Shown: positions 1 to 64,000 of the stretch, piece after piece
Numbering within the stretch: the first letter of the stretch is position 1
How the letters are laid out: the number at the start of each line of letters is the position of its first letter
DNA from: Candidatus Omnitrophota bacterium
Lineage (GTDB): Bacteria > Omnitrophota > Gorgyraeia > Zapsychrales > Fredricksoniimonadaceae
NCBI GenBank assembly: GCA_903901225.1
Contig: CAIUQE010000006.1
Location: 15,369 to 79,368 of the forward strand
Direction: 5' to 3'
Length of the DNA: 64,000 bases
Position numbers and translations under genes: made by a program
The notes under the pieces: generated by a model
What the model saw: the letters and a program-made list of their open reading frames with translations, nothing else
What the model was told of the DNA's origin: nothing
The model's database searches: none

Positions 1-650
1 AACCGGCCTGTCGTCGATCTTGACGCCGCCCGTTGTTTCAAGGCCTTTCGCATCCCTGCGCGACCCGTCCAGGCTTAACGCCTGATGGGCCTTGGCGGCA
101 TCCGAAGACTGGCTCGTCTCAACCCCGACCTTGACATCGGTATTGTCGATCTTTGTTGACCCTCCCAGGGTCAAAGCCCCCTCTTGCGTGCCCGCCGTTG
201 TCCGGGCTACGCTGGTCAATGCCTGGAGCGACGTTGTCTCGTTCACCTTCGTCGTTCCTCCCAGTGAAACCGTGCTCTGGGGGCCGGTACCAACCCCTCG
301 CGTCACGGCCGCCATCGCGTCGAGCGATGTCTTGTCATTGATCTGACCTTTACTGCCCAAAGCCACAGTCTGTGAAAGCTCACCTGTGCGCGCCTTCGCG
401 AGGGTGATATCCGTGCTGACAGCCAATTTGGGCGTAACATTTGCCGCAACACCCGCCCTGGTGGCCGTACCCGCGCTGCCCACGGTCTCCTCAAGTGTTC
501 CTTTGAGCTTGTTGGTCAGCTGGCGGTCAACACCGAGTGTTGTTGCCGTAGTTCCCGTCCCTGATACCTCGACCTGTTCCTTCAAGCGGATGTCCGTCTT
601 CTCGTTGAGGGCATATTGCGCCTCGGCCGCCGCCGTAGCGCTGTTGCTTT
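1..650 (-). repeat. Thr/Gly-rich ~33-aa tandem coding repeats at the C-terminal end of the giant protein (within the window)
   Basis: Translated units such as TSLDAMAAVTRGVGTGPQSTVSLGGTTKVNET / TSLQALTSVARTTAGTQEGALTLGGSTKIDNT recur consecutively. Confidence 0.5.
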
Positions 651-3600
651 GTTGCGTCGTGGCTGTCCCGTTACCCTTGGTCTGGGTACTCGCAAAAGCC
701 TCTGTCAACCTCAGGCGACGCGCGTCATGGACCAGCTGGACCAGGGTCGTTGTTGTCTCCTGCCCGCCCACCTGCATCGCGGTCTGCAAATTGCCGCTGG
801 TGATCAATCGCTGGACATCCCGGCTCGCGGTCAAGCGGGTGACGGGCGTCATGTCAAAGGTCATGGCCATCCCGTTCATGCTCTTGCCCTGCTGGGATGT
901 GGTCCCGCCCGTCGAGAAGCCATCCCCGATCCATTTGTAGTAACTCTTCAGGCCGACCCTGTCGAAGAGGCGCGCGTCCTGCGTGATCCCGTACGCTTTG
1001 CCGTTGCTGCCCGCGGCACCCGACAGGTCGCTGAATGTGATGCCGCCATCCGTCGATATAAAATTATTCTGGGCCGCGGCGACGGTTTCGGCATATTCGG
1101 CATGCACGGTAGAATCCTTGGCCAGGTGGACGGTCACATCCTCCCCGCCCAACTGGTACTTGCCCGCTGCCTGCGTTTCAGACACATACGTGGCCCCGGC
1201 CACGACATTCTTCCCCAAAGCCTTTGTCACGCGCGCTCCCTGGGTGCCCTCGGCCAGCTGGTCATGGACAAAATATTCATAATCCGCCACCACATACATC
1301 GGGTCCCCGCCGAGCAGGTTATTGGAGATCAGCTGGTTGTTATCAACGGACATGGACAAAGGGCGCCAGAAAAGGATACGCCCGTTGGAGGGGTCAATGG
1401 AATAATCAACGCCGCTCTTCATCTCCAAGGCCGATTTGACCAGCCCTGTGACCGCGTCCCTCACCTCGACCTTCACCTTGTCCGTGCCCTGCACAATATC
1501 ATTGTTCTTGAAATAATAGAGCGACCCGCCTGTGGCTAGGAATTCGTTATGCGCGGCGCGCTGATGGACTTCAGCGTGAAAGACCGCTATGCCGGTCTTC
1601 GCTTCACCGTAATCGGTCGTCGCCACACTCTTGTAATCCAGCTTCCCGCCATAAAGTGTCCGGGTATAATTCGCGAATTCCGTGTCGTTGAACGCCACCG
1701 CGTAATTACCCCAGATCGCCTGGGACTTGTCCCAATCAACAGAAAGATAGAGAGGCCCTTCCGTGTTCGCCGCGTCATAGTTCAGGGTTGAATTATCGCC
1801 GTAAACCGGATAATACGCATTATCCTTGAACGTGCGCAGGGCTGCCTTGGCCTGGCGCTCCGTGTCAAAACTCGACGTCACGATATATTTCCCCTGGATC
1901 TTGCCTTTAAGGTAATAAGCGATCTTGCCCTGGTCGTAGAACCCGCGGCGGTACTGGTCATTGCTCTGGACCGGTTCGATATGTCCGCGATCCATGTTAT
2001 ACCCGACCTTGCCGTCGCCCATAGCCACGAACATGAGGTAATCTTCCCCGACTTTCAGCGGTTTCCTGTAATGCGCCGTCTGCACCGGCGCCGCCTCAAT
2101 AACCTCAGGCGTTCCCGCCGTCATGGCACCTGCCTGTTCAGCCGGCCCCTGTTTTACCGCTCCCCCTCCCGCCGCGGCTTTAGGCCAGCCGCCCGGGCCC
2201 TTCTCCTGGGCCGTCACAACTTCAAGCTCATAATCCCCGTCAGGCAGGATGACCTCCATCGGTATCGCCTGTTCCTCGGTCTGCCCGGCCGCGAGGTCCT
2301 GCGCTGTCAATCCGTGATGCTCGGGCACGGGCACTTCCGCGAACACCTGGCCATTCCTGAGGACCACGACCTGCCGCACGTCGCTGCCAGCGGACTTGAG
2401 CGTGAGGGTATCCCCCTTGACCCAGATATTCCGGGTCTTCAAAGCGTCCCCTAGCGCGAGGGCGAGCAGGAAATCATGATATTTCTTCGTGCGGGCCGTT
2501 GCCTCGTCCTTCTTTTCCTGGGCGGAACGCTGGCGCTGGCGATCAGCCATGTCGGCGTCGGTCATCACCTTCAACACCAGCGGCTGTTCTTTGGTCTCAT
2601 CCCACTTTTCATGCTCACCCTGGACCTTAAGCACAAACGCGTAATGATGGCTCGCCAGAAGATACTGGCCGGCCGCGTCCCTCCCGTCCCAATAAACCGG
2701 ATCATTGATGTTAGACCGGGTCCCTTTGAACGAACGCACCAGCTTTTTGGTATCCGCGTCAACGACATCAAGCTGCCACGACACCAGGAACGGCGCGTAA
2801 TTGGTGAACAGCCTAAACTCGATCTGCTCGATCACAGTGTCGTTATGCAACAAAATGTTGTCATTGAACATATTAACGTTCAGCCTGGGTTTGGGCGCGG
2901 TCGTGCTTTGGTCGACCTTCAGTTCTTTCTGGAAGTACTCCGCGTCCTTCCCTACGATCTGAGCGTTGTCCACATTCACGCCGAAATTGACCTTGATGAT
3001 GCTGCCAGGCGTAACATCCACCACCTGGACCTTGTCCGTGGTCAAATATGCGCCCGGCGGCAAGGTCCGTTCATCAAGCCTCAACAGATGCCGGCCGGGC
3101 ACAAGCGCCGGGATGTGGAACTGCCCGTTCTCATCCGCCGTCACCACAGTGCCGTCTTCCATGGCAAGGCTGACATTGGGCACAGGCCCTTCGATGACCT
3201 TCTGTCGGTCTTCATAACTGTACTGCGGGTCATCCTGCCGGCCGTTCTCGTTCCAGTCATAGAACACCTTGCCGAACACGGTCCCCGCGTCAAAAAGCGG
3301 ATCAAGGACAATCTTGACAGTGGCGACGGTCTTGTTGGAGATAATCAGGCCCGTGGGATACTGCATGGTCGCCACGTTATCATAGGCTCCGGGCGCCACA
3401 CCGGCACCGATGACCAGCTGATAACGCACGATCTTCTTCTGCCCGGGCGTAAAATCGCCAGGGAGGAAGGTGAGCGGCCTGTTGCCCGTCGGATCGGGCA
3501 TGGGGACCCCATCCAGCAACGCGCGCCCGTTCATGTACTTGAACCCCGGCGGGATCACGTCGACAAACCTCGGAGCGATCACCGAATTGGTCTTGGAAAG

Positions 3601-6600
3601 GCATTCAATGCTGACCGTGTAGGTCACAACTTCGCCGATCCTGGCTTCCGTCTTGTTGGACTTTTTCTCGATCCTGAAAAGATACGGATTAGCATCCAGG
3701 GGCTGGTCCATCTGGTGGATGAGCCCATCCGTGATGAACACCTCACCGCGCGACCCCAGGAGAATCTTGCGGCCCGCCGGAAGCTTTTCATCAGAAAGGA
3801 TGGTTGGATAACTGTAACCCAGCGCCGTTATCACAATCTTATAGCTGGCATTCACTGTCAGGAAAGAATAAATGCCATCCGCTCCCGTTACCATCGGATT
3901 AGTATCCGTAAGCGCTATATCCGTCCCCTTCACCGCCATTGTCCCGTCCGCCTTTAACATCAACACCGATGCCCCCTTAAGCGGCTGGTTGGATGAGGAG
4001 TCGAACACGATACCGTAGACATCGTTCACGATGAATGTCTTGATCGCGCTGGAAACGCCGTCTACGATCACAGAAACATAATTGGAGCCGCGCGAAAGGT
4101 TCCTGGTCAACGCGAAGGAGAATGTCCCGTCCGCGGCAACAACCCCCTGCCCCATGTAAGCTTCCGGGGGCAATGACAAAAGATACAGATCAGCCTGGTC
4201 CTTGGCAACGACAAACACCTGGCTTCCCGGTTTGGCGTTGCCCTGGATCACGGGTTGGGATGTAACGATCGTCTGCTGGTCCACGGGAGAGGTGATCACC
4301 GGGACCTGGGCCGCTGTCGGCGCGACAACGACCGAAAAGGTCGAAGAATCTCCGGTAATGATCCCGTAATATGGCGTGATCGTGTTCGTCACCGGATGGT
4401 TCGGGTCAGAGTCAAGGGCAAACTTGGTCACCGTTCCCAGGGACGCGTCATCTTTCCCGACCACAACACGGAAATTCCCGTTCGTGTCAGCCTTGGCCGA
4501 AGCGATCACCGTGCCGGTACCGTCCTTGAGGGTCACATCATGCCCGGGGACTCCGTGGCCGATGATGGTCGGCACCGGGCCGACAACGGTGCCCGGGGCC
4601 GGGGTCACGATGTTCAGGGTGAAAAATATCCAGTGGATATTGGTCGGCGTAACTCCATTCTTGTTGTCCGTGGAATTCGTGGCAATGATATCCGTCGCCG
4701 GATTCACCGGAAAATTCGGGAACACGGCCGTTGAATCGCGCACGTCGACGAAACCTGCCAGCGGTGCCGCGTTAAGGATGGTCAGCGACCAGGATGTGGA
4801 ACCGCCTCCTGACGTGCTATCCGTCGTCGAACGGAGGATCAGCTTGTTTGCCGCGTTACCCGCCAGGTCCAGGGACCCCGTGATGGTCTGGTTGGATCCC
4901 TGCGCGAATTTGATGGTCTTGGCCCCCGATGATATCTGGGACGCGACGTCCTGGAACACCGTGTCACCGCTGACAGTGACCGTATTGTTCCCGCTGAAGG
5001 TGACCTTGCCGCTATTGTGGACAAAGCTTCCCGCTGTATGGGCAAACCCTCCCTGCACCGTGAAACTCTTGCCACTGCCCGGCGCCGTAAAATTACCGCC
5101 CGTCATCGCGAAATCGCCACGCAGGTCGATGGCCTTGGCTCCGGCGTTAAGCGTCGCGCCGGCCACGCCCAGGTTCCCGTAAATGGTCATGTCCACCGCA
5201 TTCACAAAAGTGGAAGGCGTCCCCGAAAGATTGTTCTCGATCACAAGATTGTAGAACAGGTTCGGGGCCGTAAGCGGGAAACTGCTCCCGATGACGCCAT
5301 TGCCGCGGTACACAAAAGTCCCCGAATAAATATCCGGATCAACAATATTAACGGCTTCGTCACCCTGAAGATAAATTGTGCCGTCGTTGGCAAAAGCTCC
5401 CGTCACGTCAAACTTATAACCATCCGCGTAAAGCCTGGCATCCACATCCAGCGTCATGTTGAGCAGGTTAATGTCATATTGTTCGGGATCCGGCGGCACA
5501 TGCGGCACCGTAAAATGCGGCACGTTCGTCACGCCGCCCGGTATCCGGACGCTGTCCGCGACCACCGCGCCATGCGCGTTCATCGGCACAAGCCCAAGGT
5601 CCCAGTTATTGGGCACGCGCCAGTCCGTGGAAAGGGCTCCAGTCCATGTGAACAGCGTCGACCCGAAAACCCAGTGCGTATTGTTGTACATCGCGGCGGC
5701 ATGAGGCGTGGAATCCCGCGCCACAAGCCAAAGACCTCCGCCGGCATTGGAATCCGTGACATCGACGTAGTTGATATGCTGAAGGCCTCCCGGCACCAGA
5801 GATATCCCCGCGGCATTGCTGCCCAGGTCCGATTTCAGGAAAAGTTCGTTGCCCGCGATCCCCTGCAGGGTCAACTCATTGGTGATCGTCTGTACCGCCG
5901 TATGGTCAAATATGAGCTGGTGGACTTGGATCCCCGCGGGGATCGTTTTGGTCAATTTATAAAATGTCGTGCTCCCGTTCAAAGCCTGCGCGGTCGCCCC
6001 CATGGTCGAGGTCGCATCCAACGCGACAGTCCCGTGATTCGCGTCAAATCCGGCACCGGCCGTATTGGTAAAATTCCCGGCGACGGCAAGCGTTTTTCCA
6101 CTGCCAGGCGCCAGGAACGAACCGCCGGTCATCACGAAATCATGCCCGATATCCAGGGCCGCGGCCGTTGCATCAAGCGATGAACCGCTAATGGTCAGCG
6201 TGCCGTAGATCGCCAGGTCCACATTCGCCGTGAACGCGGAGGCTGACCCCGTGAAAGGCGCATGGACAATAAGATTGTTGAACATCACAGGTCTCCCCCC
6301 GCCCGTGATGGTGAACGGCGCACCCGTCCCATCCCCGTGATACACAAAAGTCCCGTTGTAAATATCCGGGTCAGCGATATTCACCGCCTCACCGCCGTCA
6401 AGGTAGATCGACCCGTCATTGACGAACGTCCCCGACACCGTGAGGCCATGCCCGTCCAGATAAAGGCTCGCGTCAACCGCGTACAGGCCTAGGTCCACAA
6501 GGACAGGCGAGCCTGACCCCGCGGTCAGGTGCGGCTTGTCCGCCGTGCTCGGTATCTGAACACTGTCGCCGTTCCTCGGGACAAGGCCGAGGTCCCAGTT

Positions 6601-8640
6601 CGACGGCACATCCCACGCGGTATGCGACAGCGCGAGCGGGCTCGGTGTCCCATCCCAGACAAAGGTCGCCGCCCCGAATACCCAGTGCGGATAATTGCTG
6701 ATCCCGGCGGAAGACCCTCCCCCGACCAGCAACAGACCTCCGACAGCGCTGTTATCCTGCACCGACACATTATGGATATCCTGGACACCGCCCGTGGCCA
6801 GCAGCAGGAATGGCGCAGTGCCTGCCGACGAACTGACGATATCAAGCCGGTGGGTGCTGTCAATGCCGTTAAGGGTGAGCTTATCCGCCACCATATACGT
6901 GTACGGCGTGCCCGGGCCAACCCCGACCCCGAAGGTCAAAGTTTCAGGCCCCGTGGCCACGTTCTTCGTCAAGCCATAGAAGGCGATACTGCCGGTGACC
7001 GTCTGGTTGGAACCCACAGCCGGGTTTGCCAATACGACCGTCCCGTCATTGGGCGTGAACGTCCCCGCGGTACGCGTAAAATCCCCGGAAACCGTGAAAG
7101 CGTGAGAAGCATCCGGCGTTACGAAAGACCCTGCCGACAAAACAAAATCATGCAGGCTCAGATTCCCGGACTGGGCATCGACGGCCCCCCCGTTCATCGC
7201 GGTCCCATGCTCCACCGTGAGGGCCTTGCCGGAGGCCAGCAGGACGCTTCCAGCCGTGAATGTCGCGTCCGTGTATACGGTCAGATCGACCCCGATGGTG
7301 AATGTCCCGTGCGAACTCCTCGAAGAATCGTCGACGATCAGTGAATGATACCCGGCCAGCGGCGTTCCGGCGACCGTGAAATTCGTGGTGATATCAACAC
7401 CCGCGCCACTGGGCCTACCCAGATATTTGAAAACACCGGCGTCATTCAGGGCCGCGGTCACAACCGCTTCATTCCCGTCCAGATAAATGGCGCCGTCATT
7501 GACCAGGGCGGCGGACAGCGTGGCGTTATGCCCGTCGAGCGTCAGCGTGGTGCCGCTGCCGATGTTCAGCGTGCCGATAACAATATCGCCATCAAGAACA
7601 GGATCATACACAGTTCCGTCGACGATAAGGGCCGTATCCCCGTCCTCAGGCACCACGCCCAGGCTCCAGTTAAAGGCATTATCCCAGTGAATATCATAGC
7701 CACCCGTCCAGGTCTCCGTGATCGCGCCAAACTGCCAGTGCGTGTTATTGTACAGAAGATGGTCCGAATGGTCCAAAGAAGCGCGCCCCAGCAGCACCAT
7801 ACCGCCGGTGGCGTCATTGTTCCACACATTAACGTAGCGGATATCCTGGACCCCTCCCGTGGTAAGGATAAGCCCCGCGGCCGGATTGAGCACCGCCGGA
7901 ACCCCGGCGCTGTTATTCAGTGTCAACAAGTGTCCCGCGTCAAAACCGCGCAGGGTGAGGCTGTTGTCAACCCTCTGGGTCAGCCCCGGGGGGAAGACCA
8001 GTGTGCGCGCGGTCGTGGTCGGCATGACTTTCCTCAACGCGTAGAACGTTGTGCCGCCGAGGATCTGCTGGTCAGCCCCGTCAAGGATGACCCTGTTATT
8101 ACCATGAACATAAGACAAGGGCAACGCGGGAGAAACATTGTTCCACGTCCCTGTCACGTTCATGGGCATCCCGTTCGCCTCAAAGATCCCGGCGAGATTG
8201 TTAAAATCCCCCCGGATATAGATCCCGGCGTCAACGGCCGGAATGATGAGCCCCAGGCGCGCGGTCGATTCATGGGTCAAGTTATAGAACGTATCTGTCA
8301 CAAGCTTCCCGGCATAAATGGTCTGCAAGCCGGCCGCGGCGGAAAAGACCACCGTCCCTGTGCCAGAGTCATAATAACCGGAACCATAAATGGCCCAGTC
8401 ACCGTTGAGACGGATCTTCCCCGTGGTGGTTTTGATGACCCCGCGGTTGGTCACCAGACCGGGATGACCGTTGGCCGTTTCAACTTTCAAAGTACCTGTA
8501 TTAACGTTCAGGCGGGAATTGGCAGGGACAGTAACACCGGCCGCCCAGGCGGCATAACACGTCAAGAATACCGCGCACGCGGCAAAAACCGCGATCTTGA
8601 CGCTCTCGAAGAGCTTGTGCAAAGACTCACGCGCCGACAT
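1..8640 (-). CDS. Giant secreted repeat-containing surface protein (adhesin/S-layer-like), C-terminus truncated by window edge
   Basis: Manual minus-strand translation from ATG at 8640 is open for >2880 codons down to position 1; it is absent from the ORF track because no stop falls in the window. N-terminal signal peptide (MSARESLHKLFESVKIAVFAACAVFLTCYAAWAAG). Four tandem ~340-aa units ending in NNTHWQFG / NYPHWVFG / MYNNTHWVFG / TNIHWIFF with beta-helix-like NxxG/T-rich repeats. These are followed by Ig-like domains, a conserved-repeat-domain-like segment (TYTVSIECLS), a Cna-B/SdrD-B-like segment (GKVFYDWNENGRQDD), a CarbopepD-reg-like segment (GIVFDSSSNQPLKGASV), a beta-strand-rich region and Thr/Gly-rich short tandem repeats. 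Confidence 0.85.
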   Translation of the reverse strand, partial: MSARESLHKLFESVKIAVFAACAVFLTCYAAWAAGVTVPANSRLNVNTGTLKVETANGHPGLVTNRGVIKTTTGKIRLNGDWAIYGSGYYDSGTGTVVFSAAAGLQTIYAGKLVTDTFYNLTHESTARLGLIIPAVDAGIYIRGDFNNLAGIFEANGMPMNVTGTWNNVSPALPLSYVHGNNRVILDGADQQILGGTTFYALRKVMPTTTARTLVFPPGLTQRVDNSLTLRGFDAGHLLTLNNSAGVPAVLNPAAGLILTTGGVQDIRYVNVWNNDATGGMVLLGRASLDHSDHLLYNNTHWQFGAITETWTGGYDIHWDNAFNWSLGVVPEDGDTALIVDGTVYDPVLDGDIVIGTLNIGSGTTLTLDGHNATLSAALVNDGAIYLDGNEAVVTAALNDAGVFKYLGRPSGAGVDITTNFTVAGTPLAGYHSLIVDDSSRSSHGTFTIGVDLTVYTDATFTAGSVLLASGKALTVEHGTAMNGGAVDAQSGNLSLHDFVLSAGSFVTPDASHAFTVSGDFTRTAGTFTPNDGTVVLANPAVGSNQTVTGSIAFYGLTKNVATGPETLTFGVGVGPGTPYTYMVADKLTLNGIDSTHRLDIVSSSAGTAPFLLLATGGVQDIHNVSVQDNSAVGGLLLVGGGSSAGISNYPHWVFGAATFVWDGTPSPLALSHTAWDVPSNWDLGLVPRNGDSVQIPSTADKPHLTAGSGSPVLVDLGLYAVDASLYLDGHGLTVSGTFVNDGSIYLDGGEAVNIADPDIYNGTFVYHGDGTGAPFTITGGGRPVMFNNLIVHAPFTGSASAFTANVDLAIYGTLTISGSSLDATAAALDIGHDFVMTGGSFLAPGSGKTLAVAGNFTNTAGAGFDANHGTVALDATSTMGATAQALNGSTTFYKLTKTIPAGIQVHQLIFDHTAVQTITNELTLQGIAGNELFLKSDLGSNAAGISLVPGGLQHINYVDVTDSNAGGGLWLVARDSTPHAAAMYNNTHWVFGSTLFTWTGALSTDWRVPNNWDLGLVPMNAHGAVVADSVRIPGGVTNVPHFTVPHVPPDPEQYDINLLNMTLDVDARLYADGYKFDVTGAFANDGTIYLQGDEAVNIVDPDIYSGTFVYRGNGVIGSSFPLTAPNLFYNLVIENNLSGTPSTFVNAVDMTIYGNLGVAGATLNAGAKAIDLRGDFAMTGGNFTAPGSGKSFTVQGGFAHTAGSFVHNSGKVTFSGNNTVTVSGDTVFQDVASQISSGAKTIKFAQGSNQTITGSLDLAGNAANKLILRSTTDSTSGGGSTSWSLTILNAAPLAGFVDVRDSTAVFPNFPVNPATDIIATNSTDNKNGVTPTNIHWIFFTLNIVTPAPGTVVGPVPTIIGHGVPGHDVTLKDGTGTVIASAKADTNGNFRVVVGKDDASLGTVTKFALDSDPNHPVTNTITPYYGIITGDSSTFSVVVAPTAAQVPVITSPVDQQTIVTSQPVIQGNAKPGSQVFVVAKDQADLYLLSLPPEAYMGQGVVAADGTFSFALTRNLSRGSNYVSVIVDGVSSAIKTFIVNDVYGIVFDSSSNQPLKGASVLMLKADGTMAVKGTDIALTDTNPMVTGADGIYSFLTVNASYKIVITALGYSYPTILSDEKLPAGRKILLGSRGEVFITDGLIHQMDQPLDANPYLFRIEKKSNKTEARIGEVVTYTVSIECLSKTNSVIAPRFVDVIPPGFKYMNGRALLDGVPMPDPTGNRPLTFLPGDFTPGQKKIVRYQLVIGAGVAPGAYDNVATMQYPTGLIISNKTVATVKIVLDPLFDAGTVFGKVFYDWNENGRQDDPQYSYEDRQKVIEGPVPNVSLAMEDGTVVTADENGQFHIPALVPGRHLLRLDERTLPPGAYLTTDKVQVVDVTPGSIIKVNFGVNVDNAQIVGKDAEYFQKELKVDQSTTAPKPRLNVNMFNDNILLHNDTVIEQIEFRLFTNYAPFLVSWQLDVVDADTKKLVRSFKGTRSNINDPVYWDGRDAAGQYLLASHHYAFVLKVQGEHEKWDETKEQPLVLKVMTDADMADRQRQRSAQEKKDEATARTKKYHDFLLALALGDALKTRNIWVKGDTLTLKSAGSDVRQVVVLRNGQVFAEVPVPEHHGLTAQDLAAGQTEEQAIPMEVILPDGDYELEVVTAQEKGPGGWPKAAAGGGAVKQGPAEQAGAMTAGTPEVIEAAPVQTAHYRKPLKVGEDYLMFVAMGDGKVGYNMDRGHIEPVQSNDQYRRGFYDQGKIAYYLKGKIQGKYIVTSSFDTERQAKAALRTFKDNAYYPVYGDNSTLNYDAANTEGPLYLSVDWDKSQAIWGNYAVAFNDTEFANYTRTLYGGKLDYKSVATTDYGEAKTGIAVFHAEVHQRAAHNEFLATGGSLYYFKNNDIVQGTDKVKVEVRDAVTGLVKSALEMKSGVDYSIDPSNGRILFWRPLSMSVDNNQLISNNLLGGDPMYVVADYEYFVHDQLAEGTQGARVTKALGKNVVAGATYVSETQAAGKYQLGGEDVTVHLAKDSTVHAEYAETVAAAQNNFISTDGGITFSDLSGAAGSNGKAYGITQDARLFDRVGLKSYYKWIGDGFSTGGTTSQQGKSMNGMAMTFDMTPVTRLTASRDVQRLITSGNLQTAMQVGGQETTTTLVQLVHDARRLRLTEAFASTQTKGNGTATTQQSNSATAAAEAQYALNEKTDIRLKEQVEVSGTGTTATTLGVDRQLTNKLKGTLEETVGSAGTATRAGVAANVTPKLAVSTDITLAKARTGELSQTVALGSKGQINDKTSLDAMAAVTRGVGTGPQSTVSLGGTTKVNETTSLQALTSVARTTAGTQEGALTLGGSTKIDNTDVKVGVETSQSSDAAKAHQALSLDGSRRDAKGLETTGGVKIDDRPV
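4640..8535 (-). repeat. Four tandem ~1 kb coding repeats (~340 aa each) inside the giant protein gene
   Basis: Repeat units delimited by recurring ...GGVQDI(R/H)xV.V.DN.A.GG..LLV....NTHW.FG...W.G....W....NW.LG.VP..GD motifs. Approximate unit ends at nt 7725, 6702, 5691 and 4640. Confidence 0.55.
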
Positions 8641-8763
8641 CAAGTATTAATATTCATATTCAGTGTTTGATAGATATTTTAACTTATTTCATCATATTAA
8701 ATAGAAAATACGATTAAATCCATTTTTAAAATATTTTAATATTAAAAGAAAAGTGAGGATCGA
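8641..8763 (-). promoter_or_regulatory. AT-rich intergenic promoter region upstream of the giant protein gene
   Basis: About 75% AT in a ~60% GC genome (tattaatattcatattcagtgtttgatagatattttaacttatttcatcatattaaatag...). It lies immediately 5' of the ATG at 8640. Confidence 0.4.
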
Positions 8764-9471
8764 TCAGGAAAGCATCGCGAGGAAAGCCGTCACGGCAGTT
8801 TCGACACGCAGGATTCGGGGGCCCAAACCGGCTAAAATACAACCGGCGGCCTGGAAACGTTCAAGTTCGTAAGGAATAAAGCCACCCTCCGGCCCGATGA
8901 TGAGCACTGCCCGTCCTTCAGCTCCCTTGCTTAAAGGTCGGCCCGAAGGATCAGCCACGATCCCCTGGCGGCCCTGAAGAAAATGCGGCAGAACATCTTC
9001 GACAAAAGGCTTGAACCTCTTATGGTAAGTGACAGAAGGCAGGACAGTATCCCTGGCCTGTTCCAAACCAAGGATCAATTGCTCCCGGATCTCGCCAGGA
9101 ACAAGGGCCGAGCTGTTCCAGAAACTTTTCTCGACACGGCGCGCATGAAAGATATGGATCTGGGGTACGCCCATGGCCGCGGCGGTCTGAAGGACGCGTT
9201 TGAGGACCGGCGGGCGCATGAGCGCCACCGCGAGGATGACAGGGACCTTGGGCGGAGGATCAGCGTTGAGCGCGACCTCCATCTCAAGTTCCGTATCCGT
9301 CAGGCGCAGGACCTTGCCCTGCCCTATCTGCCCGTCCTCCATCCCCACGTTGAGCACATCGCCAGGACTGGCGCGATGGACCGAAAGGACATGCGCGTGC
9401 CGGCGGCCCCTCAGCAGGGCCCTTGACGTGTGCGGGATAATGTCAGGCGCGGCAAGAAGAACGAGGTTCAT
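8764..9471 (-). CDS. rsmE: 16S rRNA (uracil1498-N3)-methyltransferase RsmE
   Basis: 235 aa with a PUA-like N-terminus and the C-terminal SPOUT motif GPEGGF...LG.RILRVETA. Confidence 0.85.
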   Translation of the reverse strand: MNLVLLAAPDIIPHTSRALLRGRRHAHVLSVHRASPGDVLNVGMEDGQIGQGKVLRLTDTELEMEVALNADPPPKVPVILAVALMRPPVLKRVLQTAAAMGVPQIHIFHARRVEKSFWNSSALVPGEIREQLILGLEQARDTVLPSVTYHKRFKPFVEDVLPHFLQGRQGIVADPSGRPLSKGAEGRAVLIIGPEGGFIPYELERFQAAGCILAGLGPRILRVETAVTAFLAMLS

Positions 9472-9863
9472 TCTTGCATGTTGAGGAGCTTGCGCAGTTT
9501 CGCAGGCACCATTCGCGCGAGCGTGTGCGACTTGACCTTTTTCTTCTGGCGGTCAACGATGACCTCGACCTGGCGGCGGATGGCCACGAACGCGTCGCGG
9601 ACAACAGCGGCAAGATCGTCGTGCGCGTTGCGCCCGGAGTCGCGCTTGACCACAAGCTCGTGATGCGGCGGCATGCGCACGTCGATGCGGATATGGTACG
9701 TGTGCTTGGAATGCTGGTGTGTCGGATTCTGCTCGATGAACACGCGGCAGCTGGTGATATGATCGCAAGAATGCTCGAGCTTGGCGATCTTCTCCTGAAC
9801 GACCGCCTCGATCTCCTTCTTGTTCTCAACATTCTTCATGATAAGTTCCAGGGGAAGTTGCAT
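9468..9863 (-). CDS. hpf: Ribosome hibernation promoting factor (HPF/RaiA family)
   Basis: 131 aa. The MQL...I....VE......V.EKI.KLE....I.S..V pattern and conserved DLAAVVRDAF...RQ basic tail are typical of sigma-54 modulation protein/YfiA. Overlaps rsmE by 4 nt (ATGA). Confidence 0.75.
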   Translation of the reverse strand: MQLPLELIMKNVENKKEIEAVVQEKIAKLEHSCDHITSCRVFIEQNPTHQHSKHTYHIRIDVRMPPHHELVVKRDSGRNAHDDLAAVVRDAFVAIRRQVEVIVDRQKKKVKSHTLARMVPAKLRKLLNMQE

Positions 9864-9952
9864 GGTGCCTCCGTAAGGTTATTGGAACGCGCTAAGATCA
9901 ACGAGTTCCATTGTCGTCATAATCCGGGATTTTTCAATAGAAAAATCTGCGG

Positions 9953-12139
9953 ATGTCGATTAGAATGTCACTTCCTATGAATTTCGCGGACACCTTATCC
10001 AAATATAATTTTCCCGAGGAATACAAACAAGCCCTTCTCGCCACGGGGATCGTGACGCTCCATCCCCCGCAGGCCGCCGCCATTGACGCTGGCGTCCTGG
10101 AAGGGAAGAACGTCGTCCTGGCCGTACCCACGGCTTCGGGAAAAACCCTGATCGCGGAACTGGCCATGCTCAAGGCCATCTTTGAAAAGAACGGCCGCTG
10201 CCTCTACATCGCGCCGCTGAAAGCTTTGGCCAGCGAAAAATACCGGGAGTTCCAGAAAAAATACGCGCCCCTGGGCATCAAGGTCGGGATCGCCATCGGC
10301 GACCTTGACTCGCCCAGCGCCTATCTGAAGAATTACCAGATCGTGATCGCGACCGCCGAAAAAGTGGACTCGCTCCTGCGCGCGCGCTCCGACTGGTTCA
10401 TCAATGACCTGGCGGTCACGGTGTTCGACGAGATCCATGTCATCAACGACCCCTCCCGCGGCCCGACGCTCGAGATCCTCGCCACCCGCATCCGCCTGCT
10501 GAACCCGGCGATGCAGGTGCTGGCTTTGTCGGCAACGGTGGCCAACGCCAAAGACATGGCGGACTGGCTCGGAGCCGGAGCTGTCGTCAGCTCATGGCGG
10601 CCCATTCCCCTGCACGAAGGCGTTTACTACAACGGCCGGCTGACCTATGAGAACGGCAACATCCGCGTGATCAAGGAAGATGCCCCGGAAGAGGTCCAGC
10701 AGCTGGTGATGGACACCCTGCGCGGCAAAGGGCAGGCGCTGGTCTTCGTCAATTCACGGCGCTCAACGCAGGCGGTGGCCCGCGAACTTTGCCGCTGGGT
10801 GGGGACACTTCTGACACCGGAAGAGCGGGAGACGCTCAAAGATGTCGCCGCGCGCGTCGCACCACCGCTGGAAAGCACCAAGGTCTGTCAAAAACTCGCG
10901 GAGGTCGTGATCCATGGCGTCGCCTTCCACCACGCGGGCCTGCGTCCCGACCAGCGGGAAGCGGTCGAGGAGAATTTCAAAAAGAATATCATCAAGGTGA
11001 TCTGCTGCACACCCACGCTGGCCGCCGGGGTCAACCTGCCGGCCCGGCGCGCGATCATCCGCGACGCCAAACGCTACGCCTCGGGCGTGGGGTCTGTTTT
11101 CATCCCGGCTTCCGAATACAAGCAATGTGCCGGCCGCGCGGGGCGTCCCCAGTACGATGACTACGGCGAAGCCGTACTGCTCGCGAAATCCCTTTCCGAC
11201 CAGGACGCTTTGTTCGAGCGCTTTATCCTCGCGCCCCCCGAGCCCGTGATGTCCCAGCTGGCCAATGAGCACCAGCTGCGCAAACACGTCCTTGCCTCGA
11301 TCGCGGGAGGCTATGTCAATGATGTCAACGGGATGTTCGAATTCCTCAGCCACACCTTCCTTGCGCATCAGCACAAGGGCGCGAATCTGGTCGAACTTGT
11401 GGGCAACATCTTTGACTTCCTGCACAAAGAACAGTTCATCGACAAGAGCGGCTTCCGTTTTTTTGCCACGCCTTTCGGCGCGCGGGTCAGCCGCCTTTAC
11501 ATCGACCCTCTCTCGGCGCTGGTCATCCGCAAAGGCCTGGCGCGGATCGCCTCAGGCGCGAATTTTTCGTCGATCGGGATATTGCACCTGATCTGCTCCT
11601 GCCCCGACAGTGAAAAACTTTCCGTGGGCAAGACCGACCTGGAAGACCTCGAGGATTTCGGCAACAAGGTCGTTGACGAACTGGCGCTGTCGCCAGAGGA
11701 TATTGAAGCCACGCAGGACCACTACACCGCGCTGGGCGTCCTCAAGACCGTCTGGCTTTTATTGCGCTGGATGGATGAAGAAAAAGAGGAAGATATCTGC
11801 GAACGCTTCAATGTGGGCCCCGGTGATGTTTTCCGCCACACGGAATCGGCCCAGTGGCTGCTCTACGCCGCCCAGTCCATTGCCGAGGTCTACCAGTTCA
11901 AGCAACTGACCCATTTTCTCAACGGGCTCCAGAGCCGCGTGCGTTACGGGATCAAGGAAGAGCTCCTGGAACTGGCGAACCTGCGGGGCATCGGCCGCAT
12001 CCGCAGCCGCATCCTTTTCAACAAGGGCTACAAAACCATCGCCGCGCTCGGGAAACTCTCCGCCGAAGACCTGGGCCACATCAAAGGCATCGGGCTGGCT
12101 TTGGCCAAAGACATCCTGAAACAAACCGCCTCACGATGA
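9953..12139 (+). CDS. Hel308/Ski2-like superfamily-2 DNA helicase with C-terminal helix-hairpin-helix domain
   Basis: 728 aa. Q-motif and Walker A (AVPTASGKT), DEIH box, SAT motif ([10 protein letters not shown]), and C-terminal HhH ([46 protein letters not shown]). The size and domain order match archaeal Hel308/Hjm. Confidence 0.8.
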
Positions 12140-15100
12140 CGTTCCCGTCCCCGCGCCAAAGCCCATAAAATTCCGAACATCACTCACCGGCTGAACATTG
12201 ATGATCAGCGGCAGGATACCCTGGACGTCCTGGTCCAGCGCCTTGACCTGCGCCGGAGAAAGGTCGAACCTGAATGCCCCCGCGTCACCCTGGACATCCA
12301 TCCCCGCGGCCTGGTCCGTGAGGTCGATACCGCCGTCGATCTCGGCTTTAGTGGACTGACTGCGGTCCTTGCCATTCCGATGCGACACCGGTTTGTTCTT
12401 AGGACGACTCTTATAATTATTCCCCTTAGCCACCCCATTACGGCCATCTGGTTTCATTACAAGAAGGGGTTTACTTAAAGCAACCGTTGTTTTCATGTTG
12501 TTTATTTTTTGATCCTCTTGTTTACCTGCAAAGCTGGCCTCGTAGAATCTGCGAGCTGTACGCCCATTTTTCTCCATGAACTTCTCAGCCTCCTGTCCCG
12601 ATAAAGGCATCAAATACACCACATCGCCATATCGCGCACCGGACACAGCGCTCGCCTCTTGCTGGGCAAGGAACAACGCATAACGTGCCTCGCCATAACG
12701 GGAAAAAAGTACCATAAAATGCCTGAATCGCGGGTCTGACTTTTCACGCATATCTTTGACCCACTTTCGCGTAGCAACCTTCGCCTGAGAGTTGCCATTT
12801 AAAAATTCTTCAAAGGGGATTTTATTTACCTTACAAAAAGACGCCATGGCATCCCTGGCACTATCCCTTTTGCCAACAGCCTTTTGAACATTTATTACAG
12901 TTATCTTTTTGACCGAAATGCGTTCTTCCGCAGAAAGCAAAGACAATTCGATTATTCTTTTATAAGTTTCATACGTTCTTGGCCCTCCCACATTCCATGA
13001 AGCTCCCCACGTGATAATTAAGATCCGTTCTGGTGACAATTGAGGATATTCTTTACATAACTGCACAAATGATGCCACCATTGATCTGCGTGACGCAAGC
13101 CGGGTCTTTATCTTGGCTGGCATGGTCACCTGTCCTCGCAACATATCAAACGAACGGGAGTAATAATCATCGGCGGGAACATAGGGCTCCCTGGCAAAGA
13201 TATCATCCATGAACGTTAGTTGAAAGATCAACTGCAACTTGGTATCATTCATCCCCATTTTAAACGCTTTCGGAACAAGCCAATGATCCTTATCTGCCAT
13301 ATATCCCATGGCTTTCGACAGGGCAACAACATGTTTATATTCACGCTCATAACCCGCCCCTCTTAAACGCTCCAGCACTGGTATCGCGATCTTGAACATC
13401 TGTTGGGCTGTTGTGGGTTGGATCTGCAAATATCCGATGGTCGACGAGCGCTCCTTGGCATCCCGAAGGGACTGATTATTCCCGAAACCACTTTCAATGC
13501 CCGACTCCCCGATCCATATCTGGAACAAAACCCTGGAGGATATGCCCGCGGCCTTGAAATTCGGCGCCAGATCATCGTAATACCGCTGGAACATTTTTGC
13601 CATGTCATCGTACGTCGCATTTGGTTTTCCCATCATTTTGATCAGGATTTCCTGGGCGGTGTATTTCTTCGTGGGACGGCCACTCCTGCCATCTTCCAAT
13701 ATCTTGAAATTCTTTGCCACATTCTGAAGCATTTCCTTAACATCCTGCCCGGTCAACTTTTTTTCCTTCTGTTCCACAACGGCAATATGTTTCGGGATCG
13801 CCAGCTTCTCAATCACAAATTTACCGCCGACCGCCATCGCCACGGCCAACGACAACCCCAACAATATCTTTCCACCTGAAGAAGATTTATTCTCAATCCC
13901 GGATTTTATGGCCCTGGCCAATGTCGTGACAAGTTTAACAGCCACCTCCTTAAAACTCCCCTGGGCATTGTCGGGTGAACCATCCTTGACATCCATCGAA
14001 GCATCCATATCTTCCGCCACAAACCCGCCGGAGAAATATTTGCGCGGGATAAGTTCCTGGGAATAAGTATCGAGCTCTTCCTTGATCAGGCTGTAAGCGC
14101 CTTTCCGGAACGCCTCAACGTACCTGTCATAGATCTGCCGGTTCTCTTCCCGCGGATGCGCGATCTCATTGCCCTGCGTCTTGTGCCGGTCGATGAACAC
14201 CTGCGCGAACACATTGGCGTCCGTCCCTTGTATTCCCGTCACAAGCCCGGCACTGGCCATCAATTTCCTCTTGAGCCAGGCCGAAAGGACGAGCGCGTGA
14301 ACGATCTGGCGAAGCATGGCAAAATTCGCGCCTTCATTGACCTCTTTCTCCAGCACCGGTAACACAATCTCGCGCAGGACCCCTTTGGCCAGGAGGACGG
14401 CACTATTGTCAGGTACACCAGCTGCGGGCACAAGCGCATTGGCCTGCGCCGCTGTAACATCCCCGGCAGGAGCCGGGGATTCCGCCATGCCCCTCTGATG
14501 GGACATGGCTACATAGTCAGATTCCAGCATGACCTTGAGCTCAACCTTATCCACGAACGCGGATATCTGCTTGCCATCGGGGCCCAGCATCTCGTGGACC
14601 AGCGAACGGCCGGGCATGATCCAGACCTTGTTGAACGTATCGACCGGGATATCGGTGGTGCCATAAGCCTCGTAGGCGCGGCGGTACACTTCCTTCCAGA
14701 ACACCTTGCCCGTCTCACCGTCAGGATGAAGGAGCGATGCGGTCAACTGCTTGAGGATATAATCCTGGGCCAGCAGGTCGCGCCCCATGGCCGTGCGCCC
14801 GAGGTCCTCCTGGACAATCCGCTGGCTTTCATACGGTGACAGGTTGACCCACAGGTCCTTGTTCGGGATCGTCAGCGACACCAGAAAATATTTGATGAGC
14901 CGCATCGAGACATCATTGAATTCCTGTTGTGCCAGCGCCGCGCGGCCTTCATCGAACAGGAAATCCATGCGCAAAGGGTCACTCGCGTCCACGCGCATCC
15001 CCCGCAGGAGGCACGGCGCGCTCGCGGGGCTGAGCGCCACCATCTGCCCCGCGGGCGGAAGGACAAGCCCCTGGGCCATGGCCGCGGGCACGACCCCGGT

Positions 15101-15148
15101 CACGATGAACGCCAGACAGACAATGGACGCAACCATACGCCTTATCAT
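12131..15148 (-). CDS. Modular envelope protein: signal-peptide-like N-terminus, conserved ~350-aa N-module, hydrophobic segment, SLT lytic-transglycosylase-like domain, conserved C-terminal GGIDL module (paralog A)
   Basis: 1005 aa. N-terminal [25 protein letters not shown]. The N-module ([30 protein letters not shown]..., [19 protein letters not shown]) is shared with the ORFs at 22371-25583 and 25764-28748. The SLT signature is [15 protein letters not shown]...[11 protein letters not shown]. The C-terminus GGIDLTDQ...[21 protein letters not shown] is shared with the two paralogs. Confidence 0.8.
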
Positions 15149-15230
15149 TTCAGATCCTCAATGTTCGTTCGGACAACGCTACCACCATTAAAAGTATAGA
15201 CTAGTTATAGGTGTGAAAACAACGGGAGGG

Positions 15231-15258
15231 AGAATAAAACGGGAAAGCGGTTTCCCTG
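15231..15258 (-). terminator. Putative rho-independent terminator downstream of recO
   Basis: Hairpin GGGAAAGCGGTTTCCC at 15241-15256. On the minus strand it is followed by GTTTTATT. Confidence 0.45.
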
Positions 15259-15289
15259 GAAGAACAACCTTTGACGTAAAGTATTAGTA

Positions 15290-16027
15290 TTAGTCGAGAT
15301 ACTTCGCTGATTTAATATTCCGTTCTAAATGATATATTAAAAAATTATTCAGGACCTGCCTCAATTCCTGCTTCACGGACAAAGGCAGGACAAGTTTGAG
15401 GCACTGCGCCCAGGGATGCTTGCCCGCGTATACCAGCGAGGCAATGGTCCCGGGTGATAACGTAACAAGCCCCATGTCTTTCCTTTGACAACGGGGACAG
15501 ACAAGCCCGCCCTTGTACGTGCTGAACTTTTCCCGGCCCGACAACCCCCCGCCGCACTGAACGCACGAGTCGATATGCGGCTGGAATCCGGAAAGGGCCA
15601 GCACCTTGATCTGGAACAGATGGACGAGCCGTCCCACATCGCGTGCCGTCCCGAGGGCCGCGCAGTAATCCAGAAGGAGCTCATACACCGCCTCATTCTT
15701 CTGCTCGACGGGCATGATCTTGTTGACCAGTTCGCAGGCATACTCGCCCGCCGTGATGCGCCGGATGTCGCGGCGCACATCGGGAAAATATTCCTTCATG
15801 TCGCACTGGCTAACGAGGTGCACGTCACTGTTGCGGTACTGGTAATAGACAATGTCGTTGACGGAAAGCTTGTCGAGCGAAGTGTGGAACTTGCGGGGAT
15901 CCTTGCGGATGCCTTTGAGGACGCCCGTCACCTTCCCGTGCGAGCGGGTGAAGAAAAAAGCGATCTTGCTGGTCTCGCGCAGGTCGATCGAACGGAGGAC
16001 TATCCCTTCAGCGGCAATGATAGCCAT
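15290..16027 (-). CDS. recO: DNA repair protein RecO
   Basis: 245 aa with an OB-fold N-terminus and a C4 zinc motif (CVQCGG...CPRCQ). Typical RecO length. Confidence 0.85.
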   Translation of the reverse strand: MAIIAAEGIVLRSIDLRETSKIAFFFTRSHGKVTGVLKGIRKDPRKFHTSLDKLSVNDIVYYQYRNSDVHLVSQCDMKEYFPDVRRDIRRITAGEYACELVNKIMPVEQKNEAVYELLLDYCAALGTARDVGRLVHLFQIKVLALSGFQPHIDSCVQCGGGLSGREKFSTYKGGLVCPRCQRKDMGLVTLSPGTIASLVYAGKHPWAQCLKLVLPLSVKQELRQVLNNFLIYHLERNIKSAKYLD

Positions 16028-16473
16028 GACAGCATCTCATCCTCTTTACGGCGCATCAGCGCGCGTTCACCGGGCGTGGCGTCATCATGCCCCAGAAGAT
16101 GGAGGATGCCGTGCGCCACATAACGCAACACTTCACGGCGGGGCGCCTCGCCGAACAGGCGCGCGTTGCGGTACGCCTCGGCCGGGCAAATGACCAGCTC
16201 CCCGTCGAAAGGCGCACGGGCGTGGTCCCTGAGGTCAAAGGTGATGATATCCGTCACATGGTCATGCCCCAGCCGCTCGCGGTTAAGGCGGCGCATGGCC
16301 GTGGGCGTCACAAAAGCAATGGAAAGCGTCCCGGCCTTCACGCCCGAACGGGCAAGGAATGTCGCGGCAGCCTTACTGGCCGCCGGGGCCGTCAGAGGGA
16401 CTTTCGTCCGCTGTGGATTTGCTACCGTGATTTCCATTGGCCTTTTTAGGATTGGGATATTTGACGCGGACAT
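16000..16473 (-). CDS. ybeY: Endoribonuclease YbeY (rRNA maturation factor)
   Basis: Conserved HGILHLLGHDD metal-binding motif and ~150 aa size. The start codon is uncertain because the ORF overlaps the upstream gene. Confidence 0.85.
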   Translation of the reverse strand: MSASNIPILKRPMEITVANPQRTKVPLTAPAASKAAATFLARSGVKAGTLSIAFVTPTAMRRLNRERLGHDHVTDIITFDLRDHARAPFDGELVICPAEAYRNARLFGEAPRREVLRYVAHGILHLLGHDDATPGERALMRRKEDEMLSWLSLPLKG

Positions 16474-17803
16474 GGTACATGGCGGAAAGCTCGCGCGAGA
16501 ACATCCGCGTCACGGTATCGATCTCGCGCAGCGTGAGCGCGCACTCGTCAAGCTGCCCGTCGATGAATTTGTTGTTGATGACCTTGCGGACCATGTCGCT
16601 GATCCTGTTGGGCGTGTGCTCGTCCAGCGCGCGGGTGGCGCCTTCGACGGAGTCCGCCAACATGACGATCGCGGTCTCACGGGTCTGCGGCTTCGGCCCG
16701 AGATAGCGGTAGTTCTCCTCGTTCACCGATTCCGTTTCCTGCTCGATCAACGCCTTCTGGTAAAAATAATGGATCAGGCTGGTGCCATGGTGCTGCTGGA
16801 TAAAATCGATCAGCTTCGGGCTCAACTTGGCCCGGCGCGCGATGTCGACCCCTTCCTTGACGTGGTTGAGGATCACCAGGCGGCTCATCGACGGCTCAAG
16901 GTCGTCGTGCTTGTTGTCCGCCATCATCTGGTTCTCGGTGAAATACTCGGGCTTCACCAGTTTGCCGATGTCATGGTAATAGGCGCCGACCCGCACCAAA
17001 AGCGCGTTCGCGCCGATGGCATCCGCCGCGGCCCCCGCCAGGTTACTGAGGATCAGGCTGTGATGGTACGTGCCCGGCGCTTCGAAAGCGAGGCGTTTCA
17101 ACAGGGGCTGCGTGAGCGAATCCGAAAGCTCCAGCAGGCTGAAATTCGTCAGTTCACCGAAAAGCGTTTCAAAGATCTTGAGCGTCGCCAGGACCGCCGC
17201 CGCGGACAAAAGGCCGCTGGTAAAGAACGGCTCCAGGCCGTCGAGCAAAAGCTCTCTGGAAAATACCGGATGCACCAGGAAATAGCCAATGGCCTGTACC
17301 GCGCCCAGCAGGAGTCCGGCGAAAAGGATCGTGCCGCGGGTCCGCGCGCCGCTGATGGCGTAAGCCCCGGTCAACCCGCCGATAAAAACAATGATGCAAT
17401 AATCCAGCGGCATGCCGATCACAAGGCTCAGGACCGCGGCCGACATGAACGACATCGAGAACGCCAGCTGGAGGTCATTGAACAACAGCATGGCCAGCAT
17501 GGCCACGCTCGCCACGGGGATGGCGTACGGCGAAAAATGCAGGAACTCGACCATGTAATGCCCCGTGACGACAATGATCGTCAGAAGGAACCCGAGGTGC
17601 AGGAAGCGTTTGGCGTCAAGATGCCTGAAAAAAGCCAGATGGCACCCGTAAAAGGCCACAAGCAAAGGGATGAGCAAAGAAAACCCGGCCACCATGCAGT
17701 AGCCGAGCAGAATGAAAAAGAAAATACCTGCCGCGATGATGCCGTTGGTGGGTTTATTTATGATAGTGGTCATAAGCTTCAATGATCTTCTGCACCAGTT
17801 CAT
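16373..17803 (-). CDS. Membrane-associated HD superfamily phosphohydrolase (7TM-HD, PgpH/YqfF-like)
   Basis: Multiple N-terminal transmembrane helices followed by an HD domain (GAYYHDIGKL ... HHGTSLIHYF). Lies in the conserved phoH-pgpH-ybeY arrangement. The start may be the downstream Met at 17773. Confidence 0.8.
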   Translation of the reverse strand: MNWCRRSLKLMTTIINKPTNGIIAAGIFFFILLGYCMVAGFSLLIPLLVAFYGCHLAFFRHLDAKRFLHLGFLLTIIVVTGHYMVEFLHFSPYAIPVASVAMLAMLLFNDLQLAFSMSFMSAAVLSLVIGMPLDYCIIVFIGGLTGAYAISGARTRGTILFAGLLLGAVQAIGYFLVHPVFSRELLLDGLEPFFTSGLLSAAAVLATLKIFETLFGELTNFSLLELSDSLTQPLLKRLAFEAPGTYHHSLILSNLAGAAADAIGANALLVRVGAYYHDIGKLVKPEYFTENQMMADNKHDDLEPSMSRLVILNHVKEGVDIARRAKLSPKLIDFIQQHHGTSLIHYFYQKALIEQETESVNEENYRYLGPKPQTRETAIVMLADSVEGATRALDEHTPNRISDMVRKVINNKFIDGQLDECALTLREIDTVTRMFSRELSAMYHVRVKYPNPKKANGNHGSKSTADESPSDGPGGQ

Positions 17804-18701
17804 GACGGACCGTGTCCGCGGCCGTCAAGTGCACGAACTTGATCTCTTCGACGTTGCGCAGGACTTTCTCCGCCTCGATCAGCCCGATCGGCTGGCCCGA
17901 AGGAAGGTCGCTCTGGGTGACATCGCCCGTGATGATGGTCTTGGAATCGAAGCCGAGGCGCGTCAGGAACATCTTCATCTGTTCGGGGGTCGAGTTCTGC
18001 GCCTCGTCAAGGATGACGAACGCCTCGTTGAACGTGCGCCCGCGCATATACGCCAGGGGCGCAACCTCGATGATCCCCTGTTCCGCGTACTGCTCGACCT
18101 TGTCAGGCTCCAACATTTCATAGAGCGCGTCATACAGCGGCCTGAGGTAAGGCATGACCTTCTGTTCCAGTTCACCCGGAAGAAAACCCAGGTTCTCGCC
18201 CGCCTCGACGGCCGGACGGGTCAAAATGATACGGCGCACGAGGCCTTTCTTAAGCGCGTTGACCGCCATGGCCATGGCAAGATAGGTCTTACCCGTGCCC
18301 GCCGGGCCTATGCCAAAAACAATATCGAATTTCTTGATGGCTTCAACATATTCGATCTGCCCCTTGGTCTTGGGCGTGATGAGCCCTCCCTTGACCGGCA
18401 GTTCGATCTTTTCCTTGGAGAGGCGCTTGAGCCCGTCCTCTTTTTCCACCTCCGCGACACGGTTGGCATACTGGATATCGCGTTTCTTGACGCTGCGCCC
18501 GCTCTTGACGATGCCCAGCAGGTAATTGAAAAGTTCGCCGACCTGGTTGACCTTGTCATCCGGCCCGTCCACCCTCAGACCTTCCTGGATACGATAGATA
18601 CGGACACCAAATTCCTTTTCAATGGTCTTCAGGTTCTCGTCGTATTTCCCGAATAGGTGCTGGATATCGCGATTGTCGTCAAACTTGAGGTTCAGGATCA
18701 T
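17754..18701 (-). CDS. phoH: PhoH-like ATPase (PhoH/YbeZ)
   Basis: Walker A GPAGTGKTYLA. 315 aa with typical PhoH family conservation (ILTRPAVEAGE, FVILDEAQN). Confidence 0.9.
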   Translation of the reverse strand: MILNLKFDDNRDIQHLFGKYDENLKTIEKEFGVRIYRIQEGLRVDGPDDKVNQVGELFNYLLGIVKSGRSVKKRDIQYANRVAEVEKEDGLKRLSKEKIELPVKGGLITPKTKGQIEYVEAIKKFDIVFGIGPAGTGKTYLAMAMAVNALKKGLVRRIILTRPAVEAGENLGFLPGELEQKVMPYLRPLYDALYEMLEPDKVEQYAEQGIIEVAPLAYMRGRTFNEAFVILDEAQNSTPEQMKMFLTRLGFDSKTIITGDVTQSDLPSGQPIGLIEAEKVLRNVEEIKFVHLTAADTVRHELVQKIIEAYDHYHK

Positions 18702-18718
18702 GGGCTGTTATCCTTCTG

Positions 18719-19228
18719 TTATTGCGACGGTGTCTGAGATTTTTCTTCCAACGCGGGGATCTTCAACGCGACCCCCTGCTTGAGGAAATTCGGATCCTTG
18801 ATCACATCACGATTAGCGTCATAGATCTTTGTCCATTTGCTATAAGAACCATAAGACTTCTTGGCGATCTTCTGCAACGTGTCGTCTTTCTGGACAACAT
18901 AGGTCACCGGCTCGGCGACCTGCGGCACAACCTTGACAACGGGCGCGCCGCCCTGCGGCGGCGTAAAATTCTCCGCGGGCGCGGAAGGAACAGCCGTCGC
19001 CTCGGGCACGGGGCCCTGACTTTCCGCTGTTTTCGGTGCGGCTTTATCCTTCTCCACGACTTCGACGACGACCATCTTGCGGGTCTTGACGGGACCCTGC
19101 GTTGACTGGCCAGGAACACCCTGGTCCACGCGCGGCCTGTCGACGACATAAGTCCGCGTGCTCACGCACCCGGACACCGCGGCCAGCGCCGCGCATCCTA
19201 AAACTACGATGAGGATATTCCTGATCAT
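18719..19228 (-). CDS. LysM-domain lipoprotein
   Basis: Lipobox (AAVSGC), a Pro/Ala-rich linker and a C-terminal LysM (YVVQKDDTLQKIAKKSYGSYSKWTKIYDANRDVIKDPNFLKQGVALKIP). Confidence 0.75.
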   Translation of the reverse strand: MIRNILIVVLGCAALAAVSGCVSTRTYVVDRPRVDQGVPGQSTQGPVKTRKMVVVEVVEKDKAAPKTAESQGPVPEATAVPSAPAENFTPPQGGAPVVKVVPQVAEPVTYVVQKDDTLQKIAKKSYGSYSKWTKIYDANRDVIKDPNFLKQGVALKIPALEEKSQTPSQ

Positions 19229-19238
19229 AAACCGCCTC

Positions 19239-20642
19239 CTATATTTTCTTCTTCACTACCGACACAAGCCCCAGGTCCTGCAATTGCTTCGCGTCGACCG
19301 ACGAAGGCGCGTCCGCGAGCGGGCAGGCTCCCCGCTGGGTCTTGGGGAACGCGATGGTATCACGGATGGAATCAAGCCCCGTGAGGATCGCCACAAGACG
19401 GTCAAGCCCGTAGGCGACACCCGCGTGCGGCGGTGCCCCGTACTCGAACGCGCGCAGCAAAAACCCGAAACGCGCCTCGACTTCTTCGGCGCTGATGCCG
19501 ATCGTATCGAATATTTTTTTCTGGATATCCCGGCGGTGGATACGGATCGAACCGGAACCGATCTCGTTACCGTTAAGGACAAGGTCATAGGCCCGCGAAC
19601 GGATCTTCGACAGGTCATTACTCTCCATGAGGGCCACATCGTCCGGATGGACCGACGTGAAGGGATGATGTTCGCTCTCCCAGCGTTTCTCCTCCGCGTT
19701 CCACTTGAACAGCGGGAACTCCGTGACCCACAGGAACGCGAACTCTTCCTTGTTCGTCTTGTCCTTGCGGATATCCGGTTTGTCACAACCATACTGCGCC
19801 ATGGCCTGGGCGTGCGTCATGCGCGGGAACGGTGTCGGCAGATCAATGCCCTTGACCTCCTTGAGGACCGTCCGGAACATGCGCTCCGTCACCGCGTAAA
19901 CATCTTCCTCGTCGACAAACGACATTTCCATGTCGATCTGGGTAAATTCCGGCTGACGGTCCGCGCGCAGGTCCTCATCCCTGAAACATTTGACGACCTG
20001 ATAATAGCGATCCATGCCCGACACCATCAAGAGCTGCTTGAAAAGCTGCGGCGATTGGGGCAACGCGTAGAACTGGCCCAGGTTCAGGCGCGAAGGCACC
20101 AGGAAGTCGCGCGCGCCCTCAGGCGTCGATTTTGTCAGGACAGGGGTTTCAACTTCAATGAAATTTTCGCTGTTAAGGAACGCCCTCACCGTGGCGGCAA
20201 GTTTATGGCGGGTCAGCAGTGTTTCGCGCATCTTGTCGCGGCGCAGATCAAGGTAACGATAGGTCAAACGCAGTTCTTCGGTGACATCACTGTCGCTGTC
20301 GATCTCGAACACCGGGACCTTGCTCTCGTTGAGGATCTCAAGCTCCTTCGCCAGCAGTTCCACACCGCCGGTCGCCATATCCTTGTTAACGTTCTTGTCC
20401 GGCCGCACGCTCACCGAACCCTTGATGCGGATCACGAACTCGGGCCCGAGCTTCTGCGCGGTCTCATGGGCGGGTTTGGCCACCGACGGGACAAAAACGA
20501 CCTGGGTGATGCCGTACCGGTCGCGGATATCAATAAAAATGAGCTTGCCATGGTCGCGGCGGCGATGGACCCAGCCGGTCAATATAACTTCCTGATCTTT
20601 GTGGGCGGGACGAAGCTCGCCACATGTATGCGTGCGTAACAT
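19239..20642 (-). CDS. aspS: Aspartyl-tRNA synthetase, bacterial-type but lacking the GAD insertion domain
   Basis: Canonical N-terminus MLRTHTCGELR (start at 20642; the track ORF extends to 20711) and class II motifs (FRDEDLRADRQPEFTQID, GGxxRIHR). About 467 aa, with a direct junction where the ~130-aa GAD domain normally sits. Confidence 0.88.
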   Translation of the reverse strand: MLRTHTCGELRPAHKDQEVILTGWVHRRRDHGKLIFIDIRDRYGITQVVFVPSVAKPAHETAQKLGPEFVIRIKGSVSVRPDKNVNKDMATGGVELLAKELEILNESKVPVFEIDSDSDVTEELRLTYRYLDLRRDKMRETLLTRHKLAATVRAFLNSENFIEVETPVLTKSTPEGARDFLVPSRLNLGQFYALPQSPQLFKQLLMVSGMDRYYQVVKCFRDEDLRADRQPEFTQIDMEMSFVDEEDVYAVTERMFRTVLKEVKGIDLPTPFPRMTHAQAMAQYGCDKPDIRKDKTNKEEFAFLWVTEFPLFKWNAEEKRWESEHHPFTSVHPDDVALMESNDLSKIRSRAYDLVLNGNEIGSGSIRIHRRDIQKKIFDTIGISAEEVEARFGFLLRAFEYGAPPHAGVAYGLDRLVAILTGLDSIRDTIAFPKTQRGACPLADAPSSVDAKQLQDLGLVSVVKKKI

Positions 20643-20655
20643 GTTAACTGCCTTT

Positions 20656-21969
20656 CTATGGCCGGACGATCCGGGCCTTGATTTCTTCCACCAGCCGGTC
20701 TTTACCCACACGCGCCTGCGCGCCGGTGACCATGTCCTTGATGCTGACCTCGCCGCTCTTCATCTCTTCCTCACCGAGCACAAGAACGATCCCCGCGCCC
20801 AGCTTGTTCGCCTGTTCAAACTGTTTTTTGACCGGCCGCCCGACGCCAAAATCCATATCCGCGGCGATCCCCTGCCGGCGCAAAAGATCAACAATACCAA
20901 AAACATCGGCCGCGAATTCCGGTTTTCCGGCGACTACAAAAGCATCCAGAGAAACTTTGCCCGCGACTGACTTTCCCTGCGCTTCGAGCGCCAGAAGGAT
21001 GCGTTCGATCCCCAGCGCGAAACCTATGGCACCGACCGGTTCAGGAAAACGGCGGTCGCCGCCATCCAGCTGTTCGATCAAGCCATTATAACGGCCTCCG
21101 GCACCAAGCGCGTCCTGCGCGCCAAGCCCAGCGTAGGAAACCTCAAAGACCGTATGGGTATAATAATCCAAGCCCCGCACCAGATGGGGCGAAACTTCAT
21201 AAATGACACCCAGTTGATCCAGGCCCTGCTTCACCTGCTCGAAATACGCGCGTCCGCTGTCCGACAAATGCCGAGTCCCGATATCAAGCCCCTGGATCAG
21301 ATCCCGGCAAGCCTGGTCCTTGGAATCCAGCAAGCGAAACACATTGCGTTCATACTGCCCCTTGCACTCATCGCTCAAATGGTCGATCTTACCTTCCAGA
21401 GCAGAGCGCAACCATTGCGCGAAATTCTTCTTGTCCTCGGCGCTTCCCAAACTATTGATCTTGAGCTTAAAGTCACTGACACCGAATGCTTTAAGAAGGC
21501 TCACGCTTAAAGCTATCATCTCCGCGTCGAGCAAGGGATGATTGGCCCCGCGGCCAATGGCTTCCGCGCCGATCTGATGGAACTGGCGCAGCCGCCCTTT
21601 TTGGGGCCGTTCACCCCGGAACATCGGAGCTATATAAAAGAACTTGGAAAGGAACGCTTCGCGGCCGATGTCATACTGGTTATACGCCCGGACCACCGGC
21701 GCTGTGCCCTCGGGCCGCAACGCAAACTGGGCGTCTTCAGCAGCATTGGTGACACGCTGGCTTTTAACCTCAAGGAGCTGTTTGTTGACGACTTCCGTCG
21801 TCTCACCCAAAGACCGCTTGAACAAGCCCGTTTCTTCAAAAACAGGCGTGCGTATCTCGCTATAATTGTATGCTTTGAAAAGCGACCTGGAGATCTGTTC
21901 GATATTTTGCCATGCGGCGATCTGGTCAGGAAGGATATCGCTGGTGCCGCGGGGAGCTGATATTTTCAC
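20656..21969 (-). CDS. hisS: Histidyl-tRNA synthetase
   Basis: N-terminus MKISAPRGTSDILP, class II motifs, a HisRS-specific region and an anticodon-binding C-terminus. 437 aa. Confidence 0.9.
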   Translation of the reverse strand: MKISAPRGTSDILPDQIAAWQNIEQISRSLFKAYNYSEIRTPVFEETGLFKRSLGETTEVVNKQLLEVKSQRVTNAAEDAQFALRPEGTAPVVRAYNQYDIGREAFLSKFFYIAPMFRGERPQKGRLRQFHQIGAEAIGRGANHPLLDAEMIALSVSLLKAFGVSDFKLKINSLGSAEDKKNFAQWLRSALEGKIDHLSDECKGQYERNVFRLLDSKDQACRDLIQGLDIGTRHLSDSGRAYFEQVKQGLDQLGVIYEVSPHLVRGLDYYTHTVFEVSYAGLGAQDALGAGGRYNGLIEQLDGGDRRFPEPVGAIGFALGIERILLALEAQGKSVAGKVSLDAFVVAGKPEFAADVFGIVDLLRRQGIAADMDFGVGRPVKKQFEQANKLGAGIVLVLGEEEMKSGEVSIKDMVTGAQARVGKDRLVEEIKARIVRP

Positions 21970-21970
21970 G

Positions 21971-22243
21971 TTATTTGATCTTCTGTTTCATCTCAAGACC
22001 GGGTTTGAACACGACCACGCGCCGGGGCGGGACCGGGACACTGGCGCCGGTGCGGGGATTACGGCCAAAACGCGCGCGGCGTTCCTTGATCTTGAAAACC
22101 CCGAAATTACGTAACTCTACCTTCTCGTTACGGTTCAGGCTCTCGACAATGACATCGAACGTTTTCTGGACGATCTTTTTCACGTCGACCTGCTTGATGC
22201 CGGTCATGTCCGTGATCTTGAGAACAATATCCTTTTTCGTCAT
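21971..22243 (-). CDS. hup: HU/IHF family nucleoid-associated DNA-binding protein
   Basis: 90 aa from MTKKDIVLKI. Conserved arm RNPRTG and FKPG motifs. The track ORF has 14 extra upstream codons. Confidence 0.85.
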   Translation of the reverse strand: MTKKDIVLKITDMTGIKQVDVKKIVQKTFDVIVESLNRNEKVELRNFGVFKIKERRARFGRNPRTGASVPVPPRRVVVFKPGLEMKQKIK

Positions 22244-22370
22244 AAGGCAAAACCTCCTCAAATTTTGTAACCATCGTACCAACAAGGCTTTAGAAAGTCA
22301 ACTATTATAAAAGACACCTGATCAGTAACGCTTCGGCAAAGATTTCGTGATCTAAAAACTCTATCAACTT

Positions 22371-25300
22371 TTACTTAACCATCAGAAATCCTTGCAAATC
22401 AACCAAAGGAACACTCGAAACAAGGACCGGCTCAAGTCCAAAAAGCCTTTCCTGAAAAACCGTGACTACGGCATCATTGACCTCAAACGACACCGCGCCG
22501 CTCGCGGCATCAACATGCAGATCGATCTTTTGAAGGTCAATACCGCCATAACTCTCCGCATTATCCTGACCCTGCTCAACTTTCGTGAATGTGACCGTCG
22601 AAGATTGACTGCCAAGACTCTGTCCCCATGCTTCATCGCCATGAGCTACAAAAATCTGTTTGAGACGACTTACCCCTTGAGGAATAACCAACGCCACTTC
22701 GACCTTATTATTCACAACATTCACTGTTTTCTTGATCCTGGGATTATCGTCTGGATTTTCATCGTCCACCAGCAAACCTACCAACACTTTTTGGGCACCA
22801 TATACCGTTAATGATACCCTGATCTTTTGACCAGCTACAACAGGAATGCCCTTGTTCATATCCAGATCAAGATAGGAAGATTTCCAATTACTCCCCGAGG
22901 CTAACCCAGGATCCCTCCCACTCAACAGATCCTGATCGCTCACATTGCCGCCCTTTGTTGGCACGGCCAACAACCGATCACTCGCAGGTGTTTCTTGCAC
23001 TGTTCCTATGTCGCCTTGTGTGACAACTTGGGTGACAACAGAATATTCTTTCCCCAGAACCGCATTGTTAATAAAATCAGCTGCCCCCTTCGTATCAATA
23101 CCAATGGCGTCATAAGCAGCTCCGTAATTCTCACCCGTAAACGGATTAACGCGCAGAATAGGATAGAGGACCCAAGAACCAATCGTGCTGCCGCGTACAA
23201 CACCAGAAGGAAACGGTGTCTTCCATCCGTGACCGGTTTGAATGCCGGCTTCAGTGGCATAATAAGCGATCAACCCATCCCCATTCTGAAGTTTTCCAAA
23301 CGCGCTTTTAGCTTGTTTTAAAAGTTCTTCCGCGACGCCCTTATATAATTTAGCCGTTGACTCATCACCTGATGCCGCACAACGAATGGCAGCTTTCTGT
23401 ACTGCCATGATGACACCGCCTGTCCACTCCACGGTTCCCAGCGGATGAACACCTCCCCGTTGGGACGTCGCGAACGAAGAAAGAGGATCCGTAAAATCCA
23501 CCAGGGTTATGGTTTTCACTTCGCCACCCGGGATTGGAGCCGTCACACGCACTAGCGACTTGTTGAGCAACTTGTTGATCTCAGCCTTGAGTTGCGGTAG
23601 CGGCAACTCGTCTCCTACCCGACCCAATAAGGTCCAGGAATATGCATCCGTGGCGAAACTGCCCGGTGAATCATTGGCGCCGCGCAAAATAACGCCGGTT
23701 GAAGGGTTATAAAGATTATTGTAAAAATACGTTTTCCCCTTATCCGCCGCTTGCTTCCATTTTGGATCGCCATACGCTTTGTACAACGCGTAAAATAATG
23801 CCACGGCATCCATGTGCGGTTCCGTAATCACAAGCCCCGGACTCCGATCACCGTCCGTTACACCTCCCTCCGCATTCTGAAGCGACAAAAGAAGATCGCC
23901 CATGGCCAGCGCTAATGGCTGATATTTCTTCGCATCAACGTTCAAGGCCGACAAACCGATCCAGGCGTTGGGTCCCGGTGTCACCTGATACTCAAGCCCC
24001 GCCATACCTGTATTAATATTGACACCATTCATGAATCCCACTAATCCGTTGATGGGCTTGGCAAGGTTAGGATTAGACAAGCCGTTCATAAAGAAATCCA
24101 TAACTGTCCTGGCATAAGCGTCTTCTCCGGCATACTTGAAAGCACCCGCCTCAACGGCCAGATCATACGCATAAGCAATATTCTCCAATTGCGGCATGCC
24201 GACATGGCTCGGAATAAGCCTGGTATTCGGATCTTCCAGTGATTCCATTGCCCGGATAGCTTGCTTATTAAAATCACCCGCATTAACATCCTTCGCTACC
24301 TGCGTACAGCCCGAGGAAGTCAAAAAGACAGAAAGAACAACTAAAAATGAGATTTTCCGTACAAAACCAATACCGGCATCCAGTAACTTCTTCTGAAAAG
24401 CCCGTGTACCCGTTAATGTTGAAATGCCGGGTCCGATGGGAGAAGCATCAATAGTTTCAATGACCAATCCTGTATCAGGTGCCTTGACTGACTGCTTCCC
24501 GTCGATTTCTAGTTTGGGATGGATCGCCATACCGCCGGCAAAATACTTGCGGGGGATCGCCTCGCCAGTATACTGGTCTTTATCTTCCCGGATATAGTTG
24601 TAAACTCCCCGCTTGAAAGCTTCGACATAATTGTTATAAATATTTTCAACAGCCGCCGGATCACCATGCAACACACCTTCGATCTTGTTCTGGTCGGCAT
24701 AAGCACGTGCCAGCAGAGAATCCTTCAACCTTGTTTTGTACCATGTGGCCAGAATAAGCGCCCGATGGATCTGTCGCAGCGGTGCAAACTGGGCGCCTTC
24801 ATTCACTTCTTTCCTGATGACTGGAAGGATCGTCTGGCGCATGGTCTCGCGGGACATTTCCTGCGCTGGAGTACTGCCAGTGGATTGGCCATTCGCCTCC
24901 ATGAGCGCATGGTCACTGTCCAGCATGACATCCAATGAATCTTCCGTAATATAGACAGCACCGCCGTTCTCATAGACCTTGGCTTTCTTTGAAACGATCC
25001 ACACTTTGCTGAAAACATCCGTAGGAATATCAGTTGTACCAAAAAGATCGTACGCCCTTTCATAAACATTTTTCCAGAACACCTTACCCGTTTCGCCTTC
25101 CGGATATATCAAGGAAGATGAAACCTGCTTGAGAATATAGTCCTGCGATAATAACTCGCGGCCCATTTGCGTCCGCCCAAAATCCGGCATAACAATACGA
25201 TCATGCTCCAGAGGAGAAAGATTGACCCACATTTCATTCTCAGGGGTCGTCAGCGCCGCAAAAAAATACCGCACCAGATGATCGACCTCTTCTTGGCCAA

Positions 25301-25535
25301 CCACTTTGGACTCTCCAGGAGACAAAAGAAATTGGAAACGGAAAGGCTCTTTAGGATCGACCTTGAGACCCTGCAAACTTGCCGGGGTCATCGGCTGACT
25401 TAGTCCAACCATATTACCTGGCTCAGGCATCGGCGTCACTTGGGCCGCCCACTGGGCAAAGCCGGCCCCGGCAGTATTCAAAAGGAACGCGCACGCCACC
25501 AGCATGCTCACAATTTTCTTAAACAACTTGCCCAT
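22371..25535 (-). CDS. Modular envelope protein: signal peptide, conserved N-module, hydrophobic segment, (alpha/alpha)6 glycoside-hydrolase-like domain, beta-sandwich region, conserved C-terminal GGIDL module (paralog B)
   Basis: About 1054 aa from MGKLFKKIVSMLVACAFLLNTAGAGFA; the track ORF extends to 25583. N-module WVNLSPLEHDRIV...MGRELLSQDYILKQ...NEGAQFAPLRQ...PRKYFAGG. Central GH-like region with ITEPHMD and SFATDAYSW, reminiscent of GH8-like toroid folds (low certainty). C-terminus GGIDLQKIDL...GLEPVLVSSVPLVDLQGFLM. GC content is lower than the flanking genes. Confidence 0.78.
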   Translation of the reverse strand: MGKLFKKIVSMLVACAFLLNTAGAGFAQWAAQVTPMPEPGNMVGLSQPMTPASLQGLKVDPKEPFRFQFLLSPGESKVVGQEEVDHLVRYFFAALTTPENEMWVNLSPLEHDRIVMPDFGRTQMGRELLSQDYILKQVSSSLIYPEGETGKVFWKNVYERAYDLFGTTDIPTDVFSKVWIVSKKAKVYENGGAVYITEDSLDVMLDSDHALMEANGQSTGSTPAQEMSRETMRQTILPVIRKEVNEGAQFAPLRQIHRALILATWYKTRLKDSLLARAYADQNKIEGVLHGDPAAVENIYNNYVEAFKRGVYNYIREDKDQYTGEAIPRKYFAGGMAIHPKLEIDGKQSVKAPDTGLVIETIDASPIGPGISTLTGTRAFQKKLLDAGIGFVRKISFLVVLSVFLTSSGCTQVAKDVNAGDFNKQAIRAMESLEDPNTRLIPSHVGMPQLENIAYAYDLAVEAGAFKYAGEDAYARTVMDFFMNGLSNPNLAKPINGLVGFMNGVNINTGMAGLEYQVTPGPNAWIGLSALNVDAKKYQPLALAMGDLLLSLQNAEGGVTDGDRSPGLVITEPHMDAVALFYALYKAYGDPKWKQAADKGKTYFYNNLYNPSTGVILRGANDSPGSFATDAYSWTLLGRVGDELPLPQLKAEINKLLNKSLVRVTAPIPGGEVKTITLVDFTDPLSSFATSQRGGVHPLGTVEWTGGVIMAVQKAAIRCAASGDESTAKLYKGVAEELLKQAKSAFGKLQNGDGLIAYYATEAGIQTGHGWKTPFPSGVVRGSTIGSWVLYPILRVNPFTGENYGAAYDAIGIDTKGAADFINNAVLGKEYSVVTQVVTQGDIGTVQETPASDRLLAVPTKGGNVSDQDLLSGRDPGLASGSNWKSSYLDLDMNKGIPVVAGQKIRVSLTVYGAQKVLVGLLVDDENPDDNPRIKKTVNVVNNKVEVALVIPQGVSRLKQIFVAHGDEAWGQSLGSQSSTVTFTKVEQGQDNAESYGGIDLQKIDLHVDAASGAVSFEVNDAVVTVFQERLFGLEPVLVSSVPLVDLQGFLMVK

Positions 25536-25763
25536 AGGAACCTCTCTTTGATAGCTTGACGTCACCAGTGCAAAGTATGCCACATATACCTTACTGCACG
25601 CAACTTTTTCAAAAAAGCTGAATGAAAGCTGAATTGACTCAAAAAAATAATTCCCATGGAAAATGGCCTCGTGAACTTTTTATACCCGCCTTATAAATCT
25701 ATTGCCGCAATGATCACATCCCGTTTTTTATGAAAAATCAAATTAAGTTCTCAGCTAGCATCT

Positions 25764-28748
25764 TTATTGATTAAACCCTAATAAAACAGGATCTGCCGAC
25801 TTGATCGCCAATATCACCGGAACAAGGCCGCTGATATGAATACGATCAAAATTTTGTTGGTTTACCGGCAACGGCACCCCATCCCCATCGCGCTTAATTT
25901 GCAAATCGAGATTGGCCTGAGACATATCAATACCACCGGGAGTAAGCTTTGCCCCATCACGAACAACCGGCATCATGTTCTGCGCAAAGTCAGCCAATGT
26001 TTCTTTAGCCAGCCTTGAAATCACTTGATCCGGCTCGCGGTCTGACTTTTTCAATGACTTTACAATATAAAATTTCATTGCATCATAAACTCCGGCGAAT
26101 CTCGCTGGCATAACAACACCTGTATAAACCAACCCCTGTAAGAATAACCATTTTGTCACTTTAAAAGCCTCGCGTTCCTCCCGCACACTCTTAACTGACA
26201 AACTCATTCCCACATTAACCGCTAGCCATAAGAAATAATTAGTGACCATAGCATTAAATGAAAACGCTTCAGAAGGCTTAATTGGCAGGCTTAATGTGAG
26301 GAAGACATATGCCATGAAATTAATTGCTGTCTGTAATGCCAAGATGTTGGGTGAATGAAACTGCTTCATATAAAATCCAAACTTGTCCACAAACACTTTT
26401 AACGTCCCCCGTTCCCATCTACGGCGCTGTTTAAACAATTCTTTAACAGTATTTGGAACCGTTGTTTGAACTTTTAACCCTGTGTAATATCCAACACGAT
26501 AGTTCTCTTCCATCAACTTGACAGTGATCAACAGATCACCCGTCTCAAAATCCGGCACCATATTCCGCAATGCATGAAGCAACACATCAGCGCGAAACAT
26601 CCCTGCAGGGCCATTGATAACCCACAATTTCCCCTGCTTAGCGGAAACACGATTCCAAAATCTCGTCCCAATATATTCAGCATACTGAGCTTTTTGTAAA
26701 ATAGATGGCTTCTCAGGTAGCAATGGTTCCATCCTAAACGTCATCCCCGCAATACCCTTGTCCTGCATATACGCCGAAGCCTGAGATATCATTTCCTGCA
26801 AAGACAATCCCGGCTTAACTAGGTTAAGATATGAATCAGAGTCAAGCAAGATGACCTTTTCTGGTAAACGCCCCTCCCGACTTAACATTTCTAGCACTTC
26901 ACGAATCGCACCTTCTTTCTTCTTATTCTCTCGCAAATGCATGACCTCGATTCCATCAGAGGCAACCCATCTATCTAATATCTCTTTTGAATTATCTGTG
27001 GAGGCATCATTTACAAAGGTAATTTTATGCAAATACCCTAATGATTTTATCCTAGTTAAAATTTCATCCAGCTTATTACCTTCATTGAACACCGGCACCA
27101 CGATATGGTAATTAGCTGGTAATGCATTCGGATAATAGGGAACATCTAAATTGACTGAATCCATGCCTTCAATATATTTAGAATCTCTTTCCAACTGCTG
27201 TGCAAGGTCAACGTTTAATGACTCACCAATTTCATGAAAAAGTAATAACTTCAGCATCTCATCCTGAAAAGACCTTGCTAACTCAGAAGCATCCTTATCC
27301 TGACCAATATCTTCTGACAACGGAACCAATAATTGCGCAGGAATTTCTATTACTTGTGGCTTCTTAACAATGGCCCCCTGCAAAGGGTTCACAACTTCGA
27401 TACCAGTAACTTTCTCCAAATCAATACCAGGCTGTTCTTTAAGCAACTCACCAAACGCTGCAGCAATAGACGGTCTAATGCCTTCAGATGACAATCGATG
27501 AACCTCTCCATTATACTGAAAGGATTCCGGATATTTAACTTCCAGTGCTTTCTCAACACCATTCTTTGTTGGTAGATTTATCATCAATCGATCTGGAGTC
27601 CTTCCGTACCCAGCGTCAACCATTACAACGGAAACATTATCCGCCTTCGCCATATCATTCTTTCCATCTACCGGAATACGATCAATTACACTCAATATCG
27701 ATGCATCACTTCCTAAAGCCTTGCCAACCCCAATCATACCGCCCGCGAAATACTTGCGTGGAATAGTCTCTTGCGTGTATCGGTCAACATCATCTTTAAT
27801 CATGTTGAAAACACCCATTTTAAATGCCTTAACATATTCCTCATATATGCGCTGATTATTTTTTGGATCCTGATCCACTCCCTTGACCTTACTCTTATCT
27901 GCATACAATTTACCCAGGATCGATTCTTTAAGAGCACGTTTATACCATGTTGCCAGAAGCATGCCACTGTAGACCTGACGCAATGGGGCAAAGTTACGGC
28001 CAGTATTCACTTCCTTTTCAATCTCTGGAATAATCACCCCGCGCATAACATCGTTAAAAATCTTTGCTGTCTCATTATCAGCCTGCGGGCTATCGTGCGT
28101 CTCATTGGCCTTCATTGCCTTATAATCACTTTCAAGCATAACCTTTAGATGATTCTCAATCACAAAAGCCTTGTTCCCTTTTTCATAGATCACAGCTCTA
28201 TCTGGCGTGATCCATACTTTATTGAACGTATCAGTCGGAATATCGGTTGTGCCAAATTTCTCATACGCTTTTGCATATACATCATCCCAAAACTTCCTGC
28301 CTAGATCCGTATCAGGATTACTTAGCGAAGCCGAAATCTGTTTAAGTAAATAATCCTGCGCCAAAAGATCGCGACCCATTTCAGTAAGGCCAAAGTTATC
28401 CGGCAATATACGATCATGTTCATACGGCGAAAGGTTCACCCACTGATCAGTGTCCGGCACCGCTAGTGCGGCCAGAAAATATTTGATAAGTTTTGAATAT
28501 TCTTCCTGTTTTTTATTCTCAGATAACAGATCATCACCACGATAAATAATAAAATCGAACTTGAAAGGATCCCCTGGATTAATAACCATGCCCTTCAAAT
28601 AGGCAGGAGTGAATAAAGAAGTCAACCCTACTGCAACCCCTGGCTGTGGCATCCACGGCATCTCAGAAGCCAGAGCTACAGGAACTCCTGGAAATAGTAA
28701 GGTTGGCAATAAAAGCACACTTGCTATCAATCGTTTTATTGCTTTCAT
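25764..28748 (-). CDS. Modular protein: signal-peptide-like N-terminus, conserved N-module, processive family-2 glycosyltransferase (cellulose-synthase/PgaC-like), C-terminal TM helices, conserved C-terminal GGIDM module (paralog C)
   Basis: 994 aa. N-terminal MKAIKRLIASVLLLPTLLFPGVPVALA, then [13 protein letters not shown]...[14 protein letters not shown]...TGRNFAPLRQ...PRKYFAGG. GT2-A region HIVVPVFNEGNK...FVNDASTDNS...LLDSDSY...NGPAGMFR...KQRRRWERG (the Q(Q/R)xRW motif), followed by three or more transmembrane helices. C-terminus GGIDMSQANL...GLVPVILAIKSADPVLLGF. Lowest GC in the window. Confidence 0.82.
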   Translation of the reverse strand: MKAIKRLIASVLLLPTLLFPGVPVALASEMPWMPQPGVAVGLTSLFTPAYLKGMVINPGDPFKFDFIIYRGDDLLSENKKQEEYSKLIKYFLAALAVPDTDQWVNLSPYEHDRILPDNFGLTEMGRDLLAQDYLLKQISASLSNPDTDLGRKFWDDVYAKAYEKFGTTDIPTDTFNKVWITPDRAVIYEKGNKAFVIENHLKVMLESDYKAMKANETHDSPQADNETAKIFNDVMRGVIIPEIEKEVNTGRNFAPLRQVYSGMLLATWYKRALKESILGKLYADKSKVKGVDQDPKNNQRIYEEYVKAFKMGVFNMIKDDVDRYTQETIPRKYFAGGMIGVGKALGSDASILSVIDRIPVDGKNDMAKADNVSVVMVDAGYGRTPDRLMINLPTKNGVEKALEVKYPESFQYNGEVHRLSSEGIRPSIAAAFGELLKEQPGIDLEKVTGIEVVNPLQGAIVKKPQVIEIPAQLLVPLSEDIGQDKDASELARSFQDEMLKLLLFHEIGESLNVDLAQQLERDSKYIEGMDSVNLDVPYYPNALPANYHIVVPVFNEGNKLDEILTRIKSLGYLHKITFVNDASTDNSKEILDRWVASDGIEVMHLRENKKKEGAIREVLEMLSREGRLPEKVILLDSDSYLNLVKPGLSLQEMISQASAYMQDKGIAGMTFRMEPLLPEKPSILQKAQYAEYIGTRFWNRVSAKQGKLWVINGPAGMFRADVLLHALRNMVPDFETGDLLITVKLMEENYRVGYYTGLKVQTTVPNTVKELFKQRRRWERGTLKVFVDKFGFYMKQFHSPNILALQTAINFMAYVFLTLSLPIKPSEAFSFNAMVTNYFLWLAVNVGMSLSVKSVREEREAFKVTKWLFLQGLVYTGVVMPARFAGVYDAMKFYIVKSLKKSDREPDQVISRLAKETLADFAQNMMPVVRDGAKLTPGGIDMSQANLDLQIKRDGDGVPLPVNQQNFDRIHISGLVPVILAIKSADPVLLGFNQ

Positions 28749-28938
28749 GATTCCTCGTTACTTAATAGTAAGTGCTATTTTCTGCCGTTCAACTGTGAAT
28801 AAAGACCACAACCCACCTTTATAAGTATGTACTCTATATACAAGAAAACAAGATGCCAGCGCCCAAACCGGGAAAACGCTTTCTTGCCTGCAGATTTAAC
28901 GAATATTTGGAGGATGCCCTTGAACCAGGGCGCTTAAA

Positions 28939-29028
28939 CCCGGATTTTTCATTAGAAAAATCCGCCCCGTGAATTCACCTGCTCCAAATCGTTTTGAGAA
29001 GGTGAATTCAGGTCGCGTGGCAAATCCG
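28939..29028. repeat. Left terminal inverted repeat of the cassette
   Basis: Reverse complement matches 30558-30647 with only a few mismatches or indels. Confidence 0.75.
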
Positions 29029-29163
29029 ACGAGGATTTGCCAGCTTTGCGAGGTAATCCTGGACTTTTGCCTGTCCTGGGCTGACGCACCCGACAGGCCA
29101 GGGCACGCACTTTTTAGTGCACAGTATTCTCGACGCTATTTTGAGAAGCGTGCAAAATCCGGG

Positions 29164-30420
29164 TTAAAACAATTTCGGGATCAAATGAGCAAAATAATGC
29201 GGCGCGAACAATACCTTACGGCCATCAAACTGAACCGTTTGAAAAATGTCATTATTCAACACAACAGCCTTGCGAGAATCCGGATACTGCTGCAAGAAAA
29301 CCCGTATGCCTTGTGGAACAACAGCCTCTGTCAATTTCGACTTGACCTCAACGGCTATCGGCGTCCTGTCCTGAACAAGGATAAAATCAACCTCTTCCTT
29401 GCGCCGCGTCCGCCAGTAATAAATATCCTGTCCAACTCCCAAATTCTTCTGCATCTCAGCCAAAACAAACGATTCCCACAACTCTCCCTTGTCACCCCGA
29501 TCCTGCATTGGCCTGAAATCCCTCAAAACGGCGTTGCGAACACCCGTATCGAAATAATACGTCTTGTTCATCTGCTTCAACTCACGCCCGCGATTATTAA
29601 AAAATGGCTTAAGCACACTCAAAAAAAACATTTGCTGAAGGATCGCAAGATCGTTACGGACCTGTCTGAGAGAATAATTTAAATCCTGCGACAACCCGAT
29701 CTCGCTCAATATTCCGCCCTCCTGCGCTGCCAAAAGAGATAACAAACGGTTAAACGACAAAATGTCCTCTTCTCTGAGGAGTGCCTTTATATCTTTCTGA
29801 ATATAAGTTTCAACCAGATCCAGTAAAAGACGCTTCTTGTCGTCTGCCGTCTTCTCATGAACCAGTCCGGGCATGCCGCCAAAGACCACGAACTCGTTCA
29901 AAAGGCCCCGAAGGATCCCATGTGCCCGCCGGGACACAACCGGGCCCCACGCGTCCGGCAGTGCGGCTTTAGACCGGCTTGGCAACCACTCTTTAAAAGA
30001 CAAAGGGAATACCCTGTATAAAAGCCGCCTTCCAGCCATGCTCTCTTTCAGGTGCTTATGCCTCTCGATCGCTGAAGAACCGGATGCGTAAACACGAACC
30101 GCGGGATACTCATCAAAAATGACCTTGAAGAGTTTGGTCGCATTGGGCAGATAATGGAACTCATCGATAAAAACAACCTGTGCTCTGGACGTCAACTCCT
30201 CAAGAACAACCTTCATCGGCCTGGCAAAATATTCCGCGTGCGCCGGGACTTCAAGATTGTAATAAACGTACGGGATATTCCTGTCAACGCAGAGCTTGGC
30301 GATCGTCTTAAGAATGGTGGTCTTGCCGACCTGGCGGGGACCGATAACAACACGCGTCTCGTTACGGTCAAAGTCCTTTGCAAGCCGATCCAGGATATTT
30401 CTTTTAAGTTTCATGCTCAT
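29164..30420 (-). CDS. AAA+ ATPase (AAA_14 + DUF4143-type ATP-binding protein)
   Basis: 418 aa. Walker A GPRQVGKTT, Walker B VVFIDEFHY, and a C-terminal DUF4143-like region. GC is lower than the core genome. This is the sole gene between the TIRs. Confidence 0.8.
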   Translation of the reverse strand: MSMKLKRNILDRLAKDFDRNETRVVIGPRQVGKTTILKTIAKLCVDRNIPYVYYNLEVPAHAEYFARPMKVVLEELTSRAQVVFIDEFHYLPNATKLFKVIFDEYPAVRVYASGSSAIERHKHLKESMAGRRLLYRVFPLSFKEWLPSRSKAALPDAWGPVVSRRAHGILRGLLNEFVVFGGMPGLVHEKTADDKKRLLLDLVETYIQKDIKALLREEDILSFNRLLSLLAAQEGGILSEIGLSQDLNYSLRQVRNDLAILQQMFFLSVLKPFFNNRGRELKQMNKTYYFDTGVRNAVLRDFRPMQDRGDKGELWESFVLAEMQKNLGVGQDIYYWRTRRKEEVDFILVQDRTPIAVEVKSKLTEAVVPQGIRVFLQQYPDSRKAVVLNNDIFQTVQFDGRKVLFAPHYFAHLIPKLF

Positions 30421-30557
30421 ACTTTAGGCTACATCGACGAAGATGTCAATGGAATCATGGACAATCTATACACTACTGAATAGATTGTCCACAACACGCC
30501 TGCCATCCGAACCAGGCATTGCGCTTTCAAATCCGCCAACAACGAAGGCTGTTAATC

Positions 30558-30647
30558 CCGGATTTTTGCCACGCGACCTGAATTCACCTTCTCAAAACGA
30601 TTTAGAGCAGGTGAATTCACGGGGCGGATTTTTCTAATGAAAAATCA
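30558..30647. repeat. Right terminal inverted repeat of the cassette
   Basis: See the left TIR. It ends 17 nt before the dnaE stop codon. Confidence 0.75.
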
Positions 30648-30663
30648 GGGTCAATATCTTTTC

Positions 30664-33600
30664 CTATAAAACCACCCGGAACCCGTTCTCGCCGACCACG
30701 GACTTGATCTCATCCATCAAAACCTCGCTCGGGGTCACGTAAAGCTCACGCCCGACCTTGATCTCGACGCTTTTGTGGTTGCGGGTATCGATCTGCAGGT
30801 GGACCGGGACATTGCCGGGGAACCGTTCGAACTTTTTCTTGATCAGAGGCAGTTTGTCAGGGCCGATCTTGGTCATGTCGACACGGATCAGCTTGACCAG
30901 CTGGTAGATCTCGTTGATGTCCCGCAGTTCATCCACCGCGATATTCCGGGGGCCCGAGGGCTTGCCGTCCTTGCCCTTGCGCGAAAGAACCTTGCCCTTC
31001 ACGACAACGACAGCCCCTTCCTTGATATGGGTGCCGACCACCTTGAAGACCTCGGGGAACGCCACGGCTTCCGTCGTCCCTTCAAGGTCTTCGAGGGTCA
31101 ATATGGCCATGCGCTCCCCGCGGCTCTTGGTGACCGTGTATTTGACCTGGATGATCATCGCAATGAGGCTCACCGACTGGTTTTCCATCACGCCGGGAAT
31201 TTTGGATGTTGTGGCATTGGTGAACGTCTGAATCTCGACCGTATACATGTCCAAAGGATGCCCGCTCAAATAAAAACCGAGAAGTTCCTTCTCGAAGGAC
31301 AAAAGCTGCTGTTGGGGCCATTCTTTCATATCCGGGAATACGTCCGGCTTGGCCACAAATCCTCCTGAATCCTCACCCATCGAGAAGAATGACAACTGCC
31401 CGGCCTGCGCGTCCTTCTGCCGACTGGTCCCGCCATTGAGCGCCTGGTCAAGCACAGCGGCCATTTGAGACCGCTTCGCGCCAAAACTGTCGAACGCGCC
31501 GCACCTGATGAGCGACTCCATCACCTTGCGGTTGCAGGCCCGCAGGTCAACGCGCTGGCACACATCAAAGATAGATTTGAATTTCCCGCCTCTCTCGCGT
31601 TCTTTGACCAAAGACTCGATCGCGCCCGCCCCCACGTTCTTCACGCTCAACAGGCCATAACGGATAGTATCCTTGCTCACAACGGAAAAAACAGCGCGGC
31701 TTTCATTCACATCGGGTGGCAGGACTTTCAGGCACATGGCCTCGGCAGCCTTGACATAATCCACGATTTTGTCGAGGTTGTCTTTTTCATTGGTCAGCAA
31801 AGCGCACATAAACTCCACGGGATAATTCGCCTTCAAATAAGCGGTCCGGTACGTGATAACGGCATATGCCGCGGAATGCGAACGGTTGAACCCGTAACCC
31901 GCGAACTTGTCGATAAGGTCAAAGAGCCGGTTCGCCTCGTCCTCAGGGATAGCGTTCACGCGGGCGCAGCCTGTGACGAAAGACGCGCGCGCCTTGGCCA
32001 TAACATCCGCCTTCTTCTTGGACATCGCGCGCCGCAGATTATCCGCCTCGGCCATCGAGAATCCCGCCAGTTCGCACGCCATCTGCATGACCTGTTCCTG
32101 GTAGATAGCGACGCCATAACTGTTCTTGAGGACCTTTTCCAGCTTGGGATGAAGGTACTGGACCGGCGCCTCACCGCGTTTGCGCTTCACAAAATCGTCG
32201 GCCATGCCGCTGCCCAAAGGGCCCGGCCGGAAAAGCGCGAGCAAGGCAATAATGTCCTCGAATTCCGTCGGCTTGCTCCTGGTAAGGAGGTTCTTCATCC
32301 CGTCGCTTTCCACCTGAAAAACCCCGGCGCTGTCACCCCGGCTCAACAGCTCGTAGGTCTTCGTGTCGTCCAGGGGGATCTTGCGGATATCCAGGTCGAT
32401 CCCGCGGGTCCGTTTGATAATGTGCAAGGCATCCTCAATGAGCGTGAGCGTCTTAAGTCCCAAGAAATCCATTTTCAAAAGGCCGATCTTCTCGACACCC
32501 TTCATGGTATAGGCGGTCGTGATCTGCTCCTCGACCTTGTACAGCGGCACATATTCCTGCAGGGGCTTGTCGGAAATGACAACCCCCGCGGCGTGAACGG
32601 AGGCGTGGCGCGTGAGGCCTTCAAGGACTTTGGCGATATCCATCAGCCGCCGCGCGGTATCATCCATCGCGATGATCTCTTTGAGCTGCGGCTCCGCGTC
32701 AATGGCCAGGTCAATGGCCACATGCATCGCCTCACCGTTATCGTCAAGGATACGGTCGGGGATAAGCTTCGCGATACGGTCAACATCCGGGTATGGAAGG
32801 CCAAGCGCCCGGCCGACATCGCGCACAACGGCCTTGGCCTGCAATGTTCCGAAGGTGATGATCTGGGCCACATTCGCGCGGCCGTATTTCTTGGTCACAT
32901 AATCAACGACTTCTCCCCGGCGTTCGAAACAAAAATCAATATCGATATCCGGCATGCTCACACGCTCGGGATTGAGGAAACGTTCGAAAAAGAGGGAGTA
33001 CTTGATCGGATCAAGGTCCGTGATCCCCAGAAGATAGCTCACCAGGCTCCCGGCGGCCGACCCGCGGCCCGGCCCGACGGGAATATTGCAGCTCTGGGCA
33101 TAATGCACAAAATCCCAGACGATCAGGAAATAGCCCAGGAACCCCATTTTCGCGATCTCCTGGAGCTCGAACTCCAGCTGTTTAAGGACATTCTCGGGTA
33201 TATCTTTGCCATAACGCTCAACGGCACCCTCGAGGCACAGGCGCTTCAAATACCCTTCTTTTGTGTCTCCCGACGGGACGGCGTATTCGGGGACATGATA
33301 CGCCCCGAATTGAAGTTTCACGTTACACTTTTCAGCGATCTCGAGCGTATTGGCCACGGCCTGGGGCGCCCAGCTGAACAAGGACGCCATTTCCTCCCCG
33401 CTCTTGAAATAGAACTGGTCGGAATTCATCCGCATGCGCTTGGGGTCGGAAAGGGCTGTCTGCGTCTGGATGCACAACAACGCCTCATGCGCCTCATAAT
33501 GGGCGTACTCAAGATAATGGACATCATTGGTGGCAACCAAAGGAATATTCATCTCGCGGGAAAGTTTCAGGAGGCCTTCATTGACCACGCGCTGTTCCGG

Positions 33601-34140
33601 CAGGCCGTGTTCCATGACTTCCAGGTAATAATCGCCGGGCGCGAAGATCTGCCGGTATTCATCGGCGACGCGGCACGCGTCCTCATACTTCCCGGCGGAT
33701 AAACGCGCCGGGACTTCCCCTTTCAGGCAGGCCGAAAGGCCGATGAGACCCCTGGCATGCCGTGCCAGAAGTTCCTTGTCGATGCGCGGCTTGTAATAAA
33801 ACCCCTCAAGATACCCCGCGGAAACAAGTTTCATCAGATTGGCATAGCCATCAAGGTCTTTGGCAAGAAGGATGAGATGCGCTGTACTGCGCTGATCGCC
33901 GGAGCGTCCCTGCCGCGCGCCCGGCGCAACATAAACTTCGCACCCGATGATGGGCTTAACGCCGGCATTATGGGCGTCCTCGTAAAACTCCAGGGCGCCG
34001 AACATGTTGCCATGGTCCGTCATCGCGACCGCGGGCATGCCATAGGCTTTGGCTTTTTTGACAAGTTCCTTGAGGCGGCAAGCGCCGTCAAGAAGGCTGT
34101 ACTGGGTATGGACGTGAAGATGGGCGAAAGGTGTGGACAT
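30664..34140 (-). CDS. dnaE: DNA polymerase III alpha subunit
   Basis: 1158 aa. N-terminal PHP domain (FAHLHVHTQYSLLDGA), polymerase core, and OB-fold C-terminus. Confidence 0.95.
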   Translation of the reverse strand: MSTPFAHLHVHTQYSLLDGACRLKELVKKAKAYGMPAVAMTDHGNMFGALEFYEDAHNAGVKPIIGCEVYVAPGARQGRSGDQRSTAHLILLAKDLDGYANLMKLVSAGYLEGFYYKPRIDKELLARHARGLIGLSACLKGEVPARLSAGKYEDACRVADEYRQIFAPGDYYLEVMEHGLPEQRVVNEGLLKLSREMNIPLVATNDVHYLEYAHYEAHEALLCIQTQTALSDPKRMRMNSDQFYFKSGEEMASLFSWAPQAVANTLEIAEKCNVKLQFGAYHVPEYAVPSGDTKEGYLKRLCLEGAVERYGKDIPENVLKQLEFELQEIAKMGFLGYFLIVWDFVHYAQSCNIPVGPGRGSAAGSLVSYLLGITDLDPIKYSLFFERFLNPERVSMPDIDIDFCFERRGEVVDYVTKKYGRANVAQIITFGTLQAKAVVRDVGRALGLPYPDVDRIAKLIPDRILDDNGEAMHVAIDLAIDAEPQLKEIIAMDDTARRLMDIAKVLEGLTRHASVHAAGVVISDKPLQEYVPLYKVEEQITTAYTMKGVEKIGLLKMDFLGLKTLTLIEDALHIIKRTRGIDLDIRKIPLDDTKTYELLSRGDSAGVFQVESDGMKNLLTRSKPTEFEDIIALLALFRPGPLGSGMADDFVKRKRGEAPVQYLHPKLEKVLKNSYGVAIYQEQVMQMACELAGFSMAEADNLRRAMSKKKADVMAKARASFVTGCARVNAIPEDEANRLFDLIDKFAGYGFNRSHSAAYAVITYRTAYLKANYPVEFMCALLTNEKDNLDKIVDYVKAAEAMCLKVLPPDVNESRAVFSVVSKDTIRYGLLSVKNVGAGAIESLVKERERGGKFKSIFDVCQRVDLRACNRKVMESLIRCGAFDSFGAKRSQMAAVLDQALNGGTSRQKDAQAGQLSFFSMGEDSGGFVAKPDVFPDMKEWPQQQLLSFEKELLGFYLSGHPLDMYTVEIQTFTNATTSKIPGVMENQSVSLIAMIIQVKYTVTKSRGERMAILTLEDLEGTTEAVAFPEVFKVVGTHIKEGAVVVVKGKVLSRKGKDGKPSGPRNIAVDELRDINEIYQLVKLIRVDMTKIGPDKLPLIKKKFERFPGNVPVHLQIDTRNHKSVEIKVGRELYVTPSEVLMDEIKSVVGENGFRVVL

Positions 34141-34198
34141 CGACTACCCGGATAAAAACACGAAGGCTGGTTTCAGCCAGCCTTCGTGCTTGAAAAGA

Positions 34199-35974
34199 TC
34201 ATTCCCATTCGATCGTGGCCGGCGGCTTTGAACTGATGTCATAAACCACACGATTGACGCCGCGAACCTCATTGATGATACGGTTGGATATCTTGCCCAT
34301 CAGGTCATACGGCAAATGCACCCAGTCCGCGGTCATCCCGTCGAGGCTGTTGACGCAGCGCAGGGCGATAACATTCTCGTACGTGCGCTGGTCCCCCATC
34401 ACGCCAACGGTCTTGATGGGCAAAAGCACCGCGAACGACTGCCATACTTCACTGTAAAGCCCGGCGCGTTTCATTTCCTCGAGCACCCGTTCATCCGCTT
34501 CACGGAGGATGGTGAGCCGCTCTTCGGTCACATCGCCGAGAATACGGATGGCCAAGCCCGGGCCCGGGAACGGCTGGCGCTTGAGGATAGATTCCGGCAC
34601 CGCCAGGTGCTTGCCGATAACACGCACCTCATCCTTGAACAGCTCGCGGAAAGGCTCCAGCAATTTCAAATGAAGTTCCTTGGGAAGCCCGCCGACATTG
34701 TGGTGGCTCTTGATCACCGCGGAAGGCCCACCCGTCGGAGAAATAGATTCAATGACATCAGGATACAGCGTGCCCTGGCCGAGGAATTCAGCCCCCTTGA
34801 TCTTCTTGGCCGCTTCCTGGAACACTTCAACGAAGACACGTCCGATGATCTTGCGCTTCTGTTCGGGATCCGTGATGCCTTTCAATTCATCCAGAAAACG
34901 CTTCTGGGCGTCGATGACATTGAGGTTGATCTTGTAATATCCCTTGAACGTCTTCTGGACTGACGCCACCTCGTTCTTGCGCAGGAGGCCGTTGTCGACA
35001 AAAATGCACTGCAGGTTATTGCCGATAGCCTTGTGGATGAGGACCGCCGCGACCGACGAATCCACACCGCCCGAAAGCCCCAGGATAACTTTTTTCTTGC
35101 CAACCTCTTCCTGCAACTTGCGGATCGACGCGTCAATGAAACGGTCCATGGTCCAGCGCGGCAGGCAGCCGCAGATCTGGATCACGAAATTCTGGAGGAC
35201 CTGGGTACCCCGCTGCGTGTGCACCACTTCCGGATGGAACTGGACACCGAACACCTTCTTCGAACGGTTCCCCATGGCCGCGCAATTATTGTTCAGCGTG
35301 TGCGCGAACCTGTCGAATCCTGGAGGAAGCTTGATGATCTCGTCGCCGTGGCTCATCCACGATGTCAGGTTGGTCGGCAGGTTCAGGAAAAGGTCGCGGT
35401 TCGAGTCAATGAAGAGCTCGGCCCGGCCGTATTCCCTGTCCTTGCACTTGTTGACCTTGCCGCCCAGCATCTGGGTAATGACCTGCATGCCGTAACAGAC
35501 GCCGAGGATCGGAATGCCCAACGTAAAGATACCCTTGTCAGGATGCGGCGCCCCCGGGTCATAAACGCTCATGGGCCCGCCGGAAAGGATGATCCCCTTA
35601 GGCGCGATCTCCTTGATCTCCTGCGCGCTGATATTGAACGGGACGATACGGCTGTAAACCTTGCTTTCGCGGATACGCCGCGCGATGAGCTGGGTGTACT
35701 GGGAACCAAAATCCAATACCAGAATGACATCCTTGGTCTTGAGCTGTTTGACCTTGATGTGCACTGTCTTGGAGGAACCTGCCAGCAAAGTGACCTGTTT
35801 GCGCTCCATGAAATGCCCGTGCCTGAACCCGTTCTTTTGGAACGCGGGTTTCCCGAAATTCCGGACGATCTTCTTCAGAGGCTTCGGCGCTTCGACCTTG
35901 GCCGGGGCATTGACGGGTTGCTTCACCACTGCCTTGACCGGTTTCTTGACGGAGATTACAGAAGATTTTGGCAT
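34199..35974 (-). CDS. guaA: GMP synthase (glutamine-hydrolysing), with a possible Lys/Pro-rich N-terminal extension
   Basis: GATase-1 domain ([27 protein letters not shown]) plus a PP-loop ([12 protein letters not shown]) and a C-terminal dimerisation domain. The long ORF starts at 35974 with 55 Lys/Pro/Val-rich codons. An alternative start MERKQV is at 35809. Confidence 0.9.
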
Positions 35975-36001
35975 TTAGATTCCACTTTCCACCATTAAAG
36001 G

Positions 36002-37162
36002 TTACTTACCCATCCCGATTTTCTGGCTCATCTGGAAAACCTTGCCTTCGCTCTGGAACGAATGCGCGATGATGATCTCGACATCATGCATTTCCTTGAT
36101 ATTGGAAGCGCCCAAAGACCCCATGGACGTCTTGAGAGCGCCGACAAGATTCTGTGAACCGTCATCCACCTTCGCCGGGCCCAGGAGGATCTCCTTGAGC
36201 GTGCCGGCCTGCCCCACCTTGACGCGTGTGCCGCGCGGAAGGTTGGCGTTAGACGTGGCCATGCCCCAGTGATACCCGCGGCCGGGCGCTTCAAACGCTT
36301 TCGCGAACGCGGAACCGACCATGCACGCGTCACCACCCGCGGCGATCGCCTTGCAAATCTCGCCGCCGATGCGCATGCCGCCGTCAGTGATGATCGGGAC
36401 ATATTTGCCCTTGCGCTTGAAATGATAATCACGTGCCGCCGCGCAATCAACGGTCGCCGTGATCTGCGGCACGCCGATGCCCAGGACACCTCGGCTGGTG
36501 CACGCGGCACCCGGCCCGATGCCGACCAGGATCGCGGCCACGCCGGCTTCCATCAATTCCAGCGACACATCGTAACTGACGGTGTTGCCGAGGATCACGG
36601 GGATCTTGGCCTCACGGCAGAATTTCTCAATGTCAAAAGCTTTATACTCGGTAGCCACATGGCGGACCGTCGCGACTGTTGACTGGATAACAAACATGTC
36701 ACAGCCGGCATCAATGGCAATATCTCCGAACTTCTTGGCATTCAGAGGGATACAACTCACGATGGCAGGAACTTTATGCTTCTTGATCTCTTCGACACGT
36801 TTGGCTATAAGCGCTTCTTTGACAGGCTTGGTATACAAGCTCTGGATGAGTTTAGTAGCTTCGTCGGGCGTGGCTGAAGCGATCTGATCAAGGATCTCAT
36901 CGGGATTCTCATAACGGGTCTGGATCCCGTCAAGATTAAGGACCGCGATGCCGCCCAACTTCCCCATCTCGACGGCAAACTTGACATTGACCACACCGTC
37001 CATGGACGCGGCCAGGATCGGTATATCAAACTTCATTTTCCCGATGGACCAGCTGGTATCCACTTCATTAGGATTTACGGTTTTATCTCCGGGAACAAGG
37101 GCAACTTCATCAAAACCATAGCAACGGCGGGCTCTACGATTGATACCTATCCAGTCAGCCAT
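36002..37162 (-). CDS. guaB: IMP dehydrogenase family protein lacking the CBS subdomain (IMPDH/GMP reductase fold)
   Basis: 386 aa TIM barrel with catalytic-Cys loop GIGPGAACTSRGVLGIGVPQ and DGG...GGDACMVGS. Lies directly upstream of guaA. No CBS pair is present. Confidence 0.65.
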   Translation of the reverse strand: MADWIGINRRARRCYGFDEVALVPGDKTVNPNEVDTSWSIGKMKFDIPILAASMDGVVNVKFAVEMGKLGGIAVLNLDGIQTRYENPDEILDQIASATPDEATKLIQSLYTKPVKEALIAKRVEEIKKHKVPAIVSCIPLNAKKFGDIAIDAGCDMFVIQSTVATVRHVATEYKAFDIEKFCREAKIPVILGNTVSYDVSLELMEAGVAAILVGIGPGAACTSRGVLGIGVPQITATVDCAAARDYHFKRKGKYVPIITDGGMRIGGEICKAIAAGGDACMVGSAFAKAFEAPGRGYHWGMATSNANLPRGTRVKVGQAGTLKEILLGPAKVDDGSQNLVGALKTSMGSLGASNIKEMHDVEIIIAHSFQSEGKVFQMSQKIGMGK

Positions 37163-37277
37163 GAAACCTAACCTCCGTAATTTGAATTACTTATGAATAA
37201 AATGACAAAATTTACAGTTTTCTACCGAGTTTGACCATATATTTTATAATAATATACCAAAAAGTCAAATAGAAAAA

Positions 37278-37312
37278 AGCCCCGGGGGTTACCCGGGGCT
37301 TTTTGTATTCAG
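37278..37312. terminator. Bidirectional rho-independent terminator downstream of groEL
   Basis: AAAAAAGCCCCGGGGGTTACCCGGGGCTTTTTG is a GC-rich hairpin flanked by an A-run and a T-run. Confidence 0.6.
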
Positions 37313-37408
37313 AACAGCAACGATCTGAACTTGACTTCGGACATCCCGGCCTCGTTAACGAGGCCAGGTGATGTTCGAAGTAAAAGTTTTTGCCGGTGGC
37401 AAAAACTT

Positions 37409-39058
37409 TTACATCATCCCGCCCATGCCACCGCCCATGCCGCCACCCATCGGAGGCATTGCCGGACCCTTGTCCTTTTCAGGAGCGTCCGTAACAAGGC
37501 ATTCCGTGGTCAGCAACAGGCCCGCGATGGATGCCGCGTTCTGCAGGGCCATGCGCGTGACTTTGGCAGGGTCAATAACACCGGATTCGAGCATATCAAC
37601 GTACTCATCCTTGTTGATGTCATACCCGATGTTCTTCTTTTCCTTCTTCAGGCGATCAACAATGACCGAACCTTCCAGCCCGGCATTGAAACACAGCTGC
37701 CTGACAGGCGCTTCGAGCGAACGCAGGATGATCTCCGCGCCCGTTTTCTCGTCGTCCTTCAGGTTGAGGGCCAACACATCCTCCAGGCAACGGAGCAACG
37801 CCACACCACCACCAGGGACAATGCCCTCTTCAATGGCCGCGCGGGTCGCGTGGAGCGCGTCCTCGACACGGGCCTTCTTTTCTTTCATTTCCGTTTCCGT
37901 CGCGGCGCCGACATTGATGATCGCAACGCCACCGGAAAGCTTCGCCAGACGCTCCTGGAGCTTTTCCTTGTCATAGGAAGAGTCCGTCTTGTCGATCTGG
38001 TTCTTGATCTGGGCGATACGGCCCTTGATGTCAACCGTCTTGCCCGCACCCTCAACGATCGTGGTGTTGTCTTTATCGATCTTGACCTTCTTGGCACGGC
38101 CAAGGTCGGACAGCTGGATATTCTCCAGTTTAAGACCAAGGTCCTCGGAGATCGCGCGGCCACCGGTGAGGACCGCGATATCCTCGAGCATGGCCTTGCG
38201 GCGATCACCATACCCAGGCGCCTTGACAGCCGCGCAGGACAATGTTTTGCGCAAGTTATTCACAACGAGCGTCGCAAGTGCTTCGCCCTCAACATCTTCC
38301 GCAATGATCAGAAGGGGTGCGCCTGACTTGGCGACTTTCTCCAGGACCGGGAGGACTTCCTTGATATTGCCGACCTTCTTCTCATAAATGAGGATGAACG
38401 GATTATCAAGTTCGCATTCCATCTTCTCCATATCTGTCGAGAAATACGGTGACAGATAGCCCTGGTCGAACTGCATGCCCTCAACGAGCTTGAGCTCGGT
38501 GTTGATGGTCTTGGACTCTTCAACCGTGATAACGCCGTCCTTGCCGACCTTCTCGAACGCTTCGGCGATCTTCTTGCCGATAACAATGTCCGAGTTGGCC
38601 GCAATGGTCGCGACCTGCTCAACTTCGATCAGGTTCTTCATGTCGACCTTCTTCGAGAGCTTCGAGACTTTTTCAATGACCGCGACAACAGCCTTGTCGA
38701 TCCCGCGCTTGAGGGCCATCGGGTTCGCGCCGGCGGTCACGTTCTTCAAACCTTCACGATAAATGGCTTCCGCGAGAACGGTCGCCGTGGTCGTGCCGTC
38801 ACCGGCATTGTCGGAGGTCTTTTCAGCGACTTCCTTGACCATCGCGGCACCCATGTTCTCGAAAGGATCTTCGAGCTCGATCTCCTTGGCCACGGAAACG
38901 CCGTCCTTGGTGACCGTCGGTGAACCGAACTTCTTGTCCAGAATGACATTGCGGCCCTTGGGACCCAATGTGATCTTCACGGCCCTGGAGATCTGCTCAA
39001 CGCCGCGCAGGATAGAACGACGCCCTTCGTCGTCAAACTGTAATATCTTCGCACCCAT
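37409..39058 (-). CDS. groL: Chaperonin GroEL
   Basis: 549 aa with highly conserved GroEL sequence and a C-terminal GGM repeat tail ([13 protein letters not shown]). Confidence 0.97.
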
Positions 39059-39097
39059 GTTCCTACCTCCTGATTTTATTTATGTAGTAACCTGAAA

Positions 39098-39388
39098 TTA
39101 CTTTACGATCGCGAGGATCTCGTCTTCACGGACGATGAAAACCGAATTGCCTTCCTTGGTCTTGTACTCGGTGCCGCTGTACTTCCCATAAAGGACAGTA
39201 TCGCCCACCTTGACCTCAAGAGCCTGAACCTGCCCGTTATCCAGGGCCTTGCCCTTACCTACCGCCAGCACCTTGCCCTCCTGGGGCTTTTCCTTGGCCG
39301 TCTCCGGGATATAGATCCCGCCAGCCGACTTTTCGAGAGCCTCCAAAGGCTCAATAATGACGCGGTCCGCTAATGGTTGCAACTTCAT
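39098..39388 (-). CDS. groS: Co-chaperonin GroES
   Basis: 96 aa. [14 protein letters not shown]...[22 protein letters not shown]. Confidence 0.95.
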
Positions 39389-39439
39389 CTTTACTCCTCC
39401 TTTTTGATTTTTACGACACGTGTTATTTCATTGTTGCGG

Positions 39440-39466
39440 TTAGCAACTAATTTTCGTGAGTGCCAA
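39440..39466. promoter_or_regulatory. CIRCE-like HrcA operator 1 upstream of groES
   Basis: TTAGCAACT-N9-GAGTGCCAA, compared with the CIRCE consensus TTAGCACTC-N9-GAGTGCTAA. Confidence 0.55.
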
Positions 39467-39518
39467 TTTAATCAAATACAGCATGTTTTGTCAAGAAAAA
39501 TTTTTATTACAGCCGTAT

Positions 39519-39545
39519 TTGGCACTATAGCCATATGAGTGCTAC
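39519..39545. promoter_or_regulatory. CIRCE-like HrcA operator 2 upstream of groES
   Basis: TTGGCACTA-N9-GAGTGCTAC, a second imperfect CIRCE inverted repeat 79 bp upstream of the first. Confidence 0.55.
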
Positions 39546-39596
39546 ATGTCAACAACAAAAAAACAGCAAAAATGCTGTTTTTAGAAACTGATCGTT

Positions 39597-40349
39597 TTAC
39601 AAGTCCGCAAGCAACGCGATTCCTTTGAATATCAGCTCCTGATCAACCACGACCCCCTGGTGTTTCATGAACTTCCGCATGATCTCGGCATGCCCGCCTG
39701 TCATGACCACCTTAAGCCTGTGGCCCATCTCCTCGCCCAGGCGATCGACCATGCCATCGCACAAGGCCCCGTAGCCATGGAATATCCCGCTCTGGATGCT
39801 CTCCTGGGTGGACCGCCCGATCACCTTATCAGGTTCTTCGATACGGACCATGGGCAAAAGAGCTGTCTTCTCAAATAAGGCCTCCGTAGACAACCGGATG
39901 CCGGGGATGATCGCCCCGCCCAGATAATCCCCTTTTAATGAAATGCCATCAAAGGTAATGGCCGTGCCAAGGTCAATGACAACCGATGGCGCACCGTAAA
40001 GCTCCCGGGCCGCGAACGCGCAGACAAGGCGGTCTTTCCCGACCTGGCGCGGACTGCGGTATTTGTTGCGGATAGGAACCTTGATATGGGGGCCAACGAT
40101 CTGGATGGGCGCGTCAAAATGCTTCTGAAGGAGTTTCTTCAAACGCCGGGTCGCGTCAGGTACCACACTGCAGATGATGATCCGCGTGACCGTGTGCTGG
40201 GCCGCCGCATGACCCAGGAAATTCTCAAGCTTCACCCGGACCAATTCGCTCTTTGGCTGGTTCTCGACCTTGAACACACGCGTGACCTGGCTGTTCTCAA
40301 TAAAGCCGAACCCGATGGTTGAATTGCCGATGTCGATGGCGAGGATCAT
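39597..40349 (-). CDS. coaX: Type III pantothenate kinase
   Basis: MILAIDIGNST start (the track ORF has 18 extra codons). ASKHA fold motifs: GTA..FD, and MTGG near the C-terminus. Confidence 0.85.
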   Translation of the reverse strand: MILAIDIGNSTIGFGFIENSQVTRVFKVENQPKSELVRVKLENFLGHAAAQHTVTRIIICSVVPDATRRLKKLLQKHFDAPIQIVGPHIKVPIRNKYRSPRQVGKDRLVCAFAARELYGAPSVVIDLGTAITFDGISLKGDYLGGAIIPGIRLSTEALFEKTALLPMVRIEEPDKVIGRSTQESIQSGIFHGYGALCDGMVDRLGEEMGHRLKVVMTGGHAEIMRKFMKHQGVVVDQELIFKGIALLADL

Positions 40350-40383
40350 AAGAAAACCTGTTCCATGTGGTCCGGGGCAAGCG

Positions 40384-40773
40384 TTACTCGTCAAACTTGA
40401 CACCCGGAATGCGGGAGAAATCTTTGATGTTTGATGTCATCAAGGGATAACGCCAATGAAGGGACGTTGCCGCGATAAGGATGTCTTCCGTATGGATCAA
40501 GGATCCTTTTTTCTTGAGATCCGTATAAATATCCGCGGCACGCTGGGATATCGGCAAAGTTACATCGAGCACCGTGCACAAAGCAATAAGCTCCCGGCGT
40601 TGGGCAAGATGTTTGTCGGCCGTAACGCCCCGCAACAATTCAAAAACTGTAATGACCGATACCGCGCCCCGGGCCTCCAGGAGCAACCGCTCCACCCGCG
40701 CCGTTACCGGTTTGTTGTGTCCGGACAGAAAATCGAAGAGGACGCACGTGTCAAGGACTGTCACGTTCTCCAT
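40384..40773 (-). CDS. vapC: PIN-domain toxin VapC
   Basis: 129 aa. N-terminal VLDTCVL with the acidic PIN residues. Overlaps the upstream antitoxin gene. Confidence 0.75.
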   Translation of the reverse strand: MENVTVLDTCVLFDFLSGHNKPVTARVERLLLEARGAVSVITVFELLRGVTADKHLAQRRELIALCTVLDVTLPISQRAADIYTDLKKKGSLIHTEDILIAATSLHWRYPLMTSNIKDFSRIPGVKFDE

Positions 40774-40994
40774 AGGGCGCGCCCCTCCTGGACATCCTTG
40801 AGCGCCTTGGCATGTTCCGTCAAAGACATGGAACCCTTGAGCCGCGCAACGGCGTTTTTGCGATCAACGGCATTCGAAGCAAAATAATTCTCCAGTGCCT
40901 CGACAATGATGGCGGAAAACCCTTTCAAATTACGGCTTGATGCCTCCCGGGACAAACGCTGGCGGATATGAACAGGCATATCGATCGTGGTGCG
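40761..40994 (-). CDS. vapB: VapB-family antitoxin
   Basis: MRTTIDMPVHIRQRL... small protein directly upstream of vapC and overlapping it. The track ORF extends to 41042. Confidence 0.65.
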   Translation of the reverse strand, partial: RTTIDMPVHIRQRLSREASSRNLKGFSAIIVEALENYFASNAVDRKNAVARLKGSMSLTEHAKALKDVQEGRALWRT

Positions 40995-41063
40995 CATAAT
41001 AAAACCTCCTGAGGCTTCAATATATACCACATGCATGTGCATGTCAATATCAGGTTGCAGAAT

Positions 41064-41771
41064 TTACGTTAAAAGCGCGCGCAGGGACTCGATGGCCTGA
41101 TTTTGATCCATAAAGAACGGGCTTGTGGCGATGGTGATGAACGGCGCCGTGGCGATCCAGGCGCGCAGGCGGGACAGCTTCAAGTCGCGGGGAATGTAAT
41201 CCATGACCGGGGCGAAAATATCCAGGTCGATATCAAGGACAAAGGGCGCGGGAGGATCAGCCATAAGCGCTTCGGCAGAACCGACCTGGACCACATCCTG
41301 GAACCAGCCCGCCCCAACGGCCGGGAGGATAAAATTGCCGACATCAAGCACATCATTGGCATAACGGCAGGCATCCTGAACACCATGACCCGTAAACCCG
41401 GAAGGTGGTGGGCGCGTATCCTTGTGCTGGTCCACATGGACAAGCCTGGCGCCAGGACGGATCGCCCCCGCGTGGATCCCGGCCGCCCAGCATGAAAAGG
41501 CATGGTTATGATTATCCATGACAAAAATATCATGCCCCGGTCGCTCGATATGGACAAAATGCTTCAGCCCCCTGGCATTCACCTCAACCCCGTCGACAAG
41601 ATCGCTGAAGACAACCTCAGGGCCGCACGCGACAGCATCAAGGCCACCTTTGATCAGGGGCGGGACATAAACCGTCCGGTGCTTCCTGTGCTCAAACGCG
41701 AACCTGTTATTGCCCAAGGGTGCGGTGATATCAAACCCGCGGTAGAATTCCTGAAGGCCGGCAATATCCAT
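41064..41771 (-). CDS. Hypothetical protein, possibly UPF0489-like metal-dependent hydrolase fold
   Basis: 235 aa. The VMDNHNHAF ... VHVDQHKD His/Asp-rich motifs suggest an arginase/deacetylase-like metal site. The family assignment is tentative. Confidence 0.5.
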   Translation of the reverse strand: MDIAGLQEFYRGFDITAPLGNNRFAFEHRKHRTVYVPPLIKGGLDAVACGPEVVFSDLVDGVEVNARGLKHFVHIERPGHDIFVMDNHNHAFSCWAAGIHAGAIRPGARLVHVDQHKDTRPPPSGFTGHGVQDACRYANDVLDVGNFILPAVGAGWFQDVVQVGSAEALMADPPAPFVLDIDLDIFAPVMDYIPRDLKLSRLRAWIATAPFITIATSPFFMDQNQAIESLRALLT

Positions 41772-42778
41772 TATAACTGCAATTTGTCGACGTCGGCCTG
41801 CGTGAGCACGGCCGCGATGACCTGGCTGATCTTCTCAGGCTCCTGCTTCGGCCAGCATTGCAACGGCAAAGGCGCCAGGCCGCGGGATTTGGAATGGAAC
41901 TGTGCCAGGCCGGCCACGAACGCCAGACGCGCCTCATCGATCTTCCCGCCGCGCAACAGGGCCGCGGGGCCGGGAAATACCGTCGGACGAAGGATGACAT
42001 CTCCGGGCACGGCGTAGCGGATAAGTTTTTCATTCTCGGCATCATCCCTGCCGAGGATAACAAAAGCTGCGTCATCAATGCGGAAGTACCGTCCCAACCC
42101 CAGCACCGCGGTCGCGGCAATATTGTCACAGCCGCGTTTGAGCACATCCTCGATCCTGGCCCCGAAAAGCTTCTCGGTCAGCAGGCACCCGCCCCCCGGT
42201 GAGGAGAACCCGCCCAGTCCCAATTCTTTCGCGAGGGCGAACTGCCGCTTGCGGGAGCGGCCGGAAATATCCAATAGTTTGTTACGATCCACAATGCCTT
42301 CCTGTTCCGCGATGGTCGGCGGCAACAGCTTCGCCGACATGGGCCGCAACAACTGCCCCGGTATGCCCGCATCCTGTTCGACCCAGCCCAGGCATTCCCG
42401 CCGCTGGGACATGGGCCTCTGGCCGAGAACCTCTCCGGTAAAAACAAACGACGCGCCGATCTCCTTCATGTACGCCGCGGCTTTCCTGATCATATAGATG
42501 TGACAATCGACACAAGGATTGTGCGCCGAACCAAAGCCGTATTTGGGCTTTGTGAGGACCGGCAGGTAATCATCCCCCAGCGGGATACTCTTGAAGGGGA
42601 TGCCGAACTTTTCCGCCAGCGCCGTAACACGAGACGGACGGCCACACCCCCAGGGCATGGAAATATTCATCGCGTGGACCTCGATACCCTGGTCCAGCAG
42701 AAATTTCGTTGCGATAGTGCTGTCGAGGCCGCCCGATAGAAGACCGACAGCTTTGTGCGGTTTACTTGCGTTTTTCAA
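41771..42778 (-). CDS. PP-loop ATPase, MnmA/TrmU-like tRNA thiouridylase family (putative)
   Basis: SGGLDS PP-loop at the N-terminus, an NPCVDC cysteine motif, and a downstream GGCLLT cysteine. This resembles the MnmA catalytic cysteine layout. 335 aa. Confidence 0.6.
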   Translation of the reverse strand: MKNASKPHKAVGLLSGGLDSTIATKFLLDQGIEVHAMNISMPWGCGRPSRVTALAEKFGIPFKSIPLGDDYLPVLTKPKYGFGSAHNPCVDCHIYMIRKAAAYMKEIGASFVFTGEVLGQRPMSQRRECLGWVEQDAGIPGQLLRPMSAKLLPPTIAEQEGIVDRNKLLDISGRSRKRQFALAKELGLGGFSSPGGGCLLTEKLFGARIEDVLKRGCDNIAATAVLGLGRYFRIDDAAFVILGRDDAENEKLIRYAVPGDVILRPTVFPGPAALLRGGKIDEARLAFVAGLAQFHSKSRGLAPLPLQCWPKQEPEKISQVIAAVLTQADVDKLQL

Positions 42779-43400
42779 GAATAAGCTCCCCTTTTTTTGT
42801 GTCCATGGAAAAAATAAAATTCTCCAGGAACGTCATCCCCAACAAGCCGTCAGCGAGCTTGAGGTTGTCCTGGTCAAGGACAATGGCCTTGACATTATGG
42901 ACCTTTGCTTCTCCGACAGCAACTTCGCTGATATCGACCGCGCGTCCGCGCACATAACCACCCCCGGCGAGCATCACCGGCACCACCTGAGCGCCCGAGG
43001 TCTTCAACTTCAGTTTCTTTGACATGGCCCGCGACACCTGCATGGCGCTCGCCCCTGTATCAAGGAGCAATCGCGCCGGGACCTTGCCGTTGAACGTGAC
43101 ACGCACATAAAAACTCGTTCCCTCGCGTTCCAGCGGGACCACAAGGCGCCCCCCCGACAACGTCACCCTTGAAGTCTTATGACGGGGCGACTCCCGCGAT
43201 AAATTTTTATTGGTCTGATTCGCGGTCTGCCCGGCCATGGACGTCCCCGTGTAAACCACGCCGCCGACGGCTTTCGCGGCGGTCCAACCCGCCTTGCCGA
43301 CAACCCCGACAGCCTCTCCGCCGGCCTCAAGAAGAGTGCACCCGCAGCCAAAAGCCACAAGACCACACAAAAATATTAAATACCCTGCTCTCATATTCAA
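42762..43400 (-). CDS. Retropepsin-like aspartic protease lipoprotein
   Basis: Lipobox (FGCGC) and an LLDTGAS active-site motif of clan AA aspartyl proteases. Confidence 0.7.
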   Translation of the reverse strand: MNMRAGYLIFLCGLVAFGCGCTLLEAGGEAVGVVGKAGWTAAKAVGGVVYTGTSMAGQTANQTNKNLSRESPRHKTSRVTLSGGRLVVPLEREGTSFYVRVTFNGKVPARLLLDTGASAMQVSRAMSKKLKLKTSGAQVVPVMLAGGGYVRGRAVDISEVAVGEAKVHNVKAIVLDQDNLKLADGLLGMTFLENFIFSMDTKKGELILEKRK

Positions 43401-45379
43401 TGGGCTCCCTTGCCTTTTAGGTCCATGATCAGGTCACGCAATTTCGCGGCTTTCTCAAATTCCAGGTTGCGCGCGGCAAGGTCCATCCGGCGTTCCAGCT
43501 CCGCCACTTCCTGGCCCTGGTCATATTCTTCCTTTGCCTGGCCTGTCACTTCCCGGACAAACTCCTCGGCCTCGGCCCACGCCTCAATGCCGGTCTTGAT
43601 GGCCTTGTCAATGGTGCGGGGCGTGATGTTATGCTGCTGGTTATACGCGACCTGGATCTTGCGGCGGCGGTCACACTCGCCGATGGTCGCGCGCATGGCA
43701 TCCGAGACCGTGTCCGCGTACATGATGACAATGCCGCTGACATTGCGCGCCGCGCGGCCCGCGGTCTGAATGAGCGACGTCTGCGAGCGCAGGAAACCCT
43801 GCTTGTCCGCGTCGAAGATCGCGACGAGCGACACCTCCGGCAGGTCAAGCCCTTCGCGCAGAAGGTTGACGCCGACGATGCAATCATATTTCTTAAGGCG
43901 CAGGTCCTGCAGGATCTTCGTCCGTTCAATGGTCTCGATGTCCGAATGCAGGTATTTGACGCTCAACCCCTGCTCCTGAAGATAGGCGGAAAGGTCTTCC
44001 GACATCCGCTTCGTCAGGGTGGTGATGAGCGTCCGTTCTTTTTTCGCGACCCGCGCCTTGACCTCGCGCACCACATCCTCGACCTGGCCTGTGGTCGGGC
44101 GCACCTCAATATGGGGGTCCGGAATGCCCGTGGGGCGGATGACCTGCTCAACAACCCTCCCGCCTGCGGCCTTGATCTCAAAAGGCGCCGGGGTCGCCGA
44201 AACATAAATGGTCTGCCCTGTTACGGCCTGGAACTCCTCAAAACGCAACGGCCTGTTGTCGAGGCATGAGGGCAGGCGAAAACCATGCGCTACCAGCATT
44301 TCCTTGCGGGCGCGATCGCCCTCGTACATCCCGCGGATCTGCGGGCACGTCACATGCGATTCATCGATAACGACAAGAAGGTCTTTGGGGAAATAATCAA
44401 TGAGGCACGATGGCCTCGCCCCGGGAGGACGATCGGCAAGGACGCGGGAATAATTCTCAATGCCATTGCAATAACCCATCTCGCGCATCATTTCCATGTC
44501 ATATTTTGTCCGCGACCCCAGGCGCTGGGCCTCAAGGAGCTTCCCCTGCGCCGTCAGTTCCGCGACGCGCGCGGTCATTTCACGTTCGATCTCGGCCAGG
44601 GCCTTTTCCATCTTGGGCTGGGCGACAACGAAATGTTTAGCGGGAAAAACAGCGGCCTGGTCCAGTTCCTGCTGGACCTCGCCGGTCAGCGCGTCCACCT
44701 GGCGGATGCGCTCGATCTCATCGTCGAAGAATTCAATGCGCAGGACATCCTGGCGGTAAGCCGGAAAGACCTCGACGATATCGCCCCGCACGCGGATCCT
44801 GCCGCGCGCAAGGTCATGGTCATTGCGTTCATACTGGATATCCAGCAGCCGCCGCAAGAGATCATCGCGGTCCACCTTGTCCCCCCGCTTGAAACACACC
44901 AGGCTGTTCTGGTAATCTTCGGGAGAACCAAGGTTGTAGATGCACGAAACGCTCGCGACAATGATGACATCGCGGCGCGACATGAGCGATGTCGTCGCCG
45001 CCAGGCGCAGGCGGTCAAGCCGGTCATTGATCGAAGCGTCTTTCTCGATATAAACATCAGTCGAGGGAATATACGCTTCAGGCTGGTAATAATCGTAATA
45101 GCTCACAAAATACTCGACGGCATTCGAAGGGAAGAATTCCTTGAACTCCCCGTAAAGCTGGGCCGCGAGGGTCTTGTTATGGGAGATGACAAGGGTGGGC
45201 CGGTGACTGCGGGCGATCACATTGGCCAGCGTGAACGTCTTGCCGCTGCCCGTGACCCCGAGCAGGACCTGCGCGTTCTCACCCGCCGCGATCCCGGCCG
45301 TCAGGATATCGGCCGCTTTTTTCTGGTCTGGGATAAGTTTGAACGAAGACTGCAACTGGAATGACGGCATAACGACCAC
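43397..45379 (-). CDS. uvrB: Excinuclease ABC subunit B
   Basis: 660 aa. Walker A GVTGSGKT, helicase motifs, the beta-hairpin region and a C-terminal UvrC-interaction coiled coil. Confidence 0.95.
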   Translation of the reverse strand: MVVMPSFQLQSSFKLIPDQKKAADILTAGIAAGENAQVLLGVTGSGKTFTLANVIARSHRPTLVISHNKTLAAQLYGEFKEFFPSNAVEYFVSYYDYYQPEAYIPSTDVYIEKDASINDRLDRLRLAATTSLMSRRDVIIVASVSCIYNLGSPEDYQNSLVCFKRGDKVDRDDLLRRLLDIQYERNDHDLARGRIRVRGDIVEVFPAYRQDVLRIEFFDDEIERIRQVDALTGEVQQELDQAAVFPAKHFVVAQPKMEKALAEIEREMTARVAELTAQGKLLEAQRLGSRTKYDMEMMREMGYCNGIENYSRVLADRPPGARPSCLIDYFPKDLLVVIDESHVTCPQIRGMYEGDRARKEMLVAHGFRLPSCLDNRPLRFEEFQAVTGQTIYVSATPAPFEIKAAGGRVVEQVIRPTGIPDPHIEVRPTTGQVEDVVREVKARVAKKERTLITTLTKRMSEDLSAYLQEQGLSVKYLHSDIETIERTKILQDLRLKKYDCIVGVNLLREGLDLPEVSLVAIFDADKQGFLRSQTSLIQTAGRAARNVSGIVIMYADTVSDAMRATIGECDRRRKIQVAYNQQHNITPRTIDKAIKTGIEAWAEAEEFVREVTGQAKEEYDQGQEVAELERRMDLAARNLEFEKAAKLRDLIMDLKGKGAH

Positions 45380-45406
45380 ATCGCCGGGCCCGGGACGGAG
45401 AGAGCC

Positions 45407-45706
45407 TCAGCAGATCTTCCCGTGCTTGTAGGGGCGAAGCTTGTTCTTGTCGCACTTCTTGAGGATCTCGGCCTCGATGTCGATCCCCATCCCCCCGCAA
45501 AGGTCAAAGAGGCGGATGAACGTGTCTGCCAGCTCTTCCTTGAAATTCGCGTCATCCTGTTTGCGGTGGGCTTCCATGGCCTCGGCAAGCTCGGTGACGA
45601 CGAGCATCAGGGCCTCGCCCGTGTTGCGGGGCTTGTCCCAGAAACCCTTGGACTTGGCGATGGCGTGGCAAAGTTCGGTCATCTCTTTGATCGTGGGTGC
45701 GCTCAT
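45407..45706 (-). CDS. MazG-like nucleotide pyrophosphohydrolase (small all-alpha NTP-PPase)
   Basis: 99 aa. The EL.EA..A...GD...EELAD motif pattern (VVTELAEAMEA...EELADTFIRLF). Confidence 0.7.
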   Translation of the reverse strand: MSAPTIKEMTELCHAIAKSKGFWDKPRNTGEALMLVVTELAEAMEAHRKQDDANFKEELADTFIRLFDLCGGMGIDIEAEILKKCDKNKLRPYKHGKIC

Positions 45707-45735
45707 GGCTGTTTCCTTTCCAGGTCCGGAAAATA

Positions 45736-46455
45736 TTATTTCGGGTAACGCTCCAGAAAATTCATCATGTCCGCCGACAGCTTCGCTTCCACCTTGACAG
45801 CCTTGCCCGTGAAAGGATGCTTGAAGGATATTTCCGCCGCGTGCAGGGCCGTGCGCTTGAACTTGAGGTCATAGTCCTTGCGAAAAATATACTTGTTCTC
45901 ACCGACGATCGGGTTACCTATCCCCTTGAAATGAAGGCGCAGCTGGTTGGTCCGGCCCGTGATCGGCTCGGCCTCGACGATGGTGAACTGCTTGCGGAAC
46001 TCGAGAACCTTGTATTTCGTGAAAGCATCCTTGGCCCCCGCGTCAGGAGAGAATTTGTCCGCGAACGCGTCCTTGACGGGAATGCTGATCGTCCCGGCCG
46101 GGCGCGTGACCCTGCCGTGCACGAACACGATATATTTCTTGTGGACCAGGCGTTTATGGAACAATCCCATCAAAGCCTGCTGGCTGGCCTTGCCTTTGGC
46201 AAAAAAGATCGCGCCTGAAGTTTCCCGGTCAAGCCGGTGACACGGATGCAGTTTCGCGCCCGGGACGCCGTTGACCTCTTCCCGGTAGAATTCATTGACC
46301 TCATCTTCAAGGCACTGCTCTTTCTCCTGACGGGACGCGGCGGCCACGCTCAACAGGCCAGCCGGTTTGTAGAACGCCATGAACTGTTCGTCCTCATACA
46401 GGACCTTGACGGGCCTGCCGGAGGTGTAACGCTTAGACATGGGGTTCCTCTTCAT
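45736..46455 (-). CDS. RluA-family pseudouridine synthase
   Basis: HRLDRETSG catalytic motif. 239 aa. Confidence 0.85.
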   Translation of the reverse strand: MKRNPMSKRYTSGRPVKVLYEDEQFMAFYKPAGLLSVAAASRQEKEQCLEDEVNEFYREEVNGVPGAKLHPCHRLDRETSGAIFFAKGKASQQALMGLFHKRLVHKKYIVFVHGRVTRPAGTISIPVKDAFADKFSPDAGAKDAFTKYKVLEFRKQFTIVEAEPITGRTNQLRLHFKGIGNPIVGENKYIFRKDYDLKFKRTALHAAEISFKHPFTGKAVKVEAKLSADMMNFLERYPK

Positions 46456-46636
46456 CCGCCCCGAAACGCTCCTGCAAAAGGCGCGTGAGGCGGTTGAGCT
46501 TGACGATGATGATGACGGGAAAAACGATCAGCCACATCTGGAACAGGAGCGCCAGAAAAACCTGCGCTGAACTGACGGAAATATTGAATGAATTTTCCAT
46601 ATTATCCTCGGATAACTTTGAAGTGGACCATCCCGT

Positions 46637-47023
46637 TCAGTTCTGACGGCCCCGCGTTTCTCTGCCGGCAAGGATGCTGTCGACAAAATCAGTGAGGATG
46701 CCGCTGTCCCGGGGATGGATGTCATTAAAAAATATGGCGGTGTTGAACGCGTTTTCACCGGGGATGTTCTCCGTGCGCACCACCACGCCGCCGCAGGTGA
46801 TCTTTTTCGTCGCGCCCCGCCCCGCTTTCTTCATGGGAAGCAGCAGGATGATCTGCAGCTTCATCATGGGCTCAAGGAACTCGTTGACCCGGCAATAAAC
46901 ACCCGAGCAGCTGATATTCCGGCTCTCGGTGACAAGGTCGGCCTTCGGCCCGCAGATCTTCAACGGGATATTGTTGTCAACACGCGGATGACGACGTTGT
47001 TCTTGCGAAGGATTCCCGCTCAC
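46637..47023 (-). CDS. PilZ domain protein (c-di-GMP receptor)
   Basis: RRHPRV ... DLVTESRNISCSGV fits the RxxxR / D.S.GG PilZ motifs. Confidence 0.65.
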   Translation of the reverse strand: MSGNPSQEQRRHPRVDNNIPLKICGPKADLVTESRNISCSGVYCRVNEFLEPMMKLQIILLLPMKKAGRGATKKITCGGVVVRTENIPGENAFNTAIFFNDIHPRDSGILTDFVDSILAGRETRGRQN

Positions 47024-47037
47024 ATTTCCTCCTTGCC

Positions 47038-47382
47038 TCAGGTCGACCTGACAAACTTGCCTATGGTCCCGCGCTGGAAATCAGCTTCGTTGATGAACTC
47101 CAGCCCGATCTGATAATTCTCGGCCATGGGATTATACCGCACCCAGACCACGCGGCCCTCAACATCCAGGACCTTCGTGCGGTCCTCAAGCTGTATCCTG
47201 ACGGTGACCTGGCTGTTAATGGGAAGGAATTCGGAAGCCATGAACCTCACACCGCCCTGGCTCAGGTCCTGGGCCATCTGATCGCAAAAACTTTCACTGG
47301 CAGCCGTATGGAACCTGAGCGGCCGCTTGAACGGCACCCGGATAAATTGCCTGCTGTTAATGCTTCTGGTGGCTGTAGGCAT
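47038..47382 (-). CDS. PilZ domain protein (c-di-GMP receptor)
   Basis: RQFIRVP ... DLSQGGVRF. 114 aa, adjacent to a second PilZ gene. Confidence 0.65.
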   Translation of the reverse strand: MPTATRSINSRQFIRVPFKRPLRFHTAASESFCDQMAQDLSQGGVRFMASEFLPINSQVTVRIQLEDRTKVLDVEGRVVWVRYNPMAENYQIGLEFINEADFQRGTIGKFVRST

Positions 47383-47483
47383 AAATTTTCTCTTTATAAC
47401 GAAAATATTATATCATAGAAGAAAATCGTCCCTAGCAACTTTTAGACGATTTTCAACCTTCGCCGCCATCCTGTTATATAATA

Positions 47484-48299
47484 TTGCCCATGTACAAACA
47501 GTTCTACGGCTTCAAAGAAAACGCGTTCAATATCACCTCGGACCCCGCCTTCTATTTTGAGAGCGACCAGCACAAGGAAGCTTACGCGCACCTCCTTTAC
47601 GGCATCAGGAACCGCAAAGGCATCATCTCCATGACAGGCGAGGTCGGGACTGGAAAGACCACCCTTTGCCGCATCCTCCTGAACCAGATCGACGAAAAGA
47701 TAAAGACCGCCTTCATCCTCAACCCCAGCTTTTCGCAGATCCAGCTCCTGCAGCTCATCACCAAGGACCTGGGGATACCCCTGCCGGCCAAGACGAACAA
47801 CAAGCTCGAGCTTATCAACACCCTGAACCAGTTCCTCATCGATGAAACATCCAAAGGGCATAACGTGGCCGTCATCATCGACGAGGCGCAAAACCTCAAT
47901 ATCCACCAGCTTGAACAGATCCGCCTGCTCTCCAACCTCGAGACCGAGAAGGACAAGCTCCTGCAGATCATTCTCGTCGGCCAACCGGAACTTCTTGATA
48001 AATTGAAGAAACCCTCCCTGCGCCAACTCAATTCGCGCGTGAGCGTGCGCTACCATATCCAGCCGCTCGCGCGGGACGAGATAAAAAAATACATCAACCA
48101 CCGGCTTGCCATCGCCGGAGCGCCGCCCGTCCTGAAATTCACCGACGCGGCCGTTAACGATATCTTCACATTCTCAAAAGGGACCCCGCGCCTCATCAAC
48201 ATCCTGTGCGAGCACGCGCTTTTGGCGGGATTCGTGAATGAGACCATGACCATCGACGACGATATCATCAAAAGCGCGGCCAAAGAGGCTTTGGGCTGA
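47484..48299 (+). CDS. ExeA/GspA/MshM-like AAA ATPase
   Basis: 271 aa. Walker A GEVGTGKTT, Walker B VIIDEAQNL. Typical ExeA-family N-terminus (FYGFKENAFNITSDPAFYF). Confidence 0.8.
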   Translation: MPMYKQFYGFKENAFNITSDPAFYFESDQHKEAYAHLLYGIRNRKGIISMTGEVGTGKTTLCRILLNQIDEKIKTAFILNPSFSQIQLLQLITKDLGIPLPAKTNNKLELINTLNQFLIDETSKGHNVAVIIDEAQNLNIHQLEQIRLLSNLETEKDKLLQIILVGQPELLDKLKKPSLRQLNSRVSVRYHIQPLARDEIKKYINHRLAIAGAPPVLKFTDAAVNDIFTFSKGTPRLINILCEHALLAGFVNETMTIDDDIIKSAAKEALG

Positions 48300-48300
48300 T

Positions 48301-48900
48301 ATGAGCATCATCCACGACGCCTTGAAAAAAGTCCAGCAATCCAATCCCGGCGGGGCACCGAAACCCGCGGCGCCGCTCCCACCTCAGCCGCGAACGCCCG
48401 ATCCTGCCAACATGCCGGAAAGGACCAATATCCCCTTGCTGGTGGCCGTTCTATGCGCCGCCATCGCCATGCTTTTCGCGGCCTTGCCCCACTTCACCTC
48501 AAAAGGGCCCGCCGCTTCAGTTAAAAATGAGAAACCCGCGGCCCTGCCGCAGCCCGCGCAAAACGTTCCACCTCCGGTTCCTGGGCCTGTCCCTCCTTCA
48601 TCGCATGCCATGGCCCAGGCGCTGGCGGGTGCCGTGGCCGTTCCAACCGTACCGGCCGGCGCTCAAACCGTCCCTGTAAAAGAACCGACACCCCGTGAAC
48701 CGGCGGACCCGAATGACCCTCTGGGAAGCGTGCAGATCGAAGGTGTGCTGGAAACAGGCGGGAAAAAAGCCGTTCTGATCAACGGCAATATTTACGAGGA
48801 AGGCCAGACCATTTACGGCCGGATCATCATGCAGATCTCATTCGACGAACTTACTGTGATCGACAACGGCCGCAAACGCGTCCTGCGCATCAAGCCCTGA
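48301..48900 (+). CDS. GspB-like membrane-anchored Pro-rich protein (ExeA partner)
   Basis: Single TM (IPLLVAVLCAAIAMLFAAL), a Pro/Ala-rich periplasmic linker and a small C-terminal domain. Immediately follows the exeA-like gene with a 1-nt gap. Confidence 0.55.
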   Translation: MSIIHDALKKVQQSNPGGAPKPAAPLPPQPRTPDPANMPERTNIPLLVAVLCAAIAMLFAALPHFTSKGPAASVKNEKPAALPQPAQNVPPPVPGPVPPSSHAMAQALAGAVAVPTVPAGAQTVPVKEPTPREPADPNDPLGSVQIEGVLETGGKKAVLINGNIYEEGQTIYGRIIMQISFDELTVIDNGRKRVLRIKP

Positions 48901-49987
48901 TAAGCCCTTTGAGAATACCGGCGACAAAACCCTCGGGGACGGATCCGGCGATAACAGCACGCCCAATGCCCCGCGCCAGTACAAAACGGATCTTCCCGCC
49001 TTCGAACTTCTTGTCGAATTTCATGGCACCCATGACCTTGCCCAGCGTCGCGCCACGGACCTCCCGGGGAAGGCCGATCGCGGACAGCAACATTTCAACG
49101 CGCAAGGCATCCCGTGCCGGTAATAGTTGCGCGGCGACCGACATGCGGCAAGCCGCGCGCATGCCCAGGGCCACGGCTTCACCATGATGATAACGGCTGA
49201 ACCCACAGGCCGCCTCGATCGCATGGCCTGCGGTATGCCCGAAATTCAGGATCGTGCGGATGCCTTTGGTCTCCTTTTCATCTTCCTCGACCACCCGTGC
49301 CTTGATGGCCGCGCAGGCAAGGACCACGCGCGTAAGGGCAGCCCGGTCATGGCCCAGGAGCGGCCTGGTGTTCGCTTCCAGGAGATCAAAAAGTTTCGCG
49401 TCAGCGATGACACCGTACTTGACCGCCTCGGCAAGCCCGTTGCGCAACTGACGGTCTGACAGGGAAGAAAGCAAAGCGACATCGGCCCAGACAAGTTTCG
49501 GCTGGTAGAACGCGCCAACAAGGTTCTTTCCCTCCGGGAGATCCACCGCCACTTTACCGCCGATGGCGGAATCTATCTGCGCCAAAAGGGTCGTGGGCAC
49601 CTGCACAAAAGGGATACCGCGCTTGTAAACAGCGGCCACAAAACCCGCCAGGTCACCCACCACACCGCCGCCAAGGGCGACGATGAAAGGCCGCTTGTCC
49701 GCGGCGTAACGCGTGATCTGCTTGATAAGTCCCACCGCGACGGCAATGCTCTTGCTGCGCTCCGAATCCGCGACCTCAAGGACCTTGACCGTGAACCCGG
49801 CTTTCAACAGCCCCTTCGCCAGCTTCGCGCCGTAAAGCTTGCGGACCAGCGGATTGGTCACGACCACGGCATCCGTGCCGATTCCCAGCCTTTTCACCGC
49901 CGCCGGAAATTTGTCCAGGATATCATGGCCCACGACGATCGAATAAGGGTCATCTTTTAACGCCACATGAACTGTTGCCATCGTCAT
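48890..49987 (-). CDS. aroB: 3-dehydroquinate synthase
   Basis: 365 aa. GGGVVGDLAGFVAA nucleotide-binding motif and conserved metal-binding His residues. Confidence 0.9.
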   Translation of the reverse strand: MTMATVHVALKDDPYSIVVGHDILDKFPAAVKRLGIGTDAVVVTNPLVRKLYGAKLAKGLLKAGFTVKVLEVADSERSKSIAVAVGLIKQITRYAADKRPFIVALGGGVVGDLAGFVAAVYKRGIPFVQVPTTLLAQIDSAIGGKVAVDLPEGKNLVGAFYQPKLVWADVALLSSLSDRQLRNGLAEAVKYGVIADAKLFDLLEANTRPLLGHDRAALTRVVLACAAIKARVVEEDEKETKGIRTILNFGHTAGHAIEAACGFSRYHHGEAVALGMRAACRMSVAAQLLPARDALRVEMLLSAIGLPREVRGATLGKVMGAMKFDKKFEGGKIRFVLARGIGRAVIAGSVPEGFVAGILKGLIRA

Positions 49988-50607
49988 ACTCCCATCCAGC
50001 GCGCCGCGCTATAAATGAACCGGTCGAGAAAATTAAGCCACCCCATGTTCAACATCACAAAAACAATGATCACACCGGCAAAATTATCCAGGCGGCTGAC
50101 GAGCGCGAGCATCTGCCGCGGAAGGATGGCATAAAGGATCCCCGACCCGTCGAGCGGCGGGACGGGGATCATGTTGAACACAGCCAGGCCGAGGTTCAAC
50201 AGGACAGCCGTGGCAAATATCTCCTGCCCCCCGGGATTACGGACGAACGCCAGTGCTTTCGCGAAAACGAACGCGATCATCACGTTCATGAGCGGCCCCG
50301 CGAGGCGCACGAGCATGATGTCGCGCCGCGGATGATGCAGCTGGCGAGGGTCGAACGGGACCGGTTTCGCGAACCCAAAAATGATCGGGCTTTTCGTCCA
50401 GCCAAAAGCGTACGGAAGATACAGCATGAGCGGTACAAGGACCGTCCCGACAGGATCGATATGCTTAAGGGGATTGAGCGTCAGTCGCCCCATGCGGCGG
50501 GCCGTGGCGTCCCCCAATTTATCGGCGGACCACGCATGCGCGTATTCATGCAGGACTATGGCGGGCACAACCACACAAACAAAGATCAGGGCAATGGTTA
50601 TCATCAA
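49984..50607 (-). CDS. Site-2 protease family (M50) membrane metalloprotease
   Basis: HEYAHA HExxH motif within a TM helix. Multiple TM segments, and LDG in a later helix. Confidence 0.8.
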   Translation of the reverse strand: MMITIALIFVCVVVPAIVLHEYAHAWSADKLGDATARRMGRLTLNPLKHIDPVGTVLVPLMLYLPYAFGWTKSPIIFGFAKPVPFDPRQLHHPRRDIMLVRLAGPLMNVMIAFVFAKALAFVRNPGGQEIFATAVLLNLGLAVFNMIPVPPLDGSGILYAILPRQMLALVSRLDNFAGVIIVFVMLNMGWLNFLDRFIYSAARWMGV

Positions 50608-51446
50608 AGGGAAAGCTTGATCCGGGTAACGGACAATGTCACGGCGTCACGCCCTGGTTCGTCTTTGGCTGTACCGCGAACAACGACCCTGGCCCCGATG
50701 AAACCATCCAGGAACGCCGGGTCACCCGCAAGGAAAACAGGATGCGCTTCGCCCTTGGGAGCGCCTGTCAATTTATACCCGTCAAAACCATCCAGTGCCG
50801 TCGTGGCCCTGGCAAGGATGCCTTGCGCCTCATACTGCCCGTCAGCAACCGCCGTCAGCCCCGCAAACTTCGCCGCGCGCTGGCGTTCAGTTCCTTCTTG
50901 GGCGGCATTGGCCCTTGCCGCCGCGTCAGACGGATCGGCAAATGAACGGGCAGGGACCTGGGAACTTTTGAATTCCAGAAGATCTTCACGGACCCACCCG
51001 CCGGCCTTCGCAAGCGGGCGTATCCACAACCAGTCATTCTTGTTCTCTTTAATGAAGAATTGATCCCCGCGCACCAGCTGCCCGACGATCGCCGCTGTGG
51101 TATTGGCCCGCGCGCGGATATTCACGCGATCAGCGGTGACCTGCGCCACATCAACGGCCAACAGTTTGACATAGTCCATCTTCACAAAAAGCGACGCGCC
51201 TTCCGGGAGCCGGACCTTGTACCAGGAATACTGCTTCCCGACGACAACAAGCTCGTCCCCCTTGTGGGCGACGCCAAGCGACTCAAAATTGTTGCTCTGC
51301 CCGGCACGAATATTGACATGATCGGCCGAGACACGGCCCGTGAAAGGGAACTGTGGCGAGGGGACAACAGGCGCGGCATGCGCCGCCAAAGGCAGGATAA
51401 AATGGGAACAGGCCAAAAAGACTGCGACCAAAAGACGTTTCGACAT
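50604..51446 (-). CDS. Secreted protein with bacterial SH3 domains
   Basis: Signal peptide and two SH3b-like repeats (VNIRAG.S......VG...GDELVVVGK, VNIRARANTTAAIVGQLVRGDQFFI). Confidence 0.65.
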   Translation of the reverse strand: MSKRLLVAVFLACSHFILPLAAHAAPVVPSPQFPFTGRVSADHVNIRAGQSNNFESLGVAHKGDELVVVGKQYSWYKVRLPEGASLFVKMDYVKLLAVDVAQVTADRVNIRARANTTAAIVGQLVRGDQFFIKENKNDWLWIRPLAKAGGWVREDLLEFKSSQVPARSFADPSDAAARANAAQEGTERQRAAKFAGLTAVADGQYEAQGILARATTALDGFDGYKLTGAPKGEAHPVFLAGDPAFLDGFIGARVVVRGTAKDEPGRDAVTLSVTRIKLSL

Positions 51447-51484
51447 AATTTACCGGACCCTGACCCGCAAGACGCCGCGTTCGC

Positions 51485-51766
51485 CTATTTCTTGGCGCCG
51501 GCTGCCGGCTTGGCCGCCGGTTTGGCAGCCGCAGAAGCCGCTGCGGGAGCTGCGGCGCCAACTTTAGCGGCGGCACCAGCTGCTTCTTTGGCTTTCTTCT
51601 TGCCGGCCTTGACGCGGATCTGCTGGGTCTTCGGAAGGTTGGTGACGGTACTGGCGTCAGTCCACTGGCCTTTTTTCATAAGCTCATTGATGCGCTCGAT
51701 ACGCGTGAGGACCGTCCTCTGCGCCGCGCCAGCCTTGTCGATACGAAGCGATGAATGAAGTGACAT
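51485..51766 (-). CDS. Small basic protein with a Lys/Ala/Pro-rich histone-H1-like tail
   Basis: 93 aa with C-terminus KAGKKKAKEAAGAAAKVGAAAPAAASAAAKPAAKPAAGAKK. This composition is not what GC-rich noise produces. Confidence 0.5.
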   Translation of the reverse strand: MSLHSSLRIDKAGAAQRTVLTRIERINELMKKGQWTDASTVTNLPKTQQIRVKAGKKKAKEAAGAAAKVGAAAPAAASAAAKPAAKPAAGAKK

Positions 51767-51767
51767 A

Positions 51768-52394
51768 TCACAATCTCCTGACTAAAGAATCACGATAAAG
51801 ACTTTTTAACTGCCTTCTGGTATCCGAAGAATCTTCTTTCCTTTGAAAATTCCCGACACACACAATGGTATAACTCCCCTTGGGAAGAACATACACATCC
51901 TTGAACCCTTTTTGCTTGAGCAGGTCCGCCGCGCGCTGGGCTGGCCCCTCAAACTTGTAAGACGCGACCTGCACGGTATAAGCGCCGCTTCCCGCCACCG
52001 CTGTCCCGGCCGCCGGAACAATCCCCTCATCAGCCGCGGGCTTTCCCTTGACCATGGTCTGGGACGAAAGCGCGGGGGCTTTCAATTTCTGGTTATCCGC
52101 CGGCGAAGCTTTCACGTCGTCTTTAACAGCGCCCCTGTCGTTCTTCACGACCGAAACATTCACGCTGGCCGTCTCGGACTGATCCGGCACGCTCAAAGCG
52201 ATCTTCTTCCCGCGCTCGATCCCCATCGCGAAAGAAAAGATGACCATCATTATAGCCACGATCGATAAAATTACAAGATTTTCCAAAGAAAGGCTGATCT
52301 GCGCCGCCATGTAACGGGGCTGAAGATTCTCACCTTCTTTTCCCGAAGCCTGCGAGAGAAAATCGATCTGTCTTTCTTTATAATTAATATTCAT
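51768..52394 (-). CDS. Membrane-anchored SPOR-domain protein (septal peptidoglycan binding)
   Basis: TM helix, then a C-terminal SPOR domain (YTVQVASYKFEGPAQRAADLLKQKGFKDVYVL...SYTIVCVGNF). Confidence 0.75.
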   Translation of the reverse strand: MNINYKERQIDFLSQASGKEGENLQPRYMAAQISLSLENLVILSIVAIMMVIFSFAMGIERGKKIALSVPDQSETASVNVSVVKNDRGAVKDDVKASPADNQKLKAPALSSQTMVKGKPAADEGIVPAAGTAVAGSGAYTVQVASYKFEGPAQRAADLLKQKGFKDVYVLPKGSYTIVCVGNFQRKEDSSDTRRQLKSLYRDSLVRRL

Positions 52395-52442
52395 TTTTTT
52401 GGACCCTGAGCGGTATTTTTAAAGTGTACTATGATTATAGTT

Positions 52443-53513
52443 TTATTTACGAACAGTGCTCAAGAAGTTTCTGAATTTTTTTTCTTTCGACAACACGAGG
52501 AACACATCCACGACATGCGGATCGAACTGGGTGCCGCTGTGGCGCCCGACCTCCCTGAGAGCCGCGTCCACTGTCAGGCGTTTGCGGTAAGGCCTCCCCT
52601 GCACCATGCTCTCGAACGCGTCGACGACCGACATGATGCGCGCGCCGAGCGGGATCTGGTCCTTCTTGAGTCCCGACGGATATCCGGTACCGTCGTATTT
52701 CTCATGCAGATAAAGCACAACGGGAAGAACAGGCTTCAAGAACTCAAAAGGCTTGATCAGGTCCGCGCTCTTGCGGGGAAGATTGCGGATCACCTTGAAC
52801 TCCTGCGCCGACAATTGCTTCTTTTTCGCCAGGATCTGGTACGGGATATCGATCGCGCCGACGTTATGCAGGACGCTGGCGTAGTAAAGATTGTTCGCGC
52901 TCTCCGCGTCCATCCGCAGCCTCTGGGAAACAGCCTTAACGATCTTGAAATACACGGGGCTGTGCAAGCGGTAATGAGGATTCTGTTTCTCAAGGAGCGT
53001 CCGGACAAGCTTCATCGCGTCGAGGAGTATCTTCTGCTGCTGCTCGGAGAACTGCAGGTTCTTGATCGCCGTCACGGACTGCTCGGCGAAGATCGTGAAC
53101 ATTTCACGGTCATAGTCGTCGAACGCCGGCTCATTATCCCTGCGCTTGATGATGATCGCCCCGATGCATTCGTCGGTGACAAGGGGCATCCCCATCATCC
53201 GCTCGTCGAAGATCGACGCCCCCTCGGTGACGCTTTTTTCCCTGGCACTGATGCGCCTGAGCTCCTGCGGCTTGGTGACGATGTAATTGATCTCGTTGTT
53301 AAATACCGCGATCATGGCGAGCTTCTGGCTATCGGGAGCAAGAAGATAAATATTGGCAGAGGTCGCCTTGACAAACTGGCACAGAAGCCGGGTCAGCCTC
53401 AGCGAGAGTTCTTTCAGGTTCGGTGTTGAATTCACCAGGCGATACACGATGTGCACCGCCGAAATGATCTGTTTATACTTTTTTGTAAGGCTCGAAGAAT
53501 CGTTTATATTCAT
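52443..53513 (-). CDS. GAF-domain HD-GYP phosphodiesterase (c-di-GMP hydrolase)
   Basis: An N-terminal GAF-like region, then an HD motif and HEKYDGTGYP (the HD-GYP signature). Confidence 0.8.
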   Translation of the reverse strand: MNINDSSSLTKKYKQIISAVHIVYRLVNSTPNLKELSLRLTRLLCQFVKATSANIYLLAPDSQKLAMIAVFNNEINYIVTKPQELRRISAREKSVTEGASIFDERMMGMPLVTDECIGAIIIKRRDNEPAFDDYDREMFTIFAEQSVTAIKNLQFSEQQQKILLDAMKLVRTLLEKQNPHYRLHSPVYFKIVKAVSQRLRMDAESANNLYYASVLHNVGAIDIPYQILAKKKQLSAQEFKVIRNLPRKSADLIKPFEFLKPVLPVVLYLHEKYDGTGYPSGLKKDQIPLGARIMSVVDAFESMVQGRPYRKRLTVDAALREVGRHSGTQFDPHVVDVFLVLSKEKKFRNFLSTVRK

Positions 53514-54684
53514 CCAACGCCGCCCTGTCGGTCATTGCCGCGATATAATTGCACACAACCATATGTTTTTCCTTCTCGGAATAATGGCGCGATCTATCGT
53601 ATATATCATACGGCAACTGTTTGGGATTGTCCAGATAGACATCAAAAAGCTCATTGAGAATGCGGCGCGCCTTGGAAGTCATGCGCTCCACGCGCCAGTG
53701 ATGGTAAACTTTCTCAAACAAAATGTTCTGCAATTGGGCGCGTTCACGGACCATCTTGTCGGAAAAATTAATACTGCCCTTGCCATGTTTCTTCGCAAGG
53801 TCTTCCAGCGGCTTGCCGGCATACCCGTCCAGGCGCGCTGACGTGGCCGAAAGCAGGTCCTGGACCTGCATGTCGATGAGCGCGCGCACCACCTGGTACT
53901 TGAACACCGGGTCGGTCGGCGCAAGGCCCGGACGCTTGATCGCGTCCACAGCCTGCCGCCAAAGGCCGCTTTCCCGCAGGTCCTCGGCCGTGATACAGCC
54001 GGAGGTCAAGCCGTCGTCAATGTCATGATTGAGATAAGCCAGGGAATCGGCCTTATCCACCACCTGGGCTTCGAGCGAGCAGGCCCTGACCTTGAGCTTG
54101 CGCGCGAATTCCTTCCCACCCGCCACGTTCGCCCCCGCGACCTTGTCATAGAGCGTCTCGTGCTTAAGGATGCCGACGAGCACCTCGACCGTGAGGTTGA
54201 GGCCGTCAAAGTCCGGATAACGTTTCTCAAAACGGGTTACGATGTCAAAGCTCCGGCGGTTGTGGTTGAATCCGTCGAGCCCGGCCTTCTTCAGGCGCTG
54301 GTCAAGGGCATCTTCGCCCGCGTGGCCGAAAGGCGGATGCCCCAGGTCATGCGCCAGCGCGACGGCTTCGATAATATCCTCGTTCAAACAAAGGTTGCGG
54401 CCGATGCTGCGCGCCAGCTGGGCCACTTCAAGGGTATGCGTGAGGCGGGTGCGGTAATAATCATTCTCAAAAACAACAAAAACCTGGGTCTTGTACTCAA
54501 GTTTGCGGAACGCTTCGCTGTGAACAACGCGGTCACGGTCACGCTGGAAACACGTGCGGCTCGCGTGTTCGGCCTCGTTGAACTGCCTCCCCCACGACGC
54601 GCTCGCGTGCGTCGCGTATGAGGCCAGCAACTTATTTTCGTTCTTTTCTATCTCGGCCCTTGTTCTCATTGACGATCCGTTCAT
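53473..54684 (-). CDS. dGTP triphosphohydrolase-like HD-domain protein
   Basis: FQRDRDRVVHSEAFRKLEYKTQVF, and HTLEVAQLARSIG...HDLGHPPFGH. Confidence 0.9.
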   Translation of the reverse strand: MNGSSMRTRAEIEKNENKLLASYATHASASWGRQFNEAEHASRTCFQRDRDRVVHSEAFRKLEYKTQVFVVFENDYYRTRLTHTLEVAQLARSIGRNLCLNEDIIEAVALAHDLGHPPFGHAGEDALDQRLKKAGLDGFNHNRRSFDIVTRFEKRYPDFDGLNLTVEVLVGILKHETLYDKVAGANVAGGKEFARKLKVRACSLEAQVVDKADSLAYLNHDIDDGLTSGCITAEDLRESGLWRQAVDAIKRPGLAPTDPVFKYQVVRALIDMQVQDLLSATSARLDGYAGKPLEDLAKKHGKGSINFSDKMVRERAQLQNILFEKVYHHWRVERMTSKARRILNELFDVYLDNPKQLPYDIYDRSRHYSEKEKHMVVCNYIAAMTDRAALDEYKRFFEPYKKV

Positions 54685-55141
54685 AAGTATCTTCGAGCGA
54701 GACCGGGATCACTTTTGTCCCGAACAATGCCGGAAGGAAATTGACGTCCCCCGACCAGCGCGGGACAACGTGGATATGCAGATGTTCAGGGATACCGGCG
54801 CCGGCCAGATGGCCGATGTTCATCCCCACGTTGAACGCCTGGGGTTTAAATGCCCTGCGGCACATGGCCTTGACCTTGATAAGGGCGTCCATCAGGTCCG
54901 TCCGCTCCTCTGCGCTCAACTTTTCAAGGCTGTCCACGTGGCGCTGCGGAAGCACCAGGGCATGCCCGCCGTTGAATGGATAAATGTTCAAAACGCCGAA
55001 TGAATGTTCTGTGCGCAGAAAAATGTAGCGCTCCCTGTCTTTCTTCTCCTTCAGGATTCGGCAGAACACGCAGCCTTTTTTCTTTGGCCGGCTCATCTTC
55101 TCGACATATGGTTTGCGCCACGGCGCCCAAAGGACATCCAT
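54632..55141 (-). CDS. HIT-family hydrolase
   Basis: Histidine triad HLHIHVVPR, plus a CxxC N-terminal zinc motif. Confidence 0.85.
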   Translation of the reverse strand: MDVLWAPWRKPYVEKMSRPKKKGCVFCRILKEKKDRERYIFLRTEHSFGVLNIYPFNGGHALVLPQRHVDSLEKLSAEERTDLMDALIKVKAMCRRAFKPQAFNVGMNIGHLAGAGIPEHLHIHVVPRWSGDVNFLPALFGTKVIPVSLEDTYERIVNENKGRDRKERK

Positions 55142-55620
55142 TACCCGAGCCTCACGATCTTCGCTTTTACCTTGCCGTCCTTCAGTTCCAGGACCCCGTA
55201 GGAAAGATACGGCGCGCGGATCTTGTCCGTCGGGCTTCCCGGATTGAAAAAAATGATCCCGCCCAGCGTTTCATTGTACGGCTCATGGGAATGGCCGAAA
55301 ACAACGATCTTCACGCCCTGATCCTTGAACTGCCGGGCCAACCGGTCCACCATGCCCACCGGGCTGCCTTCGCCGTGGACAAGGCCGATGCGGACCCCTT
55401 CACATTCGAAAACGGTCTGCTTCGGAAGACACTCGCGCAGCGCCATCCCGTCCATATTGCCATAAACAGCGCGGACATCCTTCATGGCCTCAAGCTGGCG
55501 GTAAAACCCGATATCCGCGAAATCACCGGCATGCACGACCATATCCGCGCCGGCGATCTCCCTGACAAGGGCCGCGGGCAGCGGGCTGGAATGCGTGTCA
55601 GAAAGAACAATGATCTTCAT
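55141..55620 (-). CDS. YfcE/MJ0936-family metallophosphoesterase
   Basis: Motifs DTH, GDFAD, GNMD, GHSH in the canonical order. 159 aa. Confidence 0.85.
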   Translation of the reverse strand: MKIIVLSDTHSSPLPAALVREIAGADMVVHAGDFADIGFYRQLEAMKDVRAVYGNMDGMALRECLPKQTVFECEGVRIGLVHGEGSPVGMVDRLARQFKDQGVKIVVFGHSHEPYNETLGGIIFFNPGSPTDKIRAPYLSYGVLELKDGKVKAKIVRLG

Positions 55621-57236
55621 GAAACGATGTAGGGCTTATCGTAGAGGCTCATCAGGGAATTAAGCTCCGGCTCATTCCATATCCACATGCGCTCCTGGAG
55701 CGCCCTGAGCTTCGCGCCGTCATCCAGCGCGGCAAGCGACACGATGACGCAACGGCGCGGGCGGACGCCCAGCTTGCGCGCTTCATCGGCGATGGCATTA
55801 ATGTCCCCCTCGGCAAGAGGATCTTTCCGAAGGACAAGAAGCCACGGCCCTTCCTCGGTCTGAGCCTGCAGGACGTCAAAATAATTCCCGCAGCGGTTGC
55901 TGATCTTGAGCGGCTTGACATCCGTGAAGACCGGAAGCCTGTAAAGATGGCCGTGCAGGCTGAGGATCTCGTTCTCAAAACAGCGGACAAGCTCCGTAAC
56001 CCGGGTCGAAAGGTCTTTGCGGGCTGTCAGATGAAAATCGTTCAGCGCGCGGGTAACTTCATCCTTGAACTCCCTGGTCTGGCGCCCGGGCTCCATATCC
56101 ACCGCCCGGACACGGCGCTGGAACACATACTTCACCCAGTAACGGAAAAGCTTGTCCTTGATGTGGAAATAAGTGCCGTTCTTTTCAACGACATCCTGTT
56201 CGATCAGGTAAGCAAGCTTCAGCGTGACAGCTCCCTGCTTGGCGGCCAAGACGTCCATGATGTCCTTTGTTTTATGCGTGCCATTCGCCAGGGCGAAAAG
56301 GATATCCATGACAAGGCGGTTCGCGCGGCCGGAACAAAGGCGGTCGACGACAAGTTCAAAATGGCGGCTCAACGCGCCCCAACGGCTGAAAACAAGATTC
56401 TCGACAGCCTGGACGACCAGCGGCGCGTACACTTCCTGCTGCTTGTAGATCGCGCTCAGGTTAATAAGCTCGTGCAGGAGGATATCCAGGTAGAGCGGCC
56501 GCCCGCCGGTAAAGTCAGCGAGGAAGTTGCGCAGGGACAGCCCCATGCGAACATCAGCCATCCGCTGTTCAATGAAATGCTGGCTGGCCTTGAGATCGAA
56601 CGGCTGGATATCCACGACCTCGAAATTCCCGAACAACAGCGTCAGCTTCTCGGAAAGGATCTTCCTGGCAAGCCCTTCGTAAGAGCTGGTGATGATAAAA
56701 AGGCATTTCTTCTGGGTCGTAATGCTGTCAGCCAGGAGCTTGAAAGGCTCGGGGACGCCGAGATCCTCAAGCCTGTGAAATTCATCGAGAATAAAAACGC
56801 ACGCCACCCCCGACTCCCGGATCAGCGTGTCCGGCAAGCGAAGGACCGCCTGGTACGCGTCGGCGAAACGCCCCTTCTCGACAAGGGCCAAAGCCTCGAC
56901 CGCCGCCGCCGCCGTGCACGGGATAAAAGGGTGCACCGTCCTGGCCAGTAAGGGGAGAGACTCCTGCAACGGAAGCCCTTTGATCCTCGCGTACTGATAA
57001 AGGATGCTGCGCGTTGCCCTGGAAACAAAATAATGGATATCCCGGCCTTCAAGGTCGAGGTACAAAGGCACAACCCCGTTGTCGTCGAAGTCATTGAGGA
57101 ATTTAAGGAGGATGGCGCTCTTGCCGATATAAGAACTGCCGATGAAGGCGAGGTTCTGGCGGCAACCCTCTTTAAGGTCGCCGACACGCTTGCGGATCAA
57201 ATCCAGGGTCTCTTTTCTACCGCAAAAATGGGTCAT
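55617..57236 (-). CDS. Archaeal-type ATPase (Arch_ATPase) with DUF234-like C-terminal domain
   Basis: Walker A GSSYIGKSAI, Walker B FILDEFHRLE. 539 aa. Start codon overlaps the metallophosphoesterase stop (ATGA). Confidence 0.7.
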   Translation of the reverse strand: MTHFCGRKETLDLIRKRVGDLKEGCRQNLAFIGSSYIGKSAILLKFLNDFDDNGVVPLYLDLEGRDIHYFVSRATRSILYQYARIKGLPLQESLPLLARTVHPFIPCTAAAAVEALALVEKGRFADAYQAVLRLPDTLIRESGVACVFILDEFHRLEDLGVPEPFKLLADSITTQKKCLFIITSSYEGLARKILSEKLTLLFGNFEVVDIQPFDLKASQHFIEQRMADVRMGLSLRNFLADFTGGRPLYLDILLHELINLSAIYKQQEVYAPLVVQAVENLVFSRWGALSRHFELVVDRLCSGRANRLVMDILFALANGTHKTKDIMDVLAAKQGAVTLKLAYLIEQDVVEKNGTYFHIKDKLFRYWVKYVFQRRVRAVDMEPGRQTREFKDEVTRALNDFHLTARKDLSTRVTELVRCFENEILSLHGHLYRLPVFTDVKPLKISNRCGNYFDVLQAQTEEGPWLLVLRKDPLAEGDINAIADEARKLGVRPRRCVIVSLAALDDGAKLRALQERMWIWNEPELNSLMSLYDKPYIVS

Positions 57237-57256
57237 GTCAAACGTCTTGCCTTGAT

Positions 57257-57949
57257 TTAGGGAAGATAAAGCAACGGATTCGTTGCCTTGCCGCCCCTGC
57301 GCACTTCAAAATGCAAATATGCCAGATCACCGACCTGCGCGATCTTCCCGCCGCGGGACACGCGGTCACCAAGCCCGACCATCAGGCGGGTGTTATGCGC
57401 GTAAACAGTAAAAAATCCGTCGCCGTGATCGAGGATGACCGTCTCGCCATACCCGGCCAGATGGTCAGCCAGGACCACATTGCCTTCGCGCGCGGCCTTG
57501 ACGTCATCCCCGTCGCCCACCCTGATATCAATGCCCTCGTTCGCCGTCAGGCCATGGCGCTCCTGAAAATACGACACCACCTTGCCCGTGACGGGCCAGG
57601 CGTAATCCGACGCGTTCTCCGTCAATGAGGGGACGACGACAGTCCGGACACTGTCCGCGCCTGGAATAAAAATAAGCTGATTTTCTTCGATGGATGCCGC
57701 ACTGGGGATGCCATTGGCTTGAATGATGCTCTCAACAGGGACCTTATACGTTTTGGCGATACGCCAGAGCGTTTCACCTTTATTGACCTTGTGCTGAACG
57801 CCTTTTTTCACGACAGGCTTTGCCGACGCGCCCGCGGACGGGGTTCCCGGTGCCACGGCCGGCGCGCGCACCGTCGCGCAACCCGCCAGGAAGAACAAAA
57901 CCCCCATGGCGGCACATCCCCGAAAAAGGATCCTAGTCAATAAGACCAT
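57257..57949 (-). CDS. LysM + M23 peptidase lipoprotein (NlpD-like)
   Basis: Lipobox FLAGC, a LysM (HKVNKGETLWRIAKTYKVPVESIIQANGI), and M23 motifs (HLAGYG...DHG, YLHFEV). Confidence 0.85.
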   Translation of the reverse strand: MVLLTRILFRGCAAMGVLFFLAGCATVRAPAVAPGTPSAGASAKPVVKKGVQHKVNKGETLWRIAKTYKVPVESIIQANGIPSAASIEENQLIFIPGADSVRTVVVPSLTENASDYAWPVTGKVVSYFQERHGLTANEGIDIRVGDGDDVKAAREGNVVLADHLAGYGETVILDHGDGFFTVYAHNTRLMVGLGDRVSRGGKIAQVGDLAYLHFEVRRGGKATNPLLYLP

Positions 57950-57960
57950 GTGAAGAATCT

Positions 57961-58034
57961 TGGAGCGAGAGACGGGGATCGAACCCGCGTAGCCAGCTTG
58001 GGAAGCTGGAATTCTACCACTGAATTACTCTCGC
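57961..58034 (-). tRNA. tRNA-Gly (anticodon CCC)
   Basis: Reverse complement GCGAGAGTAATTCAGTGGTAGAATTCCAGCTTCCCAAGCTGGCTACGCGGGTTCGATCCCCGTCTCTCGCTCCA. It folds as a cloverleaf with a 7-bp acceptor stem, anticodon loop TTCCCAA, a T-loop GGTTCGATCC and an encoded CCA. Confidence 0.9.
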
Positions 58035-58046
58035 GTAAGTAACCTG

Positions 58047-58685
58047 TTATCCCGATGTCAGGGCTCTTTTGAGTTCCTTCACCACGCGCGCAGGATCTCG
58101 CGCAAGAAGGATCTCCCGGCAAACCGCCACCCGCGTGACGCCATGCGCGCGCACAAGGTGGATATTGCTGCGCGTGATCCCGCCGATAAAAAAAACGGGG
58201 ATCTTCGCGCGACGGACCGCTGAGGCCAATAGCTTCATATCCATCGCCGGACGGCCGGGTTTGGTCAATGTCCTGAAGACCGAACCGAAGCCCGCGTAAT
58301 CAGCCCCCTCACGCCGGGCCCGGGCAAGATGCTCCAGGGTCTGGCAGGACTGGCCGACGATCGCCTCCCGCCCCGCGATAGCGCGCGCGCAAGCGACCGG
58401 AAGGTCATCCTGCCCCACGTGCACACCCGACGCCCCCGCGGCCGCGGCAATATCGGCGCGGTCGTTAACGATGAATGGTATACGGCCTTTCAAACAGCAC
58501 TGGGCGCGCCTGATGAACGCGAGCGCCTTCAAAACTGTTCCCAATTTATCACGAAGTTGAACAATGTCAACCCCGTTGTTGACCCCGGCCTGGAGCACTT
58601 CCCACAACCGCGCGTGATCACAGACCTGGGCGTCAAGGATCAGATAAAGGCTAGATCTTTCCCAGAGTTTCTTTTTCAATATCAT
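58047..58685 (-). CDS. thiE: Thiamine-phosphate synthase
   Basis: From MILKKKLWERSSLYLILD. Conserved VQLRDK, GVHVGQDD, and a C-terminal FIGGI phosphate-binding loop. The track ORF extends to 58853. Confidence 0.85.
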   Translation of the reverse strand: MILKKKLWERSSLYLILDAQVCDHARLWEVLQAGVNNGVDIVQLRDKLGTVLKALAFIRRAQCCLKGRIPFIVNDRADIAAAAGASGVHVGQDDLPVACARAIAGREAIVGQSCQTLEHLARARREGADYAGFGSVFRTLTKPGRPAMDMKLLASAVRRAKIPVFFIGGITRSNIHLVRAHGVTRVAVCREILLARDPARVVKELKRALTSG

Positions 58686-59070
58686 AGACGGCATACCGCA
58701 ATTTTTTGAACCCGGCCGCCACGCGGGCGTCCTTGAGCTTGGCGAACTCCTCCAACACCCGTAATGACTCCTTGACCCGTTGGGCATTGGCATAGTAAAT
58801 GTCACCCACGCCATCACGGCGGGACTCCCGCCCGATCGTCGCCCGGCCGACATCCCCGGTGATATCCCTGGCGGCCGCCATATCTTTCAACCCGAACCCG
58901 GCCGCGGCCGCGGTAACGCCATGACGGATCTTCTTGAACCGCGCCGTGACCTTCGGATCATCCCGCAGGAAGCGAAAAATGTCCTCACAGACCCGCAGCC
59001 CTTCCTTGGCACGGTTATAATTGGCATCGATCACGCGGCCTATCTGGGGATGTTTCAGGCGCGAAGGCAT
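58651..59070 (-). CDS. Conserved hypothetical protein co-operonic with thiE
   Basis: 139 aa ORF with coding-like composition that overlaps the thiE start. No confident family assignment. Confidence 0.45.
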   Translation of the reverse strand: MPSRLKHPQIGRVIDANYNRAKEGLRVCEDIFRFLRDDPKVTARFKKIRHGVTAAAAGFGLKDMAAARDITGDVGRATIGRESRRDGVGDIYYANAQRVKESLRVLEEFAKLKDARVAAGFKKLRYAVYDIEKETLGKI

Positions 59071-59546
59071 TGGCGCTGGATCTTTGCGATGATGCTGGTC
59101 GTGGACAGATGGTCGATATACGTGATGAACTCCACGCGGCCGCCGTTCGCCTTCACGGTGTCACTGCCCGCGACCACCTTGCCTTTCCAGTCAGCACCCT
59201 TGATCAGGACCTGGGGCTTGACCGCCTTGATCAGCGCCGACGGCGTTGGATCATCAAAAATAACAACAAAATCAACGCAGGCCAGCCCCGCGAGGACCGC
59301 GGCCCGCTGGTCCTGGGGCACGATCGGCCTCTGGGGCCCCTTGTCAAGCGTGCGCACGGACACATCGCTGTTAAGCCCCACAACGAGTATCCTGTCCTGC
59401 TTTTTGGCCCTCTCCAGATAACTCACATGCCCGTAATGAAGGATGTCGAAACAACCATTGGTAAAAGCAATGCAGCGCCGGCGGCGCAACGACGCCAGCT
59501 TCTTAATGAGGCCCGGGAGTGTGACGATCTTGTCCGAACTTTTCAT
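59055..59546 (-). CDS. D-glycero-beta-D-manno-heptose 1-phosphate adenylyltransferase (RfaE domain II-type cytidylyltransferase)
   Basis: FTNGCFDILHYGH nucleotidyltransferase motif. About 163 aa. The start overlaps the gmhA stop. Confidence 0.85.
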   Translation of the reverse strand: MKSSDKIVTLPGLIKKLASLRRRRCIAFTNGCFDILHYGHVSYLERAKKQDRILVVGLNSDVSVRTLDKGPQRPIVPQDQRAAVLAGLACVDFVVIFDDPTPSALIKAVKPQVLIKGADWKGKVVAGSDTVKANGGRVEFITYIDHLSTTSIIAKIQRQCLRA

Positions 59547-60112
59547 TTTAAGAAAGCATTCTCGACGACCTCGCAAATAGCATGAAAGATCGTGATATGG
59601 GATTCCTGGATACGCGCCGTTACGGAAGAGGCGACTACAACACTGATGTCAGCGGCCGCGGCCGCGGGTCCTCCATTACCACCCGTGAACGCCACGGTCG
59701 TAATGCCACGGGACTTCGCGGCCTCAAACGCTTTCAGGACGTTCTTTGACCTGCCGCTCGTCGATATCCCGAAAGCAACATCGCCCTTGTGCCCCAGAGC
59801 TTCCAGCTGACGGGAAAAAACAATATCATAACTGTAATCATTCGCCAAAGATGTGAGGATGGACGTATCGGTCGTGAGCGCGATGGCGGCCAGCGCGCGG
59901 CGCTCCTTCTGAAAACGGCCAATGAACTCCGCGGCCACATGCTGGCTGTCAGCCGCGGATCCTCCGTTACCAAAAAAGAAAAGCGTCCCGCCGCCCTTGA
60001 GGCAGTCGATCGACACCCGTGCCGCCTTCTCGATGGCGTCAATGTTGGCGTCAAGCGCCTGTTGCTTGACGGCAATGGAATCAGCGATAATGGAACGGAT
60101 GTTGTTTTTCAT
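59543..60112 (-). CDS. gmhA: Phosphoheptose isomerase (SIS domain)
   Basis: From MKNNIRSII. Motifs GNGGSAADSQH and ISTSGRSKNV. Confidence 0.85.
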   Translation of the reverse strand: MKNNIRSIIADSIAVKQQALDANIDAIEKAARVSIDCLKGGGTLFFFGNGGSAADSQHVAAEFIGRFQKERRALAAIALTTDTSILTSLANDYSYDIVFSRQLEALGHKGDVAFGISTSGRSKNVLKAFEAAKSRGITTVAFTGGNGGPAAAAADISVVVASSVTARIQESHITIFHAICEVVENAFLK

Positions 60113-60128
60113 AGGCGCGCTCCAGTCC

Positions 60129-60737
60129 TCAAGCCCTGTAACCGTGGAACGGGACAGAACCCAGGCCCGGCGCGTCATCCTCGTCGTTGCTCCGGCCCTT
60201 ACGGAGGGCATCGGTGGCTATCTTGACAACATGGACGCTGATATTGACCTGTTCGTCAGCGCCAATGACATCCTGGATCTTACGCTTGATGATGCTCTGC
60301 AATTCCGCGGTCATTTCAGGGATGTTCACGTCCGAACGAAGAACAAGGCGCATGTCCACGTCCAGGCCGTTCTTTGTTGAGGCGATCGTCGGGCGGATCT
60401 CCTTGATCTGCGGCGTGTGGACCACGACACGGCGGATAAGGTCTTCGATGGCGGCAAGCGAGATCGTGACCCGGCCGAGCGGGTTCTCGAAATGGATCAG
60501 GCGTTCCTGCTGCTGGCGCCCGAAAATGATGCGCGCCAGGACAAGGCTTGTCAGCATGATAGCCGCGATGACAACAGCGGTCAGCATGCCCGCTTTCCCG
60601 TCAACGTAGATGAATTTCAAAAGGCTCAGGTACTGGTTGAAATCAACGGCATGGGCCAGGACGAGGAGCGCGGTGACCCCCACCAGCGTGATAACAAACA
60701 CATAAAAGAATATCGCCAGCCGGATAAAAAAATTCAT
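60129..60737 (-). CDS. Membrane-anchored Asp23/Gls24-family protein
   Basis: Two N-terminal TM helices, then an Asp23-like domain (GRVTISLAAIEDLIRRVV...). Confidence 0.65.
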   Translation of the reverse strand: MNFFIRLAIFFYVFVITLVGVTALLVLAHAVDFNQYLSLLKFIYVDGKAGMLTAVVIAAIMLTSLVLARIIFGRQQQERLIHFENPLGRVTISLAAIEDLIRRVVVHTPQIKEIRPTIASTKNGLDVDMRLVLRSDVNIPEMTAELQSIIKRKIQDVIGADEQVNISVHVVKIATDALRKGRSNDEDDAPGLGSVPFHGYRA

Positions 60738-60740
60738 GGG

Positions 60741-61091
60741 TCAACCCCTTTCAATGCCCTGGATGCTCACATCCACATCTTTCAGATTTATGTCCGCCAT
60801 CTTCTCGACAGCGGTCATCACCACATCCTGGACCCGGCGGGAAACATCCGCGAGGTTGAGCCCGTAACGCACAAGGACCTTCACAACGACACTGACCTGA
60901 CCGGCCGCGTCAAGCCTGACATCGACCGCCGAATTCTTGCGTCCGCCGAAGATGGCGCAAATATCTTCAAGAGGGACGTTGCGCGCCATGGCAACACCAT
61001 CGACCTCAAGGACTGCGGCCACGCAAATATCGGCGATCACGCGCTTGTGCACCTGGATGATGCCCAGATCGATCTTGTTTTCAGGTCTCAT
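60741..61091 (-). CDS. Asp23/Gls24-family (alkaline shock protein-like) protein
   Basis: GKIDLGIIQVHKRVIADICVAAVLEVDGV... core. The start is probably MRPENK at 61091; the track ORF extends to 61127 and overlaps accC. Confidence 0.7.
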   Translation of the reverse strand: MRPENKIDLGIIQVHKRVIADICVAAVLEVDGVAMARNVPLEDICAIFGGRKNSAVDVRLDAAGQVSVVVKVLVRYGLNLADVSRRVQDVVMTAVEKMADINLKDVDVSIQGIERG

Positions 61092-61098
61092 GGCGGCG

Positions 61099-62448
<1,350 letters not shown>

Positions 62449-62470
62449 AAGAAGTCTCTTGGTTTCTAAA

Positions 62471-62917
62471 TCACTTCGCCGGATCGACGCGGAACAGGAC
62501 CTGGCCGAATTCCACCGGTTCAGTATTGTCCACGCAGATCTCCACCACTTTGCCGCGGACCTCTGACTTGATCTCGTTCATGAGCTTCATGGCCTCAACG
62601 ATACAGACCACCTGCCCTACCTCGACCGTCTGGCCGATCTCAACGAACGGCGCCGCTTCCGGCGAAGGCGCGCGGTAGAACGTGCCCACCATCGGGGATT
62701 TGACATCTTTGGTCGTACTGGCCGCGGCCGGCTGCGCGGGGGCAGGTTCCGCCGCCCTCGCGGTCGCGACGGGAATGGCGGGGATCGAGTACACTGAAGG
62801 CGCAGGCTCCACGGCCTTCTTCAGTTTGATCACCGTCCCGTCGTGCTCAAGCTCAAGTTCGGCCAGCCCGTGCTCGTTCATCAGGTCGATCATCTCTTTG
62901 ACTTCTTTTAAATTCAT
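62471..62917 (-). CDS. accB: Biotin carboxyl carrier protein
   Basis: EAMKLMN biotinylation motif and an Ala/Pro-rich linker. Confidence 0.9.
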
Positions 62918-63483
62918 CGTTTCACCCTTTCGACGTATTCCCCGTTGCGCGTGTCGATCTTGATATCCTCATCGACATTCACGAACAACGGAACGAGGAC
63001 AGTTGCGCCCGTCTCGATCGTGGCAGGCTTGGTGTTGGACTTCGTTGAATCTCCCTTGACCCCGGGCTCGGTACTGACGATCCTGGTAACAATGAAATTC
63101 GGCATCGCTACCTTGAGGACCTTGTCCTGATAGACGAAACCGCTGATCTCCATGTTATCCATCAGGAATTTTACCACATTCTCACCCAATTCGTCCCTGG
63201 AAACCCGTTGTTCTTCAAACGTGGTCTGGTCCATGAAATGGTACATGCCATCCGCGTTATACAGGTACTGCAACCGGCGCTCTTCCAGCGGGATATCTTC
63301 GAGTGTCTCCGCGGAACGGTAGGTCCGTTCAACCGTATTACCGCTCTTAAGGTAACGCAGCCTGATGCGGACGAACGCGCTCCCCTTGCCCGGCTTCACA
63401 TGGCTGAAATCCACGATGGTACATATTTCGCCATCGACTTTCAGGGCCATCCCTTTTTCAACTTCATTGATCGTGATTGACAC
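62914..63483 (-). CDS. efp: Elongation factor P
   Basis: 189 aa. KPGKGSAFVRIRL with the conserved Lys loop. Confidence 0.92.
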   Translation of the reverse strand: MSITINEVEKGMALKVDGEICTIVDFSHVKPGKGSAFVRIRLRYLKSGNTVERTYRSAETLEDIPLEERRLQYLYNADGMYHFMDQTTFEEQRVSRDELGENVVKFLMDNMEISGFVYQDKVLKVAMPNFIVTRIVSTEPGVKGDSTKSNTKPATIETGATVLVPLFVNVDEDIKIDTRNGEYVERVKR

Positions 63484-64000
63484 TTAAGACCTCACATCCT
63501 TTTTTAGTGACAAGGACCATTTCTTCCAAACGGATCCCGTATTCTCCGGGAAAATAAACACCCGGCTCCACCGTAAAAACCATATTTTCCGCGAGGACCA
63601 CCTCATTGCTGAAGGAGATCCTTGGCGCTTCATGCACTTCAAGCCCTACGCCATGCCCCAGCGAGTGAGAGAACTTTTCCGCCAGGCCATGTTTTTTCAA
63701 ATGATCCCGCGCGGCGGCATCTACTTCTTTAGCCTTCACCCCCGGCCGGATCACTTTAAATGCTTCATGCTGGGCATCCCGGACAATGGCCAGGTTATTT
63801 CTGAATGAGGGCGGCATTTTACCCAAAAAAAACATGCGTGTCAAGTCAGACTTGTAACCTTTCCAATCCATCCCTAAGTCTATGAGAACAGGCTCGTTAT
63901 GACGCAAGCGACGATCTGTTACCCGCGCGTGCGGATACGATGAATTTGGGCCCGAAGCAATGATCGGATCAAAAGAAAAAGCAATGCCCTTCGCACGGAT
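63464..64000 (-). CDS. M24-family Xaa-Pro aminopeptidase, N-terminal part lies beyond the window end
   Basis: C-terminal pita-bread fold motifs HGVGLEVHE and EPGVYF. The reading frame stays open up to the window edge. Confidence 0.75.
   Translation of the reverse strand: MRAKGIAFSFDPIIASGPNSSYPHARVTDRRLRHNEPVLIDLGMDWKGYKSDLTRMFFLGKMPPSFRNNLAIVRDAQHEAFKVIRPGVKAKEVDAAARDHLKKHGLAEKFSHSLGHGVGLEVHEAPRISFSNEVVLAENMVFTVEPGVYFPGEYGIRLEEMVLVTKKGCEVLSVNHDQ

Follow-up and report, generated by a model that had tools for sequence, protein, structure and literature searches.

The first 8,640 positions of the stretch analysed here (the window, 64,000 nucleotides of an uncultured Omnitrophota bacterium) raise the question of whether a very long minus-strand frame encodes a genuine protein and, if so, where in the cell envelope this protein would act. 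An earlier note, made from the sequence alone, had described a giant secreted protein whose frame stays open from 8640 to the window edge and which was absent from the list of open reading frames. This description holds, as the frame contains 2,880 sense codons and zero stops, the protein is large and appears to be secreted, and the listing missed it only because the gene runs off the window. The start is an ATG at 8640, behind a stop codon in the same frame and a spacer rich in A and T, and the orthologue in another Omnitrophota genome (L001) begins at the same Met. Because this 3,357-aa orthologue is co-linear with the window protein (83.8% identity), the full window protein would have about 3,357 residues, with ~477 of them placed past the window edge. 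The whole gene is expected to measure ~10.07 kb, the missing 3' end (~1.43 kb) lying beyond position 1.

Comparison with the L001 orthologue indicates that the gene is real and under purifying selection, with 359, 200 and 987 nucleotide differences at codon positions 1, 2 and 3, respectively, and codon changes of which 798 are synonymous and 464 non-synonymous. Divergence is faster in the N-terminal two-thirds (67-84% identity) than at the start of the barrel (92-93%). The long plus-strand ORFs over positions 1-8670 are antisense shadows, and their earlier description as Arg-rich artefacts fits five of the six (11-18% Arg), the sixth being Val/Pro-rich. A long and repetitive gene from an uncultured organism, cut at the window edge, could also be an assembly artefact, with a repeat that was collapsed or made chimeric, or else a pseudogene whose protein is never made. 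We find this scarcely credible and regard it as close to refuted. The four tandem units of ~340 aa are only 22-44% identical in pairwise protein comparisons, the 8,640 nt are free of stops, the substitutions are strongly biased to the third codon position, and the same architecture is present in more than 15 independent assemblies. A repeat collapse, which the earlier note had named as a possible flaw, is unlikely because no near-identical DNA repeats were found within the gene and because the four-unit layout is seen again in independent assemblies. The protein is thus real and conserved, and its features are listed in Table 1.

Table 1. Position of the gene and of the predicted protein features in the window
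Feature	Residues (aa)	Window positions	Strand	Basis and remarks
Envelope-protein gene, first 2,880 of ~3,357 codons		1..8640	-	Open frame, L001 co-linearity, third-position substitution bias
Sec-type signal peptide	1 to ~34	8539..8640	-	Sequence pattern; core IAVFAACAVFLTCYAAWA; likely cleavage near AWA|AG
Beta-helix unit 1	38-305	7726..8529	-	Unit HMM positions 25-335 and four-unit alignment; ends NTHWQFG
Beta-helix unit 2	306-656	6673..7725	-	Alignment, unit HMM, AF2; ends NYPHWVFG
Beta-helix unit 3	657-993	5662..6672	-	Alignment, unit HMM, AF2, Foldseek; ends NTHWVFG
Beta-helix unit 4	994-1340	4621..5661	-	Alignment, unit HMM; ends TNIHWIFF
Stalk, Ig-like and prealbumin-like domains	1341-2035	2536..4620	-	Pfam/NCBIfam matches; order as in distant relatives
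Big_6	1358-1421	4378-4569	-	Pfam/NCBIfam match
CarboxypepD_reg	1541-1610	3811-4020	-	Pfam/NCBIfam match
DUF11 repeat	1659-1711	3508-3666	-	Pfam/NCBIfam match
SpaA/SdrD_B	1791-1885	2986-3270	-	Pfam/NCBIfam match
FlgD-Ig-like segment	~1950-2030	within stalk	-	Sequence pattern and domain order of relatives
Linker	2036-2190	2071..2535	-	Sequence and comparison with P0017, P0272, P0254
C-terminal all-beta module, first ~60%	2191-2880	1..2070	-	Profile positions 1 to ~640 of 1,103, E 3e-297
Thr/Gly/Ala-rich degenerate ~32-33-aa repeats	2656-2880	1..675	-	Periodicity at offset 32, AF2 strand-turn-strand

The predicted Sec signal peptide is strongly supported, being the sole Kyte-Doolittle hydrophobic stretch in the 2,880 aa, so that other membrane helices are absent. 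It is followed by ~1,300 aa for which modelling strongly supports four tandem beta-solenoid units; both features had been proposed in the earlier note. The AF2 model of units 2-3 (m5e03b875172e) is a beta-solenoid with a pLDDT of 89.3 and a pTM of 0.76. The Foldseek matches listed for this model are all repetitive beta-rich proteins, mostly right-handed beta-helices, many of them surface or secreted (Ag43, IgA1 protease, EspC, Fap2, EtpA, RsaA, VacA and tailspikes among others), and all the beta-helix matches are statistically weak, with a best E of 0.02. Unit 1 is N-terminally truncated and lacks ~25 positions at the start of the unit profile. The motif NTHW(V/Q)FG, said to close every unit, is found at the end of two of the four (residues 299-305 and 987-993), whereas unit 2 closes with NYPHWVFG (649-656) and unit 4 with TNIHWIFF (1333-1340). 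The number of units varies from 2 to 4 between lineages.

A ~700-aa stalk of Ig-like and prealbumin-like domains comes next, strongly supported by Pfam and NCBIfam matches, in which the Ig-like, Cna-B-like and CarbopepD-like domains recognised earlier are found again. Judged by family membership, these domains are typical of surface proteins, and distant relatives show them in identical order. The DUF11 repeat scores 24.5 bits with TIGR01451 (cut-off 24) and higher in orthologues, e.g. 41 bits in P0002, which places the protein among the DUF11 'conserved repeat domain' proteins (TIGR01451/PF01345). The linker behind the stalk appears to consist of a charged, probably helical part, a small beta part and an Ala/Gly/Pro-rich spacer, and it sits where many relatives bear an OmpA-like peptidoglycan-binding domain.

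The C-terminal module (~1,000 aa), the last third of which lies outside the window, is strongly supported by modelling as an antiparallel beta-meander with outer-membrane barrel signatures, and its window part is predicted to belong to an outer-membrane beta-barrel of very large size. The module is not covered by any model of Pfam or NCBIfam, yet it stands at the C-terminal end of at least 4,999 protein clusters from many phyla. A beta-rich region regarded earlier as possibly barrel- or porin-like (GKYIVTSS, aa 2250) falls inside it, and this reading has gained support. AF2 modelling of the orthologous module gave ~46 long meander strands over module residues 100-1000 (pLDDT mostly 70-85), the model as a whole being of moderate confidence (mean pLDDT 69.8, pTM 0.41). 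Among the 50 Foldseek matches listed for it, 48 are outer-membrane barrels, nearly all with a probability of 0.9-1.0, including LptD, SlpA, SprA, TonB-dependent receptors, MtrB and FimD, at TM-scores that are low for the real barrels (0.1-0.26). Single members weakly match the barrel families BBP2, OMP_b-brl, KdgM, DUF2490 and YfaZ, and one relative is named 'outer membrane beta-barrel protein' by NCBI. Distant relatives terminate exactly in a beta-signal (e.g. ...GGWFMRLQGKF), which is internal (GPYLRMTGKLY) in the subfamily of the window protein. Covariation among 254 module sequences (effective number 224, ~700 columns) favours pairing of neighbouring strands (mean 0.15 vs 0.07). This test, underpowered at that size, gave no signal linking the first strands to the last, so that closure into a single barrel, like the strand number, stays a prediction, clear as the meander and the barrel matches are.

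The TG-rich repeats of ~33 aa, previously assigned to the C-terminus, are real, with a 32-aa periodicity of 0.15 over aa 2600-2880 that exceeds every shuffle level (95th percentile -0.03), but they do not form the C-terminus, as ~477 aa come after them. According to the model they are beta-hairpins in the middle of the module. In the orthologue they are followed by more hairpins, by conserved last strands and by a TPR-like helical tail, which in the Omnitrophota subfamily comes after the module and has ~120 aa. At five loci the giant gene is always followed by two genes, one for a secreted TPR-repeat protein and one for an AsmA-like protein, and two of the five also contain a DsbH-like thioredoxin gene; these conserved neighbours are located outside the window. 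The upstream neighbours are RsmE and a helicase. The suggestion that the protein is a partner or substrate of a modular paralogue system did not find support, since it has no sequence similarity to the window's paralogue trio and no co-occurrence was seen near the orthologues.

These data most likely describe a surface adhesin or coat protein with a barrel anchor, a periplasmic tether being a serious rival. We put at about even the chance that the ~3,357-aa protein is self-anchored in the outer membrane and projects from it as an adhesin or coat element. After Sec export, BAM would insert the C-terminal module in the outer membrane, where it would form a single, very large barrel of ~40-46 strands. 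The helical tail would remain in the periplasm and dock there onto the secreted TPR-repeat protein of the same gene cluster, which also encodes the AsmA-like protein. The stalk and the beta-helix units would traverse the outer membrane, most simply via their own barrel in a type-V-like manner, and could reach ~50 nm out from the cell, as estimated from typical domain sizes. The projecting part may attach to other cells or surfaces.

In the tether reading, which we think rather unlikely, only the barrel would be in the outer membrane, and the stalk and beta-helix units would stay in the periplasm, where the N-terminus would act with the TPR-like tail and with the TPR-repeat protein encoded alongside to tie the outer membrane to the wall or organise the envelope. 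Its model would be OmpM/SlpA, in which an N-terminal wall-binding domain and a stalk precede a C-terminal barrel. Both ends of a barrel with an even number of strands are on the periplasmic side, the conserved neighbours (including the DsbH-like thioredoxin where present) all face the periplasm, and Deinococcus SlpA gives the best whole-query TM-scores. Many relatives with the same domain order carry the OmpA-like domain between the FlgD-Ig-like segment and the barrel module, which speaks for a periplasmic location of the stretch with this domain at the least, and perhaps of the entire N-terminus. However, this domain is absent from the window protein and its orthologues, and at the estimated ~50 nm the rigid beta-helix and Ig-like domains, ~2,150 aa in all, would far exceed the width of the periplasm. 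An exposed protein is also the better fit to the kinds of domain present, to the variation in repeat number and to the faster N-terminal divergence. Another explanation, decidedly unlikely in our view, is that the module, in place of one closed transmembrane barrel, forms either an amphipathic beta-sheet or belt that stays open or several smaller barrels. It would associate with lipid or the outer membrane and adjust its length by added hairpins, in which case the protein would be a peripheral coat or lipid-binding protein. The top Foldseek match of the module is indeed not a barrel but the ApoB100 beta-belt, its pTM is just 0.41, covariation gives no sign of closure, and the Thr/Gly/Ala-rich hairpins are low in hydrophobicity. 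Furthermore, hairpin number differs among orthologues (modules of 1,105-1,303 aa; 800-1,300 aa across relatives), which is unusual for a closed barrel within one orthologous family. Against this stand the 48 true outer-membrane barrels among the 50 matches listed, the aromatic beta-signal that ends the relatives, the porin-type Pfam families matched by individual members and the low power of the covariation test.

The barrel-anchored surface protein that we favour can be compared with several known systems. It shares with type Va autotransporters (Ag43, EspP, IgA1 protease) a Sec signal, an N-terminal beta-helical passenger and a C-terminal barrel anchor; its N-terminus is signal-like, its units are beta-solenoids according to AF2, and autotransporter passengers are among their few, weak structural matches. 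The classical barrel was rejected: it has ~280 aa and 12 strands and sits behind an alpha-helical linker, whereas the anchor of the window protein has ~1,000 aa and ~46 predicted strands, and PF03797 was not matched, even at E<=1, by the window protein, the complete orthologue or 12 C-terminal modules. Unlike type Va proteins, the window protein has its long Ig-like stalk between helix units and barrel, and its subfamily has the TPR-like, proposed periplasmic, tail after the barrel, relatives having the OmpA-like domain before it. A type Vb TpsA exoprotein was rejected in the absence of the TPS domain PF05860 from the window protein and of TpsB from its neighbours (RsmE, helicase, TPR-repeat and AsmA-like proteins), and a type Ve intimin/invasin because the barrel module is C-terminal, the reversed order, and PF11924 is not found in the window protein. 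The protein does not belong to any type V class.

OmpM and Deinococcus SlpA (30 strands in SlpA) likewise have a large C-terminal barrel with a long N-terminal extension, and relatives of the window protein resemble them in bearing a domain for peptidoglycan binding ahead of the barrel. SlpA reaches the best query-normalised TM-scores to the module, 0.20-0.21. The window protein differs in its far longer N-terminus of beta-helix and Ig-like domains and falls outside this tether class, which is characterised by SLH and a coiled-coil stalk before the barrel; SLH (PF00395) has no match in it or in the complete orthologue, a coiled-coil stalk is absent too, and the solved SlpA/OmpM chains gave no sequence match. 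SprA, the type 9 secretion translocon with 36 strands, has been called the largest known beta-barrel (bioRxiv 10.64898/2026.03.07.710327). Like the barrel predicted here, it is exceptionally large and made of one chain, and it is listed as a Foldseek match of the module, but TM-scores are only ~0.1, sequence relation and T9SS context are absent, and SprA itself carries no beta-helix/Ig extension.

Giant ORFs of Omnitrophota (Kizina; Seymour et al. 2023; West-Roberts et al. 2023) exceed 20 kb, encode up to 85,804 aa with many transmembrane helices and often SecA (DEAD)-like domains, and are poorly conserved. The phylum and a proposed attachment to other cells are common to both, but the window protein, conserved and with the signal peptide as its only hydrophobic helix, was rejected as a member of this class (ORF >20-30 kb, many TM helices); its gene is too short and no SecA or DEAD domain was matched in it. 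Its barrel-module anchor is common to many other phyla, and the view that such proteins are hallmarks of a few poorly studied lineages did not find support. True homologues are the uncharacterised 'DUF11 / SdrD B-like domain-containing' outer-membrane proteins (1,700-2,100 aa) of Omnitrophota, Desulfobacterota, Nitrospirota, Planctomycetota and others, which from their CarboxypepD_reg/DUF11 region onwards have the same domain order and the same C-terminal module. Compared with these, the subfamily of the window protein has gained the 2-4 N-terminal beta-helix units (~1,300 aa here), has a helix-plus-linker in place of the OmpA-like domain and bears the TPR-like tail after the barrel. The C-terminal anchor module is unusually large and unannotated, yet widespread.

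The minus-strand translation from position 8640 to position 1 of the window runs for 2,880 residues with no stop codon. Ahead of the ATG at 8640 lie a stop codon in the same frame and approximately 120 nt of AT-rich spacer, and the upstream neighbour beyond this spacer is the gene of an RsmE-type RNA methyltransferase. The giant gene is missing from the ORF list only because its frame is cut by the window edge. When GTDB genomes were scanned with the last 500 residues of the window protein as a query, three loci emerged, all in Candidatus Omnitrophota MAGs and each bearing a complete homologous ORF (3,357, 3,291 and 3,338 aa). The protein of one of these loci, L001, begins at the same methionine as the window protein and is 83.8% identical to it over the full 2,880 residues, with a single gap. 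Since this orthologue is co-linear and 3,357 aa long, approximately 477 C-terminal residues are absent from the window. The window and L001 sequences differ at 359, 200 and 987 first, second and third codon positions, respectively, with 798 synonymous and 464 non-synonymous codon changes. The giant gene is a real gene.

Six long plus-strand ORFs over positions 1-8670, described in the earlier note as Arg-rich antisense artefacts, are indeed all antisense shadows, five of them containing 11-18% Arg and the sixth being Val/Pro-rich. The possibility, also raised there, that the region is a misassembled repeat collapse was rejected. Neither Tandem Repeats Finder nor a repeat finder detected long near-identical DNA repeats, and the layout of the giant gene was found again in more than 15 independent assemblies, so that a collapsed-repeat artefact is very unlikely. 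Overall, the observation made from the DNA alone was confirmed, and its interpretation was largely right, with corrections.

The N-terminal residues resemble a Sec signal peptide and form the sole hydrophobic stretch of the protein. They are followed by four tandem units sharing 22-44% identity. As whole-protein self-BLAST gave just the identity match, the repeats were located by BLAST of segments against the masked protein; these searches, a MAFFT alignment and a unit HMM together define the four units. The ending NTHW(V/Q)FG, previously attributed to all four units, is exact in two of them and altered in the others (see table). No Pfam or NCBIfam model covers the units. AlphaFold2, given 12 aligned unit pairs, modelled units 2-3 with a pLDDT of 89.3 and a pTM of 0.76, with short strands throughout. 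Foldseek found no significant match to this model in the PDB (best E 0.02); the matches listed were all repetitive and beta-rich, mostly right-handed beta-helices and many of them surface or secreted proteins (PL6 lyases, Ag43, IgA1 protease, EspC, RsaA, Fap2, VacA, EtpA and phage tailspikes). The proposed beta-helix-like nature of the units is supported as a fold class but not as an assignment to any particular family. According to the unit HMM, orthologues carry four, three or two units, and related units are repeated many times within other very large proteins of other lineages. A profile search with the four units in a word-indexed protein collection returned three short fragments only. 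The Ig-like stalk that follows contains four domains recognized by Pfam/NCBIfam models, and the sequence of a further region resembles a FlgD-Ig-like domain; relatives show a scored FlgD_ig match at the corresponding position.

Features of the giant protein (aa), of the window (nt) and of orthologous loci
Feature	Coordinates	Strand	Remarks
Putative signal peptide	aa ~1-34		
Unit 1	aa 38-305		N-terminally truncated; ends NTHWQFG
Unit 2	aa 306-656		ends NYPHWVFG
Unit 3	aa 657-993		ends NTHWVFG
Unit 4	aa 994-1340		ends TNIHWIFF
Big_6	aa 1358-1421		Pfam/NCBIfam
CarboxypepD_reg	aa 1541-1610		Pfam/NCBIfam
DUF11 repeat	aa 1659-1711		Pfam/NCBIfam
SpaA/SdrD_B	aa 1791-1885		Pfam/NCBIfam; Cna-B-type fold
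Possible FlgD-Ig-like domain	aa ~1950-2030		
Start of C-terminal module	aa 2191		YRKPLKVGEDY...
Most conserved part of module	aa 2191-2290; nt 1771-2070	-	
TG-rich repeats	aa 2656-2880		
RsmE-type methyltransferase gene	8764-9471		
Hel308-like helicase gene	9953-12139	+	
Paralogue 1	12131-15148	-	
Paralogue 2	22371-25583	-	
Paralogue 3	25764-28748	-	
ORF pair 1	16166-17785/16373-17803	+/-	
ORF pair 2	17712-18656/17754-18701	+/-	
ORF pair 3	19158-20639/19239-20711	+/-	
Downstream gene, kind 1			orthologous secreted protein, 980-1,956 aa; highly charged, ~65-aa TPR-like repeats
Downstream gene, kind 2			DsbH-like thioredoxin; 2 of 5 loci (L004, L005)
Downstream gene, kind 3			AsmA/YhdP-like protein
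Downstream cluster, L001	13008-18737 and 19065-20798		
Downstream cluster, L004	11392-20099		
Downstream cluster, L005	20070-26936		
IS200-type Y1 transposase gene, L004	2747-3433		

The C-terminal module is covered by no Pfam or NCBIfam model, and the window holds no second copy of it. The beta-strand-rich stretch singled out in the earlier note (GKYIVTSSFDTERQ..., aa 2250) lies inside it. In the solved-structure database, searched by sequence with the window protein, the C-terminal 1,244 aa of an orthologue and the module profile, nothing turned up apart from weak TPR matches to the tail. As evidence for a barrel, porin-type Pfam families were matched weakly by single module members, and TPR models matched the tail in half of the members. 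Twelve C-terminal modules were aligned (alignment A1), and the structure of the complete 1,131-aa module of the orthologue P0002 was predicted, with a mean pLDDT of 69.8 and a pTM of 0.41. In the model, approximately 46 long antiparallel strands occupy residues 100 to 1000, with a small beta domain inserted at residues 177-227; residues 1006-1130 form four long helices. Outer-membrane barrels, including LptD, Deinococcus SlpA, SprA, TonB-dependent receptors, MtrB and FimD, made up 48 of the 50 Foldseek matches listed, nearly all with a probability of 0.9-1.0 and with low TM-scores (0.1-0.26). The other two, which include the top match, are entries for the ApoB100 beta-belt. A barrel is also favoured by distant relatives, which terminate precisely in a classical beta-signal (...RLQGKF); the equivalent strand in Omnitrophota is GPYLRMTGKLY, followed by the helical tail. 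The TG-rich repeats, reported earlier as ~33-aa repeats at the C-terminus, have a genuine periodicity of 32 aa but correspond to mid-module hairpins of the strand-turn-strand type.

The fold was checked by reduced-alphabet mean-field DCA on 254 aligned complete modules, which was swamped by gap artefacts at the level of single pairs and informative only as sums along strand ladders. In these antiparallel-ladder sums, covariation is higher for strands that adjoin in the model than for other strand pairs (mean 0.15 versus 0.07, sd 0.036), which supports the antiparallel meander. No covariation signal was found between the first and last strands of the 254 modules, so that these sums give no support for closure into one barrel. 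Further caution is called for by the hairpins, whose number varies between orthologues (their modules measure 1,105-1,303 aa, and those of distant relatives 800-880 aa), and by the most conserved part of the module. This part is its first ~100 residues (FVAMGDGKVGYN ... YYPVYGDxS), with many invariant columns; AlphaFold2 performed worst over the equivalent segment (pLDDT 23-45). This segment could be a plug, or could thread the lumen or bind a partner.

A profile search of 1.84 billion cluster representatives (clusters at 50% identity) identified at least 4,999 module relatives, spread over many phyla, at E≤1e-3, 2,559 of them at E≤1e-30. In nearly all of the best 150 of these, the module sits at the C-terminal end of a protein of ~600-7,600 aa. 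Examples with a name are annotated as 'hypothetical', 'DUF11 domain-containing', 'SdrD B-like domain-containing', 'choice-of-anchor U' or 'outer membrane beta-barrel protein', and originate from Omnitrophota, Wallbacteria, Gemmatimonadota, Deltaproteobacteria, Thermodesulfovibrionia, Scalindua, Sedimenticola and Elusimicrobia. The commonest architecture, 1,700-2,100 aa long, consists of Ig-like, DUF11, SdrD_B, FlgD_ig, (OmpA) and Glucodextran_B-like domains and the module, a cassette shared with the window protein from approximately aa 1524 onward. Compared with these relatives, the group of the window protein adds two to four N-terminal beta-helix units, and the window protein has a TPR-like tail and a helix-plus-linker segment instead of the OmpA-like domain. 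In P0017, P0019, P0029, P0254 and P0272, all from other phyla, an OmpA-like peptidoglycan-binding domain lies between the FlgD-Ig-like domain and the barrel module, exactly where the window protein has its charged helix and linker, which bears on the topology of the whole family.

Within the window the neighbours of the giant gene are housekeeping genes (RsmE, a Hel308-like helicase, PhoH, AspRS, HisRS and DnaE). In L001 and L002, too, the helicase, a DEAD-box protein with 'archaeal helicase domain 4' (PF21280) and an HHH_5 domain, is encoded beside RsmE and the giant gene. A conserved cluster of up to three kinds of genes lies downstream, outside the window, in all five loci examined, which span the family. 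The TPR-like motif of the secreted protein encoded there is of the same kind as that in the tail of the giant protein, and it is reasonable to infer from this likeness that the two may interact in the periplasm. In L004 the end of an IS200-type Y1 transposase gene coincides with the start of the orthologue P0013, and the precomputed PF01797 match on P0016 suggests a 5' gene-call fusion or an insertion in some lineages. Pairs of long ORFs that overlap on opposite strands are frequent in the window. Three such pairs were checked, and in each it is the minus-strand ORF that has the Pfam domains (7TM-HD, PhoH, AspRS); the ORFs opposite, on the plus strand, probably arise as shadows of coding sequence that is rich in GC.

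The earlier note had also proposed the giant protein as a partner or substrate of a modular paralog system, presumably the three ~1,000-aa paralogues encoded elsewhere in the window. These share an N-terminal module of ~380 aa (39-45% identity) and differ in their C-termini; the third contains a GT2 glycosyltransferase domain, and the first two have no Pfam match. The GC content at 22-30 kb is 41-49%, versus ~57% elsewhere. The link was rejected, as the paralogues have no detectable sequence relation to the giant protein and do not occur in the vicinity of its L004 and L005 orthologues.

Taken together, these results make it very probable that the window protein is an envelope protein exported by Sec, with a module of the outer-membrane beta-barrel type as its anchor. 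A non-barrel beta-belt, as in the two ApoB100 entries, is a minor rival that we regard as improbable beside the 48 barrel matches. For the N-terminal 2,190 residues, display on the surface is the leading reading, about as likely as not. The types of beta-helix and Ig-like domains, an estimated length of ~50 nm, the varying number of units and an N-terminal part that diverges faster (67-84% identity versus 92-93% at the start of the barrel module) speak for display, whereas the OmpA-like domain just ahead of the barrel module in many relatives speaks against it and for a tether or scaffold in the periplasm, comparable to OmpM or SlpA, a reading that we consider possible but rather unlikely.

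A bolder extension of the barrel reading is doubtful: the module might fold, as a single chain, into an outer-membrane barrel that exceeds SprA in size, with more than 36 strands, and that acts as translocator and anchor of its own multi-thousand-residue passenger, and might define a previously unrecognised type-V-like class of self-export and anchoring for thousands of large surface proteins. In Omnitrophota the TPR-like tail would then couple to a dedicated periplasmic TPR-repeat and AsmA-like module. With similar reserve, the class might extend to Desulfobacterota, Nitrospirota, Planctomycetota, Elusimicrobiota, Gemmatimonadota and other mostly uncultured lineages, besides Omnitrophota.

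Omnitrophota are ultra-small, uncultured and probably host-dependent bacteria, and to our knowledge little is known about their envelope biogenesis and their attachment to other cells. Attention has so far focused on their giant ORFs of more than 20 kb; the gene described here suggests that large envelope proteins of another, conserved class exist alongside these. It encodes a large envelope or surface protein, very probably barrel-anchored, of which the unannotated, widespread C-terminal module is the most interesting part. Even conservatively, thousands of 'hypothetical', 'DUF11' and 'SdrD B-like' proteins gain in annotation from the module boundaries, the repeat-unit profile, the conserved cluster (giant, secreted TPR-repeat and AsmA-like proteins) and the OmpA-like variant of the relatives.

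The closest known systems in their working are autotransporter-type adhesins and SlpA/OmpM-type tethers. Membership of types Va, Vb and Ve and of the OmpM/SlpA family was rejected, as the window protein fails the defining features of each, as was membership of the published class of Omnitrophota giant ORFs, which are longer than 20 kb and encode numerous TM helices along with SecA-like domains. Among single-chain barrels, SprA, with its 36 strands, is the largest known (bioRxiv 10.64898/2026.03.07.710327). If the module forms one barrel of ~40-46 strands, it would surpass SprA, the ~46 strands predicted here being more, and would raise the question of how BAM assembles such a barrel and by what route a passenger of 2,000 aa gets across the membrane.

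Follow-up and report, generated by a model that had tools for sequence, protein, structure and literature searches.

Three ORFs of ~1,000 aa each, called A, B and C here and all located on the minus strand of the window (the whole 64,000-nucleotide stretch of Omnitrophota DNA that was analyzed), encode members of a very large protein family, previously undescribed and all but confined to Omnitrophota. In this family, an N-terminal module behind a signal peptide and a small C-terminal module bracket an exchangeable cargo; literature searches turned up no account of such a bracket. On balance, we consider it probable that these are Sec-exported carrier proteins with cassette-exchanged cargo, in which the bracket would act as a common handle for sorting, retention or delivery.

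Exactly three copies of the N-module occur in the window. Pairwise BLASTP aligned them over ~380 aa, around a module of ~320 aa (A/B, 39% identity, E = 5e-83; A/C, 41%, E = 4e-88; B/C, 45%, E = 3e-100), and all of the conserved motif blocks listed in an earlier sequence-only reading of this DNA were found in A, B and C. The C-terminal module of ~58 aa that the same reading had proposed was not significant by pairwise BLASTP among the three proteins (E values of 0.12 to 1.4), and tblastn returned nothing. It was recovered by an HMM derived exclusively from the C-terminal tails of 52 proteins encoded in other genomes. Run against the window's full set of 1,128 six-frame ORFs, this HMM gave C, A and B as the top three matches (Table 1), each at the extreme C terminus, and the next match had an E value of 0.41. 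Each protein combines a signal peptide, the N-module ([46 protein letters not shown]) and a terminal C-module (GGID...G(F/L).PVI..I.P). At ~1,000 aa they are large, not giant as they had been called.

Table 1. Coordinates of genes A, B and C and of their parts, numbered along the window
Feature	Position	Strand	Residues	Basis and remarks
Gene A	12131..15148	-	1005 aa	ORF; signal peptide, N-module, probable relic anchor, orphan cargo, C-module
A N-module	14009..15073	-	26-380	Pairwise BLASTP; GC3 0.745, like housekeeping genes
A hydrophobic segment after N-module	13811..13867	-	428-446	Hydropathy
A cargo	12344..13810	-	447-935	Lytic-transglycosylase-like motifs only
A C-module	12149..12334	-	~939-1000	GC3 0.757; independent HMM, E = 2.6e-10
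Gene B, ORF	22371..25583	-	1070 aa	From GTG start
Gene B from M17	22371..25535	-	1054 aa	Signal peptide, N-module, relic lipobox-like signal peptide, cargo, divergent C-module
B N-module	24519..25454	-	44-355	GTG numbering; pairwise BLASTP
B internal hydrophobic segment	24321..24377	-	403-421	Hydropathy; ends in LTSSGC
B cargo	22560..24320	-	422-1008	Weak six-hairpin (alpha/alpha)6 signals
B C-module, divergent subtype	22380..22553	-	~1011-1068	Independent HMM, E = 0.0087
Gene C	25764..28748	-	994 aa	Whole-gene GC3 ~0.40
C N-module	27714..28667	-	28-345	AF2 model, pLDDT 80, pTM 0.79
C GT2 catalytic domain, QRRRW	26229..27110	-	547-840	Pfam
C C-module, canonical subtype	25773..25943	-	~936-992	GGIDM...IKRDGDGVPLP...GLVPVILAI; independent HMM, E = 1.1e-22

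As had been suspected, both modules are novel with respect to the libraries searched: neither has a Pfam or NCBIfam match at E <= 0.1, a match among PDB sequences or a fold relative, and searches of PHROGs and PADLOC with the brackets of A, B and C gave nothing. The AF2 model of the N-module (pLDDT 80, pTM 0.79) is alpha/beta and has no fold relative among solved structures. An alignment of 64 sequences at 45-70% identity contains 36 invariant residues, the polar ones including N80, S82, E85, D107, K111, D183, E221, N223, R232 and Q233. The most conserved motif, WVNLSPYE, sits in a low-confidence loop of the model, as would be expected of a partner-binding site. The C-module is mostly beta; in the model of P0008, which comprises N-module, linker and C-module (pTM 0.71), its strands have pLDDT values of 65-84. 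A dockerin or EF-hand reading of its RDGNGVPLP..QQD segment was rejected, since the loop is off the Ca-binding consensus and subtype 2 (A and B) is without it. Similarly, a weak AcrIIA4 / phrog_28625 match to the N-module of A (residues ~303-363; E 0.002-0.05) falls within a variable helical region and was set aside as fortuitous. Scans for promoters and terminators in the vicinity of the three genes scored close to shuffle expectation and were uninformative.

The bracket family comprises at least 8,394 representatives (50%-identity clusters) at E <= 1e-3, and 6,830 at E <= 1e-30. A first homolog search gave only members of <=540 aa, apparently reflecting a length bias of the word index; in the exhaustive search, most members are 600-2,500 aa, within a range of 420 to 3,701 aa (the longest listed), and the N-module always lies at residues ~1-400. 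GTDB species genomes contain at least 577 family loci, all labeled Omnitrophota or generic PVC MAGs, with several paralogs per genome. Tandem arrays of family genes were also seen among the loci. A phage or mobile-element origin is unlikely, as only 3 loci were found in 2.9 million viral contigs. The N- and C-modules occur together and co-evolve: the C-module is at the extreme C terminus in 121 of 148 unbiased representatives, ORFs with one module only in 80 loci are nearly all split or cut by the locus edge, and the identities of the two modules covary (Spearman 0.59, 15,931 pairs).

The cargo ranges from about 100 to more than 3,000 aa. Most of it has no Pfam match, and the domains that Pfam does identify are mutually unrelated across the family, among them phosphoglycerate kinase (PGK), UDP-glucose pyrophosphorylase, response regulators, HATPase, methyltransferases, DnaJ J-domain, HTH domains, LMW phosphatase, PRTase and cNMP-binding domains. 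Some cargos are intact enzymes, PGK (Pfam match at 1e-107) being an example. Both exported and cytoplasm-type proteins have served as sources, and the cargo is replaced as a cassette, via recombination and/or horizontal transfer. Only 3.2% of the pairs whose N-modules are >=75% identical have any cargo in common, and P0204 and P0226, which are 96% identical in the N-module and 84% in the C-module, carry unrelated cargos.

In gene A, brackets with native GC3 stand on either side of a low-GC3 cargo (N-module, 0.745; cargo, 0.521 with a minimum of 0.39; C-module, 0.757), where housekeeping genes are mostly at 0.69-0.79 (HisRS, 0.64). The cargo is an orphan: apart from the same protein in a sibling assembly, the homolog search found no relative. 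A disrupted copy of gene A was observed in a sibling assembly. The SLT lytic transglycosylase previously read in this cargo lacks statistical support: there is no Pfam match to SLT (PF01464) at E <= 0.1, and neither the whole protein nor a 224-aa segment matched anything among PDB sequences at E <= 10. The resemblance is one of motifs. SLT family 1 has a catalytic E-S, G-L-M-Q...P.T.A and A-Y-N-x-G; read directly, A has ESGF...[15 protein letters not shown] (also given as ESGF-x17[10 protein letters not shown]) and ASWNVGG, at a spacing ~5 residues longer than usual, and it is possible that its cargo is a lytic-transglycosylase-like orphan. By analogy with B, residues 428-446 of A are probably a relic signal-anchor from a captured exported protein.

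In B, the hydrophobic segment at the junction of N-module and cargo is positioned where stand-alone homologs of the cargo have their N-terminal signal peptide or hydrophobic segment, and we regard it as a relic signal peptide of lipobox-like type. These homologs (P0271 and P0273-P0275) have neither module, and two of them have obvious signal peptides. A bracketed ortholog, P0270, is 72% identical to the B cargo and keeps the B-type C-module (HMM, 1.7e-7); as in P0270, the true start of B is probably M17 at 25535. Regarding the (alpha/alpha)6 fold proposed earlier for B, all matches are to six-hairpin families of one superfamily (six-hairpin glycosidase-like) and every one is sub-threshold, namely, GH8 CelA among PDB sequences (E = 0.84), YihS with a profile of 9 B-cargo homologs run against PDB (E = 1.9), GlcNAc_2-epim in 4 of the 9 homologs (best, 0.0015) and GH127 (0.17). 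The assignment of the B cargo as an (alpha/alpha)6-like putative glycanase is therefore weakly supported.

The GT2 core of C is confirmed (PF00535, 7.3e-13; PF13641, 2.2e-8; PF13632, 6.7e-8). Its NDAS, DSDS and QRRRW motifs, read directly, correspond to the D, DxD and Q(R/Q)xRW of a processive GT2 catalytic domain, and its PHROG match is GtrB-like (2.7e-9). At the PgaC/IcaA or NodC equivalog level, scores were far below the cut-offs (TIGR03937, 85 bits against 422; TIGR04242, 27.6 against 550). The protein runs from signal peptide and N-module through a 200-aa unannotated linker to the GT2 domain, 2-3 TM-like helices evident as hydropathy peaks and the C-module. The stretch from the N-module to the GT2 domain is free of TM-like segments, its top hydropathy peak being 1.24 at residue 337, and C therefore does not fit the topology of BcsA, PgaC or NodC. 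The C cargo is missing from loci whose N-module is 71-75% identical to that of C.

The sequence-only reading had combined the three cargos into a modular trans-envelope exopolysaccharide machine consisting of synthase, glycanase and peptidoglycan-lytic enzyme, with the modules as an assembly scaffold. It was correct in seeing one shared, hitherto undescribed scaffold to which different activities are fused. The machine itself we now give hardly any credence, even with a GT2 domain, QRRRW and C-terminal TM-like helices in C, weak (alpha/alpha)6 signals in B, lytic-transglycosylase-like motifs in A, and B adjoining C on the same strand. The same bracket surrounds unrelated cargo in thousands of proteins, and a survey of N-module fusions in other genomes showed that the partners are not restricted to carbohydrate-active domains. 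Cargo is, moreover, shuffled independently of the brackets, the SLT domain is without statistical support and the GT2 topology is inconsistent with BcsA/PgaC. Gene A, with its orphan cargo and different GC3, lies 7 kb from B-C, with eight housekeeping genes between them; the flanks of the three genes contain helicase, RecO, YbeY, PhoH, AspRS, HisRS, HU, DnaE and a defense-candidate ATPase, and none of the components of a Bcs or Pga operon (BcsB/BcsC or PgaA/PgaB, c-di-GMP receptor). Across 80 loci, family genes have no conserved neighbor (the best cluster is present in 7 of 80) and no export, co-polymerase, PilZ or secretion-apparatus partner beside them. With a repertoire this broad and no partner genes, the three carbohydrate-type cargos look like a sample of it, and identical ends around an exchangeable middle look like a general-purpose handle rather than dedicated parts of a polysaccharide machine. 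Some envelope-related role shared by A, B and C is nevertheless conceivable.

Export is suggested by the leader, which is of canonical Sec type in 167 of 180 members (93%), with a K/R-rich n-region (on average 3.0 K/R and 0.2 D/E), an h-region of ~12 residues and an AxA-type c-region. No TM-like segment separates the N- and C-modules in 126 of the 180; ~30% of members have at least one, and if such segments are truly membrane-spanning, the two modules would not in every case face the same side. A further feature of most members is D-x-A-M, a family-specific linker motif. It was observed 122 times after the N-module (3.2 expected), 67 times before the C-module (1.3 expected) and 206 times inside cargo (13.7 expected), with no enrichment in the N-module or in neighboring genes. 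In A, B and C the motif is scarce or degenerate, and P0270 lacks it.

From these features we infer that the family is exported, and we suggest that a cleavable Sec-type signal peptide would take the protein out, whereupon the N-domain, probably together with the C-domain, would be recognized by a shared envelope machinery or would bind an envelope or target structure. Any cargo would thereby be sorted alike, either for retention at the surface or for delivery to another cell, the latter in keeping with the host-dependent or predatory way of life that has been proposed for Omnitrophota; processing may take place at the D-x-A-M linkers. More tentatively, and as a possibility that we would not yet favor, the bracket may mark the substrates of an undescribed, Omnitrophota-specific sorting or delivery pathway. 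In it, the N- and C-modules would jointly make up a recognition or translocation unit that takes any cargo, folded cytoplasm-type enzymes and regulators included, over the outer envelope and possibly into a host or prey cell, D-x-A-M would allow its release, and the thousands of members would be an effector repertoire of these host-dependent nanobacteria. Several observations count against the carrier model: the localization is predicted from sequence alone, no secretion, sorting or receptor component is linked to the family, D-x-A-M is sparse in A, B and C, and ~30% of members have TM-like segments between the modules. ATP, SAM, nucleotide sugars or DNA are required by a large share of the annotated cargo (PGK, methyltransferases, GT2, response regulators, HTH and J-domains), which would be inactive in the periplasm or outside, unless it reached the cytoplasm of another cell. 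The topology of C is also odd for an exported protein, with a membrane-embedded GT2 following an exported N-module and no TM segment between them. These last points would be accounted for if the leader were buried or acted as an uncleaved anchor and both modules stayed in the cytoplasm along with most cargo, so that the bracket would cluster enzymes and regulators at the inner membrane face or in a large assembly; in A and B, with a hydrophobic segment after the N-module, only the cargo would be outside. Annotated cargo is indeed mostly of cytoplasm type, the internal signal-peptide-like segments of A and B would need a cytoplasmic N-module to retain their native in-to-out orientation, and the 2026 preprint on complete Omnitrophota genomes describes many long proteins as inner-membrane-anchored with cytoplasmic domains. 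We nonetheless judge such an organizer unlikely, as the leader, with its ~12-residue h-region and AQA/AYA motifs in 93% of members, resembles a Sec signal peptide that is cleaved off rather than an anchor, and its K/R-rich n-region, by the positive-inside rule, places the N terminus inside and the N-module outside.

The D-x-A-M motif could be given a more central part if the N-module were a cis-acting maturation or protease domain that cut at it and freed cargo and C-module after export, comparable to effector release by the CPD in MARTX toxins or to the x-A|x cuts made by Ser/Lys proteases in viral polyproteins. The enrichment of the motif (38- to 50-fold at cargo boundaries and 15-fold inside multi-domain cargo) and the many invariant polar residues of the N-module are consistent with such self-processing. 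We consider it distinctly improbable: the N-module resembles no peptidase in fold or sequence, D-x-A-M could instead be a structural linker cap, and its rarity or degeneracy in A, B and C and absence from P0270 indicate that processing is not essential for all members. Alternatively, the cassette exchange between conserved ends, the tandem arrays, the GC3 mosaic in A and the disrupted copy in a sibling assembly are all reminiscent of antigenic or adhesin variation, with the brackets kept chiefly as anchoring ends and homology arms, so that recombination of paralogs with incoming DNA could vary an exposed middle, and with enzyme function secondary. This seems to us highly doubtful, as the N-module is conserved at the protein level (36 invariant residues) and not merely at the DNA level, and the intact PGK cargo argues for selection on function.

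Several known systems share parts of the carrier layout. The closest in overall logic are the MARTX toxins, with constant N- and C-terminal regions around shuffled effector domains and processing sites in the linkers; they differ in being T1SS substrates of 3,500-5,300 aa without a Sec signal peptide and with glycine-rich repeats and a cysteine protease domain. Pfam found none of these hallmarks in A, B and C, which resemble MARTX toxins in neither sequence nor fold. TpsA/CdiA and polymorphic toxins resemble the family in having a Sec signal peptide, a conserved N-terminal secretion handle of ~250-300 aa, a variable payload that is exchanged among strains, and frequent paralogs, but the TPS domain is a beta-helix with a Pfam family of its own and the variable part is the C-terminal tip, with no constant C-domain closing it. 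A TpsB partner is normally adjacent in TPS systems, whereas A, B and C have no TPS (Haemagg_act or beta-helix) match and no adjacent TpsB, and the bracket family cargo is mostly not toxin-like. T9SS cargo proteins likewise start with a Sec signal peptide and end, after an arbitrary cargo, in a small conserved beta-rich domain; this CTD differs as a 70-100-aa Ig-like beta-sandwich of Bacteroidota, T9SS cargo has no obligatory N-domain, and the CTD models TIGR04183 and TIGR04131 had no NCBIfam match over the C-module at E <= 0.1. LapA-type T1SS adhesins, which are retained at the surface, also place a constant N-module and a C-terminal signal around a long variable middle. They differ in having no Sec signal peptide and in their RTX repeats (GGxGxD nonapeptides), T1SS signal and nearby LapG/LapD/LapE; A, B and C have no HemolysinCabind or other RTX Pfam match, and LapA partners were not seen nearby.

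Giant and long proteins, including Archaeovorin and dockerin types, have been described from Omnitrophota (West-Roberts 2023; 2026 complete-genome preprint). In these, as in the bracket family, domains of cytoplasm type (methyltransferases, HATPase, starch synthase and response regulators) occur together with a signal peptide or with TM segments; neither study describes the N/C bracket or D-x-A-M.

The bacteria of the phylum Omnitrophota are ultra-small, widespread and uncultivated, and they are believed to live in dependence on other microbes or as predators of them. For this phylum, the bracket provides a sequence-defined tag for thousands of Sec-led proteins with exchangeable cargo, and it adds two large domain families ready for Pfam/NCBIfam curation and a new linear motif, D-x-A-M. 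If the bracket is indeed a sorting or delivery signal, it would define the secretome or effector repertoire of the whole phylum and would account for the signal peptides on cytoplasm-type enzymes, a puzzle already noted for the giant proteins of Omnitrophota.

The three minus-strand ORFs that the sequence-only reading had singled out as paralogues (A, B, and C) are present as described, and the N-terminal module claimed for them is supported by pairwise alignment: their N-terminal ~380 aa are 39 to 45% identical (BLASTP E values of 5e-83 for A/B, 4e-88 for A/C, and 3e-100 for B/C), and by tblastn the window contains three copies and no more. The C-terminal module claimed alongside it gave no significant pairwise score among A, B, and C (E values of 0.12 to 1.4). 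For this module we used a profile HMM made from 52 C-terminal tails taken exclusively from other genomes. Of all 1,128 ORFs in the six frames of the window, it placed C (1.1e-22), A (2.6e-10), and B (0.0087) at the top, all with matches at the extreme C terminus, and the fourth-ranked match scored 0.41. Based on the BLASTP results and the HMM ranking, both the N-module and the C-module are therefore real, the latter at the profile level. For B, the signal peptide and the bracketed orthologue P0270 point to the ATG at 25535 (M17), not the listed GTG at 25583, as the true start.

Features of the bracket genes and their surroundings (window positions unless stated otherwise)
Feature	Position	Strand	Size or content	Neighbours
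A	12131-15148	minus	1005 aa ORF	Hel308-like helicase on one side, RecO on the other
B	22371-25583	minus	1070 aa ORF counted from GTG	B-C: HU on one side, low-GC ATPase gene on the other
C	25764-28748	minus	994 aa ORF	as for B
N-module of C, modelled	27714-28673
Hel308-like helicase gene	9953-12139	plus		convergent with A
Overlap of A and helicase 3' ends	12131-12139		9 nt
Low-GC ATPase gene	29164-30420	minus	AAA_14 + DUF4143	adjoins C
Inverted-repeat arms	28938-29024; 30565-30651		87 nt, 98% complementary	flank the ATPase gene
Bracketed member of locus L051	3545-9229 of L051		1,894 aa

The two modules, which together form a bracket around a variable middle part (the cargo), matched nothing in Pfam or NCBIfam at E ≤ 0.1 and no PDB sequence, in agreement with the initial impression that they belong to no known family, and no description of the bracket was found in the Omnitrophota literature searched. 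The bracket is built from two undescribed domain families. An exhaustive search of 1.84 billion cluster representatives with the N-module profile returned 8,394 proteins at E ≤ 1e-3, of which 6,830 reach E ≤ 1e-30, always with the module at residues ~1 to 400 of proteins 420 to 3,701 aa long; sources that name the organism are almost exclusively Candidatus Omnitrophota/Omnitrophica. At least 577 loci in GTDB species genomes carry the N-module, and among the 80 matches listed, which are those most similar to the N-module of C, all come from Omnitrophota or from MAGs with a generic PVC label, and a genome carries several paralogues. The housekeeping genes of the window assign it to a genome of this kind. 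Complete N-module ORFs in these 80 loci (576 to >2,300 aa) almost all end in the C-module consensus, GGIDLNaANLnLQIKRDGxGVPLPxxQQDxxxIxIxG(F/L)xPVIIxIxP, and ORFs with a single module are nearly all frameshift-split or cut by a locus edge. The C-module lies within a few residues of the C terminus in 121 of 148 unbiased representatives, the remainder appearing truncated. Given this coupling across loci and representatives, the bracket is a family-wide architecture and not peculiar to the three paralogues. Top Foldseek matches of the modelled N-module of C were mostly ClyA-family alpha-pore-forming toxins (NheA, Hbl-B, SmhA, MakB/E), plus colicin Ia, all with non-significant scores (E values of 0.03 to 1.8; TM ~0.1), which hints weakly at a membrane-active or translocation domain.

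A leader of textbook Sec/SPase-I type is found in 167 of 180 members (n-region with a mean of 3.0 K/R and 0.2 D/E, h-region of ~12 residues, AQA↓Q or AYA↓Q sites), and in 126 of the 180 no TM-like segment lies between the N-module and the C-module, as called with simple hydropathy and composition rules rather than dedicated predictors. The sequence therefore indicates export, and we predict that family proteins are exported. This prediction clashes with cargo that requires ATP, S-adenosylmethionine (SAM), nucleotide sugars, or DNA, a paradox reported earlier for long Omnitrophota proteins generally.

The cargo of C is a GT2 domain (PF00535, 7e-13, and two further GT2 models), in which QRRRW and DSD can be read directly, so the synthase core proposed for C stands; it is PgaC/NodC-like and falls far under equivalog cutoffs. 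The (alpha/alpha)6 core proposed for B is plausible and not established: B cargo has seven homologues, and its signals (GH8 CelA, 0.84; YihS, 1.9; GH127, 0.17; GlcNAc-2-epimerase in 4 of 9 homologues, best 0.0015) all point to six-hairpin families and are all sub-threshold. The lytic transglycosylase (SLT) core suggested for A found no support in Pfam or PDB sequences, the likeness being limited to motifs (ESGF and WNVGG) that resemble family-1 enzymes. A cargo is an orphan: among 5.8 billion proteins, the sole match is this same protein in a sibling assembly. On that near-identical contig (ENA sample ERZ1426617; 40,286 bp; same RecO/helicase context), the A equivalent is called as two genes, of 687 aa (identical to A residues 1 to 687) and 238 aa, which points to disruption of the allele or to an error in assembly.

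Across the family, the majority of cargos have no Pfam match. Those recognized in the middles of 50 members include Response_reg, Glyco_transf_5, PGK (1e-107), several methyltransferases, HATPase_c, RNA_pol_A_CTD, cNMP_binding, metallo-beta-lactamase, PRTase, UDPGP, GH26, and DRAT; a further set of 51 sequences analysed at full length (46 representatives, family member P0008, P0270, A, B, and C) adds DnaJ, LMW phosphatase, NTP_transf_3, HTH_23/28, and TraK_N. In the L051 member, which lacks a TM segment, a UDP-glucose pyrophosphorylase-like domain, a full phosphoglycerate kinase (Pfam, 1e-107), and a second PGK-like stretch, judged by eye, sit between a signal-peptide-led N-module and a C-module, a notable instance of central-metabolism enzymes within an apparently exported frame.

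Over HMM match columns, identity between N-modules tracks identity between C-modules (Spearman 0.59; 15,931 pairs), and only 3.2% of pairs with N-modules ≥75% identical have ≥100 aa of BLAST-detectable cargo in common; members P0204 and P0226, for example, share 96% identity in the N-module and 84% in the C-module and carry unrelated cargo. No relative of C cargo occurs in loci whose N-module is 71 to 75% identical to that of C. In A, GC3 is 0.745 over the signal peptide and N-module, 0.521 over the cargo (minimum 0.39, around residues 700 to 800), and 0.757 over the C-module, a mosaic that carries the signature of a foreign cassette within resident ends, window housekeeping genes being mostly at 0.69 to 0.79 (HisRS, 0.64). 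GC3 is low throughout B (0.50) and C (0.40), so these genes look recently acquired as a whole. B cargo also occurs in stand-alone proteins without either module (P0271 and P0273 to P0275), of which P0273 and P0274 have an obvious N-terminal signal peptide, and the hydrophobic, lipobox-like residues 403 to 421 of B match the position of the relatives' signal peptide or N-terminal hydrophobic segment; the bracket has thus captured a complete pre-protein gene. Residues 428 to 446 of A are probably a relic of the same kind.

Cargo junctions are marked by a new, family-specific linear motif, D-x-A-M (variant D-x-A-Q), with 122 occurrences against 3.2 expected from shuffling in the first 100 aa past the N-module and 67 against 1.3 in the 40 aa that precede GGID, typically 5 to 15 residues upstream. 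Enrichment amounts to 38- to 50-fold at the two junctions and to 15-fold within cargo (206 against 13.7); there is none in the N-module (4 against 4.8) or in neighbouring genes (14 against 16.3), and the window's housekeeping proteins have no copy. The window proteins have degenerate forms at most: DNAQ393 in A, and DLAQ514 and DFAQ920 in C. The motif is possibly a domain-boundary mark and a candidate processing site.

Family genes are scattered among housekeeping genes, frequently in same-strand tandem arrays like B-C; no neighbour gene family is shared by more than 7 of the 80 loci, and viral contigs are essentially devoid of the family. The 3' ends of A and the helicase gene overlap, so there is no terminator space between them. 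In PADLOC, the ATPase gene matches PDC-S01, a candidate defence family (6e-84); a separate 26-nt palindrome lies within each arm of its inverted repeat, and gene and repeat together resemble a small element that is mobile or invertible.

We are confident that the family combines a constant, co-evolving bracket and a Sec-type leader with cargo that is exchanged as cassettes and originates from exported as well as cytoplasmic proteins. It is quite possible, and we suggest tentatively, that the bracket functions in sorting or delivery: it would be a common handle that shared machinery recognizes or that itself binds a shared structure, such that any cargo would be sorted alike, to surface retention or to another cell, possibly with processing at D-x-A-M. 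The closest system in logic is the MARTX toxins, whose ends are likewise constant, whose central effectors are shuffled, and whose linkers are processed; TpsA/CdiA and polymorphic toxins likewise join a signal peptide and an N-terminal secretion domain to a variable payload, and T9SS cargo has a small C-terminal sorting domain. Every testable feature of membership in these systems fails: RTX repeats are absent, TPS and CTD profiles found no match, the fold differs, the leader is of Sec type, and no partner genes of such systems lie beside family genes. A categorically new sorting or delivery pathway is possible, though less likely than not.

The export paradox is the main argument for delivery into another cell and equally for a membrane-tethered cytoplasmic organizer, which would suit cargo dependent on ATP, SAM, nucleotide sugars, or DNA and a GT2 domain in C that no TM helix separates from the predicted-exported N-module; set against the leaders, we regard it as unlikely. 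A self-processing polyprotein with a protease-like N-module is also quite unlikely, and a surface-variation system whose ends serve mainly as recombination arms is very unlikely. The exopolysaccharide machine originally envisaged from A, B, and C together is highly improbable, as the bracket is family-wide and the cargo is generic and exchanged. The bracket family would instead comprise modular proteins, exported as far as sequence predicts, in which constant handles carry swappable cargo.

Follow-up and report, generated by a model that had tools for sequence, protein, structure and literature searches.

In the candidate phylum Omnitrophota, the GGID module constitutes the fixed C-terminal end of a large family of exported, so far unannotated proteins, in which it is coupled to a conserved N-terminal unit (N-unit) and is not a portable tag. 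Three members, paralogs A, B and C, are encoded on the minus strand at positions 12131-15148, 22371-25583 and 25764-28748 of the window, i.e. the whole 64-kb stretch of DNA analyzed here. We infer that the module works within its own protein, where head and tail would form a scaffold carrying variable cargo, and we place the probability of this reading at roughly 0.4.

The C-terminal module and its family

The initial annotation had noticed a shared C-terminus in the three paralogs, and this was confirmed: all three end in a homologous stretch of about 60 residues with the pattern GGID[LM]…G[LI]xP[VL][IL]xxxxP. A six-frame scan of the window for GGI[DN][LMFIV] returned exactly three matches, 57-67 residues ahead of the stop. 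The modules lie on the minus strand at 12134..12352 in paralog A (aa ~933-1005; GGIDL…), at 22374..22568 in paralog B (aa ~1006-1070; GGIDLQKIDL…FGLEPVLVSSVPLVDLQGFLMVK) and at 25767..25958 in paralog C (aa ~931-994; GGIDMSQANLDLQIKRDGDGVPLPVNQQNFDRIHISGLVPVILAIK). The module of C is a canonical type-1 module and follows the last TM helices, as had been claimed and as both the hydropathy scan and the AlphaFold2 model indicated. Those of A and B belong to a widespread, divergent type-2 variant (…LQTQNxxGEIKFHxDPAMLxQLQNAPGFVPVIINIQP…), B being the most divergent of the three.

Over 61 aa the modules of A and B were 31% identical, with E=1e-8 for a search space of 90x90, and the pairwise similarity was weak for A vs C (E 0.03) and B vs C (E 0.01). 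When an HMM of type 1, built from family members outside the window only, was run against all 1,128 ORFs of the window, it recovered paralog C with E 2.5e-26 and paralog A with E 2e-6; B was not significant among these ORFs (E 1.3). Aligned by hhalign with an independent family profile, the B type matched end to end over 60 columns with 94.4% probability (E 9.5e-8). P0001 and P0002 are close relatives of paralog B. These results supported the view that the module is a true conserved domain at the extreme C-terminus.

An exhaustive HMM search beyond the window, which had been suggested as a check, detected 4,964 cluster representatives at E<=1e-3, of which 1,851 also passed E<=1e-10. The module was located 0-52 aa from the C-terminus in the 150 best-scoring representatives inspected, as well as in 157 scanned sequences, namely 154 database proteins together with A, B and C, and each of the three paralogs carries a GGID…G[LF]xP[VI]Ixx[IV]xP module no more than ~50 aa ahead of its stop. 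Matches in genomes amounted to 336 confirmed stretches; the 80 that were listed came almost all from Candidatus Omnitrophota MAGs, and these data show that the family is restricted to Omnitrophota. It is multicopy, often in tandem, with up to at least 10 copies per genome among the 80 of 336 loci listed, and the window itself is an Omnitrophota chromosome, whose backbone genes were 80-96% identical to Omnitrophota loci. No relative of the module was found in a scan of a viral contig collection, and a phage origin was rejected on this ground. A literature search on the motif strings and Omnitrophota gave no description of a family built of N-unit, cargo and C-module.

As the initial annotation had judged by eye, the module did not resemble known sorting patterns, with no T9SS CTD, PEP-CTERM, LPXTG or dockerin match in Pfam and NCBIfam at E<=10, nor did any Pfam, NCBIfam or PDB entry match it. 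No significant sequence match in the PDB was obtained with profiles of the module or of the whole family. The T9SS CTD (Por_Secre_tail / TIGR04183) was rejected both for canonical modules and for the ends of the three paralogs, and NCBIfam gave no match for PEP-CTERM/exosortase, GlyGly-CTERM or LPXTG. The tail after the module is short and polar or Ala/Ser-rich, with neither a TM helix nor an Arg/Lys cluster, and the hydropathy scan detected no terminal TM helix either, which rejected a PEP-CTERM-type signal. Dockerins were dismissed because there was no Pfam match (PF00404) and no DxNxDG repeats were visible in the sequence. A T1SS/RTX substrate was excluded by the Sec-type signal peptides on A, B, C and 50/50 locus members, together with the lack of an RTX match in Pfam, and an autotransporter (T5SS, with a β-barrel of >=250 aa) by the module's size of ~60 aa with 3 predicted strands and no Pfam autotransporter match. 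PADLOC found no match for the three paralogs.

The N-terminal unit, the variable middle and genome turnover

Downstream of the signal peptide, A, B and C have in common an N-unit of ~380 aa, and all three carry its signature WVNLSPYE…EKEVNEG…PRKYF(S/A)GG. The three are mutually 39-45% identical over this unit and likewise aligned with 1,252 database proteins at E<=1e-10; that of A matched B and C at E 1e-83 to 1e-88 with 39-41% identity. Signal peptide and N-unit together occupy, on the minus strand, 13889..15148 in A (aa 1-~420, ending …PRKYFSGG plus linker and strand), 24312..25535 in B and 27549..28748 in C (aa 1-~400; AlphaFold2 pLDDT 70-91 over aa 30-330). The start of paralog B is likely the ATG at 25535 (MGKLFKK…) rather than the GTG at 25583.

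The proposal that the module is a tag on otherwise different proteins was not borne out, as 72 ORFs in the 80 genome loci carried the module and the N-unit together. A signal-peptide-like N-terminus was present in 50/50 full-length locus members examined. ORFs with the module only were cut by contig ends or frameshifted, except for one of 81 aa (locus L002, 2631-2873). Database proteins with the module only were all without a signal peptide and look like 5'-truncated gene calls. The N-unit was present in 70/157 scanned sequences and in nearly all of those with >=600 aa; the minimal member, P0168, has 474 aa, in which a linker of ~70 aa joins N-unit and module. Across the 80 loci and the database proteins, no clearly complete gene had the module without signal peptide and N-unit. 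These results show that the module is coupled to the N-unit. The giant ORF at 1-8646, which had been named as a further possible carrier, has an N-terminus without the N-unit and therefore probably carries no module; its C-terminus lies beyond the window, and an exact-match scan of metagenome contigs for an extension to it found no match.

The cargo between the two constant parts can be as short as about 70 aa or exceed 3,500 aa, and nearly all of it is unannotated. In A it spans 12353..13888 (minus strand) and starts with a hydrophobic helix (aa 428-446); nothing significant was found for it among families or PDB. The cargo of B (22569..24311, minus strand), which opens with a signal-peptide/lipobox-like segment (aa ~403-421), also gave nothing significant among families or PDB, GH8 CelA reaching only E 0.34. 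That of C (25959..27548, minus strand) contains a PgaC/NodC-like GT2 glycosyltransferase at aa 546-840, followed by C-terminal TM helices. It scored 49.2 bits against Pfam Glycos_transf_2 (PF00535, cut-off 23.3), and its match to TIGR03937 PgaC_IcaA had E 4e-24, yet fell far under the equivalog cut-off. Between N-unit and cargo, A, B and several other members have a hydrophobic, signal-peptide-like helix. A crude hydropathy scan counted no mid-region TM helix in 38/57 members, one in 16/57, two in 2/57 and four in 1/57; an argument on topology from TM parity was dropped because the helix number varies and gives no constraint. In P0040, COMMD1_N-like repeats lie inside the cargo and do not adjoin the module.

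Paralogs B and C are held by an 8.4-kb low-GC island (22293..30670) together with a PDC-S01-like AAA14/DUF4143 gene (29164-30420), and this island is missing between DnaE and the HU-like gene at a locus of a related genome (L073). In closely related genomes, family genes occupied differing intergenic slots of a conserved backbone, and at 61/73 loci they were below their flanks in GC. Family genes are thus shown to be gained and lost between relatives.

A proposed two-piece scaffold weighed against its alternatives

The AlphaFold2 model of P0168, based on 145 sequences, had a pTM of 0.80 and a module pLDDT of 73-93, with three strands of 3, 6 and 9 residues and long loops in the module. For paralog C modelled at full length, the module was predicted at low confidence (pLDDT 45-68) and the final strand was its sole strand. 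This final strand has 9-10 residues (449-457 in P0168, 975-984 in C), and the only partner strand of equal length was the one after YFSGG (372-380 in P0168, 369-378 in C). The DSSP strand inventories and the confidence values suggest that in these models the last strand of the module pairs with the strand of the N-unit. We infer the pairing in this way, and any role in export, display or anchoring is likewise putative. Covariation between N-unit and module (mutual information with APC, 111 pairs) was not above the shuffled null, and no fold relatives of the scaffold were found.

A member of the family comprises, in order, a Sec-type signal peptide, the N-unit, a hypervariable cargo and the module (GGID…G[LF]xPVIxxIxP). 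The N-unit ends in …PRKYF(S/A)GG and is followed by a short disordered linker, a helix and a β-strand, with which the last β-strand of the module would pair. Head and tail would then make one two-piece scaffold from which the cargo protrudes as a giant insertion. Export, anchoring or recognition at the envelope would act on the scaffold as the constant part, and the cargo, with its fast turnover, would contribute functions that vary, probably on the surface of these host-dependent or predatory nanobacteria. Besides the low confidence of the module in the model of C, the covariation result and the lack of fold relatives, two observations stand against such a scaffold. The GT2 cargo of paralog C is expected to be cytoplasmic despite the N-terminal signal peptide, and with the single mid-region TM helix of 16 members (A and B having a signal-peptide-like one), head and tail would come to lie on different sides of a membrane.

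A serious and only somewhat less probable alternative is that the module is instead a sorting or secretion signal recognised in trans, by which an Omnitrophota machinery would export or attach the protein; by analogy with PorU acting on the T9SS CTD, the module may be removed at an upstream D-x-A-(M/E/K). Its place at the extreme C-terminus and its conservation over thousands of proteins of one phylum are consistent with such a signal, as is a small-residue motif 1-8 residues before GGID (D-x-A-x in 42% and D-x-A-M in 14% of 281 modules). The motif was enriched 71-fold in cargo linkers and, in the one minimal member examined, fell in a linker that AlphaFold2 predicted to be disordered, as cleavage sites often do. 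Large Omnitrophota surface proteins have also been associated with T2SS/Tad-like loci and peptidase domains (bioRxiv 10.1101/2023.11.21.568195), which would suit a sorting signal. However, the module was never seen without the N-unit in a complete protein, unlike portable tags, its spacing from the motif varies, the Met is absent in all three paralogs, and tails of varying length (0-52 aa) come after the module. The initial annotation had further supposed a dedicated sorting or assembly factor, and no conserved neighbour gene was fit for this role: when the non-family ORFs of the window and the 80 loci were clustered, nothing emerged beyond generic signalling proteins and local synteny. Of the tag reading as a whole, the conserved C-terminal domain and the lack of a known sorting match held, while the portability and the dedicated factor did not.

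An interaction domain that acts independently of the N-unit, either for oligomerisation (e.g. as a COMM-like strand-swapped dimer) or for binding to the envelope or a prey surface, is improbable. In favour of such a domain are the small size of the module and its high content of strands, which are hydrophobic and conserved. Moreover, type-2 modules recurrently matched the Pfam COMM_domain, a C-terminal dimerisation domain (12/98 at E<=0.1, best E 0.0027). These matches were all under the gathering score (PF07258, best 18.9 bits vs a cut-off of 22.4), the unrelated Aconitase_2_N was equally recurrent, and paralogs A, B and C themselves did not match PF07258; a COMM domain was therefore rejected. 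A reverse profile search of PDB sequences, among which COMMD chains are expected, was empty at E<=10, and three strands as short as 3, 6 and 9 residues, joined by long loops, seem unlikely to fold alone. Hardly credible is the idea that the conserved ends are DNA homology arms for the exchange of cargo by recombination or gene conversion, with protein conservation as a by-product. High turnover is indeed indicated by genes arranged in tandem, by frameshifted copies and by differing insertion slots. The DNA of A, B and C, however, is only ~67% identical over a core of ~280 nt in the N-unit and shows no detectable similarity in the module, on which ground homology arms were rejected for the window, and amino-acid patterns are conserved across about 50% divergence.

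Relation to known systems and biological meaning

The T9SS CTD cargo proteins of Bacteroidota are similar in having a Sec signal peptide and a conserved extreme C-terminal domain on variable exported proteins, in being restricted to a phylum and in an upstream small-residue motif as a possible cleavage site. The T9SS CTD, however, is a 7-strand Ig-like sandwich, whereas the module is shorter (~60 aa, 3 predicted strands) and was coupled in every complete gene assessed to the ~380-aa N-unit, which T9SS cargo proteins do not have. With Rhs/CDI toxins, chlamydial Pmp and PE/PPE proteins the family has in common its multicopy nature, fast turnover, constant regions around a variable part, lower GC and island-like placement. 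Rhs/CDI toxins vary at the C-terminal tip, whereas the Omnitrophota family is constant at both ends and variable in the middle, and neither a toxin/immunity signature nor a sequence relationship to any of these systems was found. Domain-insertion (split-scaffold) architectures would be matched by a head and tail with adjacent predicted β-strands, the pairing being putative, and by cargo as a loop insertion; unlike in usual split scaffolds, the insertions reach thousands of residues, are diverse and sometimes have signal-peptide-like or TM segments of their own. The COMM domain is, to our knowledge, essentially eukaryotic. It is also a C-terminal domain of ~70 aa and resembles the module weakly and locally, over a strand-turn-strand-helix stretch, but the module matches it below threshold only and without reciprocal support.

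From the same phylum come the 'Archaeovorins' and dockerin-type giants of Omnitrophota (bioRxiv 10.1101/2023.11.21.568195, 10.64898/2026.06.07.730766), which likewise have a signal peptide, mosaics of TM and soluble parts, mostly unannotated sequence and a proposed role at the surface or in prey interaction. In contrast to them, the present proteins are mostly 0.6-2.5 kaa long and are encoded among housekeeping genes, not beside T2SS-like loci. Neither the N-unit nor the C-module is described in these two reports.

A bolder and rather unlikely extension is that N-unit and C-module constitute a previously unrecognised, Omnitrophota-specific carrier, for export and display, or for release after D-x-A-M cleavage, of a large, rapidly changing cargo repertoire by which these ultra-small bacteria would interact with host or prey. 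If this were true, the carrier would be a novel type of secretion/display architecture and would open access to the principal variable repertoire at the surface of an uncultured phylum. Nanobacteria of this phylum are widespread, for the most part uncultured, and thought to be host-dependent or predatory on other microbes, and their large surface proteins are mostly unannotated. With thousands of members, almost wholly uncharacterised cargo and turnover between relatives, the family suggests itself as a candidate for the variable host/prey interface. Two profile models could label several percent of the 'hypothetical' Omnitrophota coding sequence, and with the constant parts defined, fragmentary calls are no longer mistaken for proteins in their own right. 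For experiments on localisation and processing, the D-x-A-M linkers, the head and the tail offer concrete targets.

The GGID module of the three paralogs

Three minus-strand paralogs in the window end in the same module: A (12131-15148; 1005 aa in translation), B (22371-25583; 1070 aa when translated from GTG, its true start likely being the ATG at 25535) and C (25764-28748; 994 aa in translation). The ~60-residue end of each opens with GGID[LM] and closes with G[LI]xP[VL][IL]xxxxP. A six-frame scan of the 64 kb found exactly three GGI[DN][LMFIV] sites, those of A, B and C, with the stop codon 57-67 residues further on. The modules of A and B are 31% identical over 61 aa (E 1e-8, 90x90 search space), and pairwise support for A-C and B-C was weak. 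An HMM built from relatives outside the window, when run against all window ORFs, scored C at 2.5e-26, A at 2e-6 and B at only 1.3. In a profile-profile comparison, the B-type module matched an independent family alignment end to end with 94.4% probability (E 9.5e-8). The homology of the three modules is therefore settled by family-level statistics, beyond the weak pairwise scores, and the initial annotation was right to describe one C-terminal module common to all three. C carries the canonical type-1 form (NLDLQIKRDGxGVPLPxSQQNLxxIxIxGLVPVILxIxP), and A and B carry a divergent type-2 form (GGIDLTPANMNLQTQNxxGEIKFHxDPAMLxQLQNAPGFVPVIINIQP) that is common in its own right.

Pfam and NCBIfam gave no match on the C-termini or the common N-terminal region, with none for isolated modules even at E<=10, and neither module nor family profiles significantly matched any PDB sequence. 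The earlier statement that the module matches no known sorting domain is thus confirmed; its position and context recall those of known terminal sorting domains, none of which is homologous to it. Every public homologue bears the name 'hypothetical protein', with its N-terminal unit free of precomputed Pfam domains, and a literature search that included main Omnitrophota genomics papers returned no description of the motifs or the family. Recurrent sub-threshold matches of type-2 modules (e.g., P0285 and P0286) to Pfam COMM_domain were observed, as were two COMMD1_N-like repeats (aa 580-636 and 868-924) in the variable middle, or cargo, of the database protein P0040.

Head, cargo and tail

A, B and C also have in common a signal peptide and an N-terminal unit (N-unit) of ~380 aa, with 39-45% identity and E values of 1e-83 to 1e-100. 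A scan covered 157 sequences, namely A, B, C and 154 database proteins. In these, 0-52 residues separate the module from the C-terminus, and the N-unit is present in 70, including nearly all those of at least 600 aa. In 80 genome loci, 72 ORFs have both parts, and those with one part are contig-end cuts or frameshift splits, barring an 81-aa ORF (L002, 2631-2873). A typical signal peptide starts 50 of 50 full-length locus members. None of the database proteins with the module and without the N-unit begins with one, and they have the appearance of gene calls truncated at the 5' end. In public annotation the family is often represented by short fragments that start at an internal Met, some of them on long contigs, and small proteins with only the module or only the N-unit therefore seem more numerous than they are.

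The distance between head and tail varies from ~70 aa in P0168, the minimal member with 474 aa in all, to more than 3,500 aa in P0133. When the cargo of 46 members was compared with Pfam, almost nothing was recognised, and a search against the PDB found no significant relative for the cargo of A and B. The main exception was paralog C, in which a PgaC/NodC-like GT2 glycosyltransferase followed by C-terminal TM helices lies between N-unit and module (25959-27548). It is the only clear enzyme domain among the 46 members, and it should act in the cytoplasm. A hydrophobic segment follows the N-unit in A (aa 428-446, about 13811-13867) and B (aa ~403-421, about 24321-24377). In several members the cargo start directly after the N-unit is signal-peptide-like or lipobox-like (…FLTSSGC in B, …FVTGC in P0017, …PAIAQ in P0229), which suggests that whole exported-protein genes may have been captured in frame with their own export signals. 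Since an N-terminal signal peptide is already present, the second export-like segment creates a topology paradox.

The proteins that end in the module form a large Omnitrophota family, hitherto undescribed, in which the module is the tail behind a head and a variable cargo. Of the initial proposal of a tag on otherwise different proteins, the conserved C-terminal module stands, but it was not found on unrelated proteins, its carriers having a common N-unit. A giant minus-strand ORF (1-8646), whose N-terminus resembles a signal peptide and whose sequence is repetitive and β-rich, spans 2,882 aa or more and continues past the window start. Its visible part contains neither a GGID module nor the family N-unit, and as the N-unit is absent, it probably lacks the module altogether.

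Distribution and genomic setting

A word-indexed search with the module returned fragments only. With an HMM run exhaustively over 1.84 billion cluster representatives, 4,964 proteins reached E<=1e-3, and 1,851 of them E<=1e-10. In a scan with each GTDB species represented by one genome, 336 stretches were confirmed. Of these, 80 were listed, and almost all of the 80 belong to Candidatus Omnitrophota/Omnitrophica MAGs; a few bear the labels Planctomycetales, Elusimicrobia or Desulfobacteraceae, and within these 80 loci alone the copies per assembly reach at least 10. No module was found in the viral contig collection scanned. The window itself is Omnitrophota: DnaE, GuaA, GuaB, GroEL, UvrB and others among its genes have syntenic counterparts, with 80-96% identity, in the Omnitrophota loci L073, L052, L051, L017 and L043. 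One metagenome contig holds paralog C verbatim.

Family genes often form same-strand tandem arrays, with three consecutive genes in L007, L023 and L028, and C then B in the window. Their GC content is below that of the flanks in 61 of 73 loci (mean difference 3.6 points); in the window it is 47.7% against 56.3%, and 41.7% in paralog C. Among close relatives they occupy differing intergenic slots of a conserved housekeeping backbone, part of which runs UvrB, Asp-protease (retropepsin-like, Asp_protease_2; 42762-43400, minus strand), ThiI-like, UPF0489, slot 1, CoaX, GroEL, slot 2, GuaB, GuaA, DnaE, slot 3, HU-like and HisRS. Slot 3 of the window holds a low-GC island of 8.4 kb (about 22293-30670), flanked by DnaE and an HU/IHF-like gene (21971-22243). 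Besides B and C, the island has a gene for an AAA14/DUF4143 ATPase (29164-30420), which matches PDC-S01, a candidate defence family of PADLOC (E 6e-84). In the related locus L073, which is without the island, DnaE directly adjoins the HU-like gene. Several family copies are frameshifted; at L051 (4864-7206), L044, L045, L054 and L079 frameshift or pseudogenisation has broken the genes into two or three ORFs in succession. Such split genes are consistent with rapid copy birth and death, or with assembly errors.

Predicted structure and possible role of the module

Full-length paralog C was modelled poorly by AlphaFold2 from 61 sequences (mean pLDDT 53.9; N-unit 70-91, module 45-68), and P0168, from a 145-sequence alignment, had a mean pLDDT of 79.2 and pTM of 0.80 (module 73-93). 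The P0168 module has three strands (412-414, 421-426 and 449-457) and no helix; in C, the final strand is the only one inside the module. In both models this final strand, G[LF]xPVIxxI, is 9-10 residues long, and the sole equally long candidate partner is the strand after PRKYFSGG and a disordered linker (372-380 in P0168, 369-378 in C). The DSSP strings of these models lead us to infer a pairing between the tail strand and the end of the N-unit. Covariation between N-unit and module over 111 pairs gave no informative signal, and Foldseek of the scaffold against PDB and BFVD found no significant relative.

We tentatively favour, at a probability of about 0.4, a reading in which the members of an exported polymorphic family have a constant scaffold of head and tail, and the module is its C-terminal half and acts within its own protein. 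The main rival, a sorting signal recognised in trans by a dedicated sorting or assembly factor as initially proposed, is somewhat unlikely. It is favoured by D-x-A-(M/E/K), which precedes GGID by 1-8 residues in 42% of 281 modules (D-x-A-M in 14%), and by DAAM, by far the most over-represented 4-mer of the variable regions (59 observed in cargo linkers against 0.83 expected). In the one minimal member modelled, D-x-A-M lies inside an AlphaFold-disordered linker and so resembles a processing site; it may be such a site or a motif of the linker. Shortly before GGID, B has DNAE (aa ~1038-1041) and C has DGAK (aa ~931-934), and the Met form is absent from A, B and C. Against a sorting signal, every complete gene that could be assessed has the N-unit along with the module, and clustering of all neighbouring ORFs of the family loci revealed neither a candidate factor gene nor any other conserved partner. 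The initial interpretation is partly supported.

An autonomous interaction or dimerisation role appears improbable: it draws on the sub-threshold COMM-domain matches, which gained no support in a reciprocal search against the PDB. Conserved ends serving as DNA homology arms for cassette exchange are disfavoured, as the paralogs are without DNA similarity at the module. The head-plus-tail scaffold would meet a conflict in members whose post-N-unit segments span the membrane, since head and tail would then lie on opposite sides. Under the favoured scaffold reading, the tail strand would join the end of the N-unit, and the cargo of this exported family would protrude as a giant insertion in a two-piece scaffold.

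Follow-up and report, generated by a model that had tools for sequence, protein, structure and literature searches.

A gene of a Candidatus Omnitrophota bacterium, here called paralog C, joins an N-terminus that by its sequence features is a canonical, predicted cleavable Sec-type signal to a complete membrane GT2 synthase of the hyaluronan/PNAG-synthase type, and our analysis indicates that the conflict between export signal and cytoplasmic synthase is real and family-wide. The N-terminus reads as exported and everything past the N-module reads as belonging to the cytoplasmic face, GT2 enzymes requiring nucleotide sugars. Paralog C and two further proteins, A and B, encoded in the same 64,000-nucleotide stretch of DNA (the window), are members of one undescribed, very large family confined almost entirely to Omnitrophota.

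The open reading frame of paralog C is real and lies on the minus strand. The first-pass annotation mentioned neither the strand, nor the C-terminal tail, nor the family context. The features of C are as follows.

25764..28748, minus strand: paralog C, whole ORF of 994 aa, consisting of signal, N-module, hinge, linker domain, GT2 synthase, TM helices and GGID tail
28668..28748, minus strand: predicted signal peptide of Sec/SPase-I type, aa 1-27, MKAIKRLIASVLLLPTLLFPGVPVALA↓SE (arrow, predicted cleavage), from n/h/c features and the ribosome-binding site
27735..28661, minus strand: N-module, aa 30-338, ending in the invariant PRKYFAGG (aa 330-337), from alignments and AF2
27591..27734, minus strand: disordered hinge, aa 339-386 (AF2 pLDDT about 30)
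27159..27590, minus strand: folded linker domain, aa 387-530 (AF2 pLDDT about 90)
26349..27113, minus strand: GT2 catalytic domain, aa 546-800, from Pfam, NCBIfam, AF2, Foldseek and motifs
26835-26843, minus strand: DSD motif, residue 636, within the GT2 domain
26415-26429, minus strand: QRRRW motif, residue 774, within the GT2 domain
26088..26345, minus strand: three hydrophobic helices, aa 802-820, 831-850 and 861-887, from hydropathy and AF2
25767..25940, minus strand: C-terminal tail, aa 937-994, beginning with the invariant GGID, from alignments and a tail HMM

The ATG at 28748 is preceded, at a distance of 3 nt, by a Shine-Dalgarno sequence, GAGGA. Two public gene calls of the identical gene differ, one giving the same 994 aa and the other starting at M33 and leaving out the signal-like N-terminus; because of this ribosome-binding site and the preservation of the signal in relatives, the M33 start is a truncated call, and a mis-called start of paralog C is excluded. 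Two orthologs, P0122 and P0263, have an identical build at 42-44% identity, and the recurrence of this architecture in independent genomes excludes an assembly or frameshift chimera.

The description of the N-terminus as signal-like was borne out in each element: a positive n-region (K2, K5, R6), a hydrophobic core and a small-x-small site. The h-region, LIASVLLLPTLLFPGVPV, is short and proline-rich and is followed by ALA↓SE, with small residues at -3 and -1 (predicted cleavage motif A-L-A↓S); in relatives the signal ends, for instance, in ...PPQGFA↓Q or ...SPAYA↓Q. Scored by counts of features (charge, core length, site) and not by a trained predictor, 160 relatives have a mean n-region charge of +2.5 (at least +1 in 152), an uncharged stretch with a median of 15 aa, and A↓Q as their commonest predicted cleavage site. 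A signal-like N-terminus is preserved in nearly all relatives, and the sequence of positive n-region, core of 12-15 residues, prolines and small-x-small site recurs in more than 1000 of them. Since such a core is too short for a stable span, an uncleaved anchor fits this N-terminus poorly; the positive n-region, in turn, predicts an N-in/C-out orientation, the opposite of a cytoplasmic N-module. It is also unlikely that the N-terminal helix is the first TM of the synthase, whose free-standing homologs have no N-terminal TM.

As had been claimed, no hydrophobic span separates the signal of C from its GT2 domain; a TM helix between the N-module and the GT2 domain was searched for and none was detected. 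Kyte-Doolittle and Wimley-White hydropathy and the AF2 model all give no membrane-spanning candidate within aa 28-800. The 19-aa Kyte-Doolittle peak within aa 60-800 is 1.24 (at 337-355) and segment 38-56, directly after the signal, reaches 1.42, compared with at least 1.6 for TM-like segments elsewhere; clearly favourable Wimley-White windows occur only at 7-25, 805-823, 828-846 and 867-885. Between signal and GT2 the model contains no hydrophobic helix and is disordered at 338-383, and in P0122 and P0263, too, no TM was found between N-module and GT2 domain.

The cargo of C is an intact GT2 synthase, as the first reading of the sequence had it. Pfam models PF00535, PF13641 and PF13632 match aa 547-839, the domain is modelled with a pLDDT of about 97, and Foldseek relates the model to the Chlorella-virus hyaluronan synthase (7sp8, E 6e-13), to the chitin synthases Chs1 and Chs2 and to BcsA (4hg6/5ej1), the comparison with BcsA, proposed at the outset, giving an E of about 1e-7. 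The NCBIfam PgaC/IcaA-like model (TIGR03937, an equivalog) scores 85.3 bits over profile positions 48-296 only, far under its curated cut-off of 422. AF2 helices joined to the catalytic domain occupy aa 802-924, and in the model those at 802-887, which are less hydrophobic than their counterparts in free-standing homologs, form the membrane part of the synthase. Like other processive GT2 synthases (hyaluronan and chitin synthases, BcsA, PgaC/IcaA, NodC), C has a GT-A fold with DxD and QxxRW followed by membrane helices. Unlike them, C and its free-standing homologs have no TM before the catalytic domain, C has no PilZ domain, and its enzyme is preceded by a signal, a 310-aa module and a linker domain of about 145 aa and followed by a conserved tail. 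The relatives of the GT2 part are free-standing synthases of about 375 aa that begin directly at the catalytic domain, none of about 85 having an N-terminal TM; the GT2 part descends from such a once free-standing synthase, whose native N-terminus is cytoplasmic. The linker domain has no PDB sequence match. In an alignment of C with P0122, P0263, P0123, P0124, P0147, P0179 and P0266, it is present in nearly all relatives that carry this GT2 behind an export signal and missing from the free-standing synthases. P0265 looks like an exception.

An N-module common to A, B and C had been proposed and is confirmed, and the three share the signal and the C-terminal tail as well. Hydropathy also upholds the single mid-protein hydrophobic segment ascribed to each of A and B.

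22371..25535, minus strand: paralog B, start MGKLF at 25535, directly downstream of C
25452-25535, minus strand: signal of B
24531-25439, minus strand: N-module of B
24306-24365, minus strand: internal lipoprotein-like export signal of B, FVRKISFLVVLSVFLTSSGC
22374-22547, minus strand: tail of B
12131..15148, minus strand: paralog A
15074-15148, minus strand: signal of A
14024-15067, minus strand: N-module of A
13814-13870, minus strand: mid-protein hydrophobic segment of A
12134-12334, minus strand: tail of A

The domain labels once attached to these two proteins were not confirmed: the 'SLT' of A is unsupported by any Pfam, NCBIfam or PDB sequence match, and the 'GH' of B has little behind it, profile support for an (alpha/alpha)6-barrel glycosidase/epimerase-like domain being weak (E 1e-3 to 0.05). 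The cargo of A has no homolog among the fetched family sequences. A search with the cargo of B gave one match, and further relatives came from the fetched loci; a signal after the N-module is kept in all six homologs of this cargo, its type varying. In B itself the segment ending in FVRKISFLVVLSVFLTSSGC has S-S-G at positions -3 to -1, which is not a canonical lipobox.

Family members are proteins of 600-2300 aa with one cargo each between two fixed ends. They are built of a signal, an N-module of about 310 aa closing with the invariant PRKYF(S/A)GG, a disordered hinge that is unalignable across the family, a swappable cargo and a GGID tail of about 60 aa, so that invariant GG motifs stand at both cargo borders. 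The family comprises at least 1312 clusters at 90% identity and at least 568 genomic loci, several per genome, and nearly all of the best 150 of 9738 matches are members. According to the tail HMM, N-module and tail occur together in essentially every complete ORF; ORFs with only one of them are nearly all cut by locus ends, which excludes independent modules. A tail-like motif repeated within the hinge was not significant. AF2 folds the N-module of C into one compact domain (pLDDT 84, pTM 0.75) with no match in Pfam, NCBIfam, PHROG or PADLOC by sequence, or in PDB or BFVD by fold. The tail, which has neither a full TM segment nor a basic end, matches nothing in PHROG or PADLOC, nothing in Pfam or NCBIfam at E up to 0.1, and no curated model of known C-terminal sorting signals (T9SS CTD, PEP-CTERM, GlyGly-CTERM, LPXTG, T1SS/RTX). 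Our literature search found no description of a family with this N-module and GGID tail.

The cargos are mutually unrelated, and include AvrB_AvrC (a single case, 3e-15), PP2C, LMW-PTP, caspase-like C14, methyltransferase, HAD, WD40, HEAT, TPR and GT2 domains. Of 138 complete members, 89 lack any hydrophobic segment between N-module and tail, and signal-less cargos are of intracellular types (four Response_reg, two cNMP_binding, PP2C, methyltransferase, the AvrB-like domain and NAD- or SAM-dependent enzymes). Cargos of extracytoplasmic type (LysM, GH26, (alpha/alpha)6) carry a Tat, lipoprotein or Sec signal of their own just past the N-module. Relatives of B and C have the Tat motif S/T-R-R-x-F-L-K with a mildly hydrophobic stretch and an AxA site (for example TRRDFLKG, SRRNFIKG and NRRSFL; Pfam TAT_signal 3.6e-6), and in P0123, P0124, P0125, L035, P0071 and P0247 this twin-arginine signal lies hundreds of residues from the N-terminus. 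Examples are TRRDFLKGAAVAGALAL in P0123, SRRNFIKGLLAAGAML in L035, NRRSFLTMLGIG in P0125 and SRRRFLGML in P0071, and such signals are conserved between proteins of about 40% identity. Canonical internal lipoboxes occur in P0073 (IAAGC), P0008 (FVTGC) and P0166 (TAAGC), and an internal Sec-type site reads AKA↓SD. Flanking charges of 34 post-module hydrophobic segments indicate N-in for 22 and N-out for 9 (p = 0.011). Internal Tat signals are also known from proteins such as actinobacterial Rieske proteins, in which, however, the topology is set by Sec-inserted TM helices upstream of the Tat signal; in the present family the upstream part is a signal peptide followed by a soluble module, and no TM lies between. 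In P0123, P0125 and L035 the Tat signal is followed by a B-type domain and then by GT2 with no TM between, an order that none of the models below accounts for.

We tentatively favour a reading whose chances we put below even, that the family consists of Sec-launched effectors delivered into prey. The genuine export signal would take the whole protein out of the producer's cytoplasm, the two conserved ends would serve sorting and delivery, and in a second cell, prey or host to a predatory or parasitic nanobacterium, the cargo would work at the cytoplasmic face, where its topogenic features (the TM helices of C; the Tat, lipoprotein or Sec signals of relatives) would act. The canonical, conserved signal with its ribosome-binding site, the size and near confinement of the family to Omnitrophota, the strict pairing of the ends with GG at both junctions, and cargos typical of effectors (AvrB_AvrC, PP2C, LMW-PTP, C14, methyltransferase and others) are all consistent with delivery. 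So is the absence of a recurrent neighbour or partner gene in 80 loci, the copies being dispersed among housekeeping genes. Secreted membrane effectors show reduced TM hydrophobicity, and the TM helices of GT2 behind a signal have a median summed hydropathy of about 4.5 (n = 10), compared with 5.32 in free-standing synthases (n = 86; Mann-Whitney p = 1e-5, uncorrected for phylogeny, a limit on its weight for delivery).

The 'bookend' build resembles that of delivered modular toxins. MARTX, CdiA and other polymorphic toxins and the Crinkler/RxLR effectors likewise combine a secretion signal, a conserved N-terminal module, a junction motif and a variable cargo of intracellular type, MARTX also has a conserved C-terminal end, and such families are lineage-specific and massively expanded in organisms living on other cells. 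Unlike these, the ends described here have no similarity to their delivery domains in sequence or fold (Pfam, NCBIfam, PHROG, PADLOC and fold searches), no immunity genes or dedicated transporters adjoin them in the window or the 80 loci, and receiver domains and whole membrane enzymes are found among the cargos, some of which retain their own Tat or lipoprotein signals.

Omnitrophota have been proposed to be predators or parasites (PMC10066038), and according to two preprints (10.1101/2023.11.21.568195; 10.64898/2026.06.07.730766) their giant proteins, or 'archaeovorins', pair an N-terminal signal peptide with cytoplasm-type domains, among them HEAT, HAD, methyltransferase, response-regulator receiver and glycosyltransferase, a pairing also seen in the present family; both points favour delivery. 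The present family differs in its size of 600-2300 aa, its single cargo and its two fixed ends, of which the searched passages of these preprints contain no description, and the giant ORF of the window (..8643, minus strand) has no N-module.

Several observations count against delivery. The family is not associated with any delivery machinery, and the window yielded no secretion machinery. Receiver and cNMP-binding cargos (four and two members) are odd for effectors and better fit a cytoplasmic life; for the conserved internal Tat signals, the simplest explanation is that the producer uses them in its own cytoplasm; and the strongly hydrophobic segments of certain cargos (Kyte-Doolittle above 2.2) should arrest in the producer's membrane. 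The orthologs of C, stable at 42-44%, suggest a housekeeping exopolysaccharide synthase rather than an effector that evolves fast, and the order of domains in P0123, P0125 and L035 is a further difficulty. A bolder version, on the whole unlikely, makes N-module and GGID tail the two ends of an Omnitrophota protein-delivery system not known before, each protein being launched through Sec and passed on into prey. Cargos bearing Tat, lipoprotein or Sec signals would then be re-exported by the prey's machinery and attack its envelope from within, and the cargo of C, once inserted in the membrane of the prey, would spin the prey's nucleotide sugars out as polymer. An alternative that is no less new may be a topogenic rule by which a canonical signal precedes a domain that stays on, or returns to, the cytoplasmic side.

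The main rival of delivery, itself doubtful, is a cytoplasmic N-module in all members, with the N-terminal segment as an anchor or in some other use, module and tail as a docking, assembly or regulatory handle, and each cargo going where its own signals direct. The first-pass annotation had leaned this way, invoking an uncleaved anchor. A start at the cytoplasmic face past the N-module is supported by the cytoplasmic native N-terminus of the GT2 lineage, the intracellular type of signal-less cargos, the N-in signals that LysM, GH26 and (alpha/alpha)6 cargos bring after the module, the retention of a signal in the six B-cargo homologs despite its change of type, and the charge bias. The anchor itself fares badly: the core is too short and is followed by a cleavage site, more than 1000 relatives have an N-terminus of this textbook cleavable kind, and its charges give N-in/C-out. 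The opposite charge bias of 9 of the 34 segments also speaks against a cytoplasmic N-module, as does the placing of module and tail of A and B in different compartments despite their strict pairing.

Cleavage within the chain would reconcile the canonical signal with cytoplasm-type cargos and conserved internal signals: the signal would export the N-module only, the chain being cut past PRKYF(S/A)GG and perhaps also at the GGID of the tail, and the cargo would stay in the cytoplasm or obey its own signals. The GG motifs exactly at both cargo borders and the long, disordered hinge would suit such a cut, as would the C39-type double-glycine peptidase domains reported for Omnitrophota giant proteins in one preprint (10.1101/2023.11.21.568195). 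We consider it improbable, given that no protease is linked to the family, that the junction is not a classical double-glycine leader, that the timing relative to Sec translocation is problematic, and that nothing evident would be gained by fusing many unrelated proteins to a domain that is exported and then severed.

Still less probable is ordinary Sec export without delivery, with the soluble part, GT2 included, in the periplasm or on the surface, internal signals as relics, and cytoplasm-type domains inert or in other roles outside. The canonical signal and the 89 of 138 members without an internal hydrophobic segment agree with it, and the topology predictions in both giant-protein preprints (10.1101/2023.11.21.568195; 10.64898/2026.06.07.730766) also put some cytoplasm-type enzyme content of the giant proteins outside the cytoplasm. 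Yet GT2 needs nucleotide sugars and the catalytic motifs of C and its orthologs are intact, receiver, NAD- and SAM-dependent domains are senseless outside the cytoplasm, and twin-arginine motifs conserved in diverged proteins are not decaying relics. Least probable of all is a hidden membrane crossing in the N-module, with export of its first two thirds by the signal and return of the chain to the cytoplasm by the helix NFAPLRQVYSGMLLATWYKRAL (aa 253-274 of C), for although this helix is the sole module segment favourable by Wimley-White in each of the three paralogs (A -5.5, B -2.8, C -1.9), with flanks acidic upstream and KR..K-rich downstream, as the positive-inside rule asks of an out-to-in span, and a less confidently modelled remainder of the module (pLDDT 38-85), its Kyte-Doolittle value is only 1.0-1.24, it has only about 11 apolar residues and an invariant Arg and Gln, a hand estimate with Hessa-scale values makes insertion strongly unfavourable, nearly every face is conserved as in a buried core helix and not a lipid-facing span, and AF2 gives the module as a single compact domain.

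Omnitrophota are widespread, uncultured nanobacteria thought to be predators or parasites. The family may occupy a noticeable share of their small genomes, yet it is unannotated. If its members are delivered effectors, N-module and tail would provide a sequence handle with which to list the effector repertoire of the phylum and trace how the effectors are delivered. Should the N-module stay cytoplasmic instead, thousands of textbook signal peptides would defy predictors, and every topology-based reading of Omnitrophota proteomes, including that of the 'secreted' giant proteins, would be affected.

Paralog C, which carries the GT2 synthase, begins in the translated ORF with MKAIKRLIASVLLLPTLLFPGVPVALA|SE, and its ATG is preceded, at a distance of 3 nt, by the ribosome-binding site GAGGA. 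Of the public calls for the identical gene, one gives the same 994 aa, and another, P0121, begins at Met33 and so lacks the signal. Many database relatives likewise start within or just past the signal (e.g., MPPHGFAQ..., MPQPG...), and signal-peptide statistics drawn from public gene calls are therefore biased. The AlphaFold2 model of C has a mean pLDDT of 80.

Features of paralog C (domain limits from the AlphaFold2 model)
25764-28748, minus strand: paralog C ORF, 994 aa
window 28650..28748, minus strand: signal-peptide region dropped by the P0121 call
N-terminus: signal helix
aa 40-336: N-module, the conserved domain after the signal; alpha/beta, confident
aa 253-274, window about 27927..27992, minus strand: conserved N-module helix NFAPLRQ..LLATWYKR
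aa 338-383: hinge, disordered, pLDDT about 30
aa 387-530: linker domain, confident
aa 547-800: GT2 domain, pLDDT about 97
aa 802-924: helices after GT2
window 26088..26345, minus strand: GT2 membrane helices, compared with homologs for hydropathy
C-terminal tail: poorly modelled

In Kyte-Doolittle and Wimley-White scans of C, the strongly hydrophobic 19-residue windows are confined to aa 7-25 and the part beyond aa 800. Together with the model, these scans bear out the first-pass annotation, which had noted a signal-like N-terminus ahead of a processive GT2 synthase with no intervening transmembrane helix: about 519 residues without a membrane span lie between this N-terminus and a processive membrane synthase, and C proves to be one instance of a conflict that runs through its family. 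The synthase is securely identified: C is matched by three Pfam models for GT2, its GT2 domain has the DSD and QRRRW motifs, and Foldseek retrieves hyaluronan synthases (E 6e-13), chitin synthases and BcsA; the NCBIfam PgaC-like model scores 85 bits, well under its equivalog cut-off.

The nearest relatives of aa 546-900 are free-standing synthases of about 375 aa, from Omnitrophota (58% identity) and other phyla, which begin at the catalytic domain (M..FQIVVPVYNE) without an N-terminal transmembrane helix and end in two to four hydrophobic helices. Because its nearest relatives are free-standing and start at the catalytic domain, the GT2 N-terminus is natively cytoplasmic, and C is a fusion. 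Signal-fronted GT2 forms comprise C, its orthologs P0122 and P0263, signal-only proteins such as P0147, and the relatives P0123, P0124, P0125 and L035. Nearly all signal-fronted GT2 relatives in the aligned set have the linker domain (145 aa), and the free-standing forms lack it; an apparent exception is P0265, with about 35-40 aa between signal and GT2. Across 10 signal-fronted and 86 free-standing forms, the GT2 membrane helices are less hydrophobic in the former (Mann-Whitney U p = 1e-5, uncorrected for phylogeny).

A (12131-15148), B and C have in common the signal, an N-module of about 310 aa ending in PRKYF(S/A)GG and a tail of about 60 aa starting with GGID. With only the N-module as query, at least 1312 clusters at 90% identity were retrieved, the source organism, where named, being nearly always Candidatus Omnitrophota. 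C as query gave 9738 matches in the full library, and almost all of the best 150 share the N-module and a second matched stretch. These relatives are 600 to 2300 aa long, and in them the signal, the end of the module (about aa 330-350) and GGID, 55-70 residues from the C-terminus, are near-invariant. Species-representative genomes, when scanned, yielded at least 568 family loci in Omnitrophota-type MAGs, several per genome; tandem copies are frequent, and no neighbour gene recurs beside family members at 80 loci. Two small genes downstream of P0263 lies a 1803-aa member with a receiver domain (L081:12317-17728). HMMs of N-module and tail show the two to be strictly paired, the seeming exceptions being ORFs cut by locus ends. 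The N-module has no match in Pfam, NCBIfam, PHROGs, PADLOC or PDB sequences, and a Foldseek search of PDB and BFVD with its AF2 model (pLDDT 84, pTM 0.75) gave nothing significant. No description of the family appears in the literature searched; it is an undescribed family whose N-module is without known fold.

In the 160 relatives whose N-termini are complete, the mean n-region charge is +2.5, the median length of the uncharged stretch is 15 residues, and an apolar core of 12 residues, usually with PP or P after it, precedes a putative small-x-small cleavage site, mostly A|Q. Judged from sequence, the N-terminus has the hallmarks of a Sec signal that is cleaved off, and more than 1000 proteins retain it; the apolar core is too short for a stable anchor. 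By the positive-inside rule, the family N-terminus would be N-in and C-out.

The chain after the N-module points the other way, to a start on the cytoplasmic side. In 89 of 138 complete members the stretch from module to tail is free of hydrophobic segments; another 14 carry a single one there, close behind the module. Many of these single segments are canonical export signals, N-in: Tat (TRRDFLKG, SRRNFIKG, NRRSFL, SRRRFLG), lipobox (IAAGC, FVTGC, TAAGC) or Sec-type (AKA|SD, ARA|ED). The cargo domain of B (the cargo being the swappable part between module and tail) is preceded by an export signal in all six homologs, Tat in four, lipoprotein-like in B and Sec-like in L072; its retention despite the change of type argues for selection on these signals and not decay. 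In 34 non-redundant cases, post-module segments have 3.2 K+R upstream versus 2.1 downstream, and by this charge bias 22 are N-in versus 9 N-out (p = 0.011). The nine with the opposite bias (positive residues downstream, as in N-out/C-in anchors) include L026, L038, P0250, P0186 and P0163, and the family may lack one common topology. Pfam surveys of about 140 members found a clear split: cargos without a signal are of intracellular types, namely Response_reg (four), cNMP_binding (two), PP2C, LMW-PTP, metallophosphatase, methyltransferase, HAD, 2-hydroxyacid dehydrogenase, WD40, HEAT, TPR, caspase-like C14, AvrB_AvrC (3e-15) and GT2. LysM, GH26 and (alpha/alpha)6-like cargos are accompanied by a signal of their own.

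B (22371-25535) follows C immediately downstream; together they occupy window 22371..28748 on the minus strand, and P0123, P0124, P0125 and L035 (L035:1365-5876) combine a B-type cargo and a C-type GT2 in one N-module protein. This Rosetta-stone link suggests that a synthase is paired here with a glycan-processing enzyme, and B and C probably cooperate. The fused proteins run from an internal Tat signal through the (alpha/alpha)6-like domain and then the linker domain to GT2, and they have no hydrophobic span from the exported-type domain up to GT2, a build that fits no model considered here.

The data as a whole cannot be fitted by any one ordinary topology. We place first, though tentatively, a Sec-launched family of modular effectors whose cargos would act in another cell. 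The first-pass annotation had instead leaned towards an uncleaved N-terminal anchor with a cytoplasmic N-module common to A, B and C; this gives the best account of the cargo logic, receiver domains included, and is supported in that part, but a cytoplasmic N-module contradicts the conserved canonical signal, which leaves the proposal rather unlikely. Cutting of the chain in the hinge after the invariant GG would reconcile signal side and cargo side, and we consider it less probable still. Plain periplasmic residence of the whole protein, although in keeping with the signal, is improbable, since GT2, receiver domains and conserved Tat motifs make no sense there. Least probable is a hidden membrane crossing at the helix of aa 253-274, which is Wimley-White favourable in A, B and C (in A it outscores that protein's own mid-protein segment) and has the right flanking charges, acidic upstream and basic downstream, but is too polar for a crossing and conserved on all faces.

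Other features of the window
1..8643, minus strand: giant ORF, >2881 aa, running off the window start
57257..57949, minus strand: LysM + M23 peptidase, lipoprotein-like N-terminus
51768..52394, minus strand: SPOR-domain protein
47484..48299, plus strand: AAA_22 ATPase

The giant ORF has a signal-like N-terminus (MMSARESLHKLFESVKIAVFAACAVFLTCYAAWAA), no N-module and no Pfam match in its first 1000 aa, and probably belongs to the giant proteins of Omnitrophota. The surroundings of the other three genes are otherwise housekeeping (recO, phoH, hisS, dnaE, guaA, guaB, uvrB, efp), and a class II tRNA synthetase of D/K/N type is also among the housekeeping genes of the window.

Under the effector model, the Sec signal would launch family proteins out of the producer, and the modular cargos would act in another cell. 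We favour it because the signal stays functional, because the paired ends and the effector-like cargos, AvrB included, are explained, and because it agrees with the lower hydropathy of GT2 helices behind a signal. Omnitrophota giant proteins show a pattern of signal plus cytoplasmic enzyme that the present family parallels. The model would also suit a phylum whose members have been proposed to live as predators or parasites (PMC10066038).
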